Origin: Acidimicrobiales bacterium
GTDB taxonomy: Bacteria > Actinomycetota > Acidimicrobiia > Acidimicrobiales > AC-14
Length of the DNA: 64,000 bases
Reading direction: 5' to 3'
NCBI GenBank assembly: GCA_035494015.1
Contig: DATJHJ010000030.1
Span: 5,047 to 69,046, forward strand
This document shows, piece by piece, positions 1-64,000 of this stretch. The position numbers and the translations under genes are program-made. How positions within the stretch are numbered: the stretch's first letter is position 1; each line of letters starts with the position of its first letter. The notes beneath the pieces were generated by a model. It did no database searches, had not been told where the DNA came from, and saw only the letters and a list, made by a program, of their open reading frames with translations.

Positions 1-204
1 GGTCGACTTGCCCGAGCCGTTCTCCCCGACCAGGCCGTACGTGGTCCCCCCCTCGATCTCCAGGGAGACGTCCCGCAGGGCCCAGAACTCGTCGAAGCGA
101 GCCCGCCCGCCCCGCATCACCGCCGCCTTCAGGGACCGGTTCCGCTCGTGGTACAGCCGGAAGCGCTTGCTGACCCCGTCGACGACGACCGCAGGTTCAG
201 CCAC
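1..204 (-). CDS. ABC transporter ATP-binding protein, Wzt/TagH-type glycan exporter (5' part only; gene runs off the window start)
   Basis: Not in the ORF track (open-ended). Own minus-strand translation from GTG 202-204: VAEPAVVVDGVSKRFRLYHERNRSLKAAVMRGGRARFDEFWALRDVSLEIEGGTTYGLVGENGSGKST. It has Walker A GENGSGKST and the SKRFRLY...SLK leader typical of Wzt/TagH. The start overlaps the upstream methyltransferase stop by 8 nt. Confidence 0.6.
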   Translation of the reverse strand, partial: MAEPAVVVDGVSKRFRLYHERNRSLKAAVMRGGRARFDEFWALRDVSLEIEGGTTYGLVGENGSGKST

Positions 205-1189
205 GGCCGAGGAGGCCGCGCCCGCGCCCGTACACCGATCGGGCCAGGTGCGACCAACGCATGGTCCGGGTGGCCAGCACGGCCTCGAGCTCGGCGCTCA
301 CCCGATCCACCTCGGCCCGGGCCTGGTCCAGGTCGTCGCCCGTGCCGGCCAGCCGTGTCTCCAGGTCGGCGGCCCGTTTCTCGGCGTCCTCGGCCCGGGC
401 CTGCAGCTCCTGCACGGTCCGCCGGGCCGCCGACAGCTCGCCCTCCAGCCGGGCGATGGTGGCCCGGTGGGTCTCGTCCAAGGCCTGCAGGCGGGCCACC
501 GCGGCGTCGGCGTCGTCGGCGACGGCTCGCACGACGTACTGGTAGGTCGACGACTCCGGGTCGGCGAGGACGGCGTCGACCACCTCCGGCCGGGCATCGG
601 CCTCGTAGATCGGGACCGGCGTCTCGTAGAAGCCCGCCGTGGTCCGCCGCACGTCGACGATGGCCATGCCCGCGTCGTGGAACAGCCGCTCGATGGACGC
701 CTTGGTGAAGAAGCGGACATGGGTGCTGTCGAGCAGGCCGAGGGGCTGGTAGTCGAAGCGGCCGGCCACCAGGGCCAGGCGGACGCTGCCGTGGGCGATG
801 TTGGGGATCGACGCCACCACGCTGCCCCGCTCGGCCAGCACCTGCTTGGCGTTGCGCAGCGCGGCGAGCGGGTCGCGCAGGTGCTCCAGCACGTCGCCGA
901 AGACCACAACGTCGAACCGGTCGTCACCGAAGGTCTCCAGCAGGTCGAGCGCCTCGACGTCGCCCACGACGAGCCGCTGGAGGTACGGGCGGGCCTCCTC
1001 GGCGGCGACCGGGTCCGCCTCCAGGCCCGAGACCGTGCACCCGCGCTCCCCGAGGACCCGGGCCAGGTAGCCGGTGGCGCAGCCCACGTCGAGGACCCGC
1101 TTGTCGCCACCCACGAGCTCGACCATGAGCGTGTGACTGTTGTTGCGGTTCGAGAGGTCGATGTCGGTGTCGTACCGGGAACCGTCCAT
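197..1189 (-). CDS. class I SAM-dependent methyltransferase with about 100-aa C-terminal coiled-coil extension
   Basis: 330-aa ORF. SAM motif I VLDVGCATGYLA and DVVVFGDVLEHL. The C-terminal third is heptad-rich Ala/Glu/Arg/Leu (ARLQALDETHRATIARLEGELSAARRTVQELQARAEDAEKRAADLETRL...). ATG at 1187-1189. Confidence 0.85.
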   Translation of the reverse strand: MDGSRYDTDIDLSNRNNSHTLMVELVGGDKRVLDVGCATGYLARVLGERGCTVSGLEADPVAAEEARPYLQRLVVGDVEALDLLETFGDDRFDVVVFGDVLEHLRDPLAALRNAKQVLAERGSVVASIPNIAHGSVRLALVAGRFDYQPLGLLDSTHVRFFTKASIERLFHDAGMAIVDVRRTTAGFYETPVPIYEADARPEVVDAVLADPESSTYQYVVRAVADDADAAVARLQALDETHRATIARLEGELSAARRTVQELQARAEDAEKRAADLETRLAGTGDDLDQARAEVDRVSAELEAVLATRTMRWSHLARSVYGRGRGLLGRG

Positions 1190-1230
1190 TTGTTGCCGCC
1201 AACCTTAACCGTGCCTCGGCAAACGAGAGG

Positions 1231-4026
1231 TCAGGCCCTCCTGCGCCGGCGCCGGGGGCCGATCCAGGCCACGAGCACCCCGAGGAGGGCGATGCCGCTG
1301 ACCGCGGCGCCGACCACGAAGCTACGGGGCATGTAACGGAGCACGACCGTGTGCCGGCCGGGGGGCAGGAAGACGCCCTGGAGGGTCCCGTCGACCGGGA
1401 CGAGCGCCGCCGGCCGGCCGTCGACCCGGGCCGACCACCCCTGGGCCAGATCCTGGGACACCACGAGGAGGGACGGGACATCGCCGTCGACCACGGCGCG
1501 CGCCGAGTTGTCGGCCAGCTTGGACGACACGACGACGGGGTCGCGTCCCTGGCCCGAGTCCCCGCCCGGACGGGCCGGGCCGACGTAGGCGGCCACGTCC
1601 GCGTCCTCGGCCGGCCTGGACGCGGCCCACGCCAGGAGCGCGGCCTGGTCGGGGAACGCCCGCCAGCGGCGGTGGGCGCTGACCAGGGGCCAGGCCGATG
1701 GTCGCTGGTAGATCCAGGACTGCTCGGTCGAGGCCAGGCGCACGGCTTGGCCGGGATCCTCGACCAACAGCTGGCGGGCCACCCTGGTCCCGGTCATCCC
1801 CAGGGCGACGTGGCACGACGGCCTGGTGGCCGACACCGCCAGGCGGTACGGGTCGCCGGCGGCCAGGGCCCGGCCGAGGATGGCGAACCCGGTCCAGCCG
1901 CCCGTGTCGAACGGGGCTCGGGAGCTGGCGGCGAGGACCCGTCCCCGGCTGATCAGCGACACCTGTACCGACGATCGACGGCAGTTCCCCCCGACCCGGA
2001 CCGGGAGATAGATGCCGTTGAGCGGGCCGGGCGCCACCCCGGCCAGCGCCTCGTCGGCCATCCCCTCCGCCGGCGCCCAGCGGTCCCAGGTCAGATCGGC
2101 GTCCTCCGGCACCCGGCCGTAGGGCAGTTCGTCGGTCCCCTCGGCGAAGTAGCCAACGGCCAGATCGTCCAGGAGCGGCGAGGTGAGGTTCCACTCCTCG
2201 CGCCGCAGGTCGATCTTGAGGGGATCCCGGGCGAACGCCCCCGGGTTCACCGCTTGGATGAGGGCCCGCAGGCCCTTCGAGCGCAGGGCCACGCCCCGCA
2301 GGTCGGGAAGCCCGAGCACCTGGCCGGAGTTGGGGTAGAAGCTGAAGCCGGGGCCGGCGAACCGGTAGCGACCGTCGAGCAGGGCCCGCAGGGCCCGGTG
2401 TCCGGCCTGCTCGCCGTAGAAGTCCCGCACCGGCGCCTCGGGCGTGAAGTGGCGCAGCGGCCAGCCCAGCTCGGCGAAGAGCAGCCCGGCGACGAGGACC
2501 GCGGCGCCGAGCTGGCGGCGATGGCCCGGCCGCCGGGCCACGACGGCGGCGATGGCAACGGCGAGGCCGGCCACGACCAATCCCAGCGAGAAGTGGACGA
2601 CCACGTAGCGCAGCCGGTTGGCCGCGGAGGCGGCCCGGGCGAAATCGGGGAGGTTCACGGCCACACCGGCGGCGAGGACGGCCAGGAGGGCGCCGGCGGC
2701 GGCGCGGGAGGCGCGAAAACCCGTCGACCCGCGGCGGCTCCACCAGGCGTCGAGCACCAGCCCCCCGAGCACGGCGCCGGCCAGGTTGATCAGGTAGCGG
2801 GACCGCCCGATGGGGTTGCGGGCCACGCCCGGGAGGTGGGACATCACGGTGAAGAGCGGCGTACCGAGGAAGCAGACGACGACCGCCACCGCGGCCATGC
2901 CACAGAAGAAGGGCCAGGCGCCGGCCCCCTCCGGGGCGAGCCGGATCCGACCGGCGACCGCCGCCACCAGCCCGATGGCGAGGCCGACGGCGACGATCAT
3001 CCCCACGTGGGACACGCTCTCCACCGGGTTGAGCCCGCTCCACCACGGCCCCCCGAGCGGCGGGCCGATGGCGCTGAGGTCGAACAGTCCGAACAGCTGG
3101 ATGCCGGGGATGTGCCCGGTGACGGTGGTGGCGCGGACGTCGAGCGTCCCGCGGTTGAGCACCTCGCTGACGAAGGGGACGAGCGTCACGGCGGCGAGGG
3201 CGACGCCCCAGGCGACGGCCAGGGCGGGAGCGACCGCCCGCCGGAGCACGGCACGCAGCCCCGGCGCCCCCCGCACGGCCAGCCAGGCCGCCCAGGCCGC
3301 GGTGGCGTAGACGGCGTAGACCCACCCCGACGGGAACCCCTCGAACCATCCCCAGGCCACCAGCCCGGCCAAGACCGCGGCCCGCCGCAGGTTCGGGCGG
3401 GCGTGCAGGCGGTGGGCGGCCCAGAACATCGCCGGCACGACGAACACGACGTCCACCCGGTGGATGAAGACCAGGTTGGTACCGCTGAACGTGTAGGCCA
3501 CGCCGGCGAGGATGGCCGGGCCGGCGGCGGCGCCCAGCCGGCGCAGCAGGAGGAACGTGAAGGCCTCGGAGAACACCAGGGCGAGGAAGGTCTTCAGCCC
3601 GACGGCGTACCAGGCGGGCAGGAAGAGGTAGCCGACGCTGAAGGGCGACATCGCCCCGCCGAGCGGGAGCGTGCCGGTGGGCTGGCCGACGGCGACCGCC
3701 GGATCCCAACGCTGGAAGACCCCGTGGCGGAGGGCGCGGAAGAAGGCGGTCGGGCCGGCGAGGGACTCCGCCTGGTCCGACTGGACCGGCGACTCGACGT
3801 GCGGCACCCGGCCGATGGCGTCGCGGTAGGGCGCCTTCGGCTCGACCAGGTCGACACCGGCGTACGTGCGCTGGCCCAGCAGGGCATGGGGCATGAGCAG
3901 GAACGCACAGGCCAGGAACACCGCGGCTGGTACGAGGGCCCGCCTGGTGGTCTCGCGGGTCATGTGGCCGGGATTCTTGCTCGCGTTGCGCCGCCGGCGC
4001 CCGTCAACCAAACGGGCGGGCGACAC
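1231..4026 (-). CDS. large polytopic membrane protein, YfhO/GT-C-like (family call tentative)
   Basis: 931 aa. Many hydrophobic helices in the N-terminal half, then a large soluble region and a final TM (AAVSGIALLGVLVAWIG). GTG 4026 is preceded by GAGGAG; ATG 3963 (MTRETTRR) is an alternative start. The mirror + strand ORF is Arg/Gly/Pro junk. Confidence 0.7.
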   Translation of the reverse strand: MSPARLVDGRRRRNASKNPGHMTRETTRRALVPAAVFLACAFLLMPHALLGQRTYAGVDLVEPKAPYRDAIGRVPHVESPVQSDQAESLAGPTAFFRALRHGVFQRWDPAVAVGQPTGTLPLGGAMSPFSVGYLFLPAWYAVGLKTFLALVFSEAFTFLLLRRLGAAAGPAILAGVAYTFSGTNLVFIHRVDVVFVVPAMFWAAHRLHARPNLRRAAVLAGLVAWGWFEGFPSGWVYAVYATAAWAAWLAVRGAPGLRAVLRRAVAPALAVAWGVALAAVTLVPFVSEVLNRGTLDVRATTVTGHIPGIQLFGLFDLSAIGPPLGGPWWSGLNPVESVSHVGMIVAVGLAIGLVAAVAGRIRLAPEGAGAWPFFCGMAAVAVVVCFLGTPLFTVMSHLPGVARNPIGRSRYLINLAGAVLGGLVLDAWWSRRGSTGFRASRAAAGALLAVLAAGVAVNLPDFARAASAANRLRYVVVHFSLGLVVAGLAVAIAAVVARRPGHRRQLGAAVLVAGLLFAELGWPLRHFTPEAPVRDFYGEQAGHRALRALLDGRYRFAGPGFSFYPNSGQVLGLPDLRGVALRSKGLRALIQAVNPGAFARDPLKIDLRREEWNLTSPLLDDLAVGYFAEGTDELPYGRVPEDADLTWDRWAPAEGMADEALAGVAPGPLNGIYLPVRVGGNCRRSSVQVSLISRGRVLAASSRAPFDTGGWTGFAILGRALAAGDPYRLAVSATRPSCHVALGMTGTRVARQLLVEDPGQAVRLASTEQSWIYQRPSAWPLVSAHRRWRAFPDQAALLAWAASRPAEDADVAAYVGPARPGGDSGQGRDPVVVSSKLADNSARAVVDGDVPSLLVVSQDLAQGWSARVDGRPAALVPVDGTLQGVFLPPGRHTVVLRYMPRSFVVGAAVSGIALLGVLVAWIGPRRRRRRA

Positions 4027-4142
4027 GTCTCCTCAGGTAGGGCGGCTATGGTGACGGCGCCCAAGGCGAGCGGCAACGCCTCGGTCCCCCCGTGTGGTCA
4101 CGTGATCGCCCCGGGACCCAGGCTCGATCAGAGGGAGACGGG

Positions 4143-5711
4143 ATGAGGAAGCGGAACGTCCGGATCGGACTGGTAGCGGCGGCGTTGCTGCTGCAGCTGG
4201 TCGGAACGGTCGGTGCGGCGGTCGCACAGGCGGTGCCAGATGTGACGTTCACCTTCTCCCCGGGCTCCGGCCCGCCGGGGACCAAGATCAACTTCTCCGG
4301 CACCGGCTGCACGCACAGCACGGCGACGCCCGCGCCGCCCCAGGACGGCGTCTTCCTCATCACCCGCGACGGCACCACCGCCCACCCCGTCCCGTTCGTA
4401 TCCGACGCCAGCGGCAACTTCAGCGGCGTCTACGACACCACCCAGGACGTCCCCGGCTCGTACACGACCGTGGTGAGCTGCACGTCCACCGGCAAGGGCG
4501 GCGTCGGCAGCCCCTTCACCGTCACCGTGCCGGTGATCCCCGGCTCGACGTACACCCCGGTCACGCCGGTCCGTGTCCTCGACACCCGCGACGGCACCGG
4601 TACCGGCGGCGTGATCAACCCGGTGGGCCAGGCCGGGGTCATCGACCTCAAGGTCGCCGGCGTCGGTGCCGTTCCGGCCAACGCCACGGCCGTGGCGCTC
4701 AACGTGACCGAAACCGGCAGCACGGCGCCCCCGGGCGGCAGCTACGTCACCGTGTGGCCGACCGGCTCCGCCCAGCCCCTGGCGTCCAACCTCAACTTCT
4801 ACGCCGGCACGTCGATGCCGAACATGGTCATCTCCCGGGTCGGGACCGACGGCAAGGTGTCCTTCTACAACAACCTCGGCTCCGTCAACCTCGTGGCCGA
4901 CCTCCAGGGGTGGTTCGTCCCCGACAACAGCGCCTCCACGTACATCCCGCTCAACCCGGCCCGCGTCCTCGACACCAGGGACGGCACGGGCGCACCCGCG
5001 GCCCAAGTCGGCCCAGGCGGCGCCGTCGAGCTGAACGTGCTGGGCGCGGGCGGCGTCCCCACCACCGGCGTGGCCGCCGTGGCCCTGAACGTCACCGTCA
5101 CCCGTGACAGCGGGCCCGAGAGCTTCCTGACCGTCTGGCCCTCGGGGAGCAGCCGGCCGCTGGCCTCCAACCTGAACTTCACCAGCGGCCCGCCCGCCAC
5201 CAACCTGGTCATCGCCCGGGTGGGCGACGGCGGCAAGGTGGCCTTCTTCAACAACCTGGGCAGCACCGACGTGATCGCCGACGTGCAGGGCTACTTCGCC
5301 GCTCCGGTGGCGTCGGGCACCGCCCTGCCGGGGGGCACCTACATGCCGATCAGCCCGGTCCGCGTCCTCGACACCCGGGCCGGTGTGGGCACGCCGGGCG
5401 GCGCCATCGGCCAGCTCGGCACCCAGGGCGTGATCGACGTGACAGTGGCGGGAGTCGGCGGGGTCCCCGCGGGGGCGACCTCGGTCGTCCTGAACGTCAC
5501 CGCCGCCGACTCGCCCGGGCCCGAGAGCTACCTCACCCTCTTCCCCACGGGCACCACCCGCCCGGTGGCGTCGAACCTCAACTTCGTCGCCGGCCAGACC
5601 ATCCCGAACCTGGTGATCGTCCGGCTGAACGGGGGCAAGGTGTCGATCTACAACAACCTGGGCTCGACGAACGTGATCGCCGACATCCAGGGCTGGTTCC
5701 AGACGAGCTAG
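4143..5711 (+). CDS. secreted protein: signal peptide, Ig-like N-domain, three tandem about 131-aa repeat domains
   Basis: ATG 4143 gives MRKRNVRIGLVAAALLLQLVGTVGAAVAQA (Sec signal) with GGGAGA upstream, so the track start 4092 is judged too early. Strong GC3 bias in this frame. Confidence 0.8.
   Translation: MRKRNVRIGLVAAALLLQLVGTVGAAVAQAVPDVTFTFSPGSGPPGTKINFSGTGCTHSTATPAPPQDGVFLITRDGTTAHPVPFVSDASGNFSGVYDTTQDVPGSYTTVVSCTSTGKGGVGSPFTVTVPVIPGSTYTPVTPVRVLDTRDGTGTGGVINPVGQAGVIDLKVAGVGAVPANATAVALNVTETGSTAPPGGSYVTVWPTGSAQPLASNLNFYAGTSMPNMVISRVGTDGKVSFYNNLGSVNLVADLQGWFVPDNSASTYIPLNPARVLDTRDGTGAPAAQVGPGGAVELNVLGAGGVPTTGVAAVALNVTVTRDSGPESFLTVWPSGSSRPLASNLNFTSGPPATNLVIARVGDGGKVAFFNNLGSTDVIADVQGYFAAPVASGTALPGGTYMPISPVRVLDTRAGVGTPGGAIGQLGTQGVIDVTVAGVGGVPAGATSVVLNVTAADSPGPESYLTLFPTGTTRPVASNLNFVAGQTIPNLVIVRLNGGKVSIYNNLGSTNVIADIQGWFQTS
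4548..5708 (+). repeat. three in-frame tandem domain repeats (period about 393-399 nt)
   Basis: Copies begin at 4548, 4941 and 5340 with Y-x-P-x-x-P-x-RVLDTR. Each continues ...LNVT...(W/F)P(T/S)G...ASNLNF...N(M/L)VI...GKV(S/A)...NNLGS..(V/I)AD(L/V/I)QG(W/Y)F. Confidence 0.85.
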
Positions 5712-5720
5712 TGCCCCATC

Positions 5721-5760
5721 GAGCCGCCGCCCGCCCCTGTTACGGGGCCGGCGGCGGCTC
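5721..5760. terminator. GC-rich hairpin between convergent genes (possible bidirectional terminator)
   Basis: gagccgccgcccgcccc / ggggccggcggcggctc: a 17-bp stem with 1 mismatch and a 6-nt loop. The right arm overlaps the last codons and stop of the aldehyde dehydrogenase gene. No U-tract. Confidence 0.35.
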
Positions 5761-7110
5761 GATGTGCACCACCCGGACCCGCGTGAGCTCGTCCAGCAGC
5801 TCGGGCCCGTAGCCGAACCCCTCCCCGGACGCGCCGTGGGGCGACGCCGCCCCGCCGGGGGCCCCGCCGAACGCGGCGTTGACCTTCACCGTGCCCACCG
5901 CCAGCTCGCGCACCGCCCGCTGGGCGTGGCCCATGTCGGGCGTGAGCACCACGGCCGCCAGCCCGTACCTGGTGCTACCGGCCAGGGCCAGGGCCTCCTC
6001 GAAGGACGCCACCACCTGGACGGCGGCCACCGGCCCGAACGTCTCGTCCTCGACCACCGCCATCCCCTGCCGCACCCCGGTGAGCACGGTCGGCGGGTAG
6101 AACGACCCTGGCCCCTCGACCGGCGCCCCGCCGCAGCGCAGCTCGGCGCCCGCCTCGACCGCGGCCCGCACATGGCCGTCGACCACCGCCCGCTGACGAT
6201 CGTCGACCAGGGGCCCCATCTCCGTCGCCGGATCGGTCCCCGGCCCGAGCCGGAGCGACTTGGCCCGGTTCACCAGCTCGTCCACGAAGGCGTCCGCCAG
6301 CGAGGCGTGGACGTAGATCCGCTCCACCGAGGTGCAGATCTGGCCGGCGTTGGCGAAGCAGCCGACGGCCGCCTGCTCGGCGGCCCAGGCCGGGTCGACG
6401 CCGGCGTCGATGATCATCGGGTCCTTGCCGCCGAGCTCGAGGACCGCCTTGGCGCCGCGAGCAGCGCAGGCGGCGGCGACGGACCGGCCGGTGGCCACCG
6501 AGCCCACGTGGACCACGATGTCGACGCCGGCGTGCGCGGCGAGGGAGGCACCCAGGGCGCCGTCGCCCACGGCGAGCTGCAGGACACCCTCGGGTAGCTC
6601 GGCGTTCAGCAGCCGTAGCACCTCGGCGGTGGCCAAGGGCGTCCGCTCGCTCGGCTTGCAGATCACCGTGTTGCCGACCACGAGGTTGGCGGCGATCTGG
6701 GCGCAGGCGATGGCCACCGGGTCGTTCCATGGCAGGCACAGGGCCGCCACACCCCGAGGGACCCGGATCATCAGGTCGGTCGCATCCCAGTCCCCCTGCA
6801 ACGCCCGGCCTCGGTGCAACGGCCCCAGCTCGGCGTACTGCTCGATGGCGGCGATACCGGCCTCCACCCCGCCGCGAGAGTCGGCCAGCACCTTGCCGCC
6901 CTCGCGGGTCTGCAGCAGGGCGATTTCGGCCGCCGCGGCACGGAGGCGGGCGGCGCCGGCCTTGAGGGCGCCGGCACGCTCCCCCGCGCCCGTACGCGCC
7001 CACGCCGCCTGCGCTCGGCGGGCCACCCGCACCAGCCCGTCGGGTTCGGAGCAGGGCAACCGCCCGACGACGTCGCCGGTGGCCGGGTCGGTGACTACGA
7101 GCTCGTCCAT
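5740..7110 (-). CDS. aldehyde dehydrogenase family protein
   Basis: 456 aa. ALDH signatures LELGGKDP and the catalytic-Cys context FANAGQICTSVERIYV. NAD-binding region GNTVICKPSERTP. Confidence 0.9.
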   Translation of the reverse strand: MDELVVTDPATGDVVGRLPCSEPDGLVRVARRAQAAWARTGAGERAGALKAGAARLRAAAAEIALLQTREGGKVLADSRGGVEAGIAAIEQYAELGPLHRGRALQGDWDATDLMIRVPRGVAALCLPWNDPVAIACAQIAANLVVGNTVICKPSERTPLATAEVLRLLNAELPEGVLQLAVGDGALGASLAAHAGVDIVVHVGSVATGRSVAAACAARGAKAVLELGGKDPMIIDAGVDPAWAAEQAAVGCFANAGQICTSVERIYVHASLADAFVDELVNRAKSLRLGPGTDPATEMGPLVDDRQRAVVDGHVRAAVEAGAELRCGGAPVEGPGSFYPPTVLTGVRQGMAVVEDETFGPVAAVQVVASFEEALALAGSTRYGLAAVVLTPDMGHAQRAVRELAVGTVKVNAAFGGAPGGAASPHGASGEGFGYGPELLDELTRVRVVHIEPPPAP

Positions 7111-7436
7111 GACCCCTGCCTTCCCCCGAGCGGCCGGTTTGACCCGCCGCGCCCGCTATGGCCTAGGGTTACCCCGTCGTCGTACCCGAGCACGACGGGC
7201 CGGTGCACACCACCGAGCCCACCCTGCGCCCCCGTTGCGGGTGCCGGCGTGCCTCAGAAAGGAGACGGCTGCTGAGAGCCCTCCGGTTGGGCAACCTGAT
7301 CTCGTGGTCGGCGGTCGAGAACCTCTTCACTGGCGTCCCGACCGAGCCGGAAGGATCGCAGTGTCACCGTCCGCAAGGATCCCAGGTTGACCGAGCGGAT
7401 GGCGCGGCGTCGCCCGGGAACCCGTTCTGGGCTCGC

Positions 7437-7970
7437 ATGGGCGCCGAGATCACCCGCCAGCCGGTCCGGGTGTTCGCCGCCTGCCTGGTGACGGTCCTCG
7501 CCCCGGCCGTCGTCGCCAGCGCCAGCAGCGCGGACGCCCCCAAGCCGGCCGTCCAGCCTGCGCCGGCTCCGGCCGCTGCTGCCGGTCCGGCCCAGCCCGG
7601 GGACACGGCCAGCTGGCTCGCCGTGGCCCGGGAGGCGGCCGGTGCCTGCCCCGGCCTGCCACCGGCCGTCCTCGTCGCCGTGGGGCAGGTCGAGACCGGG
7701 CTGGGCGCGCTGTCGACCACCTCGACGGCCGGCGCCGTCGGGCCCATGCAGTTCCTCCCGTCGACGTGGGCCGCCTACGGGGTCGACGGTGACGGTGACG
7801 GGGTGGCCGATCCCACCGACCCCTCCGACGCCCTGGCCGGCGCAACCCGGCTGCTGTGCGCCAACGGCGGCGCCGACAGCGACCGGCTGGCCTCGGCGCT
7901 GTGGAACTACAACCACTCGGACGACTACGTCCGCCTGGTCCTGGCCGTCGCCCGCTTCCTGCCGGGCTAG
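7437..7970 (+). CDS. secreted lytic transglycosylase-domain protein
   Basis: C-terminal part GQVETGLG...GPMQFLPSTWAAYGVDGDGDGVADP...LWNYNHSDDYV resembles SLT/MltB-type domains. ATG 7437 yields a signal-like VRVFAACLVTVLAPAVVASASSA. The track start 7203 is probably too far upstream. Confidence 0.7.
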   Translation: MGAEITRQPVRVFAACLVTVLAPAVVASASSADAPKPAVQPAPAPAAAAGPAQPGDTASWLAVAREAAGACPGLPPAVLVAVGQVETGLGALSTTSTAGAVGPMQFLPSTWAAYGVDGDGDGVADPTDPSDALAGATRLLCANGGADSDRLASALWNYNHSDDYVRLVLAVARFLPG

Positions 7971-8716
7971 GACGCGATGCGGGCCCGGTACCGGCGGCGG
8001 CGACCCAGCACGAAATCCCGGATCCCCCAGAGCGTGACCAGGGCGAGGGCCTCGACGATGATGCGGCTGGAGATCTTCGAGCTCCCCCGCTCACGGTCGA
8101 CGAACTCGATGGGGATCTCGACGATCGAGGCCCCCCGGCAGAACAGGCGGTACACCATCTCGATGTTCGAGCCGTAGCCGTCGGCGCGTGAGGCGTCATA
8201 GGCGATCCCCCGCAACGCCTCGGCCCGGTAGGCGCGAAAGCCGGTGGTGGCGTCGTGCAGCGGCAGGCCCAGGATGAACGAGGCGTACCGGTTCCCCCAT
8301 CGGGAGAGGAGCCGGCGGTGCAGGGGCCAGTCGGGCGTTGAGCCGCCGGGCACGTACCGCGAGCCGACGGCCAGGTCGGCGCCGTCGTCGACCGCGGCCA
8401 GCAGATCCGGGAGCCGCTTGGGGTCATGGGACAGGTCGCTGTCCATGTAGGCGATGATGTCGTAACCGCGCGCCAGCCCCTCGATGCCACCGGCGCGGTA
8501 GGCGCTGCCCAGGCCCTGCTTGCCCGGCCGGATCAGCACGTCGACCCCGCCCAGCTCGTGGCCGACGTCCTTGGCCACCTCGGCGGTGCCGTCCGGGCTC
8601 GAGTCGTCGACAACGAGCACGTCCGCCTCGGGCGCCGCGGCCCGCAGTCGCCGGAGCACGTCGGCGACGTTCTCCGCCTCCTGGTACGTGGGCATGACGA
8701 CGAGCGCCCGTGACAC
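7967..8716 (-). CDS. ppm1: GT2 polyprenol-phosphate mannose synthase-like glycosyltransferase
   Basis: 249 aa. VVMPTYQEAENV, VVDDSSPDGT, DSDLSHDP and GFRAYR are typical of the Ppm1/DPM1 family. GTG start; ATG 8695 is an alternative. Confidence 0.75.
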   Translation of the reverse strand: MSRALVVMPTYQEAENVADVLRRLRAAAPEADVLVVDDSSPDGTAEVAKDVGHELGGVDVLIRPGKQGLGSAYRAGGIEGLARGYDIIAYMDSDLSHDPKRLPDLLAAVDDGADLAVGSRYVPGGSTPDWPLHRRLLSRWGNRYASFILGLPLHDATTGFRAYRAEALRGIAYDASRADGYGSNIEMVYRLFCRGASIVEIPIEFVDRERGSSKISSRIIVEALALVTLWGIRDFVLGRRRRYRARIAS

Positions 8717-8740
8717 GTGCCTACGCCTCCCGTCCCGCCT

Positions 8741-10213
8741 TCACGCCGAGGAAGCGTACACGGCGTCCTCGGACGGGCGTGGGGACGCGAGCCACGATGC
8801 GGCCAGGCCGGCGAGCACCCCGAGGCCCACCACCGCGCCCCACAGGAACCACGTCCCCGGCGGGGACCAGCGGGAGTGGCCGAGGAACCAAACCGGGCCG
8901 CTCGTGCCGACCGCGTAGCGGCGGGCGTTGGCGTACCAGCCTGTGGCGTGCACGGCGAGCGCGGGGACGGCCAGCACAGGCAGCATCCTCGACAACCGTT
9001 TCCCTCGCTTGGCTCGGGCCCCGTCGGCGACGATCTCGCCGGCCAGCAGCGGCAGGACGGCGGCGAAGGCCAGGACGTGCCGACCCTGGATCTCGAACCC
9101 GTTCTGGCGCAGGAGCCCGGCCGAGATCAGCACGATCAGAAGGAGCACGACCACCGGTACCACGGCGAGCAGGATCCGGCCCCGCCCGCCACCGAGCGTG
9201 GCGGCCAGGGCCACGAGCGCCACCAGCATCGCCGCCCACACCCAGTACGCGAGGGACGGCATGAGGGTGTCGAGCCAGCCGAACAGCCCCACCAGGTCCC
9301 GCAGGGTCTCGGGCAGGCTGCGCAGGGTAACCGGCACCTCGTGCCAGAAGTAACTCCCGTCGACGGCGATCCCGGGCTGGAAGGACCGCTCCCAGAGGAT
9401 GGTCGACACCGTGCCGAGGAAGATGACGGCGGCGGCGATCGCCGCGTACGCCGGCCGCTCGCGCACGGCGCGCCAGCACGCGCGCCAGCCCCGGTAGGCG
9501 ACCACGATGCCGACCATGAGGAGGATCCACACCGGGCCGAGCGACCGGCTCAGCGCCAGGACCACGCCCGACGCCGCCGCCGCCGTCCAGGCCATGCCCC
9601 GCCGGTCGCCGCCACCGATGCGCAGGACGGCGGAGAAAAAGCAGATCCCGGCGCCGATCTCGGGACCGCTCGGTGACAGGACCGACCCGGTGAAGACGAC
9701 CATGGGCGTCACCGCGACCAGCAGCCCCAGCAGCCGGACTGGCGATCCACCCGGCGGCCACAGGAGGGCGGCGGTCGTCGCCAGAAGGGCCAGCATCACC
9801 GCCGCGTTCACCAGCCGTCCCAGGCGCAGGGCGCTCTCCGGCCGGTGGCCGCGCAGGGCCGCCAGCCCGGGCAGCAGGTAGAGCGCGGGCTCGACCGTCC
9901 CGACCGTCGTCGTGGCGTCGACCGCCGTCTTGGGCGGCGTCTGGCCGAGGAGGCAGGAGGCATCCTCCTTCGAGTTGAAGGCGTCGCACCCCCATTCGAT
10001 GGGAGCCAGCCCGGCGGGGACGGTGACGATCCGTGCCCCCTTCTTGAGCCACAGGTCGGCCAGCGCCGGCGCCCCGGCGTCCTTCGGCAGCGATTTTGGC
10101 TGGCCCACCAGCGCGGGGTTCGGCCGGCCGTGCAGGTCACCCGACGCCACGGCCATAGCCCGCAGGTAGTGGTCGCCCTCGTCAGGCGCGGCCCCGGGCG
10201 GGTTGCCGAACAC
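8741..10213 (-). CDS. DUF2142-like polytopic membrane protein (putative GT-C-type glycosyltransferase)
   Basis: 490 aa from GTG 10213. PDEGDHYLRA motif followed by many TM segments. The frame stays open upstream and encodes RVDRRR-LALALFATCYALVALAW, so the true start may be CTG 10285 (see findings). Confidence 0.7.
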   Translation of the reverse strand: MFGNPPGAAPDEGDHYLRAMAVASGDLHGRPNPALVGQPKSLPKDAGAPALADLWLKKGARIVTVPAGLAPIEWGCDAFNSKEDASCLLGQTPPKTAVDATTTVGTVEPALYLLPGLAALRGHRPESALRLGRLVNAAVMLALLATTAALLWPPGGSPVRLLGLLVAVTPMVVFTGSVLSPSGPEIGAGICFFSAVLRIGGGDRRGMAWTAAAASGVVLALSRSLGPVWILLMVGIVVAYRGWRACWRAVRERPAYAAIAAAVIFLGTVSTILWERSFQPGIAVDGSYFWHEVPVTLRSLPETLRDLVGLFGWLDTLMPSLAYWVWAAMLVALVALAATLGGGRGRILLAVVPVVVLLLIVLISAGLLRQNGFEIQGRHVLAFAAVLPLLAGEIVADGARAKRGKRLSRMLPVLAVPALAVHATGWYANARRYAVGTSGPVWFLGHSRWSPPGTWFLWGAVVGLGVLAGLAASWLASPRPSEDAVYASSA

Positions 10214-10281
10214 CCAGGCCAGGGCGACCAGGGCGTAACAAGTGGCGAACAGGGCCAGCGCCAGCCGTCGCCGGTCGACCC

Positions 10282-10539
10282 TCAGCTCCGACCCCGACCT
10301 TCGAGGGCCCCGAGCACGAGCAGCAGGAGGGTGGCCCCGAGGGCGGCCAGCAGGACCGATCGCAGGCCGAACCGGGTGATGCCGCTGTAGCCCGCAGCCC
10401 GGGCCAGCCCGCCGCCGATGAGCGCCCCCGCCACCCCGACGGCGATCTTGGTCAGGAAGCCCTCACGGGGACGGTGGGAGACGATCCCGCCGATCCACGC
10501 TGCCAGCAGGCCGATGACGATCCAGGAGAGGAGGCCCAT
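10282..10539 (-). CDS. GlsB/YeaQ/YmgE-family small membrane protein
   Basis: 85 aa. MGLLSWIVIGLLAAWIGG...GVAGALIGGGL is typical of the transglycosylase-associated (YeaQ/YmgE) family. Confidence 0.8.
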   Translation of the reverse strand: MGLLSWIVIGLLAAWIGGIVSHRPREGFLTKIAVGVAGALIGGGLARAAGYSGITRFGLRSVLLAALGATLLLLVLGALEGRGRS

Positions 10540-10563
10540 CAGCAGGAACCGTAGGCGCGCCGC

Positions 10564-11142
10564 TCACGCCCGTGTCGGCTCCCACGGCTGCAGCCACGGG
10601 GTGGCGGGCCAACCCTCGGCCGCGGCCATCAGCGACATGGCGCTGGCGCCATCGACCGCCTCCCGGATGATGTCGGCGTGGCCGGCATGCCGGGCCGTCT
10701 CCTCGATGAGGTGCAGGAGCACCCACCGGACCGACCAGGCGTCGACGTCCTGGGGGAACCAGGGCACGCCCTTGGGCACGGGGACGGGCCGGCCGAGATC
10801 CTCGATGCCGGCCACCGCCTCCTCGGTCTCCCGGGCCACCTCGTCGTAGAGCGCGAGCACGCCGGTCAGGGTCTCGTCGGGGCCGAGCCGGAAGTTGGCC
10901 ATGTACTCCTCGGCACCCCCGCCCTCAGCCGGGCGTTGCCGCATGATGTCGATCCAGCCCCGCTCCGTGGTCGCAGTGTGCTTGATGAGGCCGCCGACGC
11001 TGAGGGCGCTGGCCGCCGGGACGGCGCGGGCCTGGTCGTCGGTGAGGCCGTGACCGGCGAGGCGCAGGACGTAGCGCTGCTGGGCCAAGAACGCGAGCAG
11101 CCCCTGGCGCTCGTCGTCGACGGGGGAGACGTTGCCGGGCAT
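10564..11142 (-). CDS. DinB-family (DUF664/mycothiol-transferase-like) protein
   Basis: 192 aa. C-terminal WVLLHLIEETARHAGHADIIRE is the DinB/DUF664 hallmark. A paralog lies at 53005-53472. Confidence 0.8.
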   Translation of the reverse strand: MPGNVSPVDDERQGLLAFLAQQRYVLRLAGHGLTDDQARAVPAASALSVGGLIKHTATTERGWIDIMRQRPAEGGGAEEYMANFRLGPDETLTGVLALYDEVARETEEAVAGIEDLGRPVPVPKGVPWFPQDVDAWSVRWVLLHLIEETARHAGHADIIREAVDGASAMSLMAAAEGWPATPWLQPWEPTRA

Positions 11143-11250
11143 CGGGACCTCCAGGGATCAAGGCGGCCGAAGTGCCGGGGCGCTCACCGGCGGCGACGGC
11201 GGGCCCCGCTGCGCGGCCGTACGACCGCCGGCGATCGAATGGGCCGTCGC

Positions 11251-11427
11251 TCAGGCCTGAGCGTCCGCCAACTCCCGCAGCCGCCGCTCGAGCGCCGCCC
11301 GCTGGACCTCGAGCTGGGCGATCTTCGCCGCCGCAGCCGATGGCGGCCGGACGCAGCACCCGCAGCCGGCGTCGTCCGCGTCCCCCTCGCTGGCCGCCTC
11401 TGGCGCCATCTGCAGGGTGTCCGTCAT
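11251..11427 (-). CDS. small hypothetical protein (58 aa) with CGCC motif and C-terminal amphipathic helix
   Basis: Below the track length cut-off. Own translation: MTDTLQMAPEAASEGDADDAGCGCCVRPPSAAAAKIAQLEVQRAALERRLRELADAQA. GAGGAGGA sits 7 nt upstream of the ATG and GC3 is very high. Divergent from cofD. Confidence 0.5.
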   Translation of the reverse strand: MTDTLQMAPEAASEGDADDAGCGCCVRPPSAAAAKIAQLEVQRAALERRLRELADAQA

Positions 11428-11515
11428 GTCCAGGTCCTCCTCGTCGTCAACGGGTGGTCGCCTGGTGTCAGGTTACGCCGCCGCCGGGGCGCGAGCGCTC
11501 GGGCATGATGCCCTC

Positions 11516-12439
11516 ATGGTCATCACCGCCTTGTGCGGCGGCGTCGGTGCCGCTCGGTTCCTGCAAGGCCTCGTCCAGGTCGTCGACCCCGGCTCGGTGG
11601 CGGCCGTCGTCAACACGGGCGACGACGTGGTCCTCCATGGCCTCCACGTCAGCCCGGACCTCGACACGGTGACCTACACGCTGGCCGGGGCGGTCAGCGC
11701 CGAGCGGGGCTGGGGCCTGGAGGGCGAGACGTGGGCGGCCATGGAGGCCCTGGCCCGCTACCGGTCGCCGCTGGCCTGGTTCAACCTGGGCGACCGCGAC
11801 CTCGCCACGCACCTCTTCCGCACCCAGCGGCTGCGGGACGGGGCGACCCTCTCCGCCGTGACCGCCGAAATCGCCCGCGCCTGGGACGTCGGCGTCACCG
11901 TCCTGCCCGTCACCGACGACCGGGTCGAGACGCGGATGGACGTCGTCGGGGAGGGCGAGATCGGCTTCCAGGAGTACTTCGTCGGCCGCCGCCACAGTGT
12001 GCCCGTTCGGGCCGTCCGCTTCGACGGTGCGGAGTCGGCACGGCCCGGGCCCGGCGTGCTCGACGCCCTGGGCGTGGCCGAGCGGGTGGTCATCTGCCCG
12101 TCGAACCCCATCGTGTCGATCGGTCCCGTGCTGGCCGTCCCCGGGGTTCGCTCCGCCGTCGAGGCGGCCCGGGACCGGGTGGTGGCCGTCTCCCCCATCG
12201 TGGCCGGGGCGGCCCTCAAGGGCCCGGCCGACCGCCTGCTGGGCGAGCTGGGCCACGAGGTGTCGGTCGTCGGCGTGGCCCGCCTCTACGCCCCGCTGGC
12301 GGCGACCCTGGTGGTCGACGACGCCGACGGGCCCTTGGCCGCCGCCGTCGAGGCCGAGGGGATGCGCTGTGTGGTCGCCCCCACGATCATGCGGGGGGGG
12401 GCGGAGGCGGCGGCCCTGGCCCGGGTCGTCCTGTCGTGA
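11516..12439 (+). CDS. cofD: 2-phospho-L-lactate transferase (F420 biosynthesis, CofD/FbiA)
   Basis: MVITALCGGVGAARFLQGL...VNTGDD...PDLDTV...WFNLGDRDLATHL is the classic CofD N-terminus. ATG 11516 is preferred over the track start 11417. Confidence 0.88.
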   Translation: MVITALCGGVGAARFLQGLVQVVDPGSVAAVVNTGDDVVLHGLHVSPDLDTVTYTLAGAVSAERGWGLEGETWAAMEALARYRSPLAWFNLGDRDLATHLFRTQRLRDGATLSAVTAEIARAWDVGVTVLPVTDDRVETRMDVVGEGEIGFQEYFVGRRHSVPVRAVRFDGAESARPGPGVLDALGVAERVVICPSNPIVSIGPVLAVPGVRSAVEAARDRVVAVSPIVAGAALKGPADRLLGELGHEVSVVGVARLYAPLAATLVVDDADGPLAAAVEAEGMRCVVAPTIMRGGAEAAALARVVLS

Positions 12440-12443
12440 AGTC

Positions 12444-13145
12444 GTGAACCCGATCGAGATCATCCCGATCGAGGGCCTCCCCGAGATCCACCCGGGGGAT
12501 CGGATCGCCGACCTGCTGGCCGCGTCCGGGGCCGACCTGCGCGAGGGCGACGTGGTGGTCGTTACCCAGAAGGTGGTGTCCAAGGCCGAGGGCCGGATGG
12601 AGGCCGTCGACCCCCGGGACCCGGCGGCGCGGGCGGCCATCGTCGAGCGCGAGTCGGTGCGGGTCCTGCGGCGGCGGGGCGACCTGGTCATCAGCGAGAC
12701 CGCGTCGGGCTTCGTGTGCGCCAACGCGGGCGTCGACCAGTCCAACGTCCCCGACGGTTACATCACCCTGCTGCCCGTCGACGCCGACCGCTCGGCCCGC
12801 CGCATCCGTGACGGGTTGGCCCATCGGCCGGGAGTCGACGTGGGGGTGATCGTGTCCGACACCTTCGGCCGGACGTGGCGCAACGGGGTCACCGACGTCG
12901 CCATCGGCTGCGCCGGCATCGCCGCCGTCGTCGACCTTCGGGGCACGACCGACTCGCTCGGCCGGACCCTGCAGGTCACCGAGGTGGCCGTCGCCGACGA
13001 GCTGGCCGCCGCCGCCGAGCTGGTCATGGGCAAGTCGGCCCGGATCCCTGCCGCGGTCATCCGGGGCATCGACCGGTCGTGGTTCCGGCCGTCCTCCGTC
13101 CGGGCCGAGATCGTCCGCCCGCCGGCGGGCGACCTCTTTCGCTGA
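12444..13145 (+). CDS. cofE: coenzyme F420-0:L-glutamate ligase, single-domain form (CofE)
   Basis: GTG 12444, 5 nt after the cofD stop. IPIEGLPEIHPGDRIADLL...VVVVTQKVVSKAEGR...ANAGVDQSN...VSDTFGRTWRNG are CofE motifs. It is 233 aa with no C-terminal FMN/nitroreductase-like domain. Confidence 0.85.
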   Translation: MNPIEIIPIEGLPEIHPGDRIADLLAASGADLREGDVVVVTQKVVSKAEGRMEAVDPRDPAARAAIVERESVRVLRRRGDLVISETASGFVCANAGVDQSNVPDGYITLLPVDADRSARRIRDGLAHRPGVDVGVIVSDTFGRTWRNGVTDVAIGCAGIAAVVDLRGTTDSLGRTLQVTEVAVADELAAAAELVMGKSARIPAAVIRGIDRSWFRPSSVRAEIVRPPAGDLFR

Positions 13146-13160
13146 CCGGCCGACGGGAAC

Positions 13161-13203
13161 AAGTGAGCAGAAATGTACCGTGACGGTACATTTCTGCTCA
13201 CTT
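13161..13203. terminator. perfect 20-bp inverted repeat with 3-nt loop between convergent cofE and epimerase genes
   Basis: aagtgagcagaaatgtaccg-tga-cggtacatttctgctcactt. About 45% GC in an about 70% GC background. The right arm contains the TAA stop (13202-13204) of the epimerase gene. Confidence 0.55.
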
Positions 13204-14152
13204 AGCTCCGGGGTGCGCGGGCCTCGAACCAGCGGAGAACTTCGGCGGTGCCCTCGGCCAAGGTCGTCCACGACTTCCAGCCCAGGTGGATCCCGGCCCG
13301 GGTCGGGTCGAGGGACGAGCGGGCCAGCTCGCCCGCCCGGGCGGGGGCGAAGACCGGCAGTGCCGGTGCCGGGGCGGCGGCGGCCATGGTCTCGTACAGG
13401 GTGTTGACCGATGTCTCGGTGCCCGTGCCGATGTTCATGAGCAACCCGCTGCCCTTGGCCGCGGCGCGGGCGAAGGCGTCGACCACGTCGTCCACGTAGA
13501 CGAAGTCCCGTGTCTGGTTGCCGTCGCCGAAGATGGTGCAGGGCTGGCCGGACAGCAGGCGCCCGGCGAAGATGGCCACCACGCCCGCCTCGCCGTGGGG
13601 GTCCTGGCGGGGGCCGTACACGTTGGCCAGGGCCAGGGCGGTGAACTCGATGCCGTGGAGCGCCCGGTAGGCGGCCAGGTAGTCGCAGGCCGCCTTCTTG
13701 GACACGCCGTAGGGCGACAGGGGTCGCTGCGGGTGCGACTCGGGCACGGGAAGCTTCTCGGGCTCCCCGTACAGCGTCCCGCCGCTGGCCGCGAACACGA
13801 CCTTGCGGGTGCCCGCCGCCCGCGCCCCTTCGAGGACGTTGAGGGTGCCGATGAGGTTGACCTCGGCGTCGAAGGCCGGCCGCTCGACCGAGACCCGCAC
13901 GTCCGCCTGGGCCGCGAGATGGAACACCACCTCCGGGCGGCGGTGGGCCACCAGCTCGATCACCGCCGCGTCGCGAATGTCGAGCCGGTGGAAGCTGAGC
14001 TCGTACCCCGGCGTGGCCCGGGCCTCGGCCAAGTTGGACAGCGAGCCGGTCGAGAGGTCGTCGACGACGTCGACGGCGTGGCCCTCGGCCAGCAGGCGGT
14101 CGACCAGGGTGGATCCGATGAAGCCGGCGCCCCCCGTGACGAAGGCCTTCAC
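13202..14152 (-). CDS. NAD-dependent epimerase/dehydratase (UDP-glucose 4-epimerase-like)
   Basis: GTG 14152 (VKAFVTGGAGFIGSTLV), with YGVSKKAACDY (YxxxK). The start overlaps the manC stop as GTGA. The upstream part of the 426-aa track ORF is Arg/Gly junk. Confidence 0.85.
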   Translation of the reverse strand: MKAFVTGGAGFIGSTLVDRLLAEGHAVDVVDDLSTGSLSNLAEARATPGYELSFHRLDIRDAAVIELVAHRRPEVVFHLAAQADVRVSVERPAFDAEVNLIGTLNVLEGARAAGTRKVVFAASGGTLYGEPEKLPVPESHPQRPLSPYGVSKKAACDYLAAYRALHGIEFTALALANVYGPRQDPHGEAGVVAIFAGRLLSGQPCTIFGDGNQTRDFVYVDDVVDAFARAAAKGSGLLMNIGTGTETSVNTLYETMAAAAPAPALPVFAPARAGELARSSLDPTRAGIHLGWKSWTTLAEGTAEVLRWFEARAPRS

Positions 14153-15237
14153 CCGTCGTCCTGGCCCGGCACCCGGGCCACGTCGAGGTAGGCGCCGGGC
14201 TCGACCTCGTACCCGGCGCCCAGGACCGACAGGTTGGTGACCTCGGCGCCCCGGCCGACCGTCGCCCCTCGTCCGATGATCGAACGGCTGACCACGGCCC
14301 CCTCGCCGACGACGACGCCGGGGAGCAGCACCGAGTCCCGCACGGAGGCGCCCGCAAGGACGGCCGCCCCGGCACCGATCACCGAGCCGGCGACCGACGC
14401 GCCCACCGCCACCGACGCGCCCCGGCCGAGGACCGTGGGGCCGTGCACGTCGCCGTCGACCACTGCCTCCCCGAGGGTCCAAACGCCGCCGGCCCCGGAG
14501 CGGGCGCCGGGCGCGGGCGGGCCGGGGCGGCGGCCGGCCACCAGGTCGAGCTGGGCCTGCAGGTAGCGCTCGGGCGTCCCGGTGTCGGTCCAGTAGTCGG
14601 GCGACTCGAAGCCGTACAGGGAGCCGTCGTGGGCCAGCCCGGGGAAGACCTCCCGCTCGATGGACGTACGCCGGCCCTCGGGGATGCGGTCGAGCACCGA
14701 GGGTTCCAGGACGTAGGTGCCGGCGTTGATCAGGCTGGGGCCGGCCCCGCCCCGCGCCGGCTTCTCGACGAACGCCGCCACCTTGCCCCGCCCGTCGACC
14801 GGGACCAGGCCGAACGCCGACGGGTCCGAGACCTGGGCCAGCGAGATCGTCGCCTCCGCGTCGCGTTCCTCGTGGAAGGCGGCCATGGCGGTGATGTCCA
14901 GGTCGGTGAGGATGTCGCCGTTCACCACGAGGAAGCGTTCCTTGATCCCGGCGTAGCGGGCGGCGAAGCCCACGGCCCCGGCGGTGTCGAGGGGCTCGGG
15001 CTCCACCGCGTAGAGCAGGCGCACCCCCGCGCAGCGGCCGTCCGGGAACAGGTTCACGAAGGCGTCGGGCAGGTACCCGAGCGACAGGACCGCTTCGTCG
15101 ACGCCGTGGCCGGCCAGGTAGGCGAGGACCCGCTCGATCATCGGCACCTCGACGATGGGCAGGACCTGCTTGGGGACCGTCAGGGTCAGGGGCCGGAGGC
15201 GGGTGCCGATGCCGCCGACCAGGACCACCGCCCTCAC
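14149..15237 (-). CDS. manC: NDP-sugar pyrophosphorylase, mannose-1-phosphate guanylyltransferase-like with C-terminal left-handed beta-helix
   Basis: 362 aa. VLVGGIGTRLRPLTLTVPKQVLP plus a hexapeptide-repeat C-terminus. GTG start overlaps the upstream stop as GTGA. It occupies the position of Rv3264c in the mycobacterial cluster. Confidence 0.75.
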   Translation of the reverse strand: MRAVVLVGGIGTRLRPLTLTVPKQVLPIVEVPMIERVLAYLAGHGVDEAVLSLGYLPDAFVNLFPDGRCAGVRLLYAVEPEPLDTAGAVGFAARYAGIKERFLVVNGDILTDLDITAMAAFHEERDAEATISLAQVSDPSAFGLVPVDGRGKVAAFVEKPARGGAGPSLINAGTYVLEPSVLDRIPEGRRTSIEREVFPGLAHDGSLYGFESPDYWTDTGTPERYLQAQLDLVAGRRPGPPAPGARSGAGGVWTLGEAVVDGDVHGPTVLGRGASVAVGASVAGSVIGAGAAVLAGASVRDSVLLPGVVVGEGAVVSRSIIGRGATVGRGAEVTNLSVLGAGYEVEPGAYLDVARVPGQDDG

Positions 15238-16049
15238 GGGGCGGCGACGGTGGTGGTGGGAGCGACCGTGGTCGGGGCGACGGTGGTGGTGGCGCCCGGG
15301 GCCGTGGTCGTCGAACCGGCGACGGTGGTGGTGGTCGCGTTCGGGTCCGCCGGGGCCGTGGTGGTGGTGTCCTTGGTGGCGTCGGTGGGCTGGGTGCCGA
15401 CGTCGCTCAGCTTGTCGAGCTGGTCGGCCGACGGCGGGCGGGGGATGTCCGTGCCGGCGGGGACGAAGGCGATGGTGATGAGCATCCCGTCCGTCGGGCG
15501 GATGTCGGCCGGGTTCCCCGGCACGATGCGGCCCTGGTCCGAGGGGTCACGGGAGTCCCACACCTTGGTCTGGACGGTGGCCGGCCCGGACTGGCACGAC
15601 TGGCCGTTCTTGTGGGTGGTGTCGTCGTTGGGCAGCTTGATCTTGCTGGCGCTGATGTCGGCGCCGACGGTGTCGAAGAACACCGACAGCTTGGCCCGCT
15701 TCCCGGAGGCCGTGGTGCTGAACGGGTGGATGTGGACCACGCCGTCGCCATGGGTGTGAATGCCGAGCGGGTCCGTGCCCGAGTCGGGGATGTTGGGGGC
15801 GAAGGTGCCGCAGATGTCCACGCCGAGGGCGGCATGCCAGTGGTCACCGGCGACGCCGTTGGCGGCGGGGAGGGGGCGGGTGTTGTCCGGCTGGCGCTGG
15901 TCCCGCGAGTAGACGATGCCGGCGGTCCCGAGGATCACGACCAGGGCCATGAGCCCCGGCCAGAGCATGGAGGAGGTGCCGCGTCGCGTCCGGCCCCCGC
16001 CGGTTCGCGCCGCGCGAGCGACTTTCTTGGCTGACGATGCCTTTCCCAT
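15234..16049 (-). CDS. membrane-anchored His-rich protein with Thr/Pro-rich C-terminal tail (hypothetical)
   Basis: 271 aa. Basic N-terminus and one TM (MLWPGLMALVVILGTAGIV), then GDHWHAALGVDICG and GIHTHGDGVVHIHPF motifs. The tail is TTTTAPADPNATTTTVAGSTTTAPGATTTVAPTTVAPTTTVAAP. Confidence 0.7.
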   Translation of the reverse strand: MGKASSAKKVARAARTGGGRTRRGTSSMLWPGLMALVVILGTAGIVYSRDQRQPDNTRPLPAANGVAGDHWHAALGVDICGTFAPNIPDSGTDPLGIHTHGDGVVHIHPFSTTASGKRAKLSVFFDTVGADISASKIKLPNDDTTHKNGQSCQSGPATVQTKVWDSRDPSDQGRIVPGNPADIRPTDGMLITIAFVPAGTDIPRPPSADQLDKLSDVGTQPTDATKDTTTTAPADPNATTTTVAGSTTTAPGATTTVAPTTVAPTTTVAAP

Positions 16050-16064
16050 TGGTGTCCGACCGTA

Positions 16065-16967
16065 CTAGGTGGTCGCCGTCACCCCCGGCCGTGGTGGGGC
16101 CACGGCCGGTCGTGCCAGCGCGTGGTGGGCCCACGCGGCCAGGGTGCGGGCGGCCAGCCCGGCGGCCACGATCGGGACCACGGCCCGCCGAGCGCCGGTC
16201 GAGGTCTTGGACGCGAACCGCAGGAGCGAGCGGTGGTGCTCGACGATCATGCGGTACGGCTTCCGCCAGCTGGAGCCCCCGAGGGCGTGGACCACGCGGC
16301 CCCCTGGCTCGTACCCGATCCGCCAGCCGGCCCGGCCCAGGCGCCAGCACAGGTCGACGTCCTCCACGTACATGAAGTAGCCCTCGTCGAAGCCGGAGAC
16401 GGCGTCGAAGGCGGCCCTGCGCACCAGCATGCACGCCCCGCTGACCCAGTCGACGTCGGCGGCGGGGGTGTCGTGGTCCCAGTCGAGCATGCGGTAGCGA
16501 CGGGTGAACGGGTTTGCGGGCCACACCAGGCCGACGAACGCGTGGCCGAGGGCGACGGCCAGGTCGGGGAAGCGCCGGACCGACGGGTAGAGGCTCCCGT
16601 CCAGGTTCTCGATGCGGGGACCGACGGCGCCGAGGCCGGGATCACGTTCGAGGGACTCGACCAGGGCCTTGACCGTGCCCGGCTCCACCACGGTGTCGGG
16701 ATTGAGGATGAGCAAGTAGTCCGCGGTCGTCCGGTCCGCCCCCCGGTTGACTCCCGTGCCGAAGCCGAGGTTGGCGCCCGTCTCGACGACGACGACGCCC
16801 GGGTCGGCGGCACGCGCCGCGGCCACCGACCCGTCGGTGGAGGCATTGTCGACCACGATGATCTCGGCGACGGCCTCGGCCCGGAGGCTGCGCACGCAGT
16901 CGGGGAGGTCCCGCGCCGAGTTGTAGCTCACGGTGACGGCACTGACCCTCGGAGACTCGGCGGTCAA
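16065..16967 (-). CDS. wbbL: GT2 rhamnosyltransferase, WbbL-like
   Basis: VSAVTVSYNSARDL..VVDNASTDGS...GANLGFGTGVNRG...ILNPDT...GACMLVRR..F...GFDEGYFMYVEDVDLCWR. A TTG at 16967 overlaps the upstream stop as TTGA; GTG 16982 is an alternative. The track start 17198 is rejected. Confidence 0.8.
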   Translation of the reverse strand: MTAESPRVSAVTVSYNSARDLPDCVRSLRAEAVAEIIVVDNASTDGSVAAARAADPGVVVVETGANLGFGTGVNRGADRTTADYLLILNPDTVVEPGTVKALVESLERDPGLGAVGPRIENLDGSLYPSVRRFPDLAVALGHAFVGLVWPANPFTRRYRMLDWDHDTPAADVDWVSGACMLVRRAAFDAVSGFDEGYFMYVEDVDLCWRLGRAGWRIGYEPGGRVVHALGGSSWRKPYRMIVEHHRSLLRFASKTSTGARRAVVPIVAAGLAARTLAAWAHHALARPAVAPPRPGVTATT

Positions 16968-17678
16968 TCCAGCCGACCCCACCGGTAGCGGACGAGGGTG
17001 CGGAGGGCCCGGACCCCGTCCCGCCAGTCGAACTTCCGCCCCTCGCTGGCGGGCCGGCCGGCGAACGACACCGGGACCTCGTAGATGCGGTAGCCGCGCC
17101 GGAGGACCTTGGCCGTGATCTCCGGCTCGAAGTCGAAGCGGTCGGACTCGATGGTGATGTCGTCCAGGACCTTGCGGGCGAACAGCTTGTAGCCGCACTC
17201 CATGTCGGAGAGGCTGGTGTTGTAGAGCAGGTTGGTGGTGAGCGACAGGAAGCGGTTGCCCACCCAGTCCGACGCCGGCATGCTCCCGCCCTCCCCGCTG
17301 AACCGGCTGCCGTAGACCACCTGCGACCGGCCCCGCAGGACCGGGCGAAGCAGGCGGGGCCAGTCCTCCGGGTCGTACTCGAGGTCGGCGTCCTGGATCA
17401 GCACGAGCTCGCCGCGGACGTGCTCGAGCCCGGTGCGGATCGCCGCCGCCTTGCCGAGGTTGGCCGGGTGGCGGACGACCTGGACGGTCGAGTCCTCGAG
17501 GGCGGTGAGGATCTGGGTCGTCCCGTCCGTCGACCCGTCGTCCACCACGACGATCTCCAGGTCGACGGGCAGCTCGACCCGCCGCATGCGCCGCAGCACC
17601 TCGGCCACGGTGTTGCGCTCGTTGTACACGGGCACGATGACGGAGAGCGTCCGGCCCTCCGGATCGCGCTGGTCCTCC

Positions 17679-17695
<17 letters not shown>
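16964..17695 (-). CDS. GT2 glycosyltransferase, polyprenyl-phosphate sugar synthase-like
   Basis: 243 aa. [25 protein letters not shown] and [14 protein letters not shown] 17686 is an alternative start. It overlaps the uxs stop by 8-17 nt. Confidence 0.8.
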
Positions 17696-18610
<915 letters not shown>

Positions 18611-18614
<4 letters not shown>

Positions 18615-19906
18615 CGGCCGACGCCCTCGTAGGCGAACCCGCGCCGGCGCAGGGCGGCCGGGTCGAGCAGGTTGCGGGCGTCGACCACCCGCCGCTGTTC
18701 CAACGCCGCGCCCACCTTGGCGAAGTCCAGCCGGCGGAACTCGTCCCACTCGGTGAGCACGACCAGGACGCCGGCACCCTCGCACACGCCGTAGGGGTCG
18801 GCCCCGAGCTCGATCCCCGCCAGCCGCGGGTCGGGGTCGTGGCCGGGCGCGGGGATGGGCACGGCGGGATCGTAGGCCCGCACGCGCCCGCCCCGGGCGA
18901 TGAGCCGCTGGAGGATCTCCAGCGCCGGCGACTGGCGCAGGTCGTCCGTCCGGGCCTTGAACGTCAGCCCCCACGCCGCCACCACCTGCCCGTCGACCGA
19001 CCCGCCCGCCATGCGCTCGACCTTGGCCACCACCCGCTCGAACTGCTCCTCGTTGACCTCCCGGACCCCCCGCAGCAGCCCGAAGTCGTAGCCCGCATCC
19101 TCGGCGATGCGAATCAGCGCGCTGGTGTCCTTCGGGAAGCACGAGCCGCCGTAGCCGGGACCGGGGCGGAGGAACTCGAAGCCGATGCGCTTGTCGTAGC
19201 CCATGCCGAGCAGGACGTCGCGGACGTCGGCGCCGACCGCCTCGCACACGTTGGCCACCGCGTTGGCGAAGGTGACCTTGGCGGCCAGGAAGGCGTTGGA
19301 GGCGTACTTGATCGTCTCCGCCGACGCGGGGTCGGTGACGATCACCGGCGCCTGCAAGGCGCTGAACAGCTTGGCCACCCGGGCGGCGGCGACCTGGTCG
19401 TCCGCGCCGACCACGATCCGATCGGGGTGCAGGCAGTCGTGCACCGCCGACCCCTCGCGCAGGAACTCGGGGTTGGAGACCACGCTCACGTCGTCGCGAC
19501 CGAGCACCTCCTCGACCACCCGGGTCGACCCCACCGGCACCGTCGACTTGTTGACCACCACGCTCTCCGGCGCCAGCAGGGGGCCGATCTCGGCCGCCGC
19601 AGACCGGATGTAGGACAGGTCGGCGGAACCGTCGTCGGACTGGGGCGTGGGCACGCACAGGTAGGCGAACTCGGCGTCGGTCACCGCCGCCGCCGCGCCC
19701 AGGACGAAGGTGAGCCGCCCGCCGTCGATGCCTTCCCGCACGAGCTCGGGCAGGCCGGCCTCCAGGATGGGGATCTCGCCCCGGGACAGGGCCTCGATCT
19801 TCTCGGGCACCACATCCGCGCAGACCACGCGGTGGCCGAGGTGGGCGAAGCACGCCGCGGTGGTCAGCCCGACGTACCCGGCGCCGATGACCGCGATGTT
19901 GCTCAT
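18611..19906 (-). CDS. ugd: UDP-glucose 6-dehydrogenase
   Basis: ATG 19906 ([14 protein letters not shown]), with NPEFLREG and [12 protein letters not shown] overlap with the rmlD stop. Confidence 0.9.
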
Positions 19907-20763
19907 GCCAGCGTCCCCGCCGCCACCAGCTCCTTGACCAGGCGCTCCAGGGGCTCGTGGTGGTCGGCCAGGAGGGCGATCCCTGACAGGCGCAGGGCGG
20001 CGTTGTCCAGCACGCTGTTGGCCGGGCGGGGGGCGGGGCGGGGCGGCCGCATCTCGGCGGTGGAGATCGGGGCGACCAGGTCGACGTCGAGCCCGGCGGC
20101 GGTCACCGCGTCCCGGGCGAACCGGTACCAGGTCGTCGCCCCCTGGTTGGTGACGTGGAACACGCCGGGCAGGCGGGCCACGACCAGGTGCCGGATCATG
20201 GCGGCCAGATCCTCGGCGAAGGTCGGGCACCCGTGCTGGTCGTCGACCACCCGCAGGGCCTCACCCTGGGCCGCCTTGGCCAGGATCGTCTTGACGAAGT
20301 TCCGGCCGTACCGGCCGCAGACCCACGACGTACGCACCACGGTGTCGCCCGGCAGCAGGACCAGCTCGCCGGCCAGCTTGGACCGGCCGTACACCGACAG
20401 GGGGTTGGTGGCGTCCCACTCCCGGTAGGGCGCGCCCGCCGTACCGTCGAAGACATAGTCGGTCGACACGTAGCAGACCCGGGCGCCCGTCAGCCGGGCC
20501 GCCTCGGCGACGTGGCGGGTCCCGAGGGCATTGACGGCGTAGGCCCGGTCGGGGTCGGTCTCGCACCCGTCGACGTTGGTGTACGCGGCGGCGTGGACGA
20601 CGACGTCGGGCGACGCGGCGGCGACGACCTGCATGACCTGGTCCCGGTCGGAGACGTCGAGGCCGTCCCGGACACACCCGACGACCTCGTCCCCGGCGCC
20701 CGCGCACACCTCGACCACCTCGCGCCCGAGCTGGCCGCCCGCCCCCGTGACCAGCACCCGCAT
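19903..20763 (-). CDS. rmlD: dTDP-4-dehydrorhamnose reductase
   Basis: ATG 20763 ([13 protein letters not shown]), with YGRSKLAGE and the RmlD-like length (286 aa). TGATG 1-nt overlap with the rmlB stop. Confidence 0.88.
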
Positions 20764-21788
20764 CAGGAGGGTTCCGGCGTGCCCTGGGTGTCGTCCCAGG
20801 CCGTCTCCTCGACCGGGGCCCGGTCGCGGAGTGGCTCCCACCAGTCGCGGTTGGCCTCGTACCAGCGGACGGTGTCGGCTAGGCCCTGCTCGAAGGGGAC
20901 CTGCGGCTGCCAGCCCAGCTCGGTGCGGATCTTGGTCGAGTCCAGGAGGTAGCGGCGGTCGTGGCCCGGGCGGTCGGGCACGATGGTCTTGAGGTCGGCG
21001 GGCTTGCCGAGGGCCTCCAGCACGCCGTCGGCGATCTCCTCGATGCTGCGCTCCACGCCGCTGCCGACGTTGTACGTCTCGCCCACCCGGCCCCGTTCGA
21101 GCACCACTTCGATGGCCCGGCAGTGGTCCATGACGTGCAGCCACTCCCGCCGGTTCTTGGTGGAGGCGTACATGGGCAGGGCCTCGTCGTCGAGGGCCTT
21201 CACCGTGAACAGTGGGATGACCTTCTCCGGGAACTGGTAGGGCCCGTAGTTGTTGCAGCAGTTGGTGACGGTGACCGGGAGCTCGTAGGTCTCGTGATAG
21301 GCCCGCACGGCGTGGTCGGCGCCGGCCTTGGACGCGTTGTACGGCGTTCGGGGCCGGTAGGGCGACTCCTCGCTGAACGACTCGTCGGTGTCGAGGTCGA
21401 GGTCGCCGTAGACCTCGCAGGTCGAGATGTGGTGGAAGCGGGAGACGCCGGCCTGGCGGGCCGCCTCGAGCAGGGCTTGGGTGCCCAGGACGTTGGTGCG
21501 GAAGAACAGGGCGGGGTCGAGCACGGCCAGGCTGTTGTGGGACTCGGCGGCGAAGTTCACCACCACGTCCACCCGCTCGTCGCGAATGGTGTGCTCGGCG
21601 GTGGCCTGGTCGCCGATGTCGCCCCTGACGAAGGTGATGGCGTCCTCCAGGCCGGCCAGGTTGGCCCGGTTCCCGGCATAGGTCAGCAGGTCGTAGACCA
21701 CCACGTGGTCGTCGGGGTGGGCGTCCGACCAGTAGCGGACGAAGTTGGCGCCGATGAACCCGGCGCCGCCGGTGACGAGGAGTCTCAC
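20763..21788 (-). CDS. rmlB: dTDP-glucose 4,6-dehydratase
   Basis: GTG 21788 (VRLLVTGGAGFIGANFV), with STCEVYGD, YNASKAGADH and NNYGPYQFPEK. Confidence 0.9.
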   Translation of the reverse strand: MRLLVTGGAGFIGANFVRYWSDAHPDDHVVVYDLLTYAGNRANLAGLEDAITFVRGDIGDQATAEHTIRDERVDVVVNFAAESHNSLAVLDPALFFRTNVLGTQALLEAARQAGVSRFHHISTCEVYGDLDLDTDESFSEESPYRPRTPYNASKAGADHAVRAYHETYELPVTVTNCCNNYGPYQFPEKVIPLFTVKALDDEALPMYASTKNRREWLHVMDHCRAIEVVLERGRVGETYNVGSGVERSIEEIADGVLEALGKPADLKTIVPDRPGHDRRYLLDSTKIRTELGWQPQVPFEQGLADTVRWYEANRDWWEPLRDRAPVEETAWDDTQGTPEPS

Positions 21789-21835
21789 GCTCCAACGGTA
21801 GGGGACAGCGACGACGACCTGCGACTTGCCCCGTC

Positions 21836-23572
21836 CTAGCAGGGCGGCGGCGGCGCGCCCTTCGGCACCGGGACCGGCGTGATCTGTGACGCCAGCGTGG
21901 TGGTCGTGATCGTGGTCTGCGCCGATCCGGCGGCGCCGGCCGCGCCCGCCGCCTTGAGCCCGTTGTAGTCCGCTCCGACCACCAGGCTGACGTCGACCGC
22001 CTTCAGGGTGGCGTCCTCCTTGAGGGTCGGCGGGGTGGCCAGGGCGGCCTGCAGGAGCTGCGCCTTGGCCAGCTGGCCCGTCCCGTAGGTGATCGTGCTC
22101 TTGGCGGCCAGGGCGGGCGTGTCGCCCTTGTCGGCCACGACGAAACCGGCGCTGGTCAGCGAGGTGGCGACCTTGGCCGCGGCGCCCGGCGTGCCCACGC
22201 CGTTGAGGACCCGTACCCGCACGTCGCCAGGCCGAACCGCGCTCGCGGTGCCCGCCACCGTCGACGACGTCCCCGCCCGGGCGGTCGTGCTGGTGGTCGA
22301 GCCCACCCCGGCGATGGTCGTCGGGGCGGCGTCGATGGGGGCCCGGCCGTTGAGGAGGTCGATCATGGGCTGGGCCTGGGCGGTCTGGAGCTTGAGCACG
22401 GACTTGCCGTCGATGTCGGCCGGGTCCGTCGGCAGCGTCCGCAGCACGACCCGGTCGGGGTCCAGCGAGCTGAAGCGGCGGCCGAGGGCAGTGATGTCCT
22501 TGGTAGAGAGGGCGGAGTCGAAGGTGACGTCCTTGACGCCGATGCCGATGAGGCGGTTGAGCTGGATCGGGTTGGTGATGCCCGACGACAGCGCCTTCTT
22601 CATCATGCGCCGGATGAAGTCCTGCTGGCGCTCGATGCGGCCCAGGTCGGCGCGGCCGTCCTCCTGCCACGTCCCGTTGATCAGGAACTCCATCTTGCGG
22701 CTGCGGACCCACGCCAGGGCCTGCTGGCCGTTCAGGTCGAAGCAGCCGGCCTTGCCGATGTCGAGCCCGCTCCCCGAGTCGCGCACGGGGTAGGGCAGGT
22801 AGATGGTCACGCCGCCGACGGTCTCCACGATGTCCTTGAAGCCCACGAAGTCAACTTGGACGTAGTGGTTGATGGTGATGTTCAGGGCCCGTTGGATGGT
22901 GGCGACGAGCTGGTCGGGCCCGCCGAGGGCGAAGGCGGCGTTGACCCGGTCCGAGAAGTTGGTGTCGGCGATGGGCAGGTACAGGTCCCGCGGCACCGAG
23001 ACGATGGCCGCCTTCTCCGCCCTCGGGTCGATGTGGAGCACCATCATGGTGTCGCTGCGCTGGCCCCCGACCACGTCCTTCCCGAACCCGGTGGCGTCGG
23101 TCCCCTCCAGGTTGGCCCTGCTGTCCGAGCCGACGAGGAGGACGTTCATCACCGCGCCGGGCACGTCGTCGGCCAGGTTGGGAACGTCGACCCGCTTGAT
23201 CTGGCCCAGCCGGCTCTGCACATAGAGGGACACCACGCCGGCGAAGAACGTCGACAGGATGCCGAGAATGATGACGGCGATCAGGATCCGCCGGCGGCGG
23301 CGGCGCTGGCGGAGCACCTTCGCCCGCTGCGGCGAGACGGCCGCCGCGGGGCGGGCCGCGACCGCCGGTGTGGGACCCAGGGCGTGCACCACTCTCGGCG
23401 TCGCCGTCGCCGTGGACGCCCGGCGCAGGCGCCGGCGGCGGCTGCCGGCGCTGCCTCCGGTCTCGGCGTGGCCGTTCGGCGCCGCCAGGTCGTCGTCGTC
23501 ACCGGTGTGCTGGCCGGCCCGGGTGGCGGCGATCCGCACGCCCTCGGGCCCGATCGGGGGGCCGTCGGTCAA
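21836..23572 (-). CDS. LytR-CpsA-Psr (LCP) family glycopolymer transferase with C-terminal LytR_C domain
   Basis: 578 aa, TTG start. Arg-rich cytoplasmic tail and a TM (ILIAVIILGILSTFFAGVV). LCP core is NVLLVGSDSR...RSDTMMVLH...SVPRDL...IN. The C-terminal VRVRVLNGVGTPGAAAKV module is LytR_C-like. It occupies the Rv3267 position. Confidence 0.88.
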   Translation of the reverse strand: MTDGPPIGPEGVRIAATRAGQHTGDDDDLAAPNGHAETGGSAGSRRRRLRRASTATATPRVVHALGPTPAVAARPAAAVSPQRAKVLRQRRRRRRILIAVIILGILSTFFAGVVSLYVQSRLGQIKRVDVPNLADDVPGAVMNVLLVGSDSRANLEGTDATGFGKDVVGGQRSDTMMVLHIDPRAEKAAIVSVPRDLYLPIADTNFSDRVNAAFALGGPDQLVATIQRALNITINHYVQVDFVGFKDIVETVGGVTIYLPYPVRDSGSGLDIGKAGCFDLNGQQALAWVRSRKMEFLINGTWQEDGRADLGRIERQQDFIRRMMKKALSSGITNPIQLNRLIGIGVKDVTFDSALSTKDITALGRRFSSLDPDRVVLRTLPTDPADIDGKSVLKLQTAQAQPMIDLLNGRAPIDAAPTTIAGVGSTTSTTARAGTSSTVAGTASAVRPGDVRVRVLNGVGTPGAAAKVATSLTSAGFVVADKGDTPALAAKSTITYGTGQLAKAQLLQAALATPPTLKEDATLKAVDVSLVVGADYNGLKAAGAAGAAGSAQTTITTTTLASQITPVPVPKGAPPPPC

Positions 23573-23630
23573 ACGCGAGCTCCGCTCGTCGGCACGCTGC
23601 CGCAGAAGGCAAAGCTCATGACCTCTCCCG

Positions 23631-23636
23631 TAGGCT
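23631..23636 (+). promoter_or_regulatory. candidate -10 hexamer TAGGCT 7 nt upstream of the pabB GTG (leaderless-type)
   Basis: It fits the actinobacterial TANNNT -10. The identical hexamer lies 9 nt upstream of the start codons at 46136 and 58703. Confidence 0.3.
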
Positions 23637-23643
23637 CCATCCG

Positions 23644-24642
23644 GTGGACGTGGCCGTCGTGGGCGGATGCCTGCTGACCGGCCTTCGCGACGTCACGAAC
23701 GACATTACCGCCCTGGACGCCCGCGGTCACGGTCGGTGGGTGGTCGTCATGCCGTTCGACGGCCCGCCGACGTGCGCCCGCTTCGAGGACTGCCGCCCCG
23801 CTCCGGCGGTACCGATGGCGGCTCGGGCCGCCCCCGTCGCCGGCTGGCGCTCCAGCCTCGACGCCGAAGGGTTCGCCAAAGGGGTGGCCGCGGTGCGCGA
23901 GGCGGTCATGGCCGGGGAGGTGTACCAGGTCAACCTGTGCCGGCGGCTGACCACCTCGGCGCCCCTGCCGCCCGGGTTCGACGTGCTCGGGCTCGGGGCC
24001 GCGCTCGCCCGCGCCAACCCCGCCCCCTTCGCCGCCACCGTCGTGATCGACCGGATCGCCCTGGCCGTCGCGTCGGCGTCCCCCGAGTTGTTCCTCCGCC
24101 GGCGGGGGCGGATGGTGGAGACCCGGCCGATCAAGGGGACGGCCGCGGACGGGGTCGAGTTCCTCGACAAGGACCGGGCCGAGAACGTCATGATCGTCGA
24201 CCTCATGCGCAACGACCTCGGCCGGGTGTGCGAGTACGGGTCGGTGACCGTTCCCGCCCTCTGTCGCGAGGAGCGGCACCCCGGCCTCGTCCACCTGGTC
24301 AGCACCGTGCGGGGTGGGTTGCGGGCGGGGGTGGGCTGGGCCGAGCTGCTGGCCGCCACCTTCCCGCCCGGGTCGGTGACGGGTGCCCCCAAGCTGGCTG
24401 CCCTCGACGTCATCGCCCAGCTGGAGCCGGCGCGGCGCGGTATCTACTGCGGAGCCATCGGCTGGGTCGACGCCGAGACCGGCAACGGCGACCTCAACGT
24501 CGCCATCCGCACGTTTTGGACCGAGGACGGCCGCCTCCACCTCGGCACCGGGGCCGGCATCACCTGGGGCTCCACCGCCGAGGGCGAGTGGGACGAGACC
24601 GAGCTCAAGGCCCGCCGCCTGTTGGCGGTGGCCGGTCGGTGA
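23644..24642 (+). CDS. pabB: aminodeoxychorismate synthase component I (chorismate-binding enzyme, short form)
   Basis: GEVYQVNL, ASPELFL, TRPIKGT, ENVMIVDLMRND, PPGSVTGAPK, RGIYCGAIG. GTG 23644 is the first plausible start in frame; the upstream part of the track ORF is Arg-rich junk. Confidence 0.82.
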   Translation: MDVAVVGGCLLTGLRDVTNDITALDARGHGRWVVVMPFDGPPTCARFEDCRPAPAVPMAARAAPVAGWRSSLDAEGFAKGVAAVREAVMAGEVYQVNLCRRLTTSAPLPPGFDVLGLGAALARANPAPFAATVVIDRIALAVASASPELFLRRRGRMVETRPIKGTAADGVEFLDKDRAENVMIVDLMRNDLGRVCEYGSVTVPALCREERHPGLVHLVSTVRGGLRAGVGWAELLAATFPPGSVTGAPKLAALDVIAQLEPARRGIYCGAIGWVDAETGNGDLNVAIRTFWTEDGRLHLGTGAGITWGSTAEGEWDETELKARRLLAVAGR

Positions 24643-25466
24643 GTGTCGTCTGGATCGATGGGAGCCTGAAGGCCGCGGACGAGGCCAGGGTCTCCCCCTT
24701 CGACCACGGCCTGCTCACCGGCGACGGCGTGTTTGAGACGCTGCGGGTGACCCGGGGGGTCCCCTTCGCCGCTCGCCGCCACCACGACCGATTGGCCCGG
24801 TCCGCGACCGCCATGGGCCTGCCCGTCCCGCCAAGCGAGTTGGTGGGCGCCGCCCTGGCCGACGTGGTGGCCGCGAACCACCTGGTGGAGGGCCGGCTGC
24901 GGGTGACGCTGACCGGAGGGCCGGCGCCCCTCGGCTCGGACCGGGCCGACGTCGCGCCCACGCTGATCGTGGCCGGCGGCCCGCTGCCGAACTGGCCGGC
25001 GAGCGCCGACGTGGCCACCGTGCTGTGGCCCCGCAACGAGCGGGGCGCCCTGGCCGGGATCAAGACCATTTCCTACGGCGAGAACGTGATCGCCCTGGCC
25101 CGGGCCCGCCAGGCCGGGGCCGGCGAGGCCATCTTCGCCAATCTGGCCGGCAACCTGTGCGAAGGGACCGGGACCAACGTGTTCATCGGGACCGGCGGCC
25201 GGCTCGTCACGCCGCCCCTGTCGTCCGGGTGCCTGGCCGGGGTGACCCGGGAGCTGCTCCTGGAGGTCGCCGATATCGTCGAGGAGGACGTCCCGGCGGC
25301 CGCCCTCGCCACCGCCGACGAGGCGTTTCTCACCTCCAGCACCCGCGACGTCCAGCCCATCCGAAGGGTCGACGCGGGGAGCCTACCGGCGTGCCCGGGC
25401 CCGTTGACCGCGGCCGCGGCCTTCGCCTTCCGCCAATTGCTGGCCGCCGACGATCTCGACCCCTGA
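24639..25466 (+). CDS. pabC: class IV aminotransferase-fold protein, aminodeoxychorismate lyase-like
   Basis: GTG 24639 overlaps the pabB stop as GTGA. VSPFDHGLLTGDGVFETLR, IKTISYGENV and EGTGTNVF are class IV (PabC/IlvE) motifs. The pabC call rests on coupling to pabB. Confidence 0.75.
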   Translation: MSVVWIDGSLKAADEARVSPFDHGLLTGDGVFETLRVTRGVPFAARRHHDRLARSATAMGLPVPPSELVGAALADVVAANHLVEGRLRVTLTGGPAPLGSDRADVAPTLIVAGGPLPNWPASADVATVLWPRNERGALAGIKTISYGENVIALARARQAGAGEAIFANLAGNLCEGTGTNVFIGTGGRLVTPPLSSGCLAGVTRELLLEVADIVEEDVPAAALATADEAFLTSSTRDVQPIRRVDAGSLPACPGPLTAAAAFAFRQLLAADDLDP

Positions 25467-25490
25467 ACGAACGGGAACTAGCCTTCCCCG

Positions 25491-26336
25491 GTGCGTCAGT
25501 TCCGTCTGGTGTTGATCGTGCTGGTCTTGGCCGCGGCATCGGCGGCGTGCGGAGGGGGCGGGAGCAGTGACGACAGCGACGCCGCCGCCCCGGCGCCCAC
25601 CACGACGGCCCCGGCGGGGGCGACGACCGTCCCCGTGGCCACCAGTGGCGGGGGGACCACCGTCGCCGCCACCAACCTCAGCCTGCGCATCACCGACCTC
25701 CACCTGGCCAACTCGGAGGAGTCGGACAACGGGGTGCGGATCCTGCTGCCCGCCGGGGTCACCACCGCGTCGGTCAGCATCACCGGTCTCCCGTCGCCCA
25801 ACCGGGTGATCTCGGTCTGCCAGACCAACGACCTGGACAAGCGCCTGCCCACCGCGGTCTGCCGGATGCCGGCCCCCGGGGAGACCAGCACGGTCGCCCT
25901 CGGCAGCGGTGCCTCCGGCGTCGAGATCATGCAGGTCGGCGTGTCCGGGACCGGGCCGGCGGCCAACACCACGACCCTGAGCGACGTGACCATCCGCTAC
26001 GCGGCGTCGTCCCGGGAGTTCAGCGTCCGTCTCCCCCAGATCGAGGCCGGCGAGTCCGGCGGGCGGCCCACCTTCGCCCTCACCCCACCCGGTCCCGGCG
26101 GGTCATACCGGGCCACGCTCAACTGGACCGTGATCCAGGTGTTCGGCGGTACGCCCAGCACCGCCCAGGTCGAGCTGGTGCAGGGTGGGAACACCCTCAA
26201 CAAGGCGGCGGGGAGCGGCCTGGAGGTGCGGCTGACCGGCGACGTCCCCGCCCCCGTGGGCGACGTGGCCTTCCGGGTCCAGAACCTCGGCTCCTCGGCC
26301 CTGGTCAACCTCAAGCTGGCGGCGCTGCTGCCGTAG
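25491..26336 (+). CDS. hypothetical lipoprotein
   Basis: 281 aa. MRQFRLVLIVLVLAAASAACGGGGSS has a lipobox (AASAAC). No recognisable catalytic motif. Confidence 0.7.
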   Translation: MRQFRLVLIVLVLAAASAACGGGGSSDDSDAAAPAPTTTAPAGATTVPVATSGGGTTVAATNLSLRITDLHLANSEESDNGVRILLPAGVTTASVSITGLPSPNRVISVCQTNDLDKRLPTAVCRMPAPGETSTVALGSGASGVEIMQVGVSGTGPAANTTTLSDVTIRYAASSREFSVRLPQIEAGESGGRPTFALTPPGPGGSYRATLNWTVIQVFGGTPSTAQVELVQGGNTLNKAAGSGLEVRLTGDVPAPVGDVAFRVQNLGSSALVNLKLAALLP

Positions 26337-26340
26337 GGGG

Positions 26341-26676
26341 TCAGTGTTTGGCGGGCAGGGAGCGGGCGTAGGCCGTGCCCCGGTCCACCCACTTGGCCAG
26401 CTGCGCCTTCGTCCGCACGTCCTCGGTGTCGACGCGCAGCCAGCCGTTCATCGCCCGCCCGCGCATCTCCATGGGCCGGGCCTTCGTCGTCGACACCAGC
26501 CGTTCCGACTCCGCGGGGTCGACCCGCACCATGAGCCCGCCCTGGCCGCTGGCCGCCACCGCCATGTTGCCGCCGACCAGGAACGCCAGCCCCCCGAACA
26601 TCTTCTGCTCGGTCACCTCGACCCCGTCCGGCAGCAGGCCGCGGATGCGTTCCGCCAGCCGCTCGTCGTACGCCAC
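26341..26676 (-). CDS. TfoX N-terminal domain protein
   Basis: GTG 26676. AYDERLAERIR...KMFGGLAFLVGGNMAVAAS...LMVRV is typical of TfoX_N (about 111 aa). Confidence 0.7.
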   Translation of the reverse strand: MAYDERLAERIRGLLPDGVEVTEQKMFGGLAFLVGGNMAVAASGQGGLMVRVDPAESERLVSTTKARPMEMRGRAMNGWLRVDTEDVRTKAQLAKWVDRGTAYARSLPAKH

Positions 26677-26696
26677 CGTGAAATGGTAGCGACGGG

Positions 26697-27272
26697 CTAC
26701 GCCCGGGGGAAGGTCCACGACGTGGCCCCGCCGGGCTCGATCGTGGCCACCGCGGTGGCCCGGTGCGGCACCAGGCGGTAGACGGTCCAGGGCGGGGGGC
26801 CGGCGGACGGCGCGCTGAACTCGGCGGTCAGCGCCAGGCCGGTCTCGTCGACCTGGGCCGGCCAGCCGCCGGCCCGCCACACGTCGACGAGGGCGGCGAC
26901 CCGCGACGGGTCGGTCACCGGCGCCGCGGTACCTTCGATCACCAGGTCGAACTCCCGGGCGGACGTGCTCAGGGTGCAGCGGGGGTCGCGGGCCAGGTTC
27001 CGGCCCTTGCGGGTCCGCTCGCCGGTCTCGAACCAGATGCTCCCGTCCACCCAGAGCGCGCCGACGCCGGTGACATGCGGGCTGCCGTCCTGGTTGAGCG
27101 TGGCCAGCCAGCAGGTGTGCCGGTCGGGCCCACCGGACCCGGGAGCCTGGGTCAGCCCGGCCTCGAGTCGAGCGGCGATAGGGGCCCAGTCGAGCGCGGG
27201 CAGGCGATAGAGGTCGGCGAGGTTCTTGGCGTCCACCATGGTGGTTTGACGGTCCAGGCGGCCGGGGCTCAT
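26697..27272 (-). CDS. pyridoxamine 5'-phosphate oxidase-fold (PPOX/F420-type) protein
   Basis: ATG 27272 overlaps the ABC exporter stop as ATGA. TCWLATLNQDGSPHVTGVGALWVDGSIWFETGERTRKGRNLARDPRCTL is PPOX split-barrel-like. Confidence 0.7.
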   Translation of the reverse strand: MSPGRLDRQTTMVDAKNLADLYRLPALDWAPIAARLEAGLTQAPGSGGPDRHTCWLATLNQDGSPHVTGVGALWVDGSIWFETGERTRKGRNLARDPRCTLSTSAREFDLVIEGTAAPVTDPSRVAALVDVWRAGGWPAQVDETGLALTAEFSAPSAGPPPWTVYRLVPHRATAVATIEPGGATSWTFPRA

Positions 27273-29134
27273 CGGCGCGCCGGGTCGGGCTCCGGGGACA
27301 GGTAGGCGGCGGCCTGGAGGGTGAACAGCTCGGCGTAGCGGCCGCCTTCGGCGAGGAGCTGGTCGTGGCTGCCCTGTTCCACCAGGCGGCCGCCGGCGAG
27401 CACGAAGATCCGGTCGGCTGAGCGGACGCTGGAGAACCGGTGCGAGATGAGCAGCACGGTCCGGCCGCGGGCCATGGTCCGGATGCGCTCGAACAGCTCG
27501 TGCTCGGCCCGGGGGTCGAGGGCGGCCGTGGGCTCGTCGAGGATGACGAACCGCGCCCCCCGGAAGAAGGCCCGGGCCAGGGCCACCCGCTGCCACTGGC
27601 CGATGGACAGCTCCTCCCCGCCCTCGAATTGGCGCCCGAGCACCGACTCGTAGCCCTGGGGCAACGCCTCCAGGAAGGCGTGCGCCCCCGCCTCCCGGGC
27701 CGCCTCGGCGACCTCGTCCACGTCGCCGCCTCGCTCGTTCCCCCCGATGGCGATGTTCTCGCGTGCGCTCAGGCAGTACTGGGCGAAGTCCTGGAAGATC
27801 ACCGCGATGTGGCGGCGCACGTCCACCGGGTCACAGGTCGTGGTGTCGACGCCGTCCCACAGGATCCGGCCGGTCGTGGGCTGGTACAGGTGGCACAGCA
27901 GCTTGGCCAGCGTGGTCTTCCCCGACCCGTTCTCGCCGACCAGGGCCACCACCTCACCGGCGTGGATCTCGAACGACACGTCGTCCAGGGCCACCCGGTC
28001 GGTCCCCGGATAGGTGAAGCTCACGTGGTCGACGGCCAGGGTGTCGAACCCCTCCGGGGCGGGGCCGTCGGGGCGGGCGGCGGCGACCACGGGCGCCAGT
28101 TCCAGGAAGGAGTTGAAGTCGTCGAGGAACAGGGCGTCCTCGAACAGGCCGGCGCCGCTCTGGGCGATGGATCCCAGCCGGCCACCGAGCTGCTGGATGG
28201 CCACGGCGGCGGCCACCGCCGACGCCACGCTCATCCGCCCGGCCAGCAGCAGGCCCACGAGCAGGGCGACGCTGAGGCCCGAGAGCACCGAGCTGGCCAG
28301 GCTGGCGACGATCGCCCGTCGCAACCGGAGGCGGGTGATCGTCCGCACGCCGTCGATGCGTTCGTCGTACAGCGCGTCGTAGCGGCGACGGAGGCGGCCG
28401 GCGGCGTCGAAGGCGCGGATCTCCTGCGCGAAGTACTTGGCGGTGAGCGCCATGCCCAGGTACTGGCGCTTGCGGTCCGACGGGGTCATCCCCCAGCCGA
28501 AGCGGTGGGAGGTCCGGCTGTTGCGGACCGTCGCCACCCATACGGGGACGTAGGCGACGAGGACGAAGGGGACCAGCAGGGGTTGCAGCGCCAGCAGGGC
28601 GGCCAGCAACCCGACCACCCCGATCAGCGACGACGTGAGCTGGAGCAGGCTGTTGGTCAGGTTGATGGGGCGGAAGCCGGCGGCCAGCTGGGCCCGCATG
28701 AGCCGGTCGTGGAACTCGGGGTTCTCGTAGGCCTCCAGGTCGACGACGGTGGCCACGTCGAGAATGCGCTCCTGGGCGTGGCGCCCGACCAGTTCGGCCA
28801 TCAGCCGCTGGAGCTCGGTGCGGGCGGACTGGGCGAAGCTGAGGAGGCCGGTGACGGCGAGGAAGGCCACCAGGGCGGGCAGGACGTGGGCCAAGCCGAG
28901 GTCGAGGCGGTCGGCCTGGAGGATCTCGGCCAGCAGGCGGCGGCCCACCAGCAACTGGACGGCGACCCCGAAGCCGGTGACCACCTGCAGGGCGGCGGAG
29001 ACGGTGAGCTCCCGGGGCCCGGCCCGGCGGACCAGCGTCAGCGCCCCGCCGGCGACCTGCGGGAACCGGCGCAGCGAGTGGTCCTGCGCCTTCCGCCAGA
29101 CGTCGTCGATGGTCGCCCGCCGTACCTCCGCCAC
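27269..29134 (-). CDS. ABC exporter, fused permease/ATPase (MsbA-like type I)
   Basis: 621 aa. Six-TM N-domain, Walker A GENGSGKTT, signature LSIGQWQR, Walker B FVILDEP. Confidence 0.88.
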   Translation of the reverse strand: MAEVRRATIDDVWRKAQDHSLRRFPQVAGGALTLVRRAGPRELTVSAALQVVTGFGVAVQLLVGRRLLAEILQADRLDLGLAHVLPALVAFLAVTGLLSFAQSARTELQRLMAELVGRHAQERILDVATVVDLEAYENPEFHDRLMRAQLAAGFRPINLTNSLLQLTSSLIGVVGLLAALLALQPLLVPFVLVAYVPVWVATVRNSRTSHRFGWGMTPSDRKRQYLGMALTAKYFAQEIRAFDAAGRLRRRYDALYDERIDGVRTITRLRLRRAIVASLASSVLSGLSVALLVGLLLAGRMSVASAVAAAVAIQQLGGRLGSIAQSGAGLFEDALFLDDFNSFLELAPVVAAARPDGPAPEGFDTLAVDHVSFTYPGTDRVALDDVSFEIHAGEVVALVGENGSGKTTLAKLLCHLYQPTTGRILWDGVDTTTCDPVDVRRHIAVIFQDFAQYCLSARENIAIGGNERGGDVDEVAEAAREAGAHAFLEALPQGYESVLGRQFEGGEELSIGQWQRVALARAFFRGARFVILDEPTAALDPRAEHELFERIRTMARGRTVLLISHRFSSVRSADRIFVLAGGRLVEQGSHDQLLAEGGRYAELFTLQAAAYLSPEPDPARR

Positions 29135-29143
29135 AGCGGAAGG

Positions 29144-29788
29144 CTACCGGAGGTGGAGCACGTCGCCGGCGGTGATTTTCCGCCCGTCCACGACCAGCCG
29201 GCCCTCGTCGTCGACAGCCTCGGCCACGCCTTCGACGGTCTCGCCGGGCAGCTCGACCCGGACCCGGCGGCCGATCGTGGCGCACCGCTGCCGGTACCGG
29301 GCCAGCACGTCGGCCGGCTGGTCGAGCCCGGCCAGGTAGGCGGCGAGCAGCTCGTCGCGGTCGACGTCGGGGCCGAGCCAGGCCGCCCCGGCCGGGGCCC
29401 AGGTCAGGTTGAGCCCGAGCCCGACGACGGCGGCGTCGCCGACCAGCTCGGACAGGATCCCGCCGACCTTGCGACCGTCGAGCAGCACGTCGTTCGGCCA
29501 CTTGAGCGTGGTCGCCACGCCGGCCACCTGCTCGCACGCCTCGGCCGCGGCCAGCCCGGCGGCCAGGGTGACGAGTGGGGGAACGGGCCGCAGGACGACC
29601 GAGACGAGCAGGCCGGAGCCGGCCGGGGACTCCCACGTCCGGCCCCGGCGGCCCCGCCCCGCGGTCTGGTGGTCGGCCCCGACGACCAGGCCGTCGGCGG
29701 CGCCCGCCCGGGCCGCGTCGGCGGCGAACCGGTTGGTCGAGTCGATCTCCGGGAACCAGCGGATGTCGGAGAACCGGCGGGTGGGCAC
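29144..29788 (-). CDS. birA: biotin--[acetyl-CoA-carboxylase] ligase (no HTH domain)
   Basis: FPEIDSTN, GADHQTAGRGRRGRTWESP, LKWPNDVLL and KVGGILSE. GTG 29788 is preferred, because the ATG starts 29830/29836 would overlap the divergent accA start. Confidence 0.8.
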   Translation of the reverse strand: MPTRRFSDIRWFPEIDSTNRFAADAARAGAADGLVVGADHQTAGRGRRGRTWESPAGSGLLVSVVLRPVPPLVTLAAGLAAAEACEQVAGVATTLKWPNDVLLDGRKVGGILSELVGDAAVVGLGLNLTWAPAGAAWLGPDVDRDELLAAYLAGLDQPADVLARYRQRCATIGRRVRVELPGETVEGVAEAVDDEGRLVVDGRKITAGDVLHLR

Positions 29789-29810
29789 GTCTGGGCCATT
29801 ATTGCGGGCC

Positions 29811-31565
29811 GTGTTCAGAAAGGTCCTCATCGCCAACCGGGGCGAGATCGCCGTCCGGGTGATCCGCGCCTGCCACGAGCTGGGTATCCCGACCGTGGCG
29901 GTGTACTCAGAGCTGGACCGGCGGTCGTTGCACGTCCGCCTGGCCGACGAGGCCTTCGCCCTGCACGGCCAGAGCGCGGCCGAGAGCTACCTGAACACCG
30001 ACGCCATCCTGCGCGCCATCCGCGACAGCGGGGCTGACGCCGTCCACCCCGGCTACGGCTTCTTCAGCGAGAACCCCGCCTTCGCCCGGGCGGTGGCGTC
30101 GGAAGGGGCGACCTTCGTGGGCCCGCCGCCCGAAGCCATGGAGCTCATGGGCGACAAGGTGTCGTCCCGGGACACGGCGCGGGCCGCCGGCGTACCCGTG
30201 GTCCCCGGCAGCGACGGGGCGGTCACGACGGTGGACGAGGTGACCGCCTTCGGCAACGAGCACGGGTGGCCGGTGGCCATCAAGGCCTCCTACGGCGGCG
30301 GCGGCCGGGGGATGAAGGTCGTGGAGGGGCCGGGCACGGCGGCGGACGCCTTCGAGTCGGCCCGCCGCGAGGGCGAGGCCTACTTCGGTCACGGCGAGAT
30401 CTACGTCGAGCGGTACATGTCCTGGCCCCGCCATGTGGAGATGCAGGTCTTCGCCGACCGCCACGGCCACGCGGTCTGGATGGGCGAGCGGGACTGCTCC
30501 AGCCAGCGCCGCCACCAGAAGCTGATCGAGGAGACGCCCGCCCCCGGCGTGACCCCGGAGATGCGCCAGGCCATGGGCGACGCTTCCGTCGCCGTCACCC
30601 GGGCCTGCGGCTACGTGAACGCCGGGACCGTCGAGTTCCTGGTCCAGGACGGCGAGTTCTGGTTCCTCGAGATGAACGCCCGCCTCCAGGTCGAGCACCC
30701 GGTCACCGAGCTGGCCTGCGGGATCGACCTGGTGGCCGAGCAGCTGCGGGTGGCGTGGGGCGAGCCCCTGTCGTTCACCCAGGAGTCGTTGCGGCCGCGC
30801 GGCCACGCCATGGAGTGCCGGGTCAACGCCGAGGACGTCGCCGGCGGCCGCTTCCTCCCGTCGCCCGGCACGCTGACCCGCTTCTCCCGGCCGGGGGGCT
30901 TCGGGGTCCGCATCGACGCCGGCTACGGCGAGGGCGACACCGTCAGCCAGCACTACGACAACCTCATCGCCAAGGTGCTGACCTGGGGGGCGGGGCGGGA
31001 GGAGGCCCGGCGGCGGATGCTCCGGGTCCTGCGGGAGATGTCCATCGAGGGGGTGACGACCAACATCGCCGCCCACCTGCGCATCCTCGAGCACCCCGAC
31101 TTCATCGAGAACCGCCACTCCACCCGATGGGTCACCGAGCGGCTCGACTTCTCCGATTTGGTGTCCACCCCGCCGGGGGGAACGGGCACGCCCCCGGCCG
31201 AGGTCCCCCGCGACGTGACCGTCGAGGTCGAGGGCCGCCGCTACGGCGTCCGGGTCTGGCTCCCCGAGGGCGTGGCCACCGCGCCGGCCACGGGCTCCGC
31301 CGGCCTGCAGCCCCGGGCCCGCGCCACGAGGGCCGCGGCCACGGCGGGCGGGCCGGGCAAAATTGCCGCGCCCATGCAGGGCACGATCATCGAGGTCCTC
31401 GTCGCCGTGGGCGACGTCGTCGCCCCCGGCCAGGCCGTTTGTGTCCTGGAGGCCATGAAGATGGAGAACCAGGTCGACGCCGAGCGGGCCGGCACCGTGA
31501 CCGAGGTCCGCATGGCCCCCGGCGACACGGTCGGCGCCGGTGAGGTGCTGGTCGTCCTCGAGTAG
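29811..31565 (+). CDS. accA: acyl-CoA carboxylase alpha subunit (biotin carboxylase + BCCP)
   Basis: GTG 29811 gives MFRKVLIANRGEIAVRVIRAC. ATP-grasp motifs are present and the C-terminal biotinyl site is EAMKMEN. Confidence 0.9.
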   Translation: MFRKVLIANRGEIAVRVIRACHELGIPTVAVYSELDRRSLHVRLADEAFALHGQSAAESYLNTDAILRAIRDSGADAVHPGYGFFSENPAFARAVASEGATFVGPPPEAMELMGDKVSSRDTARAAGVPVVPGSDGAVTTVDEVTAFGNEHGWPVAIKASYGGGGRGMKVVEGPGTAADAFESARREGEAYFGHGEIYVERYMSWPRHVEMQVFADRHGHAVWMGERDCSSQRRHQKLIEETPAPGVTPEMRQAMGDASVAVTRACGYVNAGTVEFLVQDGEFWFLEMNARLQVEHPVTELACGIDLVAEQLRVAWGEPLSFTQESLRPRGHAMECRVNAEDVAGGRFLPSPGTLTRFSRPGGFGVRIDAGYGEGDTVSQHYDNLIAKVLTWGAGREEARRRMLRVLREMSIEGVTTNIAAHLRILEHPDFIENRHSTRWVTERLDFSDLVSTPPGGTGTPPAEVPRDVTVEVEGRRYGVRVWLPEGVATAPATGSAGLQPRARATRAAATAGGPGKIAAPMQGTIIEVLVAVGDVVAPGQAVCVLEAMKMENQVDAERAGTVTEVRMAPGDTVGAGEVLVVLE

Positions 31566-31577
31566 CCGGCCGCTTCC

Positions 31578-32942
31578 TCACTCGGCGGCCTCGGACAGCG
31601 TCTCGGCCAGGCTGGGGTGCACGACCAGGCTGTCGACCACGTCGGCCACCCGCAGGTTGCAGTTGACGGCCAGGGCCAGCACGGAGATCAGCTCGGCGGC
31701 GTGGCGGCCGACGATGGAGCCGCCGAGGACCACGCCGGTGGCCGGGTCGGAGACGATCTTGACGAACCCACGGGCGTCGTTGTTGATGAGGGCCTTGGCG
31801 CTGGCTGAGAAGGGGACCTTCGTCACCCGGATCTTGCGACCGGTGGCGAAGGCCTCGGCTTCGGCGATGCCCACCTCGGCGATCTCCGGCTCGGTGAAGA
31901 TGGCCTGGGCCGCCTTGTCGTAGTCCAGGTGGCGGTGATCCCGGGTGTGAAGGCCCATCACGTGCTCGGCGACCTTGCGGCCCTGCATGCCCGCCACCGA
32001 CGACAGGGGGAGCCGCCCGGACAGGTCGCCGCCGGCGTAGATGTGGGCCACGTTCGACTGGCAGTGCTGGTTGACGGGCACGTAGCCCCGCTCGTCGACC
32101 TCGACCCCCGCCTCAGCCAGGCCCAGGCCGTCGGAGTTGGGGATGGAGCCGATGGCCAGCAGGGCATGGCTCCCCCGGGCCACCCGCCCGTCGTCGCACC
32201 GGACGGCCACGCCACCGCCGTCCTCCCGGTCGATCCCCACCGCCCGCGCCCCGATGAGCAGGCGGACGCCCCGGCGCAGGAACTCGTCCTCCAGGGCCGC
32301 CGCCACCTCGGGGTCCTTCTGGGGCAGGACCTGCTGGCGGCTCACCACCAGCGTTACCGCCGAGCCGAGGGCCCGGAACATGTGGACGAACTCCACCCCG
32401 GTCACACCCGACCCGATGACCACCAGGTGCTCGGGGACGACCGGCGGCGGATAGGCCTGGCGGGTGGTCAGGACGCGGTCCCCGTCGGGTTGGCACCACG
32501 GTGGGATCCGGGGCCGGCTCCCGGTGGCGAGGAGGATGGCGTCGGCCTCCAGCTCCACCAGGCCGTCGACCGTGCCGACCACGACTGAGTTGGGACCGGT
32601 CAGCCGACCGGTGCCCCGCAGCAGTCGCACCCCCTGGTCGGCCAGGAGGGTCTCCACCGAGCCGCGAAGGCGGTCCTCGATGCCGGTGATGCGGGCCTTG
32701 AGGGCGTCCACGTCGAGCTCAGGGTGGAGGGGCACCAGTCCCATGCCCGGCACGCCCTCCACGAACGACATCGCCCCGCCGGTGCCTATCATGGCCTTGG
32801 ACGGGATGCAGTCCCAGAGGTGGGCGGCCCCGCCGACCACATCGCGCTCGACCAGGGTGACCTGGGCGCCCAGCCGAGCGGCGTGGGTCGCGGCCTGGTT
32901 GCCGGCGGGCCCGCCGCCGATGATCACGAACCGCACGGCCAT
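31578..32942 (-). CDS. lpdA: flavoprotein disulfide-reductase-family NAD(P)H-quinone oxidoreductase, LpdA (Rv3303c)-like
   Basis: 454 aa. IIGGGPAGNQAA FAD motif. The redox-centre region reads GGAAHLWDCIPSK, so only one Cys of the canonical CxxxxC pair is present, as reported for M. tuberculosis LpdA. Confidence 0.75.
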   Translation of the reverse strand: MAVRFVIIGGGPAGNQAATHAARLGAQVTLVERDVVGGAAHLWDCIPSKAMIGTGGAMSFVEGVPGMGLVPLHPELDVDALKARITGIEDRLRGSVETLLADQGVRLLRGTGRLTGPNSVVVGTVDGLVELEADAILLATGSRPRIPPWCQPDGDRVLTTRQAYPPPVVPEHLVVIGSGVTGVEFVHMFRALGSAVTLVVSRQQVLPQKDPEVAAALEDEFLRRGVRLLIGARAVGIDREDGGGVAVRCDDGRVARGSHALLAIGSIPNSDGLGLAEAGVEVDERGYVPVNQHCQSNVAHIYAGGDLSGRLPLSSVAGMQGRKVAEHVMGLHTRDHRHLDYDKAAQAIFTEPEIAEVGIAEAEAFATGRKIRVTKVPFSASAKALINNDARGFVKIVSDPATGVVLGGSIVGRHAAELISVLALAVNCNLRVADVVDSLVVHPSLAETLSEAAE

Positions 32943-32952
32943 AGGGTCGAGG

Positions 32953-33558
32953 TTACGGGGGCGGGCGGTGGACCGCGGACAGCAGGGAGGCGTAGGACCG
33001 CACCAGCAGGGCCCGTTCCTCGGCCACCAGCGGGCTGGCCAGGTCGCAGCCCTCGGCGACCCAGCGATCGGACACGTCCATGGCCTCGACCCTCAGGTTC
33101 GCCGCCGGGGTGACGTCCTCCGGCGGGCAGCGGTACAGGTAGGCGTACAGCCGGACCAGGCAGTCGACCAGCTCCTGGTGGCCGTCGCCGGCCTGGTCGC
33201 CGGTTTGGACGGCGCGGTGGGCCCGCCACCAGTCGACCTCCAGCCGGGCCGCCTCGACCGTGTCGAGGGTCTCGCCGGAGTCGTGGGCGACCAGCCGGTA
33301 GAACCGCTGCATGCAGCGGCGGGCGCCGTCGGGGTCGTTGTCGACGGGTGGGGCCCACAGCTGGTTGGCCCGGAGCACCAGCCAGGCGCCGTAGAGGGTC
33401 CGGTGCGGGCGCATGCGGAAGCCGGCCTGGATCAGGCCCACCGACGCCACCAGCAGGGCGAACCACTCGTGGCGGTAGTAGGTCACCCACGCCCGGCACT
33501 CCAGCTCCCCGACCCGCCGGGGGTCGAAGTTGCGGCCCCGCGGCACGTCGCGTCTCAC
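32953..33558 (-). CDS. hypothetical protein (201 aa), translationally coupled to the last Opp-type ATPase
   Basis: GTG 33558 overlaps the upstream stop as GTGA. High GC3. No motif recognised (…[28 protein letters not shown]…). Confidence 0.55.
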
Positions 33559-34529
33559 GGAACCACCTGCACCTCCTCGGCGAAGTGGCAGGCCGCAGGG
33601 TGGCCGTGGCCGCGGTCGACGAGGGCGGGGACCTCCTGGGCGCACACGTCCTGGGCCTTCCAGCAACGGGTGCGGAAGCGGCAACCCGACGGCGGGTCGA
33701 CCGGGCTGGCCAGGTCGCCCTTCAGGACGATGCGCTTGCGGCGGCGCTCGGCCGCCGGGTCGGGGATGGGCACGGCCGACAGGAGGGCCTGGGTGTAGGG
33801 GTGGGCCGGGTGGTTGTAGATGTCGTCCCGGGTGCCGGTCTCCATGATCTGGCCCAGGTACATGACCGCCACCCGGTCGGAGATGTGCCGGACCACGGAC
33901 AGGTCGTGGGCGATGAACAGGTACGACAGGTTGAGCTGGGCCCGCAGCTCCTCCAGCAGGTTGAGCACGCCGGCCTGGATGCTCACGTCGAGAGCCGACA
34001 CCGGCTCGTCGAGCACGAGCACGTCGGGCTCGAGGGCCAGGGCCCGGGCCACGCCGATGCGCTGGCGCTGGCCGCTGGAGAACTCGTGGGGGTAGCGGCC
34101 GGCGTGCTCCGGGCGCAGGCGGACCAGCTCGAGCAGCTCCCCGGCCCGGGCCCGGGCCTGCTTGGTCGGCGTGCCGTGGACGATGAGGGGCTCGGCCACG
34201 ATCGACCACACCTGCATGCGGGGATTGAGTGAGGCGTAGGGGTCCTGAAAGACGATCTGCAGGTCGGCCCGCAGCTTGCGCAGGTCCTTGCGGCCCAGCC
34301 GCAGCACGTCCCGCCCCCGGAACAGGACCTGCCCGGACGTGGCCTCGATCAGCCGGACGATGCAGCGGGCGGTGGTCGACTTCCCGCACCCCGACTCCCC
34401 GACGATACCCAGCGTCTCCCCCTCGGCCAGGTCGAACGAGACGCCCGACACGGCGTGGACCTTGCCGCCGCCGCGGGCGGGGAACTCCTTGACCAGGTCG
34501 CGGACAGACAGGATGGGGTCGCCGGTCAT
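33555..34529 (-). CDS. oligopeptide/dipeptide ABC transporter ATP-binding protein, OppF-type (second pair)
   Basis: ATG 34529 (ATGA overlap). [29 protein letters not shown], and the C-terminal Cys-rich [10 protein letters not shown]...ACHF oligopeptide-type extension. Confidence 0.88.
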
Positions 34530-35512
34530 TTGCTGGCGACGGGGCCGAGCTCCTCGGCGTAGTGGCAGGCGGCTTCCACCCCGGCGACGGGCCGCAGGCG
34601 GGGGTCGTCGACCTGGCAGTTCGGCCGGGCGTGCGGGCAGCGGGGGTGGAAGGCGCAGCCGCCGGGCAGATGGAGCAGCGACGGGGCGCCCCCGCCGATG
34701 GACTGGAGGGGCCCGTGGCGGGTGTCCGTGAGGCGGGGGACCGACGCCAGCAGGCCACGGGTGTAGGGGTGGCGGGCCTGGGTGTAGACGGCGTCGACCG
34801 ATCCCTTCTCCACCACCCGGCCGGCGTACATCACGGCCACGTCGTCGGCCAGCCCGGCGACCACACCCAGGTCGTGGCTGATCAGCACGATGGCCACCCC
34901 CTTCTCCTCGCGGATGTCCCGCAGCAGGTCGAGGATCTGGGCCTGGATGGTGACGTCGAGCGCAGTGGTGGGCTCGTCGGCGATCAGCACGTCGGGGTCG
35001 TTGGCCACGGCCATGGCGATCATGGCCCGCTGGCACATCCCCCCCGAGAACTGATGGGGGTAGTCCCGGGCCCGGCGGTCGGGCTGGGGGATGCCGACCA
35101 GGGCCAGCAGCTCGACGGCCCGCTTGGCCGCCTCCTTGCGCCCGACGTCCGGGTGGTGGATGCGGATGCCCTCGACGATCTGGTGGCCGATGGGCTGGAC
35201 CGGATTGAGCGAGGTCTTGGGGTCCTGGAAGATCATGGCCACGGCCGCGCCCCGTAGTTTCCGCAGCTCACGGGGGGCGAGGCCGACCAGCTCCCGGCCC
35301 CGGTACTTCACCGACCCCGACACCTCGGCCCCGGCCGGCAGGAGCCCGAGGGTGGCCAGCATGGTCACCGTCTTACCGGAGCCGGACTCCCCCACGACGC
35401 CCAGCACCTTGCGGGCCTCCAGGGTGAGGTCCACGCCCCGGACCGCGGCCACCGGGCCCTCCTGGGTCGGGAAGGTCACCTCCAGGCCGGCAATCTCCAG
35501 CACGGGGGTCAT
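34526..35512 (-). CDS. oligopeptide/dipeptide ABC transporter ATP-binding protein, OppD-type (second pair)
   Basis: ATG 35512 (ATGA overlap). [43 protein letters not shown]. Confidence 0.88.
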
Positions 35513-36564
35513 GGGGCGAAGGGTAGGCCGGCAGCGTTTGGCAGATCCGGCGCGTCCTGGCGCGCCGGATCTGCCAAACCGCTGACCTGCGGGGCGGCCT
35601 CGGCGAAGTGGCAGGCGACGGGGTGGCCCTGGCCGCGGTCGACCAGGGCCGGCTCCTCCACTGCGCACACGTCCTGCGCCTTCCAGCAGCGGGTGCGGAA
35701 CCGGCAGCCCGACGGCGGGTCGAGCGGGCTGGGCACGTCGCCGGGGAGCAGGATGCGGGCCCGGGCCCGCTCGGCGACCGGGTTGGCCGACGGCATGGCC
35801 GAGAGCAGGGCCTGGGTGTACGGGTGCGACGGTCGATCGAAGACGTCGTCCCGGAGGCCGCTCTCCACCACCTTCCCGAGGTACATGACCACGACCTTGT
35901 GGGAAATGAGCCGGATCACCGACAGGTCGTGGGCGATGAACACGTAGGCCACGCCGAGGCGCTCCTGCAGGTCGGCCAGCAGGTTGATGACACCGGCCTG
36001 GATGGAGACGTCGAGCGAGGAGATGGGCTCGTCCAGGACCAGGAGCTCGGGCTGCAGGGCGAGGGCGCGGGCGATCCCGACCCGCTGGCGCTGGCCGCCC
36101 GAGAACTGGTGGGGGTAGCGGGTGACGTGGTCCGGGTCGAGCTCGACCAGGGTCATCAGCTCGCGCACCCGGTCCTTGCCCCCCTTGCGGTACAGCCCGT
36201 GGATGCGCAGGGGCTCGGCGATGCTGGCCCCGACGGTCATCTGCGGGTCGAGGGAGGCGTACGGGTCCTGGGCCACCATCTGCAGCCGCCGCCGCAGGGC
36301 CCGCAGGGCCTTGGGCTTGGCCGTGAGGACGTCGACGTCGTCGAAACGGGCCGTCCCCGACGTGGCCGGCATGAGGCCGAGGACGAGCCGGGCGGTGGTC
36401 GACTTCCCGCAGCCCGACTCGCCCACGATGCCGAGGGTCTCGCCCCTGCCCACCTCGAACGACACCCCGCACACGGCGTGGACCTGCCGGGCGTGCCGCC
36501 CGAACAAGCCGCCGCCGGCCGGGAAGTGCTTGACCAGATCCTCGACCGCCAGCAGCGGGGTCAT
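35509..36564 (-). CDS. oligopeptide/dipeptide ABC transporter ATP-binding protein, OppF-type (first pair) with about 29-aa C-terminal tail read through a hairpin
   Basis: 351 aa. [39 protein letters not shown]...ACHFAE. The tail [29 protein letters not shown] is absent from the paralog. Confidence 0.85.
35537..35578. other. perfect 18-bp inverted repeat (6-nt loop) inside the 3' tail of the OppF-type gene
   Basis: tttggcagatccggcgcg-tcctgg-cgcgccggatctgccaaa. It lies at the junction between the first and second ATPase pairs. Confidence 0.6.
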
Positions 36565-36565
36565 C

Positions 36566-37576
36566 TCAGGCCGTGCCCAGCTCGGCCAAGGGGTCGGCCA
36601 GCTCGTCGCTCAGGTGGCAGGCCACGGCGTGCCCACCCCCCGGCGTGGGCAGGAGCTGGGGGACGGCGCCCGCGCACGGATCGGGGGTGCGGGCGTGGGG
36701 GCAGCGGGGGTGGAACGGGCAGCCGGCGGGGACGTCGACCAGCGACGGCGGCTGGCCGGCGATGCGCACCAGATGTCGGGTCTCCTGGGCCACACGGGGC
36801 ATGGAGGCGATCAACCCCCGGGTGTACGGGTGGGCCGGGCGGAGGAGGACCTCGTCCACCGTCCCCGACTCGACCACCTTGCCCGCGTACATGACCAGGA
36901 CCCGGTCGGCCACCCCGGCGATGACGCCGAAATCGTGGGTGATGAGGATCAGGGCCGACCGGGTCCGCCGCCGGACGTCCTTCAGCAGCTCGAGGATCTG
37001 GGCCTGGGTGGTGACGTCCAGGGCGGTGGTCGGCTCGTCGGCGATGAGAACGTCGGGGTCGTTGGCGATGGCCATGGCGATCATGGCCCGCTGGCGCATC
37101 CCGCCGGAGAACTCGTGGGGGTACTGCCGGGCCCGTTCCTCGGGCGTGGGGATCCCGACCAGGCCGAGCAACTCGACGGCCCGCTTCCACGCATCGTCGC
37201 GCGACGTCCCGTGGTGGTGGACCCGTACTGCCTCGGCGATCTGCTTGCCCACCCGGTGCAGCGGGTTCAGAGCAGCGAGGGCGTCCTGGAAGATGAGGCC
37301 GACCCGGTCGCCCCGTATGGCTCGCAGCTCGGCGGCGGGGAGCGCCAGCATGTCCCGCCCGCCGAAGGTCACCCGGCCGGTCACCCGGGCGGTGGGCGGC
37401 AGGAGCCGGAGCACGGACAGGGCGGTGACCGTCTTGCCCGAGCCCGACTCCCCGACGATGCCGAGCACCTCGTCCGGGAACACCGAGAACGACACGCCGT
37501 CGGCCGCCTTGACCACACCGTGGTCGGTGCGGAACTGGACCCGGAGATCCTCGACGGTGAGGAGCGGCTCGGCCAT
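36566..37576 (-). CDS. oligopeptide/dipeptide ABC transporter ATP-binding protein, OppD-type (first pair)
   Basis: 336 aa. [43 protein letters not shown]. Confidence 0.88.
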
Positions 37577-37577
37577 G

Positions 37578-38438
37578 TCAGCCGGTCCGGGCCTCGAAGG
37601 CGTCGCGCAGGCCCTCGCCGAAGAGGTTGGCGCCCAGGGCGACCAGGAAGATGGCCACGCCGGGGATGATGAGCAGGCGGGGGGCGACGAAGAAGTACCG
37701 GCGGGCGTCGGCCAGCATCGACCCCCACTCGGGCGCGGGCGGGCGGGCGCCGAAGCCGAGGAACGACAGGGTCGAGATGAGCAGGAGGATGCGCCCGACG
37801 TCGAGGGTGCTGAGGACGACGACGGGCCGCACGATGTTGGGCACGACGTGCCGGAGGGCGATGCGCAGGCGCGACGCGCCGAGCACGCGGCACGACTCGA
37901 TGAACTGCCGCTCGCGCAGCGACAGGGTGGCGGCCCGGACCACCCGGGTATGTCGGGGCCAGCCCAGGACGGCGATGACGAAGATCAGCTTCGACGTCCC
38001 GGCGCCGAGGACGGCGATGGTGACCATGGAGACGATCACGATCGGAACGGACTGCACGATGTCGACCAGCTGCACGACGAGGCGGTCGATGATCCCGCCG
38101 CGCATACCGGCGAGGATGCCGAGGAAAACGCCGACGAAGGTGATGAGGAGGGTCACGACCAGGGTGAGCAGGACCGACTTCCGGCCCCCGTACAGCATCC
38201 GGGAGAGCATGTCCCGGCCCAGGCCGTCGGTCCCCAAGGGGTGGGCGCGGCTGAACCCGGCCAGCCGGTGAGGTACGTCGACCACGTAGGGGTCGTCGGG
38301 CGCCACCCACGAGGCGGCGTACAGCGGGAACGTCACCACGATCAGCAGGAGGGCGCCCACCACAGCGGTCGGCTCCCTGAGGAACCGGCGCAGCGGGCGG
38401 GCGCCCTCGTGCTCGCGCCGCCGGCGGCCGCCGCTCAT
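37578..38438 (-). CDS. ABC peptide-type transporter permease, OppC/DppC-like
   Basis: ATG 38438 (ATGA overlap with oppB-like stop). Six TMs. HPLGTDGLGRDMLSR N-terminal motif and an EAA-like loop. Confidence 0.85.
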   Translation of the reverse strand: MSGGRRRREHEGARPLRRFLREPTAVVGALLLIVVTFPLYAASWVAPDDPYVVDVPHRLAGFSRAHPLGTDGLGRDMLSRMLYGGRKSVLLTLVVTLLITFVGVFLGILAGMRGGIIDRLVVQLVDIVQSVPIVIVSMVTIAVLGAGTSKLIFVIAVLGWPRHTRVVRAATLSLRERQFIESCRVLGASRLRIALRHVVPNIVRPVVVLSTLDVGRILLLISTLSFLGFGARPPAPEWGSMLADARRYFFVAPRLLIIPGVAIFLVALGANLFGEGLRDAFEARTG

Positions 38439-39388
38439 GACCGCGCCCCCAGCCGGACCCGCACGTCGATGATCGGGTACAGCAGGTCGACGGCCAGGTT
38501 GAACAGGACGACGACCACGCCGGCCAGCAGCACCACGCCCTGCATCATGGGGTAGTCGGACGACCCGGCCGACTCCAGCGTCAGGTTGCCGATCCCCGAC
38601 CGCCCGAAGATCAGCTCGACCACCACCGCCCCCTCGATCAGGCTGGCCAGGATCGAGCCCAGGACGGTCAGGACGGGCAGGGCCGCGTTGCGCATGGCGT
38701 GGCCCAGGTAGATCCGCAGGTCGGCTAGCCCCTTGCCGCGGGCGGTGCGCACGTAGTCCTCCCGCATGACCTCGACCAGCGAGCTCTGCAGGAGCCGGGC
38801 CACCAGGGCGGTCGGGAGGGCGGCGAGGGTGAAGGCGGGCAGGACCATGCTCTTCCAGCCGGACTGGCCCACGACGGGCACGAGGTGGAGCTTGACCGCG
38901 AACACGTAGATCAGCAGGTAGGCCAGGAAGAACCCGGGGATCGAGGCCCCCGAGAGCTCGACCAGGCGGACGATCTGGGGCAGCCAGCGGCCCCGGGTGC
39001 GGGCCCCGATCAGGGCCAGGGGCACGGCGAGCACGACCATGATCAGCACCGAGCTCAGGGCCAGCTCGATGGTGGAGGGGAGGGCGTCGCGGATGGCGTC
39101 GGTCACCCCGCGGTGGGTGAGCAGCGACCGCCCGAGATCCCCGTGCAGCGCCTTGGTCAGCCACCGCCAGTACTGGACCAGCAGGGGCTTGTCGAAGCCG
39201 AGCCGGTGGCGGACAGCGTCGATCTGTTCAGGCGTGGGGAGGATCTCGGGCGGCAGGCCGGCGGAGGCCAGCTTGCTCGACGGGTCGCCCGACGCCGAGC
39301 CCAGGACGAAGCTCAGGAAGGACAGCCCGAAAAGGGTGGGCACCGCGAGCAAGAGCCGGCTGACCGCATAGCGGCCGGTGCCGCGCAC
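38435..39388 (-). CDS. ABC peptide-type transporter permease, OppB/DppB-like
   Basis: 317 aa, GTG start. YAVSRLLLAVPTLFGLSFLSFVL and DYVRTARGKGL are typical of OppB/DppB. Confidence 0.85.
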   Translation of the reverse strand: MRGTGRYAVSRLLLAVPTLFGLSFLSFVLGSASGDPSSKLASAGLPPEILPTPEQIDAVRHRLGFDKPLLVQYWRWLTKALHGDLGRSLLTHRGVTDAIRDALPSTIELALSSVLIMVVLAVPLALIGARTRGRWLPQIVRLVELSGASIPGFFLAYLLIYVFAVKLHLVPVVGQSGWKSMVLPAFTLAALPTALVARLLQSSLVEVMREDYVRTARGKGLADLRIYLGHAMRNAALPVLTVLGSILASLIEGAVVVELIFGRSGIGNLTLESAGSSDYPMMQGVVLLAGVVVVLFNLAVDLLYPIIDVRVRLGARS

Positions 39389-39389
39389 G

Positions 39390-41831
39390 CTACGACGATG
39401 TGGACTTCGTGAGGCTCACCCACCGCTGGCTGGTCTGGGACGGGTGCGGGTCGCCCAGCTTGACCTTGCTCGACATCCCGTAGATCCGGTACTGGCCGAC
39501 GACGGGGATGACGATGTTGGTCTGGTCCTGGTTGACCAGGATGGCCATCATGTTGGCGGCCGCCTTCTGGTTGTCGGTGGGGGTTTTGGCGTTGTTCGAC
39601 GCCGGCACCCACTGCGTGTCCATCGGGCCCAGCTTGGCCGGGGTGTGGGTGTCGTCGGCGGTGGTGCTGCACGGGGTGTTGCCGAACGGGAAGACACCGC
39701 CGCCGTTGTTCCGGCCGACGACGCCGGTCGACACGTCGTTCACCGGCGGGTCGATGGCGTTCACCCCGTCGGCGGGGGCGAAACGGAAGTTGGTGGCCGA
39801 CGAGCAGGCCTGGCGCAGCACCGGGAGGAAGGCGGCGTTGGCGTCGTTCTGGTTGGGCAGCTCGAGGTCGAGGTCCCAGAGCGTCGTGTTGTACATCTGG
39901 CCCCGGCCCACGGTGCCGTCGGTGCAGGTGACGGCCCCGTCGCACGCCCCCCGCTCCGTCTTCAGGTCGATCCCGATGGTCTTCATCTGGGCCTGCAGCA
40001 GGTCGTAGCCGGCCTGGGGCACCAGCGAGATGCCGATCATGTACAGCTGCAGCGGGCGACCGGTGGTGAAGCGGGCGTCACCGTGCCAGGTGCGGAACTC
40101 GTTGTTGCCGCAGGCCGTGTTGGCCCCGGGGTTGGCGTTCCCGCAGGTCCAGCCGTCGGCGTCGAGGATGGTCTTGGCCTGGGCCGCGTCGGTCTTGAGG
40201 GGCGGCACCATGTCCTTGAACGTCCCCAGCACGCCCGGGGGCGACATCCACCGACCGGGGTCGGCGTTGCCCGAGTAGACGGCGCTGACGACGGCCTGGC
40301 GGTCGATGCCCAGCGAGACGGCCTGGCGCACCTTCGGGTCCGTCCCGATGTTGAAGGTGTAGTTGGCCGGCGTGGCCGGGGGGACGAGCGTCATGTCCGG
40401 CTTGTCCGGCGAGGTCTTGACCACCTTGTTGACGTAGATCAGCGAGTTCTGCCCGAAGGGGGCGCTGACCACCTGCTTGCCGTTGGCCTTCACTGCCTCG
40501 GTGTCGAGGGGGTTGATGTCGATGTCCAGGTCGTACGTGCCGGCCTGGAGCCCGGCGGTGCGGACGGCCGGGTCGGCGATGAACGTGTAGTTCATGCCGT
40601 GGACCTGGGCCGCCTGGGTGCCCCAGTAGTTGGTGTTGGCCACGAAGGCCGCGGTGCCGCCGCCCTGGGGCGTGGTCGGGCTGTAGCTCACGTACTTGAA
40701 CGGGCCGGTGCCCTGCGGGGTCCCGGTGGCCAGGGGGGTGGCGGGCAGGTTGGGCATGCCGAGGACCAGGGTGCCGTCGGCGATGCCGGCGGTGCTGCCG
40801 TCGAGGTGGCGGCCCTGGTTGCGGGGGCTGGACAGGCCGGGCGTCTGCATTGATGCCGGCGACGGCATCGGCTTGCCGGAGCTGTCGCGCAGCACCTCGA
40901 CGATGGCGCCCTTGGGGTGCACGAGCTGCTCGGGCAGGCGCAGGTTCTGGGTGCGGGGGGTGAAGTCGACCGTGTAGTCGTCGATCTTCTCCACCGAGTC
41001 CCAGGTGCACAGGGTCAGGTTGGTGGCGCAGCCGGCGGCGGCGCCGGGCAGGGCCATGGTGAAGGCCAGGGTGTTCTCGCCGTCGGACGGAGAGCCGCTG
41101 AGGGGCTGGCGGTCCCGCCAGGTCCAGATGACGTCGTCGGCGTTGAACGGCTGGCCGTCGTGGAAGGTGACCCCCTGGCGGAGGTGGAACCGCCACGTGT
41201 CGGCGCAGAAGGGCCGGTCGGCGATGCCGCCGCACGTGGGGTAGGGCGTGGGCGTGCTGGGCAGGGCTGCGGGGGCGCCGGCATTGCCCTTGACCGTGTT
41301 CCGGTTGGTGCCCACCGGGATGGACTCCCAGCTCGTGGCCAGCCCCGGCTGCAGGCTGAAGTCCGAGCCCATGATGATGAGGGGCTCGTTGAGGTTGGAG
41401 TTGAGCGGGTAGGTGAAAGCGCTCGACGAGTAGCCCGGGCCGGACCCGCTGTCGCTGCTGATCCACTGGTCGGCGTTGGCGGCGACGTTCACCGTCCCGC
41501 TCGCCACCGTGAACGCGCCGGCCGGCTTGCCGTCCTGGCCGGGGGTCAGGATGATGTCGACATCGCTGACGGGCGCGGCGAGGAACTTGCCCGCTACCAG
41601 TTCGTCCTGGGTGCCGTAGACGCCGTTCTTGGCCTTGTACTGCTCCTCGGCCGAACGGACCTTGTCCGCGCTCGTCTTGGACGACGACGAGCTGCCGCTG
41701 CTGCACGACACGGCCAGGCTGGCCACCAGGGCCATGCTCATGAGGCCCACGCCCGCCCGGGACCGTCCACCTTCCATCCCGCCGATCCCCCGCCGTGCAC
41801 TACTCCGCGGCAGACCGAACCGTCCCAGCAT
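39390..41831 (-). CDS. family-5 (peptide/nickel-type) solute-binding lipoprotein, unusually large (about 780-813 aa)
   Basis: Lipobox LAVSCSS followed by a Ser-rich linker. SBP_bac_5-like core (LATSWESIP..., TFHDGQPFNADDVIWTW, ...GPFKYVSY...). The start is uncertain (ATG 41831, 41777, 41741). Confidence 0.8.
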   Translation of the reverse strand: MLGRFGLPRSSARRGIGGMEGGRSRAGVGLMSMALVASLAVSCSSGSSSSSKTSADKVRSAEEQYKAKNGVYGTQDELVAGKFLAAPVSDVDIILTPGQDGKPAGAFTVASGTVNVAANADQWISSDSGSGPGYSSSAFTYPLNSNLNEPLIIMGSDFSLQPGLATSWESIPVGTNRNTVKGNAGAPAALPSTPTPYPTCGGIADRPFCADTWRFHLRQGVTFHDGQPFNADDVIWTWRDRQPLSGSPSDGENTLAFTMALPGAAAGCATNLTLCTWDSVEKIDDYTVDFTPRTQNLRLPEQLVHPKGAIVEVLRDSSGKPMPSPASMQTPGLSSPRNQGRHLDGSTAGIADGTLVLGMPNLPATPLATGTPQGTGPFKYVSYSPTTPQGGGTAAFVANTNYWGTQAAQVHGMNYTFIADPAVRTAGLQAGTYDLDIDINPLDTEAVKANGKQVVSAPFGQNSLIYVNKVVKTSPDKPDMTLVPPATPANYTFNIGTDPKVRQAVSLGIDRQAVVSAVYSGNADPGRWMSPPGVLGTFKDMVPPLKTDAAQAKTILDADGWTCGNANPGANTACGNNEFRTWHGDARFTTGRPLQLYMIGISLVPQAGYDLLQAQMKTIGIDLKTERGACDGAVTCTDGTVGRGQMYNTTLWDLDLELPNQNDANAAFLPVLRQACSSATNFRFAPADGVNAIDPPVNDVSTGVVGRNNGGGVFPFGNTPCSTTADDTHTPAKLGPMDTQWVPASNNAKTPTDNQKAAANMMAILVNQDQTNIVIPVVGQYRIYGMSSKVKLGDPHPSQTSQRWVSLTKSTSS

Positions 41832-41913
41832 GACCCCCCCTAAACCGATGTACGAGGGGAATATCGTACCCGTCAGGTCCTTCGGGGAGTAGTGGCGGTT
41901 CGCAGTAGTCCTG

Positions 41914-43095
41914 CTAGGCGGCGGGGACCTGCTTGGGGTGCGGCATGCACAGCTCGTCGTACTCGGCGATGACGATCTCGCCCGCGTCGGGACCGCACGC
42001 CGGGCAGGCCGGGTCGCGGTTGATCTTGAAGGTGCGGAACGACTGCTCCAGGGCGTCGTAGGCCAGCAGCCGGCCGACGAGGGGGTCGCCGAGGCCGAGG
42101 ATCAGCTTGATGGCCTCCATGGCCTGGATGGAGCCGATGATGCCGGGGAGCACGCCCAGCACGCCGGCCTCGGCGCACGACGGGGCGAGCTCCGGCGGCG
42201 GCGGTTCGGGCACCTGGCAGCGGTAGCAGGGCCCGACGAAGGGGTTGTAGACGGTGACCATCCCGTCGAAGCGGAAGATCGACCCGTGGACCACCGGGAT
42301 GCGCTTGACCAACGAGGCGTCGTTGACCAGGTAGCGGGTGGGGAAGTTGTCGGTCCCGTCGACGATGACGTCGTACCCGTCGATCACCTCGAGGATGTTG
42401 TCGGCCCCCAGGCGGACGTCGTAGGTGACCACGTTCACATCCGGGTTGAGGCTGACCAGGGTCTTCTTGGCTGAGTCGACCTTGCGGTCCCCGACCCGGT
42501 CCATGTTGTGGAGGATCTGGCGCTGCAGGTTGGACTCGTCGACCACGTCCATGTCGACGATGCCCAGCGTGCCCACGCCGGCGGCGGCCAGGTAGAGGGC
42601 GGCCGGGGAGCCCAGCCCGCCCGCGCCCAGCAGGAGGACCTTGGCGTCGAGCAGCTTCTGCTGGCCGGCCTCGCCCACCTCGGGCAGGAGCAGGTGGCGC
42701 TGGTAGCGGTTGCGCTGGTCTGCGGACAGCGTGCGGGGGGCGGCCCACGCCCGGTTCTCGTTCTTCCACTTGTTGAACCCGCCGGCCATCGAGACCACGT
42801 CCGTGTAGCCCAGCTCGGCCAGGGTGCGGGCGGCGAAGGCCGAGCGGGTGCCGCCGGCGCAATACACGACGACCGGGGCCGACTTGTCGGTCAGCCGGCT
42901 CTCGACCTGGCTCTCCAGGTGGCCGCGCGGGATGTGCACCGCGTCGGGCAGCGCCCCCTGCTCGTACTCGTCGGGCTCGCGCACGTCGAGGACCACGGTG
43001 GCGGGGTCGGCGGCGATGGCGGCCTCGGCCGCCGCGGTGTCGACTTCGCGGATGGACGACTTGGCCTGGGCCAGCAGGTCACGGAATGTGGGCAT
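41914..43095 (-). CDS. E1-like adenylyltransferase (MoeB/ThiF) fused to an N-terminal rhodanese domain
   Basis: ATG 43095 (MPTFRDLL). The rhodanese active-site loop VVYCAGGTRS comes first. It is followed by LLLGAGGLGSPAALYLAAAGVG, the NLQRQ ThiF core and two CxxC pairs (CYRC, CPAC). Confidence 0.85.
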   Translation of the reverse strand: MPTFRDLLAQAKSSIREVDTAAAEAAIAADPATVVLDVREPDEYEQGALPDAVHIPRGHLESQVESRLTDKSAPVVVYCAGGTRSAFAARTLAELGYTDVVSMAGGFNKWKNENRAWAAPRTLSADQRNRYQRHLLLPEVGEAGQQKLLDAKVLLLGAGGLGSPAALYLAAAGVGTLGIVDMDVVDESNLQRQILHNMDRVGDRKVDSAKKTLVSLNPDVNVVTYDVRLGADNILEVIDGYDVIVDGTDNFPTRYLVNDASLVKRIPVVHGSIFRFDGMVTVYNPFVGPCYRCQVPEPPPPELAPSCAEAGVLGVLPGIIGSIQAMEAIKLILGLGDPLVGRLLAYDALEQSFRTFKINRDPACPACGPDAGEIVIAEYDELCMPHPKQVPAA

Positions 43096-43187
43096 GGGCG
43101 TCGATCCTCGGAAAAGAGCGGTTTCAGACCGTAGAAACCCTACCGCGCAGGTCGACATTCCCGTCGCCGGTCCAGGACGCGACCCCC

Positions 43188-43217
43188 TTGACAATAGCGC
43201 GCTGCGTCAAGAACAAT
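43188..43217 (+). promoter_or_regulatory. candidate sigma-70-type promoter (TTGACA-18 nt-AACAAT) with embedded cttgac/gtcaag inverted repeat
   Basis: Canonical TTGACA at 43188-43193 and an A/T-rich hexamer at 43212-43217, in the divergent intergenic region upstream of the 43280 gene. Confidence 0.3.
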
Positions 43218-43279
43218 GAGATGACACGAACCTCCCCCTGGTGAACTTCTCTGACTCGCCCCTCTCCTGGAGGCTTCCC

Positions 43280-43921
43280 GTGAGCACCGTCTCGCTGGTC
43301 CCCACCGACGTCGCGCCGGTGGCGGTTCTCCCCATCCGACCCTGGCCCGACGGCGTCATCGACGCCCTCGGCCACGACCCCCGCTCCGCCTACGTCGAGC
43401 GCTTCTGGCTCGGCATCCTCGGCCCGTCCACCACGTGGCTCATCCGCCGCCTCGCCGCCGGGCTCGATTCGTCCCCCGAGGGGTTCGACCTGGACCTGGC
43501 CGCCACCGCTCAGGCCCTCGGCCTGGGGTCCAAGGGCGGCCGCCACTCGCCGTTCATGCGGGCCCTGTCCCGGTGCTGCCAGTTCGACCTGGCCGAGGCT
43601 CGGGCCGACGGGATCCTGGCCGTGCGCCGCAAGCTCCCGCCCCTGAACCGGCGGCAGATCCTCCGCCTGCCGCCCGACCTGGCCGCCGCCCACCAGGCCT
43701 GGCAGGAGGCCCAGCTCCAGACCCCGGCCCACGAGCAGCAGCGCCGGCGAGCGCGCCGGCTGGCCCTCAGCCTGCTGGAGCTGGGCGAGGATCTGGAGGC
43801 CACCGAGCGCCAGTTGATGCGGTGGAAGTTCCACCCCGCCCTGTGCCGGGAGGCGGCGGCGTGGGCGGAGGACCGCCACGGCCAGGCCGTGCACCCCACC
43901 GACGAGGATCCCGCGGCGTAG
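43280..43921 (+). CDS. conserved hypothetical protein
   Basis: GTG 43280 has GGAGG 6 nt upstream; the track start 43241 has none. Sequence: ...DPRSAYVERFWLGILGPSTTWLIRRLAAGL...RHSPFMRALSRCCQF... No family recognised with certainty. Confidence 0.6.
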   Translation: MSTVSLVPTDVAPVAVLPIRPWPDGVIDALGHDPRSAYVERFWLGILGPSTTWLIRRLAAGLDSSPEGFDLDLAATAQALGLGSKGGRHSPFMRALSRCCQFDLAEARADGILAVRRKLPPLNRRQILRLPPDLAAAHQAWQEAQLQTPAHEQQRRRARRLALSLLELGEDLEATERQLMRWKFHPALCREAAAWAEDRHGQAVHPTDEDPAA

Positions 43922-44086
43922 AGATCCCCCCACCGCCGGCGGCCGGGGCTCCCGCCTCCCCGGCCGCCGGCCCTCCTCCAGTGGTGCTGGCACCCCTGCG
44001 GGACACGCCAGCCAGCACCGTTTCAGGAATGGGCCCTTTCTGTCGAAATACCTCTTGTCACGGTGGAAAGGAACGGGTGAACGGCG

Positions 44087-45148
44087 ATGGGGCACGAGCG
44101 CACGACCAACCTGGCGGAGCACCGGCTCCGCCGCGGCGACCCAGCGCGGCTCGACCTGTCCGCCGGCCTGAACCCGTACGGGCCGCCGGCCGCAGTGCTC
44201 GACGCCCTCCATGCGCTGACGGCCGCCGACGTCGCCGTCCCGCCGGACCACGCCGCCGAGCGCCTGGAGGCTGCCTACGCCGCTGCGCTGGGCGTCGACC
44301 CGTCCGAGCTCATCGCCGGCCGCGGCCCGGCGGAGTTCCTCTGGGACCTCGGGCGCCTGGTCCCCCACCACGCCGTCGCCGTCCCCCTGCCGGCCTGGGG
44401 CGAGGTGCTCGACGTCTTCCCCACCCGCGGCTTCTCCCGGTACCCGGGCGAGCAGCTGCCCTCCGTCGCCCAGCTCGACGAGGCCCTCGACGTGGCCGAG
44501 CTGGTGGTCGTGTCCAACCCCCAACTCCCGTCCGGGCTGACCCTGGACCGCGAGGGCCTGCTCGACGCCGCCGAGCGACATCCGGCGTCGACCCTCGTCG
44601 TCGACGAGGCCGCCGTCGACTTCCTGCCCGACCCCGGCGCGGCAACGCTGGTCGGCGCCGACGTCGACAACGTGATCGTGCTGCGCTCGACCGCCGAGTT
44701 CTACGGCACGGGCGCCACGCGCACCGGCGTGGCCTGGAGCCGCGACCGGCGGCTGCTGCGTGAGCTGTTCGGCCACCGCGAGGCCCGGCCCATCTCGGGG
44801 CTCGACGCCCTGGTGGCCGAGGCCGCCCTGGCCGCCACCGGCTGGGCCGACCAAGCCCGGCGACGGCTGGCCGCCGACGGGGCCTGGCTGAACGCCATCC
44901 TCCAACCCCTCGGCGGCCGCCTGACCGGGTCCGAGCTGCCCTACCGCTACCTCGTTTCCGATGATGCGGTCGAGTGGGCCGACGTGCTCGCCGGCCAGGG
45001 CGTGCGCGTCCGCGCCGTCGGGCCCGAGCACGGCGTCCACCCCGGGGCCCTCGGCGTCTTCGCCCCTCGGGACACGGACCGCCCCGTGCTGGCCGCCGCC
45101 CTCGGCGCGGTCCGCACCAGCCCCCCGGCCTTCAGCGAGGCCGGGTAG
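44087..45148 (+). CDS. class I/II aminotransferase-fold protein (CobD/HisC-like) lacking the PLP-binding lysine
   Basis: 353 aa. LDLSAGLNPYGPP, SNPQLPSG and LVVDEAAVDF align to the CobD/HisC family. The lysine motif S-x-[ST]-K-F-Y reads STAEFY (K->E). Confidence 0.75.
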   Translation: MGHERTTNLAEHRLRRGDPARLDLSAGLNPYGPPAAVLDALHALTAADVAVPPDHAAERLEAAYAAALGVDPSELIAGRGPAEFLWDLGRLVPHHAVAVPLPAWGEVLDVFPTRGFSRYPGEQLPSVAQLDEALDVAELVVVSNPQLPSGLTLDREGLLDAAERHPASTLVVDEAAVDFLPDPGAATLVGADVDNVIVLRSTAEFYGTGATRTGVAWSRDRRLLRELFGHREARPISGLDALVAEAALAATGWADQARRRLAADGAWLNAILQPLGGRLTGSELPYRYLVSDDAVEWADVLAGQGVRVRAVGPEHGVHPGALGVFAPRDTDRPVLAAALGAVRTSPPAFSEAG

Positions 45149-45159
45149 ACCCCCAGGCG

Positions 45160-45189
45160 GGCTCGGCCAACCCCCCTTTTGGCCGAGCC
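45160..45189. terminator. hairpin between convergent aminotransferase-like gene and folP
   Basis: ggctcggccaa-cccccctt-ttggccgagcc, an 11-bp perfect stem. The loop ends with a short T run on the + strand. It is deleted in repeat copy B. Confidence 0.5.
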
Positions 45190-45202
45190 GCCTGCGCGGG
45201 TC

Positions 45203-46084
45203 TCAGCGGGACTGGTGGCGCAGCTCCTCGGGCAGCACCAGGTCGGCCGGCGGCGCATCGGGGCCGGCGACGGCGTCGAGCACGGTCAGCATGTCCAGCG
45301 TGGCGGCCACGTCGTGGACCCGCAGGATCTGCTGGGGCACGTGGCGGACCGCCGCCACCGCGCCGAGCGTGCCCGCGCCCCGGTCCGCCGGCGGCCGGCG
45401 GGTCAGCGCCCCGACGAAGTCCTTCCGCGACAGGGCCAGGAGCACCGGGCGACCGAGGGCGACGACGGCGTCCAGCCCCCGCAGCAGGGCCACCGACTGC
45501 CCCGGGGTCTTGGCGAAGTCGACCCCGGGGTCGACCACGATCGAGTCGATGCCGACCCCGGCGTCGACGGCCGCCGCCACCCGCGCGGCCAGGAACGCGG
45601 CCACCTCGGCGGCCACGTCGCCGTAGAGGCCAGGGTCCTGGCGGCGGACCAGCGGCGGCGCCGAGGTGTGCATGACGACCAGGCCGGCCCCGGCGTCGGC
45701 GCACAGGCGGGCCAGCTCCGGGTCCCGCAGGCCGGAGACGTCGTTGACCAGGTGGGCCCCCGCGGCCAGGGCGGCCTCGGCCACCGCGGGCTTGAACGTG
45801 TCGACCGAGACCAGCACGCCGGGCCACCGGGCGACCACCTCGCGGACGACCGGCACGACCGCGCCCGCCTCGTCGGCAGGATCGGCGGGCGCCCGGTTGG
45901 TGATGGCCGACTGAGCGCCGACGTCGAGGGCGTCGGCGCCCGCCGCCACCAGGGCGCCGGCCCGGAGGACGATCTCCCCCAGGCTCCGGGTGCCCGGATC
46001 GGAGAAGGAGTCGGGGTTGGCGTTGACGACCCCCATCAGCAGGGGCCGCTCCCAGGTCACTATCCGGTCCCGCACCCGCAGCAC
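45203..46084 (-). CDS. folP: dihydropteroate synthase
   Basis: LLMGVVNANPDSFSD, DVGAQS, VSVDTFKP, LVNDVSG, IVVDPGVDFAKT and RVHDV are DHPS motifs. The start is uncertain (GTG 46084, GTG 46075 or TTG 46093). Confidence 0.88.
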   Translation of the reverse strand: MLRVRDRIVTWERPLLMGVVNANPDSFSDPGTRSLGEIVLRAGALVAAGADALDVGAQSAITNRAPADPADEAGAVVPVVREVVARWPGVLVSVDTFKPAVAEAALAAGAHLVNDVSGLRDPELARLCADAGAGLVVMHTSAPPLVRRQDPGLYGDVAAEVAAFLAARVAAAVDAGVGIDSIVVDPGVDFAKTPGQSVALLRGLDAVVALGRPVLLALSRKDFVGALTRRPPADRGAGTLGAVAAVRHVPQQILRVHDVAATLDMLTVLDAVAGPDAPPADLVLPEELRHQSR

Positions 46085-46120
46085 GGCCGCCAACCTAACG
46101 GCGGTGCCGGCGCCGGCCGG

Positions 46121-46126
46121 TAGGCT
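46121..46126 (+). promoter_or_regulatory. candidate -10 hexamer TAGGCT 9 nt upstream of ATG 46136
   Basis: Conserved with identical spacing in repeat copy B (58688-58693 / ATG 58703). No Shine-Dalgarno sequence lies between it and the ATG. Confidence 0.3.
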
Positions 46127-46135
46127 GGCCGGCGG

Positions 46136-46537
46136 ATGGAGGTGCTGCCCACACCCGACCAGGAGCTGGGACGGCGGCTGGCCGGCGTCGAGGACCGGCT
46201 CGACGCCATCAGCGAACGGCTCGGCCGGCTCGAGCTGTCCCTGGGCGACACGGTGGCCGCCGAGGTCCACGAAGCCACCGCCGAGCTGCGCCGGGCCATC
46301 AGCGAGCTCGGCCGCCGCCTGGTCCAGGATCTGCCCACCCAGCTGGCCCGCCACCGGGACCTGATCGTGGCCGAGGTCCGGGCCGCGGCCCCGCCCCCAC
46401 CGCCTCCGCCCCCGCCACCGCCACCCCCGCCGGGCCCCGAGCCCGAGGCGGAGGCGGAGATCGTCGTCGAGGGTTCAGAGGCCGCCGTTGCCGACGAACG
46501 GCGCCGCGCCTCCCGGCGGCGCCGGCGCCAGGCGTAG
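46136..46537 (+). CDS. small coiled-coil protein with 14-residue polyproline run and Arg-rich C-terminus (hypothetical)
   Basis: 133 aa. MEVLPTPDQELGRRLAGVEDRLDAISERLGRLE..., 14 consecutive Pro codons at 46391-46432, and the end ERRRASRRRRRQA. A paralog lies at 58703-59071. Confidence 0.65.
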   Translation: MEVLPTPDQELGRRLAGVEDRLDAISERLGRLELSLGDTVAAEVHEATAELRRAISELGRRLVQDLPTQLARHRDLIVAEVRAAAPPPPPPPPPPPPPPGPEPEAEAEIVVEGSEAAVADERRRASRRRRRQA

Positions 46538-46549
46538 CCGGGCCCGAGG

Positions 46550-46684
46550 ATTCGGATCGGCTTCGACGGCACCCCCCTGCTCGGTTCCCGGACCGGGGTG
46601 GGCTGGTACACCCTCGACGCCGCGGCCATCGTGCACCGCCGCTCCGGCAAGTTCGTGCTGGAGGCGTCCGCCAACGGCGTCTGA
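46550..46684 (+). pseudogene. 5' stub of a GT4 glycosyltransferase gene (start codon ATG->ATT; homology lost after about 25 codons)
   Basis: (I)RIGFDGTPLLGSRTGVGWYT aligns with MRIGFDGTPLLGSKTGVGWYT of the intact gene at 59084. It sits at the same 13-nt distance from the small-ORF stop. Confidence 0.8.
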
Positions 46685-46807
46685 TCTCGCACGGTGTGCG
46701 CCGGTCGTCCGCACCGGGTGCCCGGCCACCCAACGGCTACGCTCCGGCCACCACGGGCGCGGTGCTCGCGGGGACGACGATCTGGTCGTCGTCCGAGAAG
46801 GAGCACA

Positions 46808-47326
46808 TTGCGACGGTTCGGTTTCCAGCGGCCCGGCGTCATCACCGCGCTCGCCTCAGCGCTCATATTCTTCCCTCTCGCCGGCGCGGCGTGGGCGCCC
46901 AGCGGCCACAACTGGAACAGCCAGATGCCCTTCACGGGCACGATCCGCTCCAGCGTCGGCGGCGAGACCGTCGAGCTGAGCGGGCGGATGCACGTGGTGA
47001 TCGACGTGAGCGGCACGGAGACCACCGGCTTCAACGTTGGCCTGCACGCAAACCTGGACGAGACCGCGGGCACGGGGGAGACGAGCGGCCAGCCCTACAT
47101 CGGCGACGGCGCCGACCAAGCCAGCGTGCAGCTCGCACCCGGACCCCTGGCCGGCTCGGTGTCCTTTTCCCCCAGCTTCGTGCTCCATCCGCCGAGCCCG
47201 TGCCGAATTGGGCATCCGCCCGGCCCCTGCCATGCCACCAGCGCCCTTGGCGCTCATGTCACCGTGTCATTCAACACAGACGGCACGTCCGTCGTGGTCG
47301 CGCTCGACGATCCTGCGAGTACCTGA
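46808..47326 (+). CDS. secreted hypothetical protein
   Basis: TTG 46808 has AAGGAG 4 nt upstream. The signal peptide is LRRFGFQRPGVITALASALIFFPLAGAAWA. No family recognised. Confidence 0.55.
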   Translation: MRRFGFQRPGVITALASALIFFPLAGAAWAPSGHNWNSQMPFTGTIRSSVGGETVELSGRMHVVIDVSGTETTGFNVGLHANLDETAGTGETSGQPYIGDGADQASVQLAPGPLAGSVSFSPSFVLHPPSPCRIGHPPGPCHATSALGAHVTVSFNTDGTSVVVALDDPAST

Positions 47327-47401
47327 GCGCGAGACACCTTGTCGGCGGACACCAACGGGCTGTTCCACGACCACCGCAATGTCGTCGCGGGCTGCCTGCG
47401 G

Positions 47402-48745
47402 TCAGGGAGCGCGTGCGGCGTCTACCGGGAGAGGCCGGCGCGATGCCCGCCAGGCCCGCAGGAGATGGTCGGGGCGGGCCATCAGCTCAGGGCGCGCTTG
47501 GAGGTTGAGGACCCGGAGAAAGAGGCGGTGCGTCGCGACGTCACGCAGTGTCGCCTGGGTGTAGAGGTCATTGACGTGCTGGGTCAGCCACAAACCCCGC
47601 GGCCGGTCGCCGGTGACATGGCTCAGCCGGAAGTCGGCCGTCGTCGACAGCGTCCATACCGAATCGACCACGGAGCGCAACCGCCGGAAGTAGCCGGCGG
47701 CCGGCTCGAACGGCGTGGCGCCAGAGTCGAGGTATGCGCCGATCTGGGCCGCGTGAAGGGCGGCGGACGTCATCCCCTGGCCGTAGATCGGGTTGAACGA
47801 AGCGACCGCGTCCCCGGCGGCGAGGAAGCCGCCGGGGAGCCTCGTACAGCGGTCGTAGTCGCGCCGCACGCTGGCCGGGTACCGGAACGTGACGACGTCG
47901 GTGAGGGCGTCGTCGCGGGCGGCGAACCCCTGCAGCGGGACGGCGGGGTCCGTCGCGAGGCGGGACGAGAAGTCGGCGGGGTCCATCGTGGGACGGTCGT
48001 CGTGGTAGCCACCGACCGTCACGATCCACCGCGCCCCCTCGACGGCGAAGGCCGCCGACCCCCGGAACCCGTCGGCTCGCTCGACCACGGAGAGAATGCC
48101 TCGGGCGCCGCCGAGTCGGTCCCCGGGCTGACGGGGGAACAACCGCGTGGCATAACCCAATTCGACGTTCACCGTCCGGCGGGGCGGCGCGTCGTACCCC
48201 AGCGCGCCCAGCCAGGCGTCGGCGCGACTGGTACGCCCGGAGCAGTCGACGACCAGGTCACCCTTGAGGTGCTCGCCAGCGGTCGTTTCGGACGGCGCCT
48301 CGAGTACAACGCCGTCGACCGTGCCGTCGGTGGCGGTGAGGCGGTCGACTCGACCATGGACCATCGTGACCGCGCGGAGAGCGGTCAGCCGCCGGCGCAG
48401 GTGGGCCTCGAGAAAGGGCCGGGTGCAAGCGATGCCGTTCCCGATCCCCGCCGGAGGCTTCCGTTCACCCGCCACGTACCAGTGGAGATCGATGCCCGGG
48501 TCGGCGACCTCAGCGCCCTCAGCGGCGAGCTCCGCCATGATGCCCGGGAACAGTCGCTCCATCTCCTCCAGGCCCCGGGCGAGAAGCCCGTGTACGTGCC
48601 GTCCCTGCGGCACGCCCTTCCGTCCGGCGGGGGCGATGCCCAGCTCGTCCCGGTCGACGACCACCACCTCGTCGGCGTGGTCCGTGAGGACACGGGCGGC
48701 GAGGAGGCCGGCGACGCTCCCGCCGATCACCAGGGCGCGCTTCAC
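47402..48745 (-). CDS. FAD-dependent monooxygenase/oxidoreductase
   Basis: 447 aa. MKRALVIGGSVAGLLAARVL (GxGxxG) ...DRD, and a DxxxxxNPxxGQG-like GDAVASFNPIYGQGMT. Confidence 0.8.
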   Translation of the reverse strand: MKRALVIGGSVAGLLAARVLTDHADEVVVVDRDELGIAPAGRKGVPQGRHVHGLLARGLEEMERLFPGIMAELAAEGAEVADPGIDLHWYVAGERKPPAGIGNGIACTRPFLEAHLRRRLTALRAVTMVHGRVDRLTATDGTVDGVVLEAPSETTAGEHLKGDLVVDCSGRTSRADAWLGALGYDAPPRRTVNVELGYATRLFPRQPGDRLGGARGILSVVERADGFRGSAAFAVEGARWIVTVGGYHDDRPTMDPADFSSRLATDPAVPLQGFAARDDALTDVVTFRYPASVRRDYDRCTRLPGGFLAAGDAVASFNPIYGQGMTSAALHAAQIGAYLDSGATPFEPAAGYFRRLRSVVDSVWTLSTTADFRLSHVTGDRPRGLWLTQHVNDLYTQATLRDVATHRLFLRVLNLQARPELMARPDHLLRAWRASRRPLPVDAARAP

Positions 48746-48798
48746 GTCCCAATGGCTACCAGAGGGAACGGGATCGCCAGGTTCGTCAGACTGGAGAC

Positions 48799-49364
48799 GT
48801 GCATTCTCCTCTCGTCCGCCGCGGGCTCGGCGCGGTGGTCATGACATTCGCCGTTGCGACCGCCTGCGGCAATCCGGAGTCGGCGGTACGGTCCGAGGGC
48901 CAAGCCCGCCCCACCACGATCGTGCCCACGTCCGGCACGCTGGGCGGAGGGCCGAGCACCGTCGTACCCGCCACGACCTCGACCACCGCTCCCGCCGGCG
49001 CGGTCGCGACATCGACGACAACCCCGGCGGCGGCAGTCGCGGCCGTGCGGGGCACGGTGCTCTTTAGCCCGGTCTGCCCGGTCGAGCGCATACCACCCGA
49101 TCCCCAGTGCGCCCCCCGTCCCGGCACGGCCGACATCCAGCCGACATCCAGCTCGTGCGCGCGGACACCACCATCGCCGCTCAACGCCGGGCCGGCCTGG
49201 ACGGGCAGTTCAGCGCGGTTGTTGCCCCCGGCTCCTATACCGTCCGGGCCACATTGCCGGCTCCGGGGCCGGGCACGGGGTGCCAGGTGGAGCCATCACA
49301 GGTGACGGTCGGCGCCCGCGCCGTCGCGCTCGTGGCCGTCCGCTGCGACACCGGCATCCGCTGA
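48799..49364 (+). pseudogene. lipoprotein gene interrupted by an 11-bp tandem duplication (frameshift)
   Basis: The signal/lipobox MHSPLVRRGLGAVVMTFAVATAC is in frame 1 (track ORF 48799..). After 49151 the sensible translation (LVRADTTIAAQRRAGLDGQFSAVVAPGSYTVRATL...VAVRCDTGIR) continues in the frame of track ORF 49107-49364. Removing one 11-bp unit fuses the two. Confidence 0.7.
49130..49151 (+). repeat. perfect 11-bp tandem duplication ccgacatccag x2
   Basis: Read directly: ...cggcacggCCGACATCCAGCCGACATCCAGctcgtg... Confidence 0.95.
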
Positions 49365-49377
49365 GCCAGGCGGTTCC

Positions 49378-50940
49378 TCAGGTCCCGGGGATCGAGGCCG
49401 GCCCCGGTGCGGGGCGCTCGGGCAGTGTCATGGGCGGCCGGGGGGGCTGCGTGAAGTCGAAGGCGGCCGTGATGTCGCCGAGCTGCTTGGCGTCCTCGCG
49501 TACGTCGGGCCTGGGATCGGGCCGGCCGTCCGTCGCCGGGTCCAGCCGCTGGCCGCCCAGGAAGTCGTCCTCGATGAACTTGGCGTAGGCGTCGAAGCTG
49601 AGGGTCTGGTGATCGATGTAGCCCTTCTTGGCGTAAGGGCTGATCACGAGGCCGGGGACGCGTAGCCCGTAGCCGTTCTCGTCGACCTTGGGGGGGACGA
49701 CGTGGTCGTAGAAGCCGCCCCAGTCGTCCCACGCCAGGAAGATGGCCGTCGAGCTCCAGTCCGGCCCGTTCATCACCGCGTTGACCAGGCTGGTCACATA
49801 GGCCTGACCCGCAGAAGTCGCGCCCGGCGGGTGCTCGCTGACCGCGCCCGACGGCACCACCCACGACACCGCCGGCAGCGCCCCCGCCTTGGCCTGGCTG
49901 TAGAAGTTCGCCACGGACTGGATGTCGGCCTCCTGGCCGTCCTGACGGACCGTGTCAAAGAAGGGCAGCGGGTTCCAGATGCCCGGCGTCTTGGCGTCCT
50001 GCTTGACCGGCGCGCAGCTGAGGGCGGCGTCGTTCTGGCAGTCGGGTTCCGTCCCGGTCACCACGTAGTACCCCCAGCTCACGTTGTTCTTGTGCAGGAG
50101 GTACGTCAGGTCGGTCCAGGGGTAGTCGGGCCCCTTCACCGGGGCAACCTGGTCGCCCTCCGCGTCGGTCCCAGACGGCGCCGTGGTCGAAGTCGTGGCG
50201 GCCGCCTTCCCCCCGGCCGGCGCCTTGGCCTTGGCCTTGGCCTTGGCCTTCGCTTTCGACGTGGCCGTGCCCGCGGCGACGTTCGGGTTGGCGGGATTCT
50301 GCAGCGCGTTGACGCAGCTCGACGGGTCACCGGCCTCCGAGCACAGCGCCGACCACTCCGAAACCATGAAGAGGTGCTCGGGGAGGCTCCACGACGCGTT
50401 GGGCTCGAACATGTGGTCCTGAAGCACGAAGTTCTGGGCGTAGGCCCAGTAGTTCGGGATCTCGCGAGCGTCCTTCCACCCCATCACATCGGAGCCGTTG
50501 CCGTTGGCGCAGGCCGGGTTGTTCGGGTCGGCGCACCCCTTCGCCGCTTTGGTCACCGACTCGACGAACCCGTCCATCTTGCCACCGTCCACGTCGGCGA
50601 CCGCGTTGACCTCGCCGTGCGGGCCGCCGCCGTTGACGTCGGCATCGTCGTGGAACGGCTTCCGGCACGGTCCGGCTGGAGCGGGCAGGCACACTGTGGG
50701 CTGGCCATCCTTCATGGGAATGCCGTCGGCACCCGGATAGGTGCCGAAGTACGTGTCGAAGGAGCGGTTCTCCTGCATGATGACGATGACGTGGCTGATC
50801 TTGTGGATGCCGCCTGAGGCCGCGACCGTACTGGCGGGGCCGGGGCCGGACGACGGCGTTCCGGTCGGCGACGAACAGGCTGCGAGCAGGGCGGCGCCCG
50901 CGGCGATGGCCACCATCGAGGTCCGGGAGTGGCGGGTCAT
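49378..50940 (-). CDS. phosphoesterase-family lipoprotein (phospholipase C / AcpA-like acid phosphatase)
   Basis: ATG 50940 with GAAGGAGA upstream. [22 protein letters not shown] lipobox. [21 protein letters not shown] is the PF04185-type signature. It has an internal (KA)n insertion. Confidence 0.85.
50222..50257 (-). repeat. in-frame hexanucleotide repeat (GCCTTG)x4 plus two degenerate units encoding (KA)n
   Basis: gccttggccttggccttggccttggccttcgctttc encodes [13 protein letters not shown] inside the phosphoesterase. Confidence 0.9.
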
Positions 50941-51067
50941 GGTGGGACGATCTCCTTCTGGTGTTGGGTCACGAAGGGGATCCCATGAAGCTTCTATGAG
51001 GAAGCGGCGGATGCACGTCACCCGCGCCCGGGCCGCCGTGAGCCCGACCGTCGGCTCACCGATGACG

Positions 51068-51403
51068 CTACGTGGCGACGACCTCGTAGACCGCGGCGTG
51101 GATGGAGAAGGCGCTCAGCCGGCCGGACGCCTCCTGGAAGCCCTGGCTCTGGGTGGCGGCCCGGAACGCGTCCGGGTTCTCCCAGCGGGTCACGTTCACG
51201 AACCGGAAGTCCGGCGCCGCCGATACCGCCTTGTGCAGCTTGGTGCTCATGAGACCGGGCTGGTTCTTCATGAACGCCTGGGCCCGGTTCCACGAGTCGA
51301 GGAAGCGCTCCGAGTCCTCCGCCGAGACCTCGTACGCCACGATCGCCGTGACCGGCTTGTTCGTCAGCTCTTCCACTGCAGGCCTCCCCGTCGTTGTCGC
51401 CAC
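51068..51403 (-). CDS. antibiotic-biosynthesis-monooxygenase (ABM) domain protein
   Basis: 111 aa. ...[40 protein letters not shown]...[16 protein letters not shown]... is the typical ABM ferredoxin-like pattern. Confidence 0.75.
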
Positions 51404-51470
51404 TGACCGTCGAACGGGCCCATCGTAGTAAGGGGTCGGGGTCAGCGGGGACCTGCTCTACCATCGGGCC

Positions 51471-52460
51471 ATGAGCGGTGGTGCGCCGATGGCCTGCGGG
51501 GCCGAGATCGTGTCCGACACCGTGCTCACCGCCGACCTGGTGTGCGAGGCGGGCCCCGCCCTGGTGATCGCCGCCGACGGGGTCACCGTGGATCTCGGCG
51601 GCCACACGGTCTCGTCCACCGGCGACTCCGGCGAACGGGGCCCCGGCATCCTGTTCCGCGGCGTGCGGGACTGCACGGTGCGCAACGGCACCATCGAGCG
51701 CTTCGACGCCGGGGTGGCCATCGAGGGCGGCGGCGCCAATGTGGTCGAGGGTCTCACCGTGCAGGACAATGTCGGTTCGACCGACGGCGATTTCGGCGAC
51801 GGCATCGTCATCAACCGCTCGAGCGACAACCGGGTGCAGGGCAACGTCCTGCGCCGGAACGGCCCCTTCAGCGGCATCTCGCTCGGCCCCCAGGCCACGG
51901 GCAACCAGATCCTCGAGAACACGGTCGCCGACCACGACATGTCCCACGTCCCCTTCCCCGACGCCGGTCGCCAGACCATGGGCATCCGCATCGAGGGGCC
52001 GGCGGCGAACCACAACCGGGTCGAGGGCAACACCGTCACCGGCAGCGGCTGCGACGGGATCGTCGTCCTCGCCACCTGCGACAACCCCGGTGACGAGCCC
52101 CCCTGCGTCGGCACCCCCCCGAACGAGCACAACGAGATCATCGCCAACGTCTCCAGCGGCAACGGTCGCAGCGGCCGGGGCTGCGGGATCCGCCTGTTCA
52201 GCATGCCCCTGCCCATGCCGCCGGTGCACAACGTCGTGCGCGACAACGTGGTCGACGGCAACACGTCGTACGGCATCGCCCTCGACGGCCTCCCGCTTCG
52301 CGCCCCGGGCAACACCGCCATCGGCAACCGCGGTCGCAACAACGGCGAGTTCGACGGCTCGGACGGCACGCTCATGCCCCCATGCGGGAAGAACGTGTGG
52401 GAGGACAACGACTTCGCGACGGTCAACCAGCCGGGCGTGGCCCGCCGCTCCGGCGGCTAG
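51471..52460 (+). CDS. right-handed parallel beta-helix (PbH1/CASH, NosD-like) repeat protein, no signal peptide
   Basis: 329 aa. About 7 PbH1-like repeats (e.g. GIVINRSSDNRVQGNVLRRN, GIRIEGPAANHNRVEGNTVTGS, GIALDG..PGNTAIGNRGRNN) and about 12 Cys. Stops lie immediately upstream in frame, so no leader is possible. Confidence 0.75.
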   Translation: MSGGAPMACGAEIVSDTVLTADLVCEAGPALVIAADGVTVDLGGHTVSSTGDSGERGPGILFRGVRDCTVRNGTIERFDAGVAIEGGGANVVEGLTVQDNVGSTDGDFGDGIVINRSSDNRVQGNVLRRNGPFSGISLGPQATGNQILENTVADHDMSHVPFPDAGRQTMGIRIEGPAANHNRVEGNTVTGSGCDGIVVLATCDNPGDEPPCVGTPPNEHNEIIANVSSGNGRSGRGCGIRLFSMPLPMPPVHNVVRDNVVDGNTSYGIALDGLPLRAPGNTAIGNRGRNNGEFDGSDGTLMPPCGKNVWEDNDFATVNQPGVARRSGG

Positions 52461-52490
52461 CGTTCCGCGGGTCGACGAGAGGGGGCGGAC

Positions 52491-52985
52491 GTGTCCAATC
52501 CGGGGCAACCCACCATCGGTCCGGGGGCGAGTGGCGACGTGGTCCGGCGGGCCCAGCGGGCGTTGCGGCGGACGCCGAACCTGGGCTTGGTGGTCGACGG
52601 CGTGTTCGGCCCCCTCACGGAAACCGCGGTCAAGGAGTTCCAGGAGGGCGCCGGCTTGGCCGTCGACGGGATCGTCGGCCCGAACACCTGGGCCGCGCTG
52701 CCCAACGGGGGCGCCATGCCGGTGTTGAAGAAGGGCTCGACCGGCCTGGTCGTCGCCCGGCTCCAGAACGTGCTCACCAACGGCGCCCCCGGCCAGTGGG
52801 GGACCACACCCGGCCCCATCGACGAGGACTTCGGCCCGCTGACCGCCGCCGCAGTCGAGGCCTTCCAGAGCTGGGGCGGCGTGCCCGCGGACGGGGTGGT
52901 GGGCGACCTGACCTGGTCGGTGTCGCTCCACGCCCTGAGCGCCACCCTGGAGTCCGTCGTCGGGCTCGAGTTCGCCTCGAGCTGA
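52491..52985 (+). CDS. protein made of two peptidoglycan-binding (PG_binding_1-like) domains, no catalytic domain, no signal peptide
   Basis: GTG start with GAGAGGGGG upstream. GDVVRRAQRAL...VDGVFGPLTETAVKEFQ...GLAVDGIVGPNTWAAL and a second copy GLVVARLQNVL...EDFGPLTAAAVEAFQ...ADGVVGDLTW. Confidence 0.75.
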   Translation: MSNPGQPTIGPGASGDVVRRAQRALRRTPNLGLVVDGVFGPLTETAVKEFQEGAGLAVDGIVGPNTWAALPNGGAMPVLKKGSTGLVVARLQNVLTNGAPGQWGTTPGPIDEDFGPLTAAAVEAFQSWGGVPADGVVGDLTWSVSLHALSATLESVVGLEFASS

Positions 52986-53004
52986 GGCGGGCTACCGTCC
53001 GCCC

Positions 53005-53472
53005 GTGGCCCTTCCCGTCCCGCCCGGCGACGAGAAGGAGCTCCTGCTCGGCTGGCTGCAGTTCCTGCGCGAGTCCGTGCTGCGCAAGGCGGAGGGGCTC
53101 GACGAGGACCAGGCCCGGTGGCGGCCGGATGGCAAGCTCATCGCCATCGCCGGGATCGTCAACCATCTGGCCCACGTCGAGTGGCGGTGGATCGACGGGA
53201 CGCTTCGGGGCGAGCCGGTGTCCCGCAGCGAGGACGAGTTCACCGTCCCCCGGGACCGCCCCTTCGCCGAGGTGGTCGACGCCTACCGCCGGCGGGCGGC
53301 GGCGACCGACGCCACGGTGCGGGGGGCGGACCTTGACGCGGCCTGCCACCATCCCGGCCATCCCGGCATCGACCTGCGGTGGGTCCTGCTCCACCTGATC
53401 GAGGAGACGGCCCGCCACGCCGGCCACGCCGACGCCACCCGGGAATTGCTCGACGGTGTGACCGGGGTCTGA
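53005..53472 (+). CDS. DinB-family (DUF664) protein
   Basis: 155 aa. WVLLHLIEETARHAGHADATRE plus IVNHLAHVEWRW. Paralog of 10564-11142. Confidence 0.8.
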   Translation: MALPVPPGDEKELLLGWLQFLRESVLRKAEGLDEDQARWRPDGKLIAIAGIVNHLAHVEWRWIDGTLRGEPVSRSEDEFTVPRDRPFAEVVDAYRRRAAATDATVRGADLDAACHHPGHPGIDLRWVLLHLIEETARHAGHADATRELLDGVTGV

Positions 53473-54237
53473 TTGGTCCACGAGGTCGCCGCCGTCGGGT
53501 TCGGGCGCGAGGCGGCGGCCTACGAGCGCTCCCGGCCGTCCTACCCGCCTGCGGTCGTCGCCTGGCTGGTCGAGAACCTGCGGATCGGCCCCGGCGCGGT
53601 CGTGGTCGACCTGGCGGCGGGAACGGGCAAGCTCACCCGCCTGCTGGTCCCCGCGGGGGCGGCGATCGTCGCCGTCGAGCCGGTCGTGGGGATGAGCGAG
53701 GTGTTCCGGGAACTGCTGCCCGAGGTGCCGCTCGTCGCCGGCACCGCCGAGGCCCTGCCGGTCCGGTCGTCGTCGCTCGACGCGGTGTGCGTGGCCCAGG
53801 CCTTCCACTGGTTCAACGCCGATGCCGCCTTCGCCGAGCTGGCCCGGGCGCTGCGGCCGGGCGGCCGGGTGGGGATCGTGTGGAACGCCCGGGACCGCGC
53901 CGTCGATTGGGTCGACCGGGTGTGGGGCGTGATGGATCACGTCGAGCGTCGCGCCCCGTGGCGGGACCACGAGAACTGGCGGGAGTCGGCCCTGGGGGCG
54001 CGGCCGGGGTTCGGCCCCCTGCACAGCGCGACCTTCCGTCACGAGCAGCCCACCACGCCGGAGGGCATCGTCGACCGGATACGGGGGGTGAGCCACGTGG
54101 CCGTCCTCCCGGCGGACGAGCGGGCCGAGGTGCTCGACGAGGTGCGCCGCATCCTGGCCGAGCACCCGGACACCAGCGGGCGCGACCAGCTGGCCGTCCC
54201 GTACCGGGTCGACTGCTTCTGGGCCGAGCGGCGCTGA
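53473..54237 (+). CDS. class I SAM-dependent methyltransferase
   Basis: TTG start immediately after the DinB stop (TGATTG). VVDLAAGTGKLT motif I and LRPGGRVGIVWN. Confidence 0.8.
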   Translation: MVHEVAAVGFGREAAAYERSRPSYPPAVVAWLVENLRIGPGAVVVDLAAGTGKLTRLLVPAGAAIVAVEPVVGMSEVFRELLPEVPLVAGTAEALPVRSSSLDAVCVAQAFHWFNADAAFAELARALRPGGRVGIVWNARDRAVDWVDRVWGVMDHVERRAPWRDHENWRESALGARPGFGPLHSATFRHEQPTTPEGIVDRIRGVSHVAVLPADERAEVLDEVRRILAEHPDTSGRDQLAVPYRVDCFWAERR

Positions 54238-54242
54238 CGCAG

Positions 54243-54659
54243 GTGTACCTCGACCCGTCCGACGAGAGCGCCCGGGCCCTGTTCCGGCGGGGCATCGACG
54301 GCCCGGTCACCATGCTCAACCTGCTGCGGTTCCGAGAATGGGCCGACTATTCCGAGTTCCCCGCGCTGGCCCCGGCCCAGCCGATCTCCGGCGCCGACGC
54401 CTACGACCGCTACGTTCGCCACACCCTCCCGTTCCTGGCGGCCCGCGGCGGCTCGGTGACCTTCTTCGGCGCCGGCGGCCCCTGGTTCGTGGGGCCCGGC
54501 GACGAGCGGTGGGACCTGGTCATGCTCATCCGCCAGGCCAGCGTGGCCGACTTCTTCGCCTTCGCCACCGACGAGGGCTACCTGGCCGGCATCGGCCACC
54601 GGACGGCGGCGCTGGAGGACTCCCGGCTCCTCCCGATCGTCGACCGTCCCCTGCCCTGA
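54243..54659 (+). CDS. DUF1330-like protein
   Basis: GTG 54243, 5 nt after the methyltransferase stop. 138 aa. ...VTMLNLLRF...YDRYVRHTLPFLAARGGSVTFFG...WDLVMLIRQASVADFFAF...YL... resembles DUF1330 (dimeric alpha-beta barrel). Confidence 0.6.
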   Translation: MYLDPSDESARALFRRGIDGPVTMLNLLRFREWADYSEFPALAPAQPISGADAYDRYVRHTLPFLAARGGSVTFFGAGGPWFVGPGDERWDLVMLIRQASVADFFAFATDEGYLAGIGHRTAALEDSRLLPIVDRPLP

Positions 54660-54674
54660 CCGGCCGGGCTGCGG

Positions 54675-55139
54675 TCAGTACTCGTTCTTGATGACGAAGT
54701 AGGAGCCGCGGATGGTCCCGGCCAACTTCGACTTCTGCCTGGCGAACTTGAACCGGGAGGCGAGCTCTTCGGGTATCTCCATCCCGTCCGAGAGCTTGAA
54801 CCCGACCGCCCGCTTCTCGGGGCCGTCGACGGTGTACATCACGTTGATCGACAGGCCGCTCTCGTAGAAGACGTAGGCCATGCGGATGTTCTCGACCTGG
54901 AAGGCGGTGGCCTCCAGGGGCGGGGACGAGATGACGATGTCCCGTTCTTCCTTGAGGATCCGGTGCACCCACTCGATGGTGTCGGCGGCGTCGCTGGCCG
55001 GCTCCACCGTGAAGTCGTGGTCGTACTTGTTCTTGAAGTAGCGGGCCTCGTTGGCCCGGAGACCGGCGAGGGCGGCGGCGACCGGCGACGACTCCAGGCC
55101 GACGGTCGAGACGTTGTGAAAATCAACGGGGGAGGCCAC
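54675..55139 (-). CDS. orphan hypothetical protein, compositional outlier (lower GC, Lys/Asn/Tyr/Phe-rich)
   Basis: GTG 55139, 154 aa, ending ...RFKFARQKSKLAGTIRGSYFVIKNEY. GC is about mid-50s to 60% by eye against about 70% background. No family recognised. Confidence 0.55.
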   Translation of the reverse strand: MASPVDFHNVSTVGLESSPVAAALAGLRANEARYFKNKYDHDFTVEPASDAADTIEWVHRILKEERDIVISSPPLEATAFQVENIRMAYVFYESGLSINVMYTVDGPEKRAVGFKLSDGMEIPEELASRFKFARQKSKLAGTIRGSYFVIKNEY

Positions 55140-55179
55140 GCCGGTCCCGAGGTTACTGGCTACTGCGGCGGTGACGCGA

Positions 55180-56142
55180 TCAGGCCACCCGGTCGAGCCC
55201 CTGGCGGCCAGGGCCCATCCCGCCGGGCCCGGGCGCGCTGGTCGAGGTGCGACCGGTGGGGCCGGGCGAGCGGACGACGGGGTAGCCGTCGTCGTCCCAG
55301 TCGAGGGCGGCCCAGCGGATCTCGCGGTCGGCCCAGCCGGGATCGCCACTCACCTTGCGGTGGTAGACCAGGCGGGGCCCGTCGGGGGTGTCGACGACGC
55401 AGCCGTGGCCGCCGCCGACGAAGAAGGGGCGGGGCAGCTTCTCCCAGGACCTGGGATCGGCGACGTCGCCCCCGGTGTGCTCCAGCAGGCCCATCTTGTA
55501 GGCCTGGGTCCAGCTGGCGTCGGCGGCGTAGAGCACGAACAGGCGGCCGGTCGCCGGGTGCCGGATGACCTCCGGGCCCTCGTTGACCGGGGCGACGCTC
55601 ATCTCCCAGCCGTGCTGCGGTCGCGACAGGCACCGCCGCTCGCCGTCGATGGTCCACGGGTTCGACATGGGCGCGATGTACAGGTTCTGGGGGAAGCCGT
55701 CGTCGGGGCCTTCCCAGCCGGACCACAGGGCGTACAGGCGGTCGCCGTCGGCGAAGACGGTGAGGTCGATGGCCCACACGTCGTGGCCCCGGTCGACCAC
55801 CGGCCCGAGGGGCTGGTAGGGGCCGAGCGGGCCGTCGCCCACCAGGGCGTAGGTCCGGTGGTTGGCGCTGCGCCCGTCGCTGGCCGCGTAGTAGACGTAC
55901 CAGCGGCCGTCGATCTCGTGCAGCTCGGGCGCCCAGACCTGGCGCTCGGCGCCGTGGGCCGACCAGATGACCGTCTCGGTGTTGCGGTCCATCCGGTCGA
56001 AGTCCTTGAACCGCTTGACGACGATGCGCCGGTTCCCACCCGCGGTCTGCACGAGCAGGTAGGACCCGTCGTCGTCGGCGACCACCCACGGGTCCTGCCC
56101 GGGGAAGGGCCGGCGCTCCCGGAACGCATGGAGCAGGTTCAC
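55180..56142 (-). CDS. glycoside hydrolase family 43-like protein, no signal peptide
   Basis: GTG 56142 (GTGA overlap). FPGQDPWVVADDDGSYLLV, VWAPELHEIDGRWYVYY, IDLTVFADGDRLYALW and NEGPEV match the Asp/Asp/Glu GH43 pattern. Confidence 0.78.
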   Translation of the reverse strand: MNLLHAFRERRPFPGQDPWVVADDDGSYLLVQTAGGNRRIVVKRFKDFDRMDRNTETVIWSAHGAERQVWAPELHEIDGRWYVYYAASDGRSANHRTYALVGDGPLGPYQPLGPVVDRGHDVWAIDLTVFADGDRLYALWSGWEGPDDGFPQNLYIAPMSNPWTIDGERRCLSRPQHGWEMSVAPVNEGPEVIRHPATGRLFVLYAADASWTQAYKMGLLEHTGGDVADPRSWEKLPRPFFVGGGHGCVVDTPDGPRLVYHRKVSGDPGWADREIRWAALDWDDDGYPVVRSPGPTGRTSTSAPGPGGMGPGRQGLDRVA

Positions 56143-56678
56143 GTGGGGATCCAGGCGCTCAGCGGGGTGGCGATCCGGTCGGTGAGCAGGGCGAGCAGCC
56201 AGCCGGTCGTGAGCAGCCCCCACAGGGTCACGGTGGCGGCGATCAGGGCCACGCTGTCGTCGTCGCGGAGATAGGAGACGATCGGGACCACCCACACCAG
56301 GCTGCGCAGGAGCCGGCGGGCGGGCTTGTTGGCCAGGTCGGCCGACAGGGCGTCCACGCAGTAGACGACGAAACCCATGGTCGCTTCGGCGGCGATCGGA
56401 AATGCTCGGCTCCCCAGCCGGTCGTACTCCAGCGTGAGCAACCAACCCATCGTCACCAAGAACCACACCACGGCCCCAAAACGTCCCAACTTGGCCACGT
56501 TTCGGTGGGTGAACCACCGGGTCAGGGTGACCATCCACAGCAGGGCCCGGGCCAGGCGCTCCCCCGCCGGCCGGCCTTCGTCCCCCACCGCGTCGGCGCA
56601 GGACACGACGAACGCCAGCGTCACCTCGGCGAGGAGAAGGGCGATCATCGCTGCCGCCTCCGGCGGCGCGAGCGACAC
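56139..56678 (-). CDS. hypothetical 4-TM membrane protein with internal two-fold duplication
   Basis: AEVTLAFVVSCADAV...RLARALLWMV...GWLLTLEYDR aligns with AEATMGFVVYCVDAL...RLLRSLVWVV...GWLLALLTDR. ATG 56648 is an alternative start. Confidence 0.6.
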   Translation of the reverse strand: MSLAPPEAAAMIALLLAEVTLAFVVSCADAVGDEGRPAGERLARALLWMVTLTRWFTHRNVAKLGRFGAVVWFLVTMGWLLTLEYDRLGSRAFPIAAEATMGFVVYCVDALSADLANKPARRLLRSLVWVVPIVSYLRDDDSVALIAATVTLWGLLTTGWLLALLTDRIATPLSAWIPT

Positions 56679-57011
56679 GGGAACCCCGGGGGGCGCATAC
56701 CTCCAGGATCGGCCCTTCCGGCGGGTTACTTGATCAGCCGTTTGCGGCCGAGCGCACCGCCTTCGCCGCCTTCTTGGCCGTGGTCGCAGGGGTCGCCCGG
56801 ATGCCCATTATCGGCGGATCGCCTACGCCTATCTCGACCTGCAGGCCAAAGGCTGGAGCCGAGGCCTGCTCGCCGAGCTCGCCAAACAGGAATGCCAAGT
56901 CGGGACTGGGTGCACCGGGCACGGGTCTTGGGCTTCTTGTCTGGCGCAAGCCTAGGGCGTGCCGGTCGTCTTCCTGGCCCCAGACTGCACGACGCGAACT
57001 AGGGGACCGTA

Positions 57012-57055
57012 AGGTCAGACTCTTCACAGCAGGTCAGGTCCTCCACATCAGGTCA
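57012..57055 (+). repeat. three AGGTCA direct repeats at exact 19-bp phasing
   Basis: AGGTCA at 57012, 57031 and 57050, in stop-rich lower-GC DNA about 120 bp from the 3' end of the recombinase remnant. Confidence 0.8.
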
Positions 57056-57173
57056 ACTCGTTCTAGATCGAACCGGTTGAGCCCCTGATGGGCGGGCCCG
57101 ATCGCGATCCGATCCACGAGCGTGCCGACGACCGCTCGGCGGCGCTCCAGGCTCAGATCCGATCACGCGGCCC

Positions 57174-57587
57174 TCAGTACGCCCGGCTGTTGGACGAAAC
57201 CGTCGAGGACGCTCGTGCCACGTTGCCGGCCGTGCCGTCGCTTGGCGGCTCCAGGCGCGCCCCGACGCCTTTCCTGGCGACCATCCGCTCCCGCGAGATC
57301 CGGTCCTCGGCCCAGCCCGCCGCGAGCTCTTCGAGCTTTGCCTCGGCGGCCGCGAACCCTTCGGCGGCCGCACGCTGTTCGTCGTCGCGGCCCTGCATGC
57401 GAATGGCCTCCGCCAGCTCCGGGCCGTCCACGCGCTGCATGACCGCCTCGACCAGCAGGTCCTCAAGCGGCTGCGCGACGACCCGCACCCCTCCACGGCC
57501 GCCCCGCCCCGGGCCCGACGAGCACGTGTAGCTGCGGTTCCGGTCGGCCCGCGGTTGGGCGATCAGCCGGGTGCCGCAGCGGCCACA
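57174..57587 (-). pseudogene. 3' remnant of a large serine recombinase gene (zinc-ribbon + coiled-coil part only)
   Basis: Own reading of track ORF 57174-57758: CGRCGTRLIAQPRADRNRSYTCSSG...VVAQPLEDLLVEAVMQRV...AAAEAKLEELAAGWAEDRISRERMVAR. This is the CxxC...YxC zinc beta-ribbon plus C-terminal coil. The catalytic resolvase and recombinase domains are missing, and the breakpoint abuts repeat copy B. Confidence 0.6.
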
Positions 57588-58150
57588 GCTCGTCGTCGTG
57601 TCCAACCCGCAGTCACCGTCCGGGCTGACCCTGGACCGGGAGGGGCTGCTCGACACCGCCGAGCGCCATCCCGCCTCGACCCTGGTCGTCGAGGAGTCGA
57701 CGGTCGACTTCCTGCCGGACCCTGCGGCCGCCACGCTCGCGGGCGCCGACGTCGACAACGTGATCGTGCTGCGCTCCGCCGCCGAGTTCTACGAGACGGG
57801 GGCGGCCCGTACCGGCGTGGCGTGGAGCCGTGACCGGCGGCTGTTGCGGGAGCTGTTCGGCTACCGGGAGGTCCGGCCCGTGTCGGGGCTCGACCTGATC
57901 GTGGCCGAGGCCGCCCTGGCCCCCACCGAATGGGCCGCCGGCGCCCGCCGGCAGCTGGCCGCCGACGGCGCCTGGCTCCACGCCATCCTCCAGCCCCTCG
58001 GGGGCCGCCTGGTCGGCGACTCCCGCCTGCCGTACCGGTGCCTCGTATCCGACCGCGCCCCGGCGTGGGCGGCGTCGCTCGCCGGCCAGGGCATGCGGGT
58101 CCGGGCCGTGACGCCCGAGCACGGCGTCCACCCGGGCGCCATCGGCGTTT
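57588..58150 (+). pseudogene. 5'-truncated copy of the Lys-less aminotransferase-like gene
   Basis: LVVVSNPQSPSGLTLDREGLLDTAERHPASTLVVEESTVDFLPDP...VIVLRSAAEFYETG... aligns with residues about 139-330 of the 44087 gene. There is no N-terminal third, and the 3' end is fused out of frame to folP debris. Confidence 0.8.
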
Positions 58151-58159
58151 CGCGGCGGC

Positions 58160-58622
58160 GGCTCCGGGGCCGGTCAGGGCGTGGAGGACGGTCAGCATGT
58201 CGAGCGTGGCGGCCACGTCGTGGACCCGCAGATCTGCCCCGGCACGTGGCGCAGGGCGGCGACGGCACCCAACGTCCGCCCCCCGCTCCCCCGGGGCCCG
58301 CCGGGTCAGGGCGCCCACGAAGTCCTTCCGGGACAGGGCCGGGCGGATGGGCCGGCCCAGGTCCACGACGGCGTCCAGCCCCCGCAGGACGGGCACGACC
58401 GCCGCCGCCTCGTCCACCGGATCGGCGGGAGCCCGGCCGGTGACGCCGACTGGGCCCCCACGTCGATGACGTCCGCCGCGGCGGCCACCAGGGCCCCCGC
58501 CCGCGACACGATCTGCTCCAGGCTGCGGGCGCCCGGATCGGAGAAGGAGTCGGGTTGGCGTTGACGACCCGCATGAGCCGGGGTCGCTCCCATGTCAGCA
58601 CCCGATCCCGCACCCGCAGCAC
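58160..58622 (-). pseudogene. folP: decayed dihydropteroate synthase gene (internal deletions and frameshifts)
   Basis: Starts like copy A (LRVRDRVLTWERPRLMRVVNANP...), then a 1-nt indel destroys PDSFSD. About 360 bp of the barrel core and the 3' end are missing relative to 45203-46084. Confidence 0.85.
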
Positions 58623-58687
58623 GGCCGACCAAACCTAAACGGGGCGGTCGTCCGGCGCGGGCCGGCGGCGGATCAGGGTTCGGGCGG

Positions 58688-58693
58688 TAGGCT
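58688..58693 (+). promoter_or_regulatory. candidate -10 hexamer TAGGCT 9 nt upstream of ATG 58703
   Basis: Same hexamer and spacing as at 46121-46126. Confidence 0.3.
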
Positions 58694-58702
58694 GGCCGGC
58701 CG

Positions 58703-59071
58703 ATGGAGGTGCTGCCCACGCCCGACCAGGAGCTGCGGCAGCGGCTGGCCGGGGCCGAGAACCGGCTGGACCCCATCGGCGAGCGGCTGGGCCGCCTGGA
58801 GCTGCCCTTGGGCGACACCGTGGCCGTCCAGGACCTTCCGTCCCAGCTGGCCCGGCACCGGGACCTGATCGTGGCCGAGGTGCGGGCCGCGGCCGCGCCA
58901 GCCCCCCCGCCGTCGCCGTCCCCCGCGCCGCCGACCACCGAGGTCGGGATCAAGGTCGACGGCCCGCCCTACCCCGAGCCCGAGCCCGACATCGAGGTCG
59001 ACGGCTCGAGGGTGGGCACGGCGGTAGCCGAGCGACGGCGCGCCCACCGGCTGCGCCGGCGCCAGGCGTAG
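58703..59071 (+). CDS. small coiled-coil / Pro-rich protein, paralog of 46136-46537
   Basis: 122 aa. Same N-terminus (MEVLPTPDQEL...) and C-terminus (ERRRAHRLRRRQA). It lacks a 22-residue heptad segment, and the polyPro run is replaced by APAPPPSPSPAPPTTEVG...PYPEPEPD. Confidence 0.65.
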   Translation: MEVLPTPDQELRQRLAGAENRLDPIGERLGRLELPLGDTVAVQDLPSQLARHRDLIVAEVRAAAAPAPPPSPSPAPPTTEVGIKVDGPPYPEPEPDIEVDGSRVGTAVAERRRAHRLRRRQA

Positions 59072-59083
59072 CCGGGCCCGAGG

Positions 59084-60196
59084 ATGCGGATCGGCTTCGA
59101 CGGCACCCCCTTGCTCGGTTCCAAGACCGGGGTTGGCTGGTACACCCACGAGCTGATCGACGCCGCGGCCAAGCTGGCGCCGCAGGACGAGATGGTCGTG
59201 TTCCCCATCTCGTGGCGCACGGCCCGCCACCTGAACCTGGACCCGCCCCACCGCCGCAACGTGAGCGTGGAACGCAAGCTGGCCCCGGCTCGGCCCTTGT
59301 GGGCCATGTGGGACCGGGTCCAGTTCCCGCCGGTCGAGTGGCTGGTCGACTGTGACGTCTTCCACGCCACCAACTTCATCGCCCCCCCGTCGCGCAAGGT
59401 GCCGATCGTGGTCACCGTGCACGACATCGGCTTCGTCCATCACCCGGAGGCGGTGACCCCCGGCGTGCGCCGGATGGCCCGCCTCCTGCCCGACATCCTG
59501 CGCCGGGCCGCCGCCATCATCACCGTCTCGAGCTTCACCTGCCAGGAGCTGGTGGGCTGGCTGCCCGAGGTGGCCGAGCGGGTCACGGTGATCCACAACG
59601 GCAGCCATGGCCGCGCCGCCCCCGCTCCCGCCCCGGCCACCGCTGCCAAAGGGGCCAGCCCGCCCTACGCCCTCATGCTCGGGACCCTGGAGCCCCGAAA
59701 GAACCTGCCCCTCGCCCTCGACGCCCTGCGCATCCTGCGCCGCCGCGGCGTCGACCTCCGGCTCGTGCTGGCCGGCGGCAAGAGCGCCCTGCTCGACGTC
59801 CCCGCCCTCTTGCGCAAGCGGGGCCTGGGCGAGCCCGAGGTGACACGCACCGGCTACATCGACGACAGCAGGGTCTCCGCCCTCCTGGCCGGCGCCCGGG
59901 TCCTGGTCTTCCCGTCGCTCTACGAGGGTTTCGGCATGCCCCTGCTGGAGGGCATGGAGGCCGGGGTGCCGGTCGTGGGCGTCCGCGCCGGGGCCACGCC
60001 TGAGACGGTCGGCGACGCCGGCCTGCTGGTCGACCCCGGCGACGCCGAGGGCTTCGCCGACGCCATGGAACGGGCGGCCTTCGACGAGGATCTGCGGGCC
60101 ACCCTCGTCGCCGCCGGCCGGGAGCAGGCGGCCAAGTTCACCTGGCAGCGCGCCGCGGCGGCCACGCTCGACCTCTACCACGCCGTCCACCACTGA
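59084..60196 (+). CDS. GT4 (GT-B fold) glycosyltransferase
   Basis: 370 aa. MRIGFDGTPLLGSKTGVGWYT, TLEPRKN and FPSLYEGFGMPLLEGMEAGVPVV (EX7E). Confidence 0.85.
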   Translation: MRIGFDGTPLLGSKTGVGWYTHELIDAAAKLAPQDEMVVFPISWRTARHLNLDPPHRRNVSVERKLAPARPLWAMWDRVQFPPVEWLVDCDVFHATNFIAPPSRKVPIVVTVHDIGFVHHPEAVTPGVRRMARLLPDILRRAAAIITVSSFTCQELVGWLPEVAERVTVIHNGSHGRAAPAPAPATAAKGASPPYALMLGTLEPRKNLPLALDALRILRRRGVDLRLVLAGGKSALLDVPALLRKRGLGEPEVTRTGYIDDSRVSALLAGARVLVFPSLYEGFGMPLLEGMEAGVPVVGVRAGATPETVGDAGLLVDPGDAEGFADAMERAAFDEDLRATLVAAGREQAAKFTWQRAAAATLDLYHAVHH

Positions 60197-60233
60197 TCTT
60201 CCGTCCCCCGCTCGCCGTCATCCCGCGACTACT

Positions 60234-61475
60234 GTGAGCGGCTTGCGAATGCGAAGAGTGGTTCTCGCCGTCCTGGCCCTCGGCGCCCTGCTCCCCGGTT
60301 CGGCGGGGCCGGCGGGCGCCCAGACCTCCTCGAGTACCCCCGTCACCCTCCCCTCCGTCGGTGACTCCAACCCCACCCCCCGGGACGCCCAGCGGGCGGC
60401 GGAGGCCGGCCAGCAGGCCGGCCCGCCCGGCGGGGCCCAAGCCGCCATCGCCGGTGAAGGCCCGGGAACGTCGCCCTCCCCGGCCCCGCCCGGCGCCGGT
60501 GCGGCCAACCCGCCGTCGTTCGCCACCTTCCGGGTCTATGCCACCCAGTACGACCCCAACACCCCGGGCAGCACCGAGGTGGCGGTGCCCGACAAGTGCG
60601 CCAAGTTCGCCGCCCTCAAGCTGGCCACCGCCCTGAGCTCGGCGGGCTGCCCCGCCGGCTACCGCATGGATCTCGACTACCGGGTGGTGGTCAGCCGGGA
60701 CAACGGCAAGACCGCCACCATCCCGGTCAAGGACGTCGGGCCCTGGAACGAGGACGACAACTACTGGGCCGGCCCCGGCTCGAATCGCCCCCGCCGCCGC
60801 TTCGCCGACCTGCCCCGGGGCACGCCCGAGTCCCAGGCCGCCTTCTACAACGGCTACAACACCCAGTCCAACTGCATCAGCCTCTCCACCGGCCAGCCTG
60901 CGGGCAAGCCGGCGGGCGCCGACCAGTTCAGCCGCTGCGTGCTGAACCCGGCGGGGATCGACCTGTCGGTGGAAGCGGCCAAGTCGCTCGGCCTGGGCGC
61001 CTTCGAGAACACTTGGGTGACGGTCAGCTTCCTGTGGGAGCCGCTCGACACCACGGTCAGCGTGGGCCACACCGGCAAGAACCTGGACATCAACTACGTC
61101 TCCAAGGATCCGGGCGCCCAGGCCATCCAGTGGCCGGCCAACGGGGGGAAGAACCAGCAGTGGCGGTTCATCCCGACCGGGACCCCGAACGTCTACAACA
61201 TCCAGGTCCAGCACAGCGGGATGATGCTGGACGTGGAGGGGGTGTCGAAGGATCCCGGGGCCCGGGTCATCCAGTGGCCGGCCAACGGCGGGATAAATCA
61301 GATGTGGAAACTCGTGCCCGTGGGCACCACGGGCGCCTTCAACGTCATCGCCCAGCACAGCGGCCTGGCCCTGGACGTGGCCGGCGTCTCCAGGGACGAC
61401 GGCGCCCTCATCATCCAGTGGCCGGTCAACGGTGGCCTCAACCAGCAGTGGAAGCCCGCCGTCAGCGGGCTTTGA
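60234..61475 (+). CDS. secreted protein: Pro-rich linker, DPBB/RlpA-like domain (tentative) and three-lobed ricin-type beta-trefoil lectin domain
   Basis: Signal peptide MRRVVLAVLALGALLPGSAGPAGAQ. TIPVKDVGPWNEDD...AGIDLSVEAAKSLGL is reminiscent of RlpA/expansin DPBB. There are three (Q-x-W) lobes: IQWPANGGKNQQW, IQWPANGGINQMW, IQWPVNGGLNQQW. Confidence 0.7.
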   Translation: MSGLRMRRVVLAVLALGALLPGSAGPAGAQTSSSTPVTLPSVGDSNPTPRDAQRAAEAGQQAGPPGGAQAAIAGEGPGTSPSPAPPGAGAANPPSFATFRVYATQYDPNTPGSTEVAVPDKCAKFAALKLATALSSAGCPAGYRMDLDYRVVVSRDNGKTATIPVKDVGPWNEDDNYWAGPGSNRPRRRFADLPRGTPESQAAFYNGYNTQSNCISLSTGQPAGKPAGADQFSRCVLNPAGIDLSVEAAKSLGLGAFENTWVTVSFLWEPLDTTVSVGHTGKNLDINYVSKDPGAQAIQWPANGGKNQQWRFIPTGTPNVYNIQVQHSGMMLDVEGVSKDPGARVIQWPANGGINQMWKLVPVGTTGAFNVIAQHSGLALDVAGVSRDDGALIIQWPVNGGLNQQWKPAVSGL

Positions 61476-61493
61476 CGGCGCCGGCCTAGCCGG

Positions 61494-62570
61494 TTGCGCG
61501 TCCTGGTGGTGGCCGAGCAGCTCCGCCGGGCCGTTCCTGGAGGGATCGGTACCTATGCCCGCGGCCTGCTGGCGGGCGTGGCCACCCTCGACCCGGCCCA
61601 GAGGCCGGCCGTCACCCTGTGGGCCAGCCGGCCGCCACGCGGGCAGCCCGACCCGCTGCGCGCCCTCGGGCCCGTCGCCACCACCACCCTCCCCGCCCGG
61701 GCGCAGATCGTGGCCTGGGACCGGGGCCTGGGCCGGCCGCCCCCCGGCGCCGACCTGGTGCACGCCACGTCGTTCGCCCTGCCGGCCACGGGCGACGTCC
61801 CCCTGTCCGCCATGGTCCACGACCTGGCCTGGCGCCACTTCCCCGACGCCTACCCGGCCCGTGGCCGGCGCTGGCACGAGGCCGCCCTGGGCCGGGCCCT
61901 GGCCCGGGCCGCGCTGTTCGTCGTCCCGTCAACCCCCGTCGCCGACGACCTGCTGGCCGCCGGCGCCGAGGCCCGCCGGGTCGAGGTGGTCGAGGAGGGC
62001 TGCGACCACTTGGAGCCGGCCGACGACGACGCCGCCGACGCCGTCCTGCGCCGCCTCGGCGTGACCGGGGAGTACCTGCTCACCGTCTCGACCCTGGAAC
62101 CGCGCAAGAACCTGGTCCGGTTGGCCGCCGCTTACGCCCTGGCCCGCCCCCGGCTCCCCGAGCCCTGGCCGCTGGTCGTGGCCGGGCCGGCCGGCTGGGG
62201 GCCGGACCTGGCGCCCGCCGAAGGGGTGGTCCTGGCCGGCAACGTCGCCGGTGGCGCCCTGACCGCCCTGTACCGCCGGGCCCGCCTGCTGGCCTTCGTG
62301 CCGCTGCGCGAGGGCTTCGGCCTGCCCGTCGCCGAGGCCATGTCGTGCGGGACACCGGTGGTGGCCAGCCCGGTTCCCAGCGCCGGCGACGCCGCCCTGG
62401 AGGTCGACCCCTTCGACGTCGACGCCATCGCCGACGGGCTGGTCGCCGCGGCCACCGACGACGCCTGCCGCCGGCAGCTGGTGGCCGCCGGCGGGGCGCG
62501 GGCCGCCACCCTCACCTGGGCCCGCGCCGCCGGGCGCCACGTGGAGCTGTGGGCGACGATCACCCGGTAA
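61494..62570 (+). CDS. GT4 (GT-B fold) glycosyltransferase
   Basis: 358 aa, TTG start. MRVLVVAEQL...PGGIGTY, TLEPRKN and VPLREGFGLPVAEAMSCGTPVV. Confidence 0.82.
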   Translation: MRVLVVAEQLRRAVPGGIGTYARGLLAGVATLDPAQRPAVTLWASRPPRGQPDPLRALGPVATTTLPARAQIVAWDRGLGRPPPGADLVHATSFALPATGDVPLSAMVHDLAWRHFPDAYPARGRRWHEAALGRALARAALFVVPSTPVADDLLAAGAEARRVEVVEEGCDHLEPADDDAADAVLRRLGVTGEYLLTVSTLEPRKNLVRLAAAYALARPRLPEPWPLVVAGPAGWGPDLAPAEGVVLAGNVAGGALTALYRRARLLAFVPLREGFGLPVAEAMSCGTPVVASPVPSAGDAALEVDPFDVDAIADGLVAAATDDACRRQLVAAGGARAATLTWARAAGRHVELWATITR

Positions 62571-63673
62571 GGGTCTCCCTCGACGCCAGTGCCATCCCCG
62601 ACCCGGCCGGCGGGGCCGGCCGCTACGTCCTCGCCCTCGCCGCCGCCCTGGCCGGGCGGGACGACGTCGACCTGACCGTGGTCTCCCGCACCGACGATGC
62701 CGGCCGCTGGCCGAGCCCGGTCGCGGCCCGGGCGCCGTCCCGGCGGCCGGTTCGCTTGGCCTGGGAGCAGGCGGCGCTGCCGGCCATCGTCCGGAACCTG
62801 GGCGTCGACGTCCACCACGCCCCCCACTACACGATGCCCCTCGTCAGCCCGTGCCCGGTGGTGGTGACCGTGCACGACCTGTCGTTCTTCACCCATCCCG
62901 AGTGGCACGAGCGCACCAAGGTGGCCTTCTTCCGCTCCGCCATCCGCACCTCGGCCCGCCGGGCCGCGGCCCTGATCGCAGTGAGCCAGGCCACCGCCAC
63001 CCGCCTGGCCGAGCTGGTCGCCCCGAGGGTGCCGGTCCACGTCGTCCCCCACGGGGTCGACCACGCCCGCTTCCGACCGGCGGGGCCGGCCGACCACGAC
63101 GCCGACGCCGCCGTCCTGGCCCGCCTCGGCCTGCGCCCGCCCTATCTGGCCTTCCTCGGCACGCTGGAGCCCCGGAAGGACGTCCCCACGCTGGTCCGGG
63201 CCTTCGACCTGGTCGCCGCCCGCGTGCCCGAGCTGACGCTGGTCCTGGCCGGCGCCCCCGGCTGGGGCGCGGGCGCCATCGAGGCGGCGATCTCGGCTGC
63301 CGCCCACCGGGCGCGGATCCGGCGCCCGGGCTACGTCGCCGAGGCCGACATCCCCGCCCTGCTGCGGGGGGCGGCGGCGGTGACCTACCCGTCGCTGGAA
63401 GAGGGGTTCGGGCTGCCCGTGCTGGAGGCGCTGGCCTGCGGGGCCCCGGTGGTGACCACCTCGGGGACGGTCATGGAGGAGGTGGCCGCCGGCGCCGCCG
63501 TCCTGGCCCGCCCGGGCGACCCCGCATCGCTGGCCCGGGCCATCGAGGAGGCGGTGGCCGCCGACCCGGGCGAGCGGCGCGCCCGCGGCCTGGCCGTCGC
63601 CGCCGGGCACACCTGGGCCGCCTCGGCCGCGGCCCACGCCGGGGTCTACCGGGAGGTCGCGGCCCGGCGGTAG
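62549..63673 (+). CDS. GT4 (GT-B fold) glycosyltransferase
   Basis: GTG 62549 is the first start in frame and overlaps the previous gene by 22 nt. GGAGRYV, TLEPRKD and YPSLEEGFGLPVLEALACGAPVV. Confidence 0.8.
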   Translation: MGDDHPVRVSLDASAIPDPAGGAGRYVLALAAALAGRDDVDLTVVSRTDDAGRWPSPVAARAPSRRPVRLAWEQAALPAIVRNLGVDVHHAPHYTMPLVSPCPVVVTVHDLSFFTHPEWHERTKVAFFRSAIRTSARRAAALIAVSQATATRLAELVAPRVPVHVVPHGVDHARFRPAGPADHDADAAVLARLGLRPPYLAFLGTLEPRKDVPTLVRAFDLVAARVPELTLVLAGAPGWGAGAIEAAISAAAHRARIRRPGYVAEADIPALLRGAAAVTYPSLEEGFGLPVLEALACGAPVVTTSGTVMEEVAAGAAVLARPGDPASLARAIEEAVAADPGERRARGLAVAAGHTWAASAAAHAGVYREVAARR

Positions 63674-63676
63674 GCG

Positions 63677-64000
63677 TCAGGGCAGGTGCCAGCTCCGGAC
63701 GATGTCGTCGAAGTGGGCGGCGCCCTCGTCGGTCCCGTCCGCGCGGTACAGGGCCACCCACAGCCGGTTGCCCTTGGGGACCATGGTGAGCCGGCCGTCC
63801 CGGTCGTCGACCTGGGCGGCCATGGTCACGCCCCGACCGGCGGGCACGTTGACGGCCACGACCGTGGTCCGGTCGATGCCCACACCGTCGGGCGCCGGGA
63901 TCGACCCGTCGCCGAGACCCCGGACCAGGTTGTCGACCAGCACCGGACGCGGACCGTCGTAGTGGGCCAGCTCGACCCGGGCACCGAGCGGCCCGTAGGC
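63677..64000 (-). CDS. hypothetical protein, 3' part (gene continues beyond window end)
   Basis: The frame is open from the window edge (AYGPLGARVELAHYDGPRPVLVDNLVRGLG...RSWHLP*). High GC3. No family recognised. Confidence 0.45.
   Translation of the reverse strand, partial: AYGPLGARVELAHYDGPRPVLVDNLVRGLGDGSIPAPDGVGIDRTTVVAVNVPAGRGVTMAAQVDDRDGRLTMVPKGNRLWVALYRADGTDEGAAHFDDIVRSWHLP

What the first reader, a model, noticed from the sequence alone, without database searches (positions are those of the whole stretch)
44499..59171. About 2-kb homeologous direct repeats bracket an 11-kb island: footprint of a Campbell-type (single-crossover) integration
Copy A (44499-46627) contains the 3' two-thirds of the aminotransferase-like gene, a hairpin, an intact folP, the small ORF, and then only the first 25 or so codons of a GT4 gene whose ATG is mutated to ATT. 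Copy B (57587-59171) has the same order. It starts abruptly inside the aminotransferase-like gene, has folP destroyed by about 190-bp and about 360-bp deletions plus indels, and then runs into the intact GT4 gene. The left copy is therefore truncated on its right and the right copy on its left. This is exactly the product of a circular element carrying an internal fragment of this locus recombining once with the chromosome. Identity is only about 86% (42 mismatches in 300 nt counted by eye). The incoming fragment was therefore either homeologous (from a related lineage) or the event is old. The 10.96 kb in between ends with a truncated large serine recombinase.
Basis: partly seen in the sequence, partly recalled or inferred. 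Interest (0 to 1): 0.7.

Follow-up and report, generated by a model that had tools for sequence, protein, structure and literature searches.

The report
Island flanked by diverged locus copies
In an uncultured soil Acidimicrobiales bacterium, an 11-kb block of accessory genes ending in a dead integrase gene sits between an intact and a decayed, roughly 82%-identical copy of the neighbouring aminotransferase-folP-small ORF locus; this is a real but fairly ordinary scar of DNA imported from a related lineage and joined in by homologous recombination.

Summary
Copy A (44499-46628) and copy B (57587-59171) are collinear direct repeats at 74-82% identity, bracketing 10,958 bp. Copy A is intact up to a 26-codon GT4 stub whose ATG has become ATT. 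Copy B starts inside the aminotransferase gene, carries a wrecked folP and a small ORF missing 21 conserved residues, then runs into the intact GT4. Its left edge abuts the C-terminal remnant of a large serine integrase.

It is not an assembly artefact. Seven contigs from seven other soil metagenomes span the right junction and one spans the left, all at 99% identity or more. Relatives show the empty site, with aminotransferase, folP, small ORF and GT4 contiguous and no island genes.

A, B and the closest relative (L109) form a near-trichotomy. Substitutions unique to B are enriched at third codon positions (24/22/47, p=0.002). Copy B therefore evolved as working genes for about 70% of its branch, so it is homeologous imported DNA rather than an old in-place duplication.

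A Campbell-type single crossover of a circle fits everything. Two linear, one-ended-homology scenarios leave the same footprint and cannot be excluded. This is an instance of a known process; interest is modest.

The parts
44087..45148 (+). Intact class I/II aminotransferase gene (CobD/HisC-like, 353 aa). Its 3' two-thirds, from 44499, form the start of copy A.
   Evidence: Pfam PF00155 at E 1.6e-12. NCBIfam CobD-like match, below the curated cutoff. An identical protein is on JGI contig L021.
44499..46628 (.). Copy A of the direct repeat. All genes are intact except the terminal GT4 stub.
   Evidence: blastn and MAFFT alignments.
45149..45202 (.). GC-rich hairpin between the convergent aminotransferase and folP genes, probably a bidirectional terminator. 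It is deleted in copy B.
   Evidence: Fold energy -43.1 kcal/mol, z -7.25. The alignment shows the deletion in copy B.
45203..46084 (-). Intact folP (dihydropteroate synthase, 293 aa).
   Evidence: Pfam Pterin_bind at E 7.6e-61. NCBIfam DHPS equivalog at 243 bits, above the 162.6 cutoff. Corresponds to P0017, annotated in the NCBI MAG.
46136..46537 (+). Small conserved ORF, copy A (133 aa, proline-rich, Arg-rich C-terminus). It is full length compared with all relatives.
   Evidence: 94% aa identity to L109 and 78% to L012. Protein comparison with relatives.
46550..46628 (+). GT4 stub of about 26 codons. The start codon ATG has become ATT, and there is a 9-nt deletion before homology ends.
   Evidence: Alignments with copy B and six relatives. 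Sequence read directly.
46629..57586 (.). The 10,958-bp island. Genes, left to right:
- 46808-47326(+): secreted protein.
- 47402-48745(-): FAD-dependent oxidoreductase.
- 49378-51021(-): phosphoesterase / phospholipase C-like.
- 51068-51403(-): ABM-domain protein.
- 51471-52460(+): beta-helix protein.
- 52491-52985(+): PG_binding_1 protein.
- 53005-53472(+): mycothiol S-transferase / DinB.
- 53473-54237(+): methyltransferase.
- 55183-56142(-): glycoside hydrolase family 43.
- Several hypothetical ORFs.
   Evidence: Pfam searches. JGI gene calls on L022. No island protein hits any of 15 relative loci. The next-best FAD homologue in JGI metagenomes is 44% identical or less.
57034..57586 (-). 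Large serine recombinase (integrase) pseudogene. Only the zinc ribbon, coiled coil and C-terminus remain. Roughly 280-380 N-terminal residues, including the catalytic domain, are missing, and there is a frameshift near 57200.
   Evidence: Three-frame translation. Pfam Zn_ribbon_recom at E 1e-3. PHROG_95 integrase positions 379-564 of 651, E 4.7e-9. 31% identity to Gordonia and Mycobacterium plasmid recombinases.
57587..59171 (.). Copy B of the direct repeat, degenerate throughout:
- 57587-58153: aminotransferase fragment.
- 58153-58640: folP remnant.
- 58703-59071: small ORF copy B (122 aa), lacking 21 conserved residues.
- From 59084: start of the intact GT4.
   Evidence: Independently assembled in L016-L020 and L022-L028.
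59084..60196 (+). Intact GT4 glycosyltransferase (370 aa). It is continuous with the conserved downstream synteny: a ricin-lectin protein, then two more GT4 genes.
   Evidence: Pfam Glycos_transf_1 and Glyco_transf_4. 85-88% aa identity to relatives, with the same downstream genes.

Best explanation
About 13 kb of DNA from a related Acidimicrobiales lineage entered this lineage and was fixed by one RecA-type crossover between homeologous sequences.

Composition of the imported DNA: a roughly 11-kb cargo island ending in a large serine integrase gene, physically joined to a 2.1-kb piece of that donor's own aminotransferase-folP-small ORF-GT4 (5' end) locus.

Simplest topology (Campbell type): a non-replicating circle recombines once with the resident locus. 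The circle is [aminotransferase 3' fragment - folP' - small ORF' - first ~26 codons of GT4' | island | integrase C-terminal fragment]. The product is resident-left / island / resident-right. The left copy ends where the captured fragment ended, giving the GT4 stub. The right copy begins where the fragment began, inside the aminotransferase gene.

Origin of the circle. It could arise from a donor in which the integrase element sat in GT4'. Either aberrant excision (as for lambda gal/bio transducing DNA) or end-joining of a 13-kb fragment taken up by the cell would create the integrase|aminotransferase joint.

Aftermath. The redundant copy decayed: folP-B by two deletions and four frameshifts, small ORF-B by loss of 21 conserved residues, and the stub by ATG to ATT. 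The integrase is dead and the repeats are only about 82% identical, so the island is effectively locked in.

Shown: the structure, its reality in natural populations, the empty site in relatives, and the homeologous origin of copy B.

Inferred: the circular intermediate, the position of the crossover, and the origin of the circle.
For: - Reciprocal truncation of collinear direct repeats around 10,958 bp.
- Empty site in relatives. L003 and L007 have ThiF - unknown gene - aminotransferase - folP - small ORF - GT4 - ricin-lectin gene - GT4 contiguous. L012, L004 and L008 have folP - small ORF - GT4 contiguous. No island protein hits any relative locus.
- Both junctions are present in independent soil metagenome assemblies.
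- The integrase remnant is truncated exactly at the edge of copy B, as expected if that joint closed the circle.
- Homeologous origin. A, B and L109 are nearly equidistant. In the aminotransferase segment the pairwise differences are 93, 80 and 85 over 529 nt, and quartet counts are 10:6:10. In folP they are 89, 58 and 71 over 482 nt.
- Changes unique to B fall at codon positions 1/2/3 as 24/22/47, non-uniform at p=0.002. For A the counts are 16/10/49 and for L109 9/9/31. B therefore has only a mild excess at positions 1+2 (Fisher p=0.05).
- GC3 of the aminotransferase fragment in B is still 0.96.
- My estimate from these counts: about 30% of B's branch was neutral.
- Single-crossover integration of circularised incoming DNA is an experimentally documented fate of non-replicating DNA (PMC3240628).
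Against: - No crossover point or hybrid structure could be demonstrated. A and B are equally distant from every available relative, so it is unknown which part of each copy is resident and which is imported.
- Copy A is intact along its whole length and copy B degenerate along its whole length. That fits equally well if A is entirely resident and B entirely imported, which needs no crossover inside the repeat.
- RecA-dependent exchange at about 18% divergence is very inefficient. Transformation falls log-linearly up to 15% divergence in B. subtilis (PMC6382021).
- The island carries no replication, transfer or packaging genes, so how a circle would form and move is unexplained.
- No donor lineage was found. 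Nothing in 5.8 billion proteins is closer to B than A and L109 are.
Confidence: 0.42

Rival explanations
1. Integrase insertion followed by a homeologous patch repair.
- The serine-integrase element first inserted site-specifically into this lineage's own GT4 at about codon 26-30. That left the resident stub joined to the island as attL and disrupted GT4.
- Later, linear chromosomal DNA from a related lineage (aminotransferase' - folP' - small ORF' - GT4') recombined homologously inside or beyond GT4.
- At its other end it was joined illegitimately inside the integrase gene. This is homology-facilitated illegitimate recombination.
- The event deleted the integrase N-terminus and attR, and restored an intact GT4 with its own upstream region.
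- The imported aminotransferase fragment, folP' and small ORF' were redundant and decayed.
For: - It explains every boundary with two standard events: the stub ending at the island edge, and the integrase cut exactly at the edge of copy B.
- Copy A is intact throughout and copy B degenerate throughout, right up to the GT4 start.
- GT4 is the most conserved gene of the neighbourhood, 85-88% aa identity in all relatives, so restoring it would be selected.
- Weak phylogenetic incongruence. This genome's GT4 is closest to L002 (87% nt) and not to L012 (84%). The adjacent ricin-lectin gene is clearly closest to L012 (85% against 76-80% for the others).
Against: - No attB or attL features were recognised at the stub/island joint.
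- No relative has an integrase element in GT4.
- The GT4 phylogeny is star-like, and the incongruence could come from L012's own divergent middle segment.
- It requires a period with GT4 inactive.
Confidence: 0.27
2. One-step import of linear donor DNA. In the donor chromosome, the island and an already truncated integrase lay directly upstream of a truncated aminotransferase' - folP' - small ORF' - GT4'. A long linear fragment recombined homologously in GT4 or downstream of it. Its other end was joined illegitimately at codon ~26 of the resident GT4. Copy A, stub included, is entirely resident. The island, copy B and the start of GT4 are foreign.
For: - It gives the same footprint and the same homeologous signal as the other import models.
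- It requires only one event in the recipient.
- Integration of foreign DNA with homology at one end only is documented (PMC3240628).
- This locus is structurally variable among relatives. L109 has a peptidase M10 / hemopexin gene between folP and the small ORF. L012 and L004 lack the aminotransferase.
Against: - It needs a donor that had lost a functional aminotransferase while still keeping folP' under selection.
- It gives no reason why the illegitimate joint should fall inside GT4, so close to the homologous exchange.
- No such donor was found.
Confidence: 0.13
3. Old duplication in place. The aminotransferase fragment - folP - small ORF - GT4 5' segment was duplicated within this lineage, by tandem duplication or unequal exchange, with the island at the joint. 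The two copies then diverged to 82% where they sit.
For: A and B are each other's best match among the GTDB relatives in every segment. They share derived bases around the GT4 start.
Against: - The aminotransferase fragment in B is 5'-truncated, so it would have been non-functional from the outset. Yet changes unique to B are non-uniform across codon positions (24/22/47, p=0.002) and GC3 is still 0.96.
- At the protein level B's branch is only about 1.6 times A's (my arithmetic on the identities). Neutral evolution would predict about 5-10 times.
- L109 is closer to both A and B than they are to each other, yet it carries a single copy and no island.
- An island landing exactly at a duplication joint is an extra coincidence.
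Confidence: 0.07
4. Assembly artefact: a chimeric join of two strains or a mis-resolved repeat.
For: The window comes from a metagenome-assembled genome (NCBI TPA MAG, 98,857-nt contig).
Against: - Seven contigs from seven other samples span the right junction and one spans the left, at 99.1-99.8% identity.
- The copies are only about 82% identical. From my reading of the alignment, the longest exact runs they share are roughly 35 nt, too short for an assembler to collapse or swap them.
Confidence: 0.01

Closest known systems
Campbell-type (single-crossover) integration of a non-replicating circle carrying a chromosomal fragment. Examples: suicide-plasmid insertion, and lambda gal/bio transducing DNA integrating by homology.
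   Same: Direct repeats of the target flank the insert. The left copy is truncated on its right and the right copy on its left. The empty site is contiguous in relatives.
   Different: The repeats are homeologous (about 82% identical), not identical. No circular form, replicon or hybrid junction could be shown. The carrier is an 11-kb cargo island with a dead serine integrase, not a plasmid or phage.
Homology-facilitated illegitimate recombination: integration of foreign DNA anchored by homology at one end only. I recall it from Acinetobacter, S. pneumoniae and P. stutzeri. PMC3240628 reports it for E. coli conjugation, and PMC6382021 discusses it.
   Same: Foreign DNA is joined by one homologous exchange and one illegitimate joint. 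Donor-recipient divergence is in the range (above 15%) where this route is thought to take over. Gene restoration has been proposed as an outcome.
   Different: Described events usually insert 1 kb or less and delete some recipient DNA. Here 11-13 kb was retained, and the imported homologue sits beside the resident one. Microhomology at the illegitimate joint cannot be checked without the parental sequences.
Prophages and elements that carry a diverged copy of the end of their target gene, such as e14 and phage 21 in the E. coli icd gene (recalled from memory, not checked here).
   Same: After insertion the target gene stays intact because the element-side copy supplies one end. A displaced, diverged pseudo-copy remains at the other end of the element.
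   Different: Those elements use tyrosine integrases with a short identity segment and duplicate about 50-170 bp of the 3' end. Here about 2 kb is duplicated, including two whole upstream genes. The recombinase is a truncated serine type, and serine integrases do not need or create such homology.
Large serine recombinase cargo islands without transfer genes of their own, such as SCC-type elements (recalled from memory).
   Same: A roughly 11-kb set of accessory genes for secreted or cell-envelope proteins, with a large serine recombinase gene at one end and no conjugation or phage genes.
   Different: The recombinase lacks its catalytic N-terminal half and is frameshifted. No att sites were identified. 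The flanking repeats are kilobase-scale homeologous DNA, not att cores.

Membership tests
Campbell-type single-crossover integration footprint | Same-orientation duplication of a target segment flanking the inserted DNA. | tested here: met
   Three collinear plus/plus HSPs, with E as low as 1e-161, flank 10,958 bp.
Campbell-type single-crossover integration footprint | Reciprocal truncation: the left copy is continuous with the left flank and ends internally; the right copy begins internally and is continuous with the right flank. | tested here: met
   Copy A continues into the aminotransferase 5' part, the unknown gene and ThiF, and ends at GT4 codon ~26. Copy B starts at the position equivalent to 44499 inside the aminotransferase gene and continues into GT4 and the downstream synteny.
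Campbell-type single-crossover integration footprint | An unoccupied site with a single contiguous copy exists in relatives. | tested here: met
   L003 and L007 show the full locus. L012, L004, L008 and L001 show folP - small ORF - GT4. None has island genes.
Campbell-type single-crossover integration footprint | Each copy is a hybrid of resident and incoming sequence, switching at one crossover point inside the repeat. | tested here: inconclusive
   A, B and the nearest relative L109 form a near-trichotomy (quartet 10:6:10). The GT4 phylogeny is star-like. No genome is close enough to either parent.
Campbell-type single-crossover integration footprint | A circular intermediate. | not testable with these tools
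   Testing this needs reads or PCR across a circle junction, or the donor element.
Homology-facilitated illegitimate recombination | One end joined by homologous exchange, the other by an illegitimate joint, usually with 3-10 bp of microhomology. | not testable with these tools
   Both illegitimate joints are defined (46628/46629 and 57586/57587). The parental sequences needed to score microhomology are unknown.
Site-specific integration by a large serine recombinase | An intact recombinase with the N-terminal catalytic (resolvase) domain. | tested here: not met
   Only PHROG_95 positions 379-564 of 651 remain. There is no resolvase or recombinase domain, and there is a frameshift. It may have been intact at an earlier stage.
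Site-specific integration by a large serine recombinase | Recognisable attL and attR flanking the element. | tested here: inconclusive
   No inverted-repeat or att-like feature was noted at either joint. No intact relative of the element was found to define attP.
Plain tandem or in-place duplication | The truncated, non-functional copy evolves neutrally from the time of duplication, and relatives descended from the duplication share it. | tested here: not met
   Changes unique to B are 24/22/47 by codon position (p=0.002 against uniform) and GC3 is 0.96. L109, L003, L007 and L012 all have single copies.
Dihydropteroate synthase (folP), copy A | Full-length Pterin_bind / DHPS match above the curated cutoff. 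| tested here: met
   TIGR01496 at 243 bits against a 162.6 cutoff. Copy B lacks 121 internal codons and the C-terminus and has four frameshifts.

The most novel reading that the evidence does not exclude
The scar records a two-step rescue. A serine-integrase island knocked out a conserved glycosyltransferase gene. The gene was then repaired by a patch of homeologous DNA from a sister lineage, which simultaneously decapitated the integrase and locked the island in place. If so, this would be a natural example of inter-lineage recombination restoring an insertionally inactivated gene and domesticating a mobile island, in an uncultured actinobacterial class with no genetics.
Probability: 0.27. 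Interest if true: 0.45.

Novelty: new member of a known kind. Interest (0 to 1): 0.3.

Why it matters
It is a clean, independently verified natural example of recombination across about 18% sequence divergence fixing an 11-kb accessory island in a soil Acidimicrobiales population. The class is uncultured and nothing is known of its gene-transfer routes. The codon-position test separates an imported homeologue from an old duplicate, and it dates the insertion to roughly the last third of copy B's branch. The case also shows how an integrase-borne island can become immobile. It does not reveal a new mechanism. The value is as a documented instance and as a worked method.

Tried and rejected
- Exact-protein look-ups of small ORF A, the 194-aa antisense/integrase ORF and the first island protein found nothing. 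Strain-level indels and different gene calls explain this.
- A 28-mer from the 3' end of small ORF A found no metagenome contig. L029 later showed that the other strain differs by two substitutions and a 3-nt insertion inside that 28-mer.
- Donor search. The translated aminotransferase fragment of B found nothing closer to B than A and P0006 are. Scored against the 120 best folP-A hits, the conceptual folP-B is closest to P0018/L109 at 82%, against 80% for A. No donor was found.
- Intact integrase search. Only the same-species remnant (P0015) and a 47%-identical 137-aa fragment turned up. Plasmid hits are 31% identical.
- The reading frame after the stub ('HRRSGKFVLEASANGV*') looked like a ricin-lectin repeat. 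That would have implied the duplication once extended through GT4 into the next gene. blastn and tblastx against the window gave no support, so the idea was dropped.
- Mapping a crossover from GT4 and flank phylogenies failed. GT4, ThiF and the second GT4 are star-like. The link between this genome and L012 is clear only in the ricin-lectin gene.
- A 56-nt stretch at the small ORF stop / GT4 start, identical between A and B apart from ATT/ATG, was considered as a crossover tract. By my reading of the alignment, identical runs of about 28-35 nt also occur elsewhere, so it is not an outlier.
- No tRNA genes are present, so a tRNA-targeted island is excluded.

Full report
**Source and gene map**

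The window is from an uncultured Acidimicrobiales MAG. ORF 57571-58443 is NCBI protein VL337_03550, on a 98,857-nt contig. The closest GTDB genomes are all Acidimicrobiales or Acidimicrobiia MAGs.

GC3-guided ORF choice and Pfam/NCBIfam searches give this map.

| Coordinates | Strand | Feature |
|---|---|---|
| 41914-43194 | - | MoeB/ThiF-rhodanese gene |
| 43241-43921 | + | unknown gene |
| 44087-45148 | + | class I/II aminotransferase |
| 45149-45202 |. | strong hairpin (-43 kcal/mol, z -7.25) |
| 45203-46084 | - | folP |
| 46136-46537 | + | conserved small ORF |
| 46550-46628 | + | GT4 stub |
| 46629-57586 | . | island |
| 57587-59171 | . | second, damaged copy of the locus |
| 59084-60196 | + | intact GT4 |

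Downstream of the intact GT4 lie a ricin-lectin protein gene and two more GT4 genes.

Yes. blastn gives three collinear HSPs between 44499-46628 and 57587-59171: 82.3% over 569 nt (E 1e-161), 80.8% over 255 nt, and 73.6% over 840 nt with gaps.

- The abrupt start of copy B inside the aminotransferase gene.
- A deletion of about 190 nt removing the aminotransferase 3' end, the hairpin and the folP 3' end.
- A 363-nt deletion in folP.
- ATG changed to ATT at the stub (46550-46552).

I add three findings. The folP remnant has four frameshifting 1-2-nt deletions. The stub has a 9-nt deletion. Small ORF B has lost 21 residues (AEVHEATAELRRAISELGRRL) that are conserved in every relative. Copy B is therefore degenerate along its whole length up to the GT4 start, and copy A is intact along its whole length up to the stub.

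The truncated recombinase is also real. On the minus strand, translation begins at the zinc-ribbon motif CGRCG exactly at 57584-57586, continues through a coiled-coil-like stretch, and shifts frame near 57200. It ends with a typical C-terminus at about 57034. It matches positions 379-564 of 651 of PHROG_95 'integrase' and Pfam Zn_ribbon_recom weakly. The catalytic half is absent.

**Is it an assembly artefact?**

No. Looking up the remnant's called protein (P0015) returned seven contigs from seven JGI soil samples. They align to the window at 99.6-99.8% and all cross 57586/57587. The longest, L022, covers 50900-58027, and L024 covers 55461-58923.

A scan with the island's FAD-oxidoreductase returned L029, which covers 45397-50347 at 99.1% and crosses 46628/46629. 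Other contigs cover the interiors of both copies, including both folP deletions.

**Is there an empty site?**

Yes. Scanning GTDB representatives with GT4 gave 13 Acidimicrobiales or Acidimicrobiia loci. tblastn of all window proteins against them shows:

- L003 and L007 have ThiF - unknown gene - aminotransferase - folP - small ORF - GT4 - downstream genes, all contiguous.
- L012, L004, L008 and L001 have folP - small ORF - GT4 contiguous.
- No island protein hits any of these loci.

The island's FAD gene has no homologue above 44% identity in the JGI metagenome collection other than the same species.

**Homeologous import or old duplication?**

Among GTDB relatives, A and B are each other's best match. 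A folP search then found a closer relative, L109. Across the aminotransferase and folP it is 87% identical to A and 84-86% identical to B, while A and B are 82% identical to each other.

| Measure | Aminotransferase (529 nt) | folP (482 nt) |
|---|---|---|
| Pairwise differences A-B / A-L109 / B-L109 | 93 / 80 / 85 | 89 / 58 / 71 |
| Quartet counts, rooted with L003 and L007 | 10:6:10 | not computed |

This is a near-trichotomy.

Lineage-specific changes by codon position 1/2/3, aminotransferase and folP combined, are:

| Lineage | Position 1 | Position 2 | Position 3 |
|---|---|---|---|
| A | 16 | 10 | 49 |
| B | 24 | 22 | 47 |
| L109 | 9 | 9 | 31 |

- B's changes are far from uniform (chi-square p=0.002). 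B shows only a mild excess at positions 1+2 (Fisher p=0.05).
- GC3 of the aminotransferase fragment in B is still 0.96.
- A 5'-truncated gene fragment cannot have been under selection where it now sits. Most of B's divergence must therefore have accrued while it was a working gene elsewhere.
- A simple two-phase calculation on these counts puts about 30% of B's branch in the neutral phase. This is my inference, not a fitted model.
- That is enough time for the observed indels. It also fits the structure being fixed in all sampled populations.

**Mechanism**

The Campbell model reproduces the footprint exactly. A circle carrying [aminotransferase 3' fragment - folP' - small ORF' - GT4' 5' end | island | integrase fragment] recombines once with the resident locus. 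It also gives a natural role to the integrase|aminotransferase joint, as the joint that closed the circle. Single-crossover integration of circularised incoming DNA is documented (PMC3240628).

Two linear, one-ended-homology scenarios give the same product.

1. **Insertion then patch repair.** The integrase element first inserted into the resident GT4 at about codon 26-30. A homeologous fragment later recombined within or beyond GT4 and joined illegitimately inside the integrase gene, restoring GT4.
2. **One-step linear import.** A single linear fragment carried the island and the donor locus. The illegitimate joint was in the resident GT4.

Both predict that copy A is wholly resident and copy B wholly foreign, and that matches the decay pattern. 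At more than 15% divergence this route is thought to become relevant (PMC6382021).

The one hint that GT4 itself may be foreign is weak. Its nearest relative is L002 rather than L012, whereas the next gene is clearly closest to L012. I could not discriminate between the models without a genome close to either parent.

I therefore rate homeologous import joined by one homologous exchange at about 0.8 overall. Within that, the Campbell version is at about 0.4.

**Comparison with known systems and verdict**

The structure works like textbook single-crossover or one-ended-homology integration. It resembles elements that carry a diverged copy of their target's end. It is not a functional serine-integrase element now. 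This is a new, well-documented instance of a known process in an understudied lineage, and interest is modest.

Noticed in passing
L027:1469-1569 (diverges from the window at 56952): One metagenome contig matches the window from 58419 down to 56952. It then switches, at a CTAG, into unrelated sequence encoding 'MPVMTAPPLVLSDEQRSALE'. This looks like the N-terminus of an IS630-type transposase, so it is probably a strain-level IS insertion just downstream of the integrase remnant.
   Followed up: partly
L109:521-2005: The closest relative of the locus carries an extra 494-aa PG_binding_1 - peptidase M10 - hemopexin gene between folP and the small ORF. L012 and L004 lack the aminotransferase gene. 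The stretch between the unknown gene and GT4 is therefore a variable spot in this clade.
   Followed up: partly
window 46405-46543: Between the window and contig L029, strain-level differences cluster in the low-complexity 3' end of small ORF A and the spacer just after its stop codon: a 6-nt insertion, a 3-nt insertion, a 1-nt deletion and three substitutions. From 46544 to 50002, which includes the left junction, there is only one difference.
   Followed up: no
window 33575-35409 and 35598-37470: A second direct repeat at about 75% identity. It corresponds to two tandem pairs of oligopeptide/dipeptide ABC-transporter ATPase genes (ABC_tran + oligo_HPY). They lie next to a permease and a family-5 solute-binding protein, and look like ordinary tandem paralogues.
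   Followed up: partly
window 13161-13203 and 35532-35584: Two near-perfect palindromes (43 nt at 98% and 53 nt at 91%) turned up in the self-comparison. The second lies between the duplicated ABC ATPase pairs.
   Followed up: no
window 10661-10728 versus 53377-53444: A 68-nt inverted match at 87% links the island's mycothiol S-transferase/DinB gene to a gene at 10564-11157 (-). This suggests a paralogue elsewhere in the window.
   Followed up: no
window 61068-61451: Three 144-nt tandem units at 73-75% identity are the three beta-trefoil repeats of the ricin-lectin domain in the gene downstream of GT4.
   Followed up: yes
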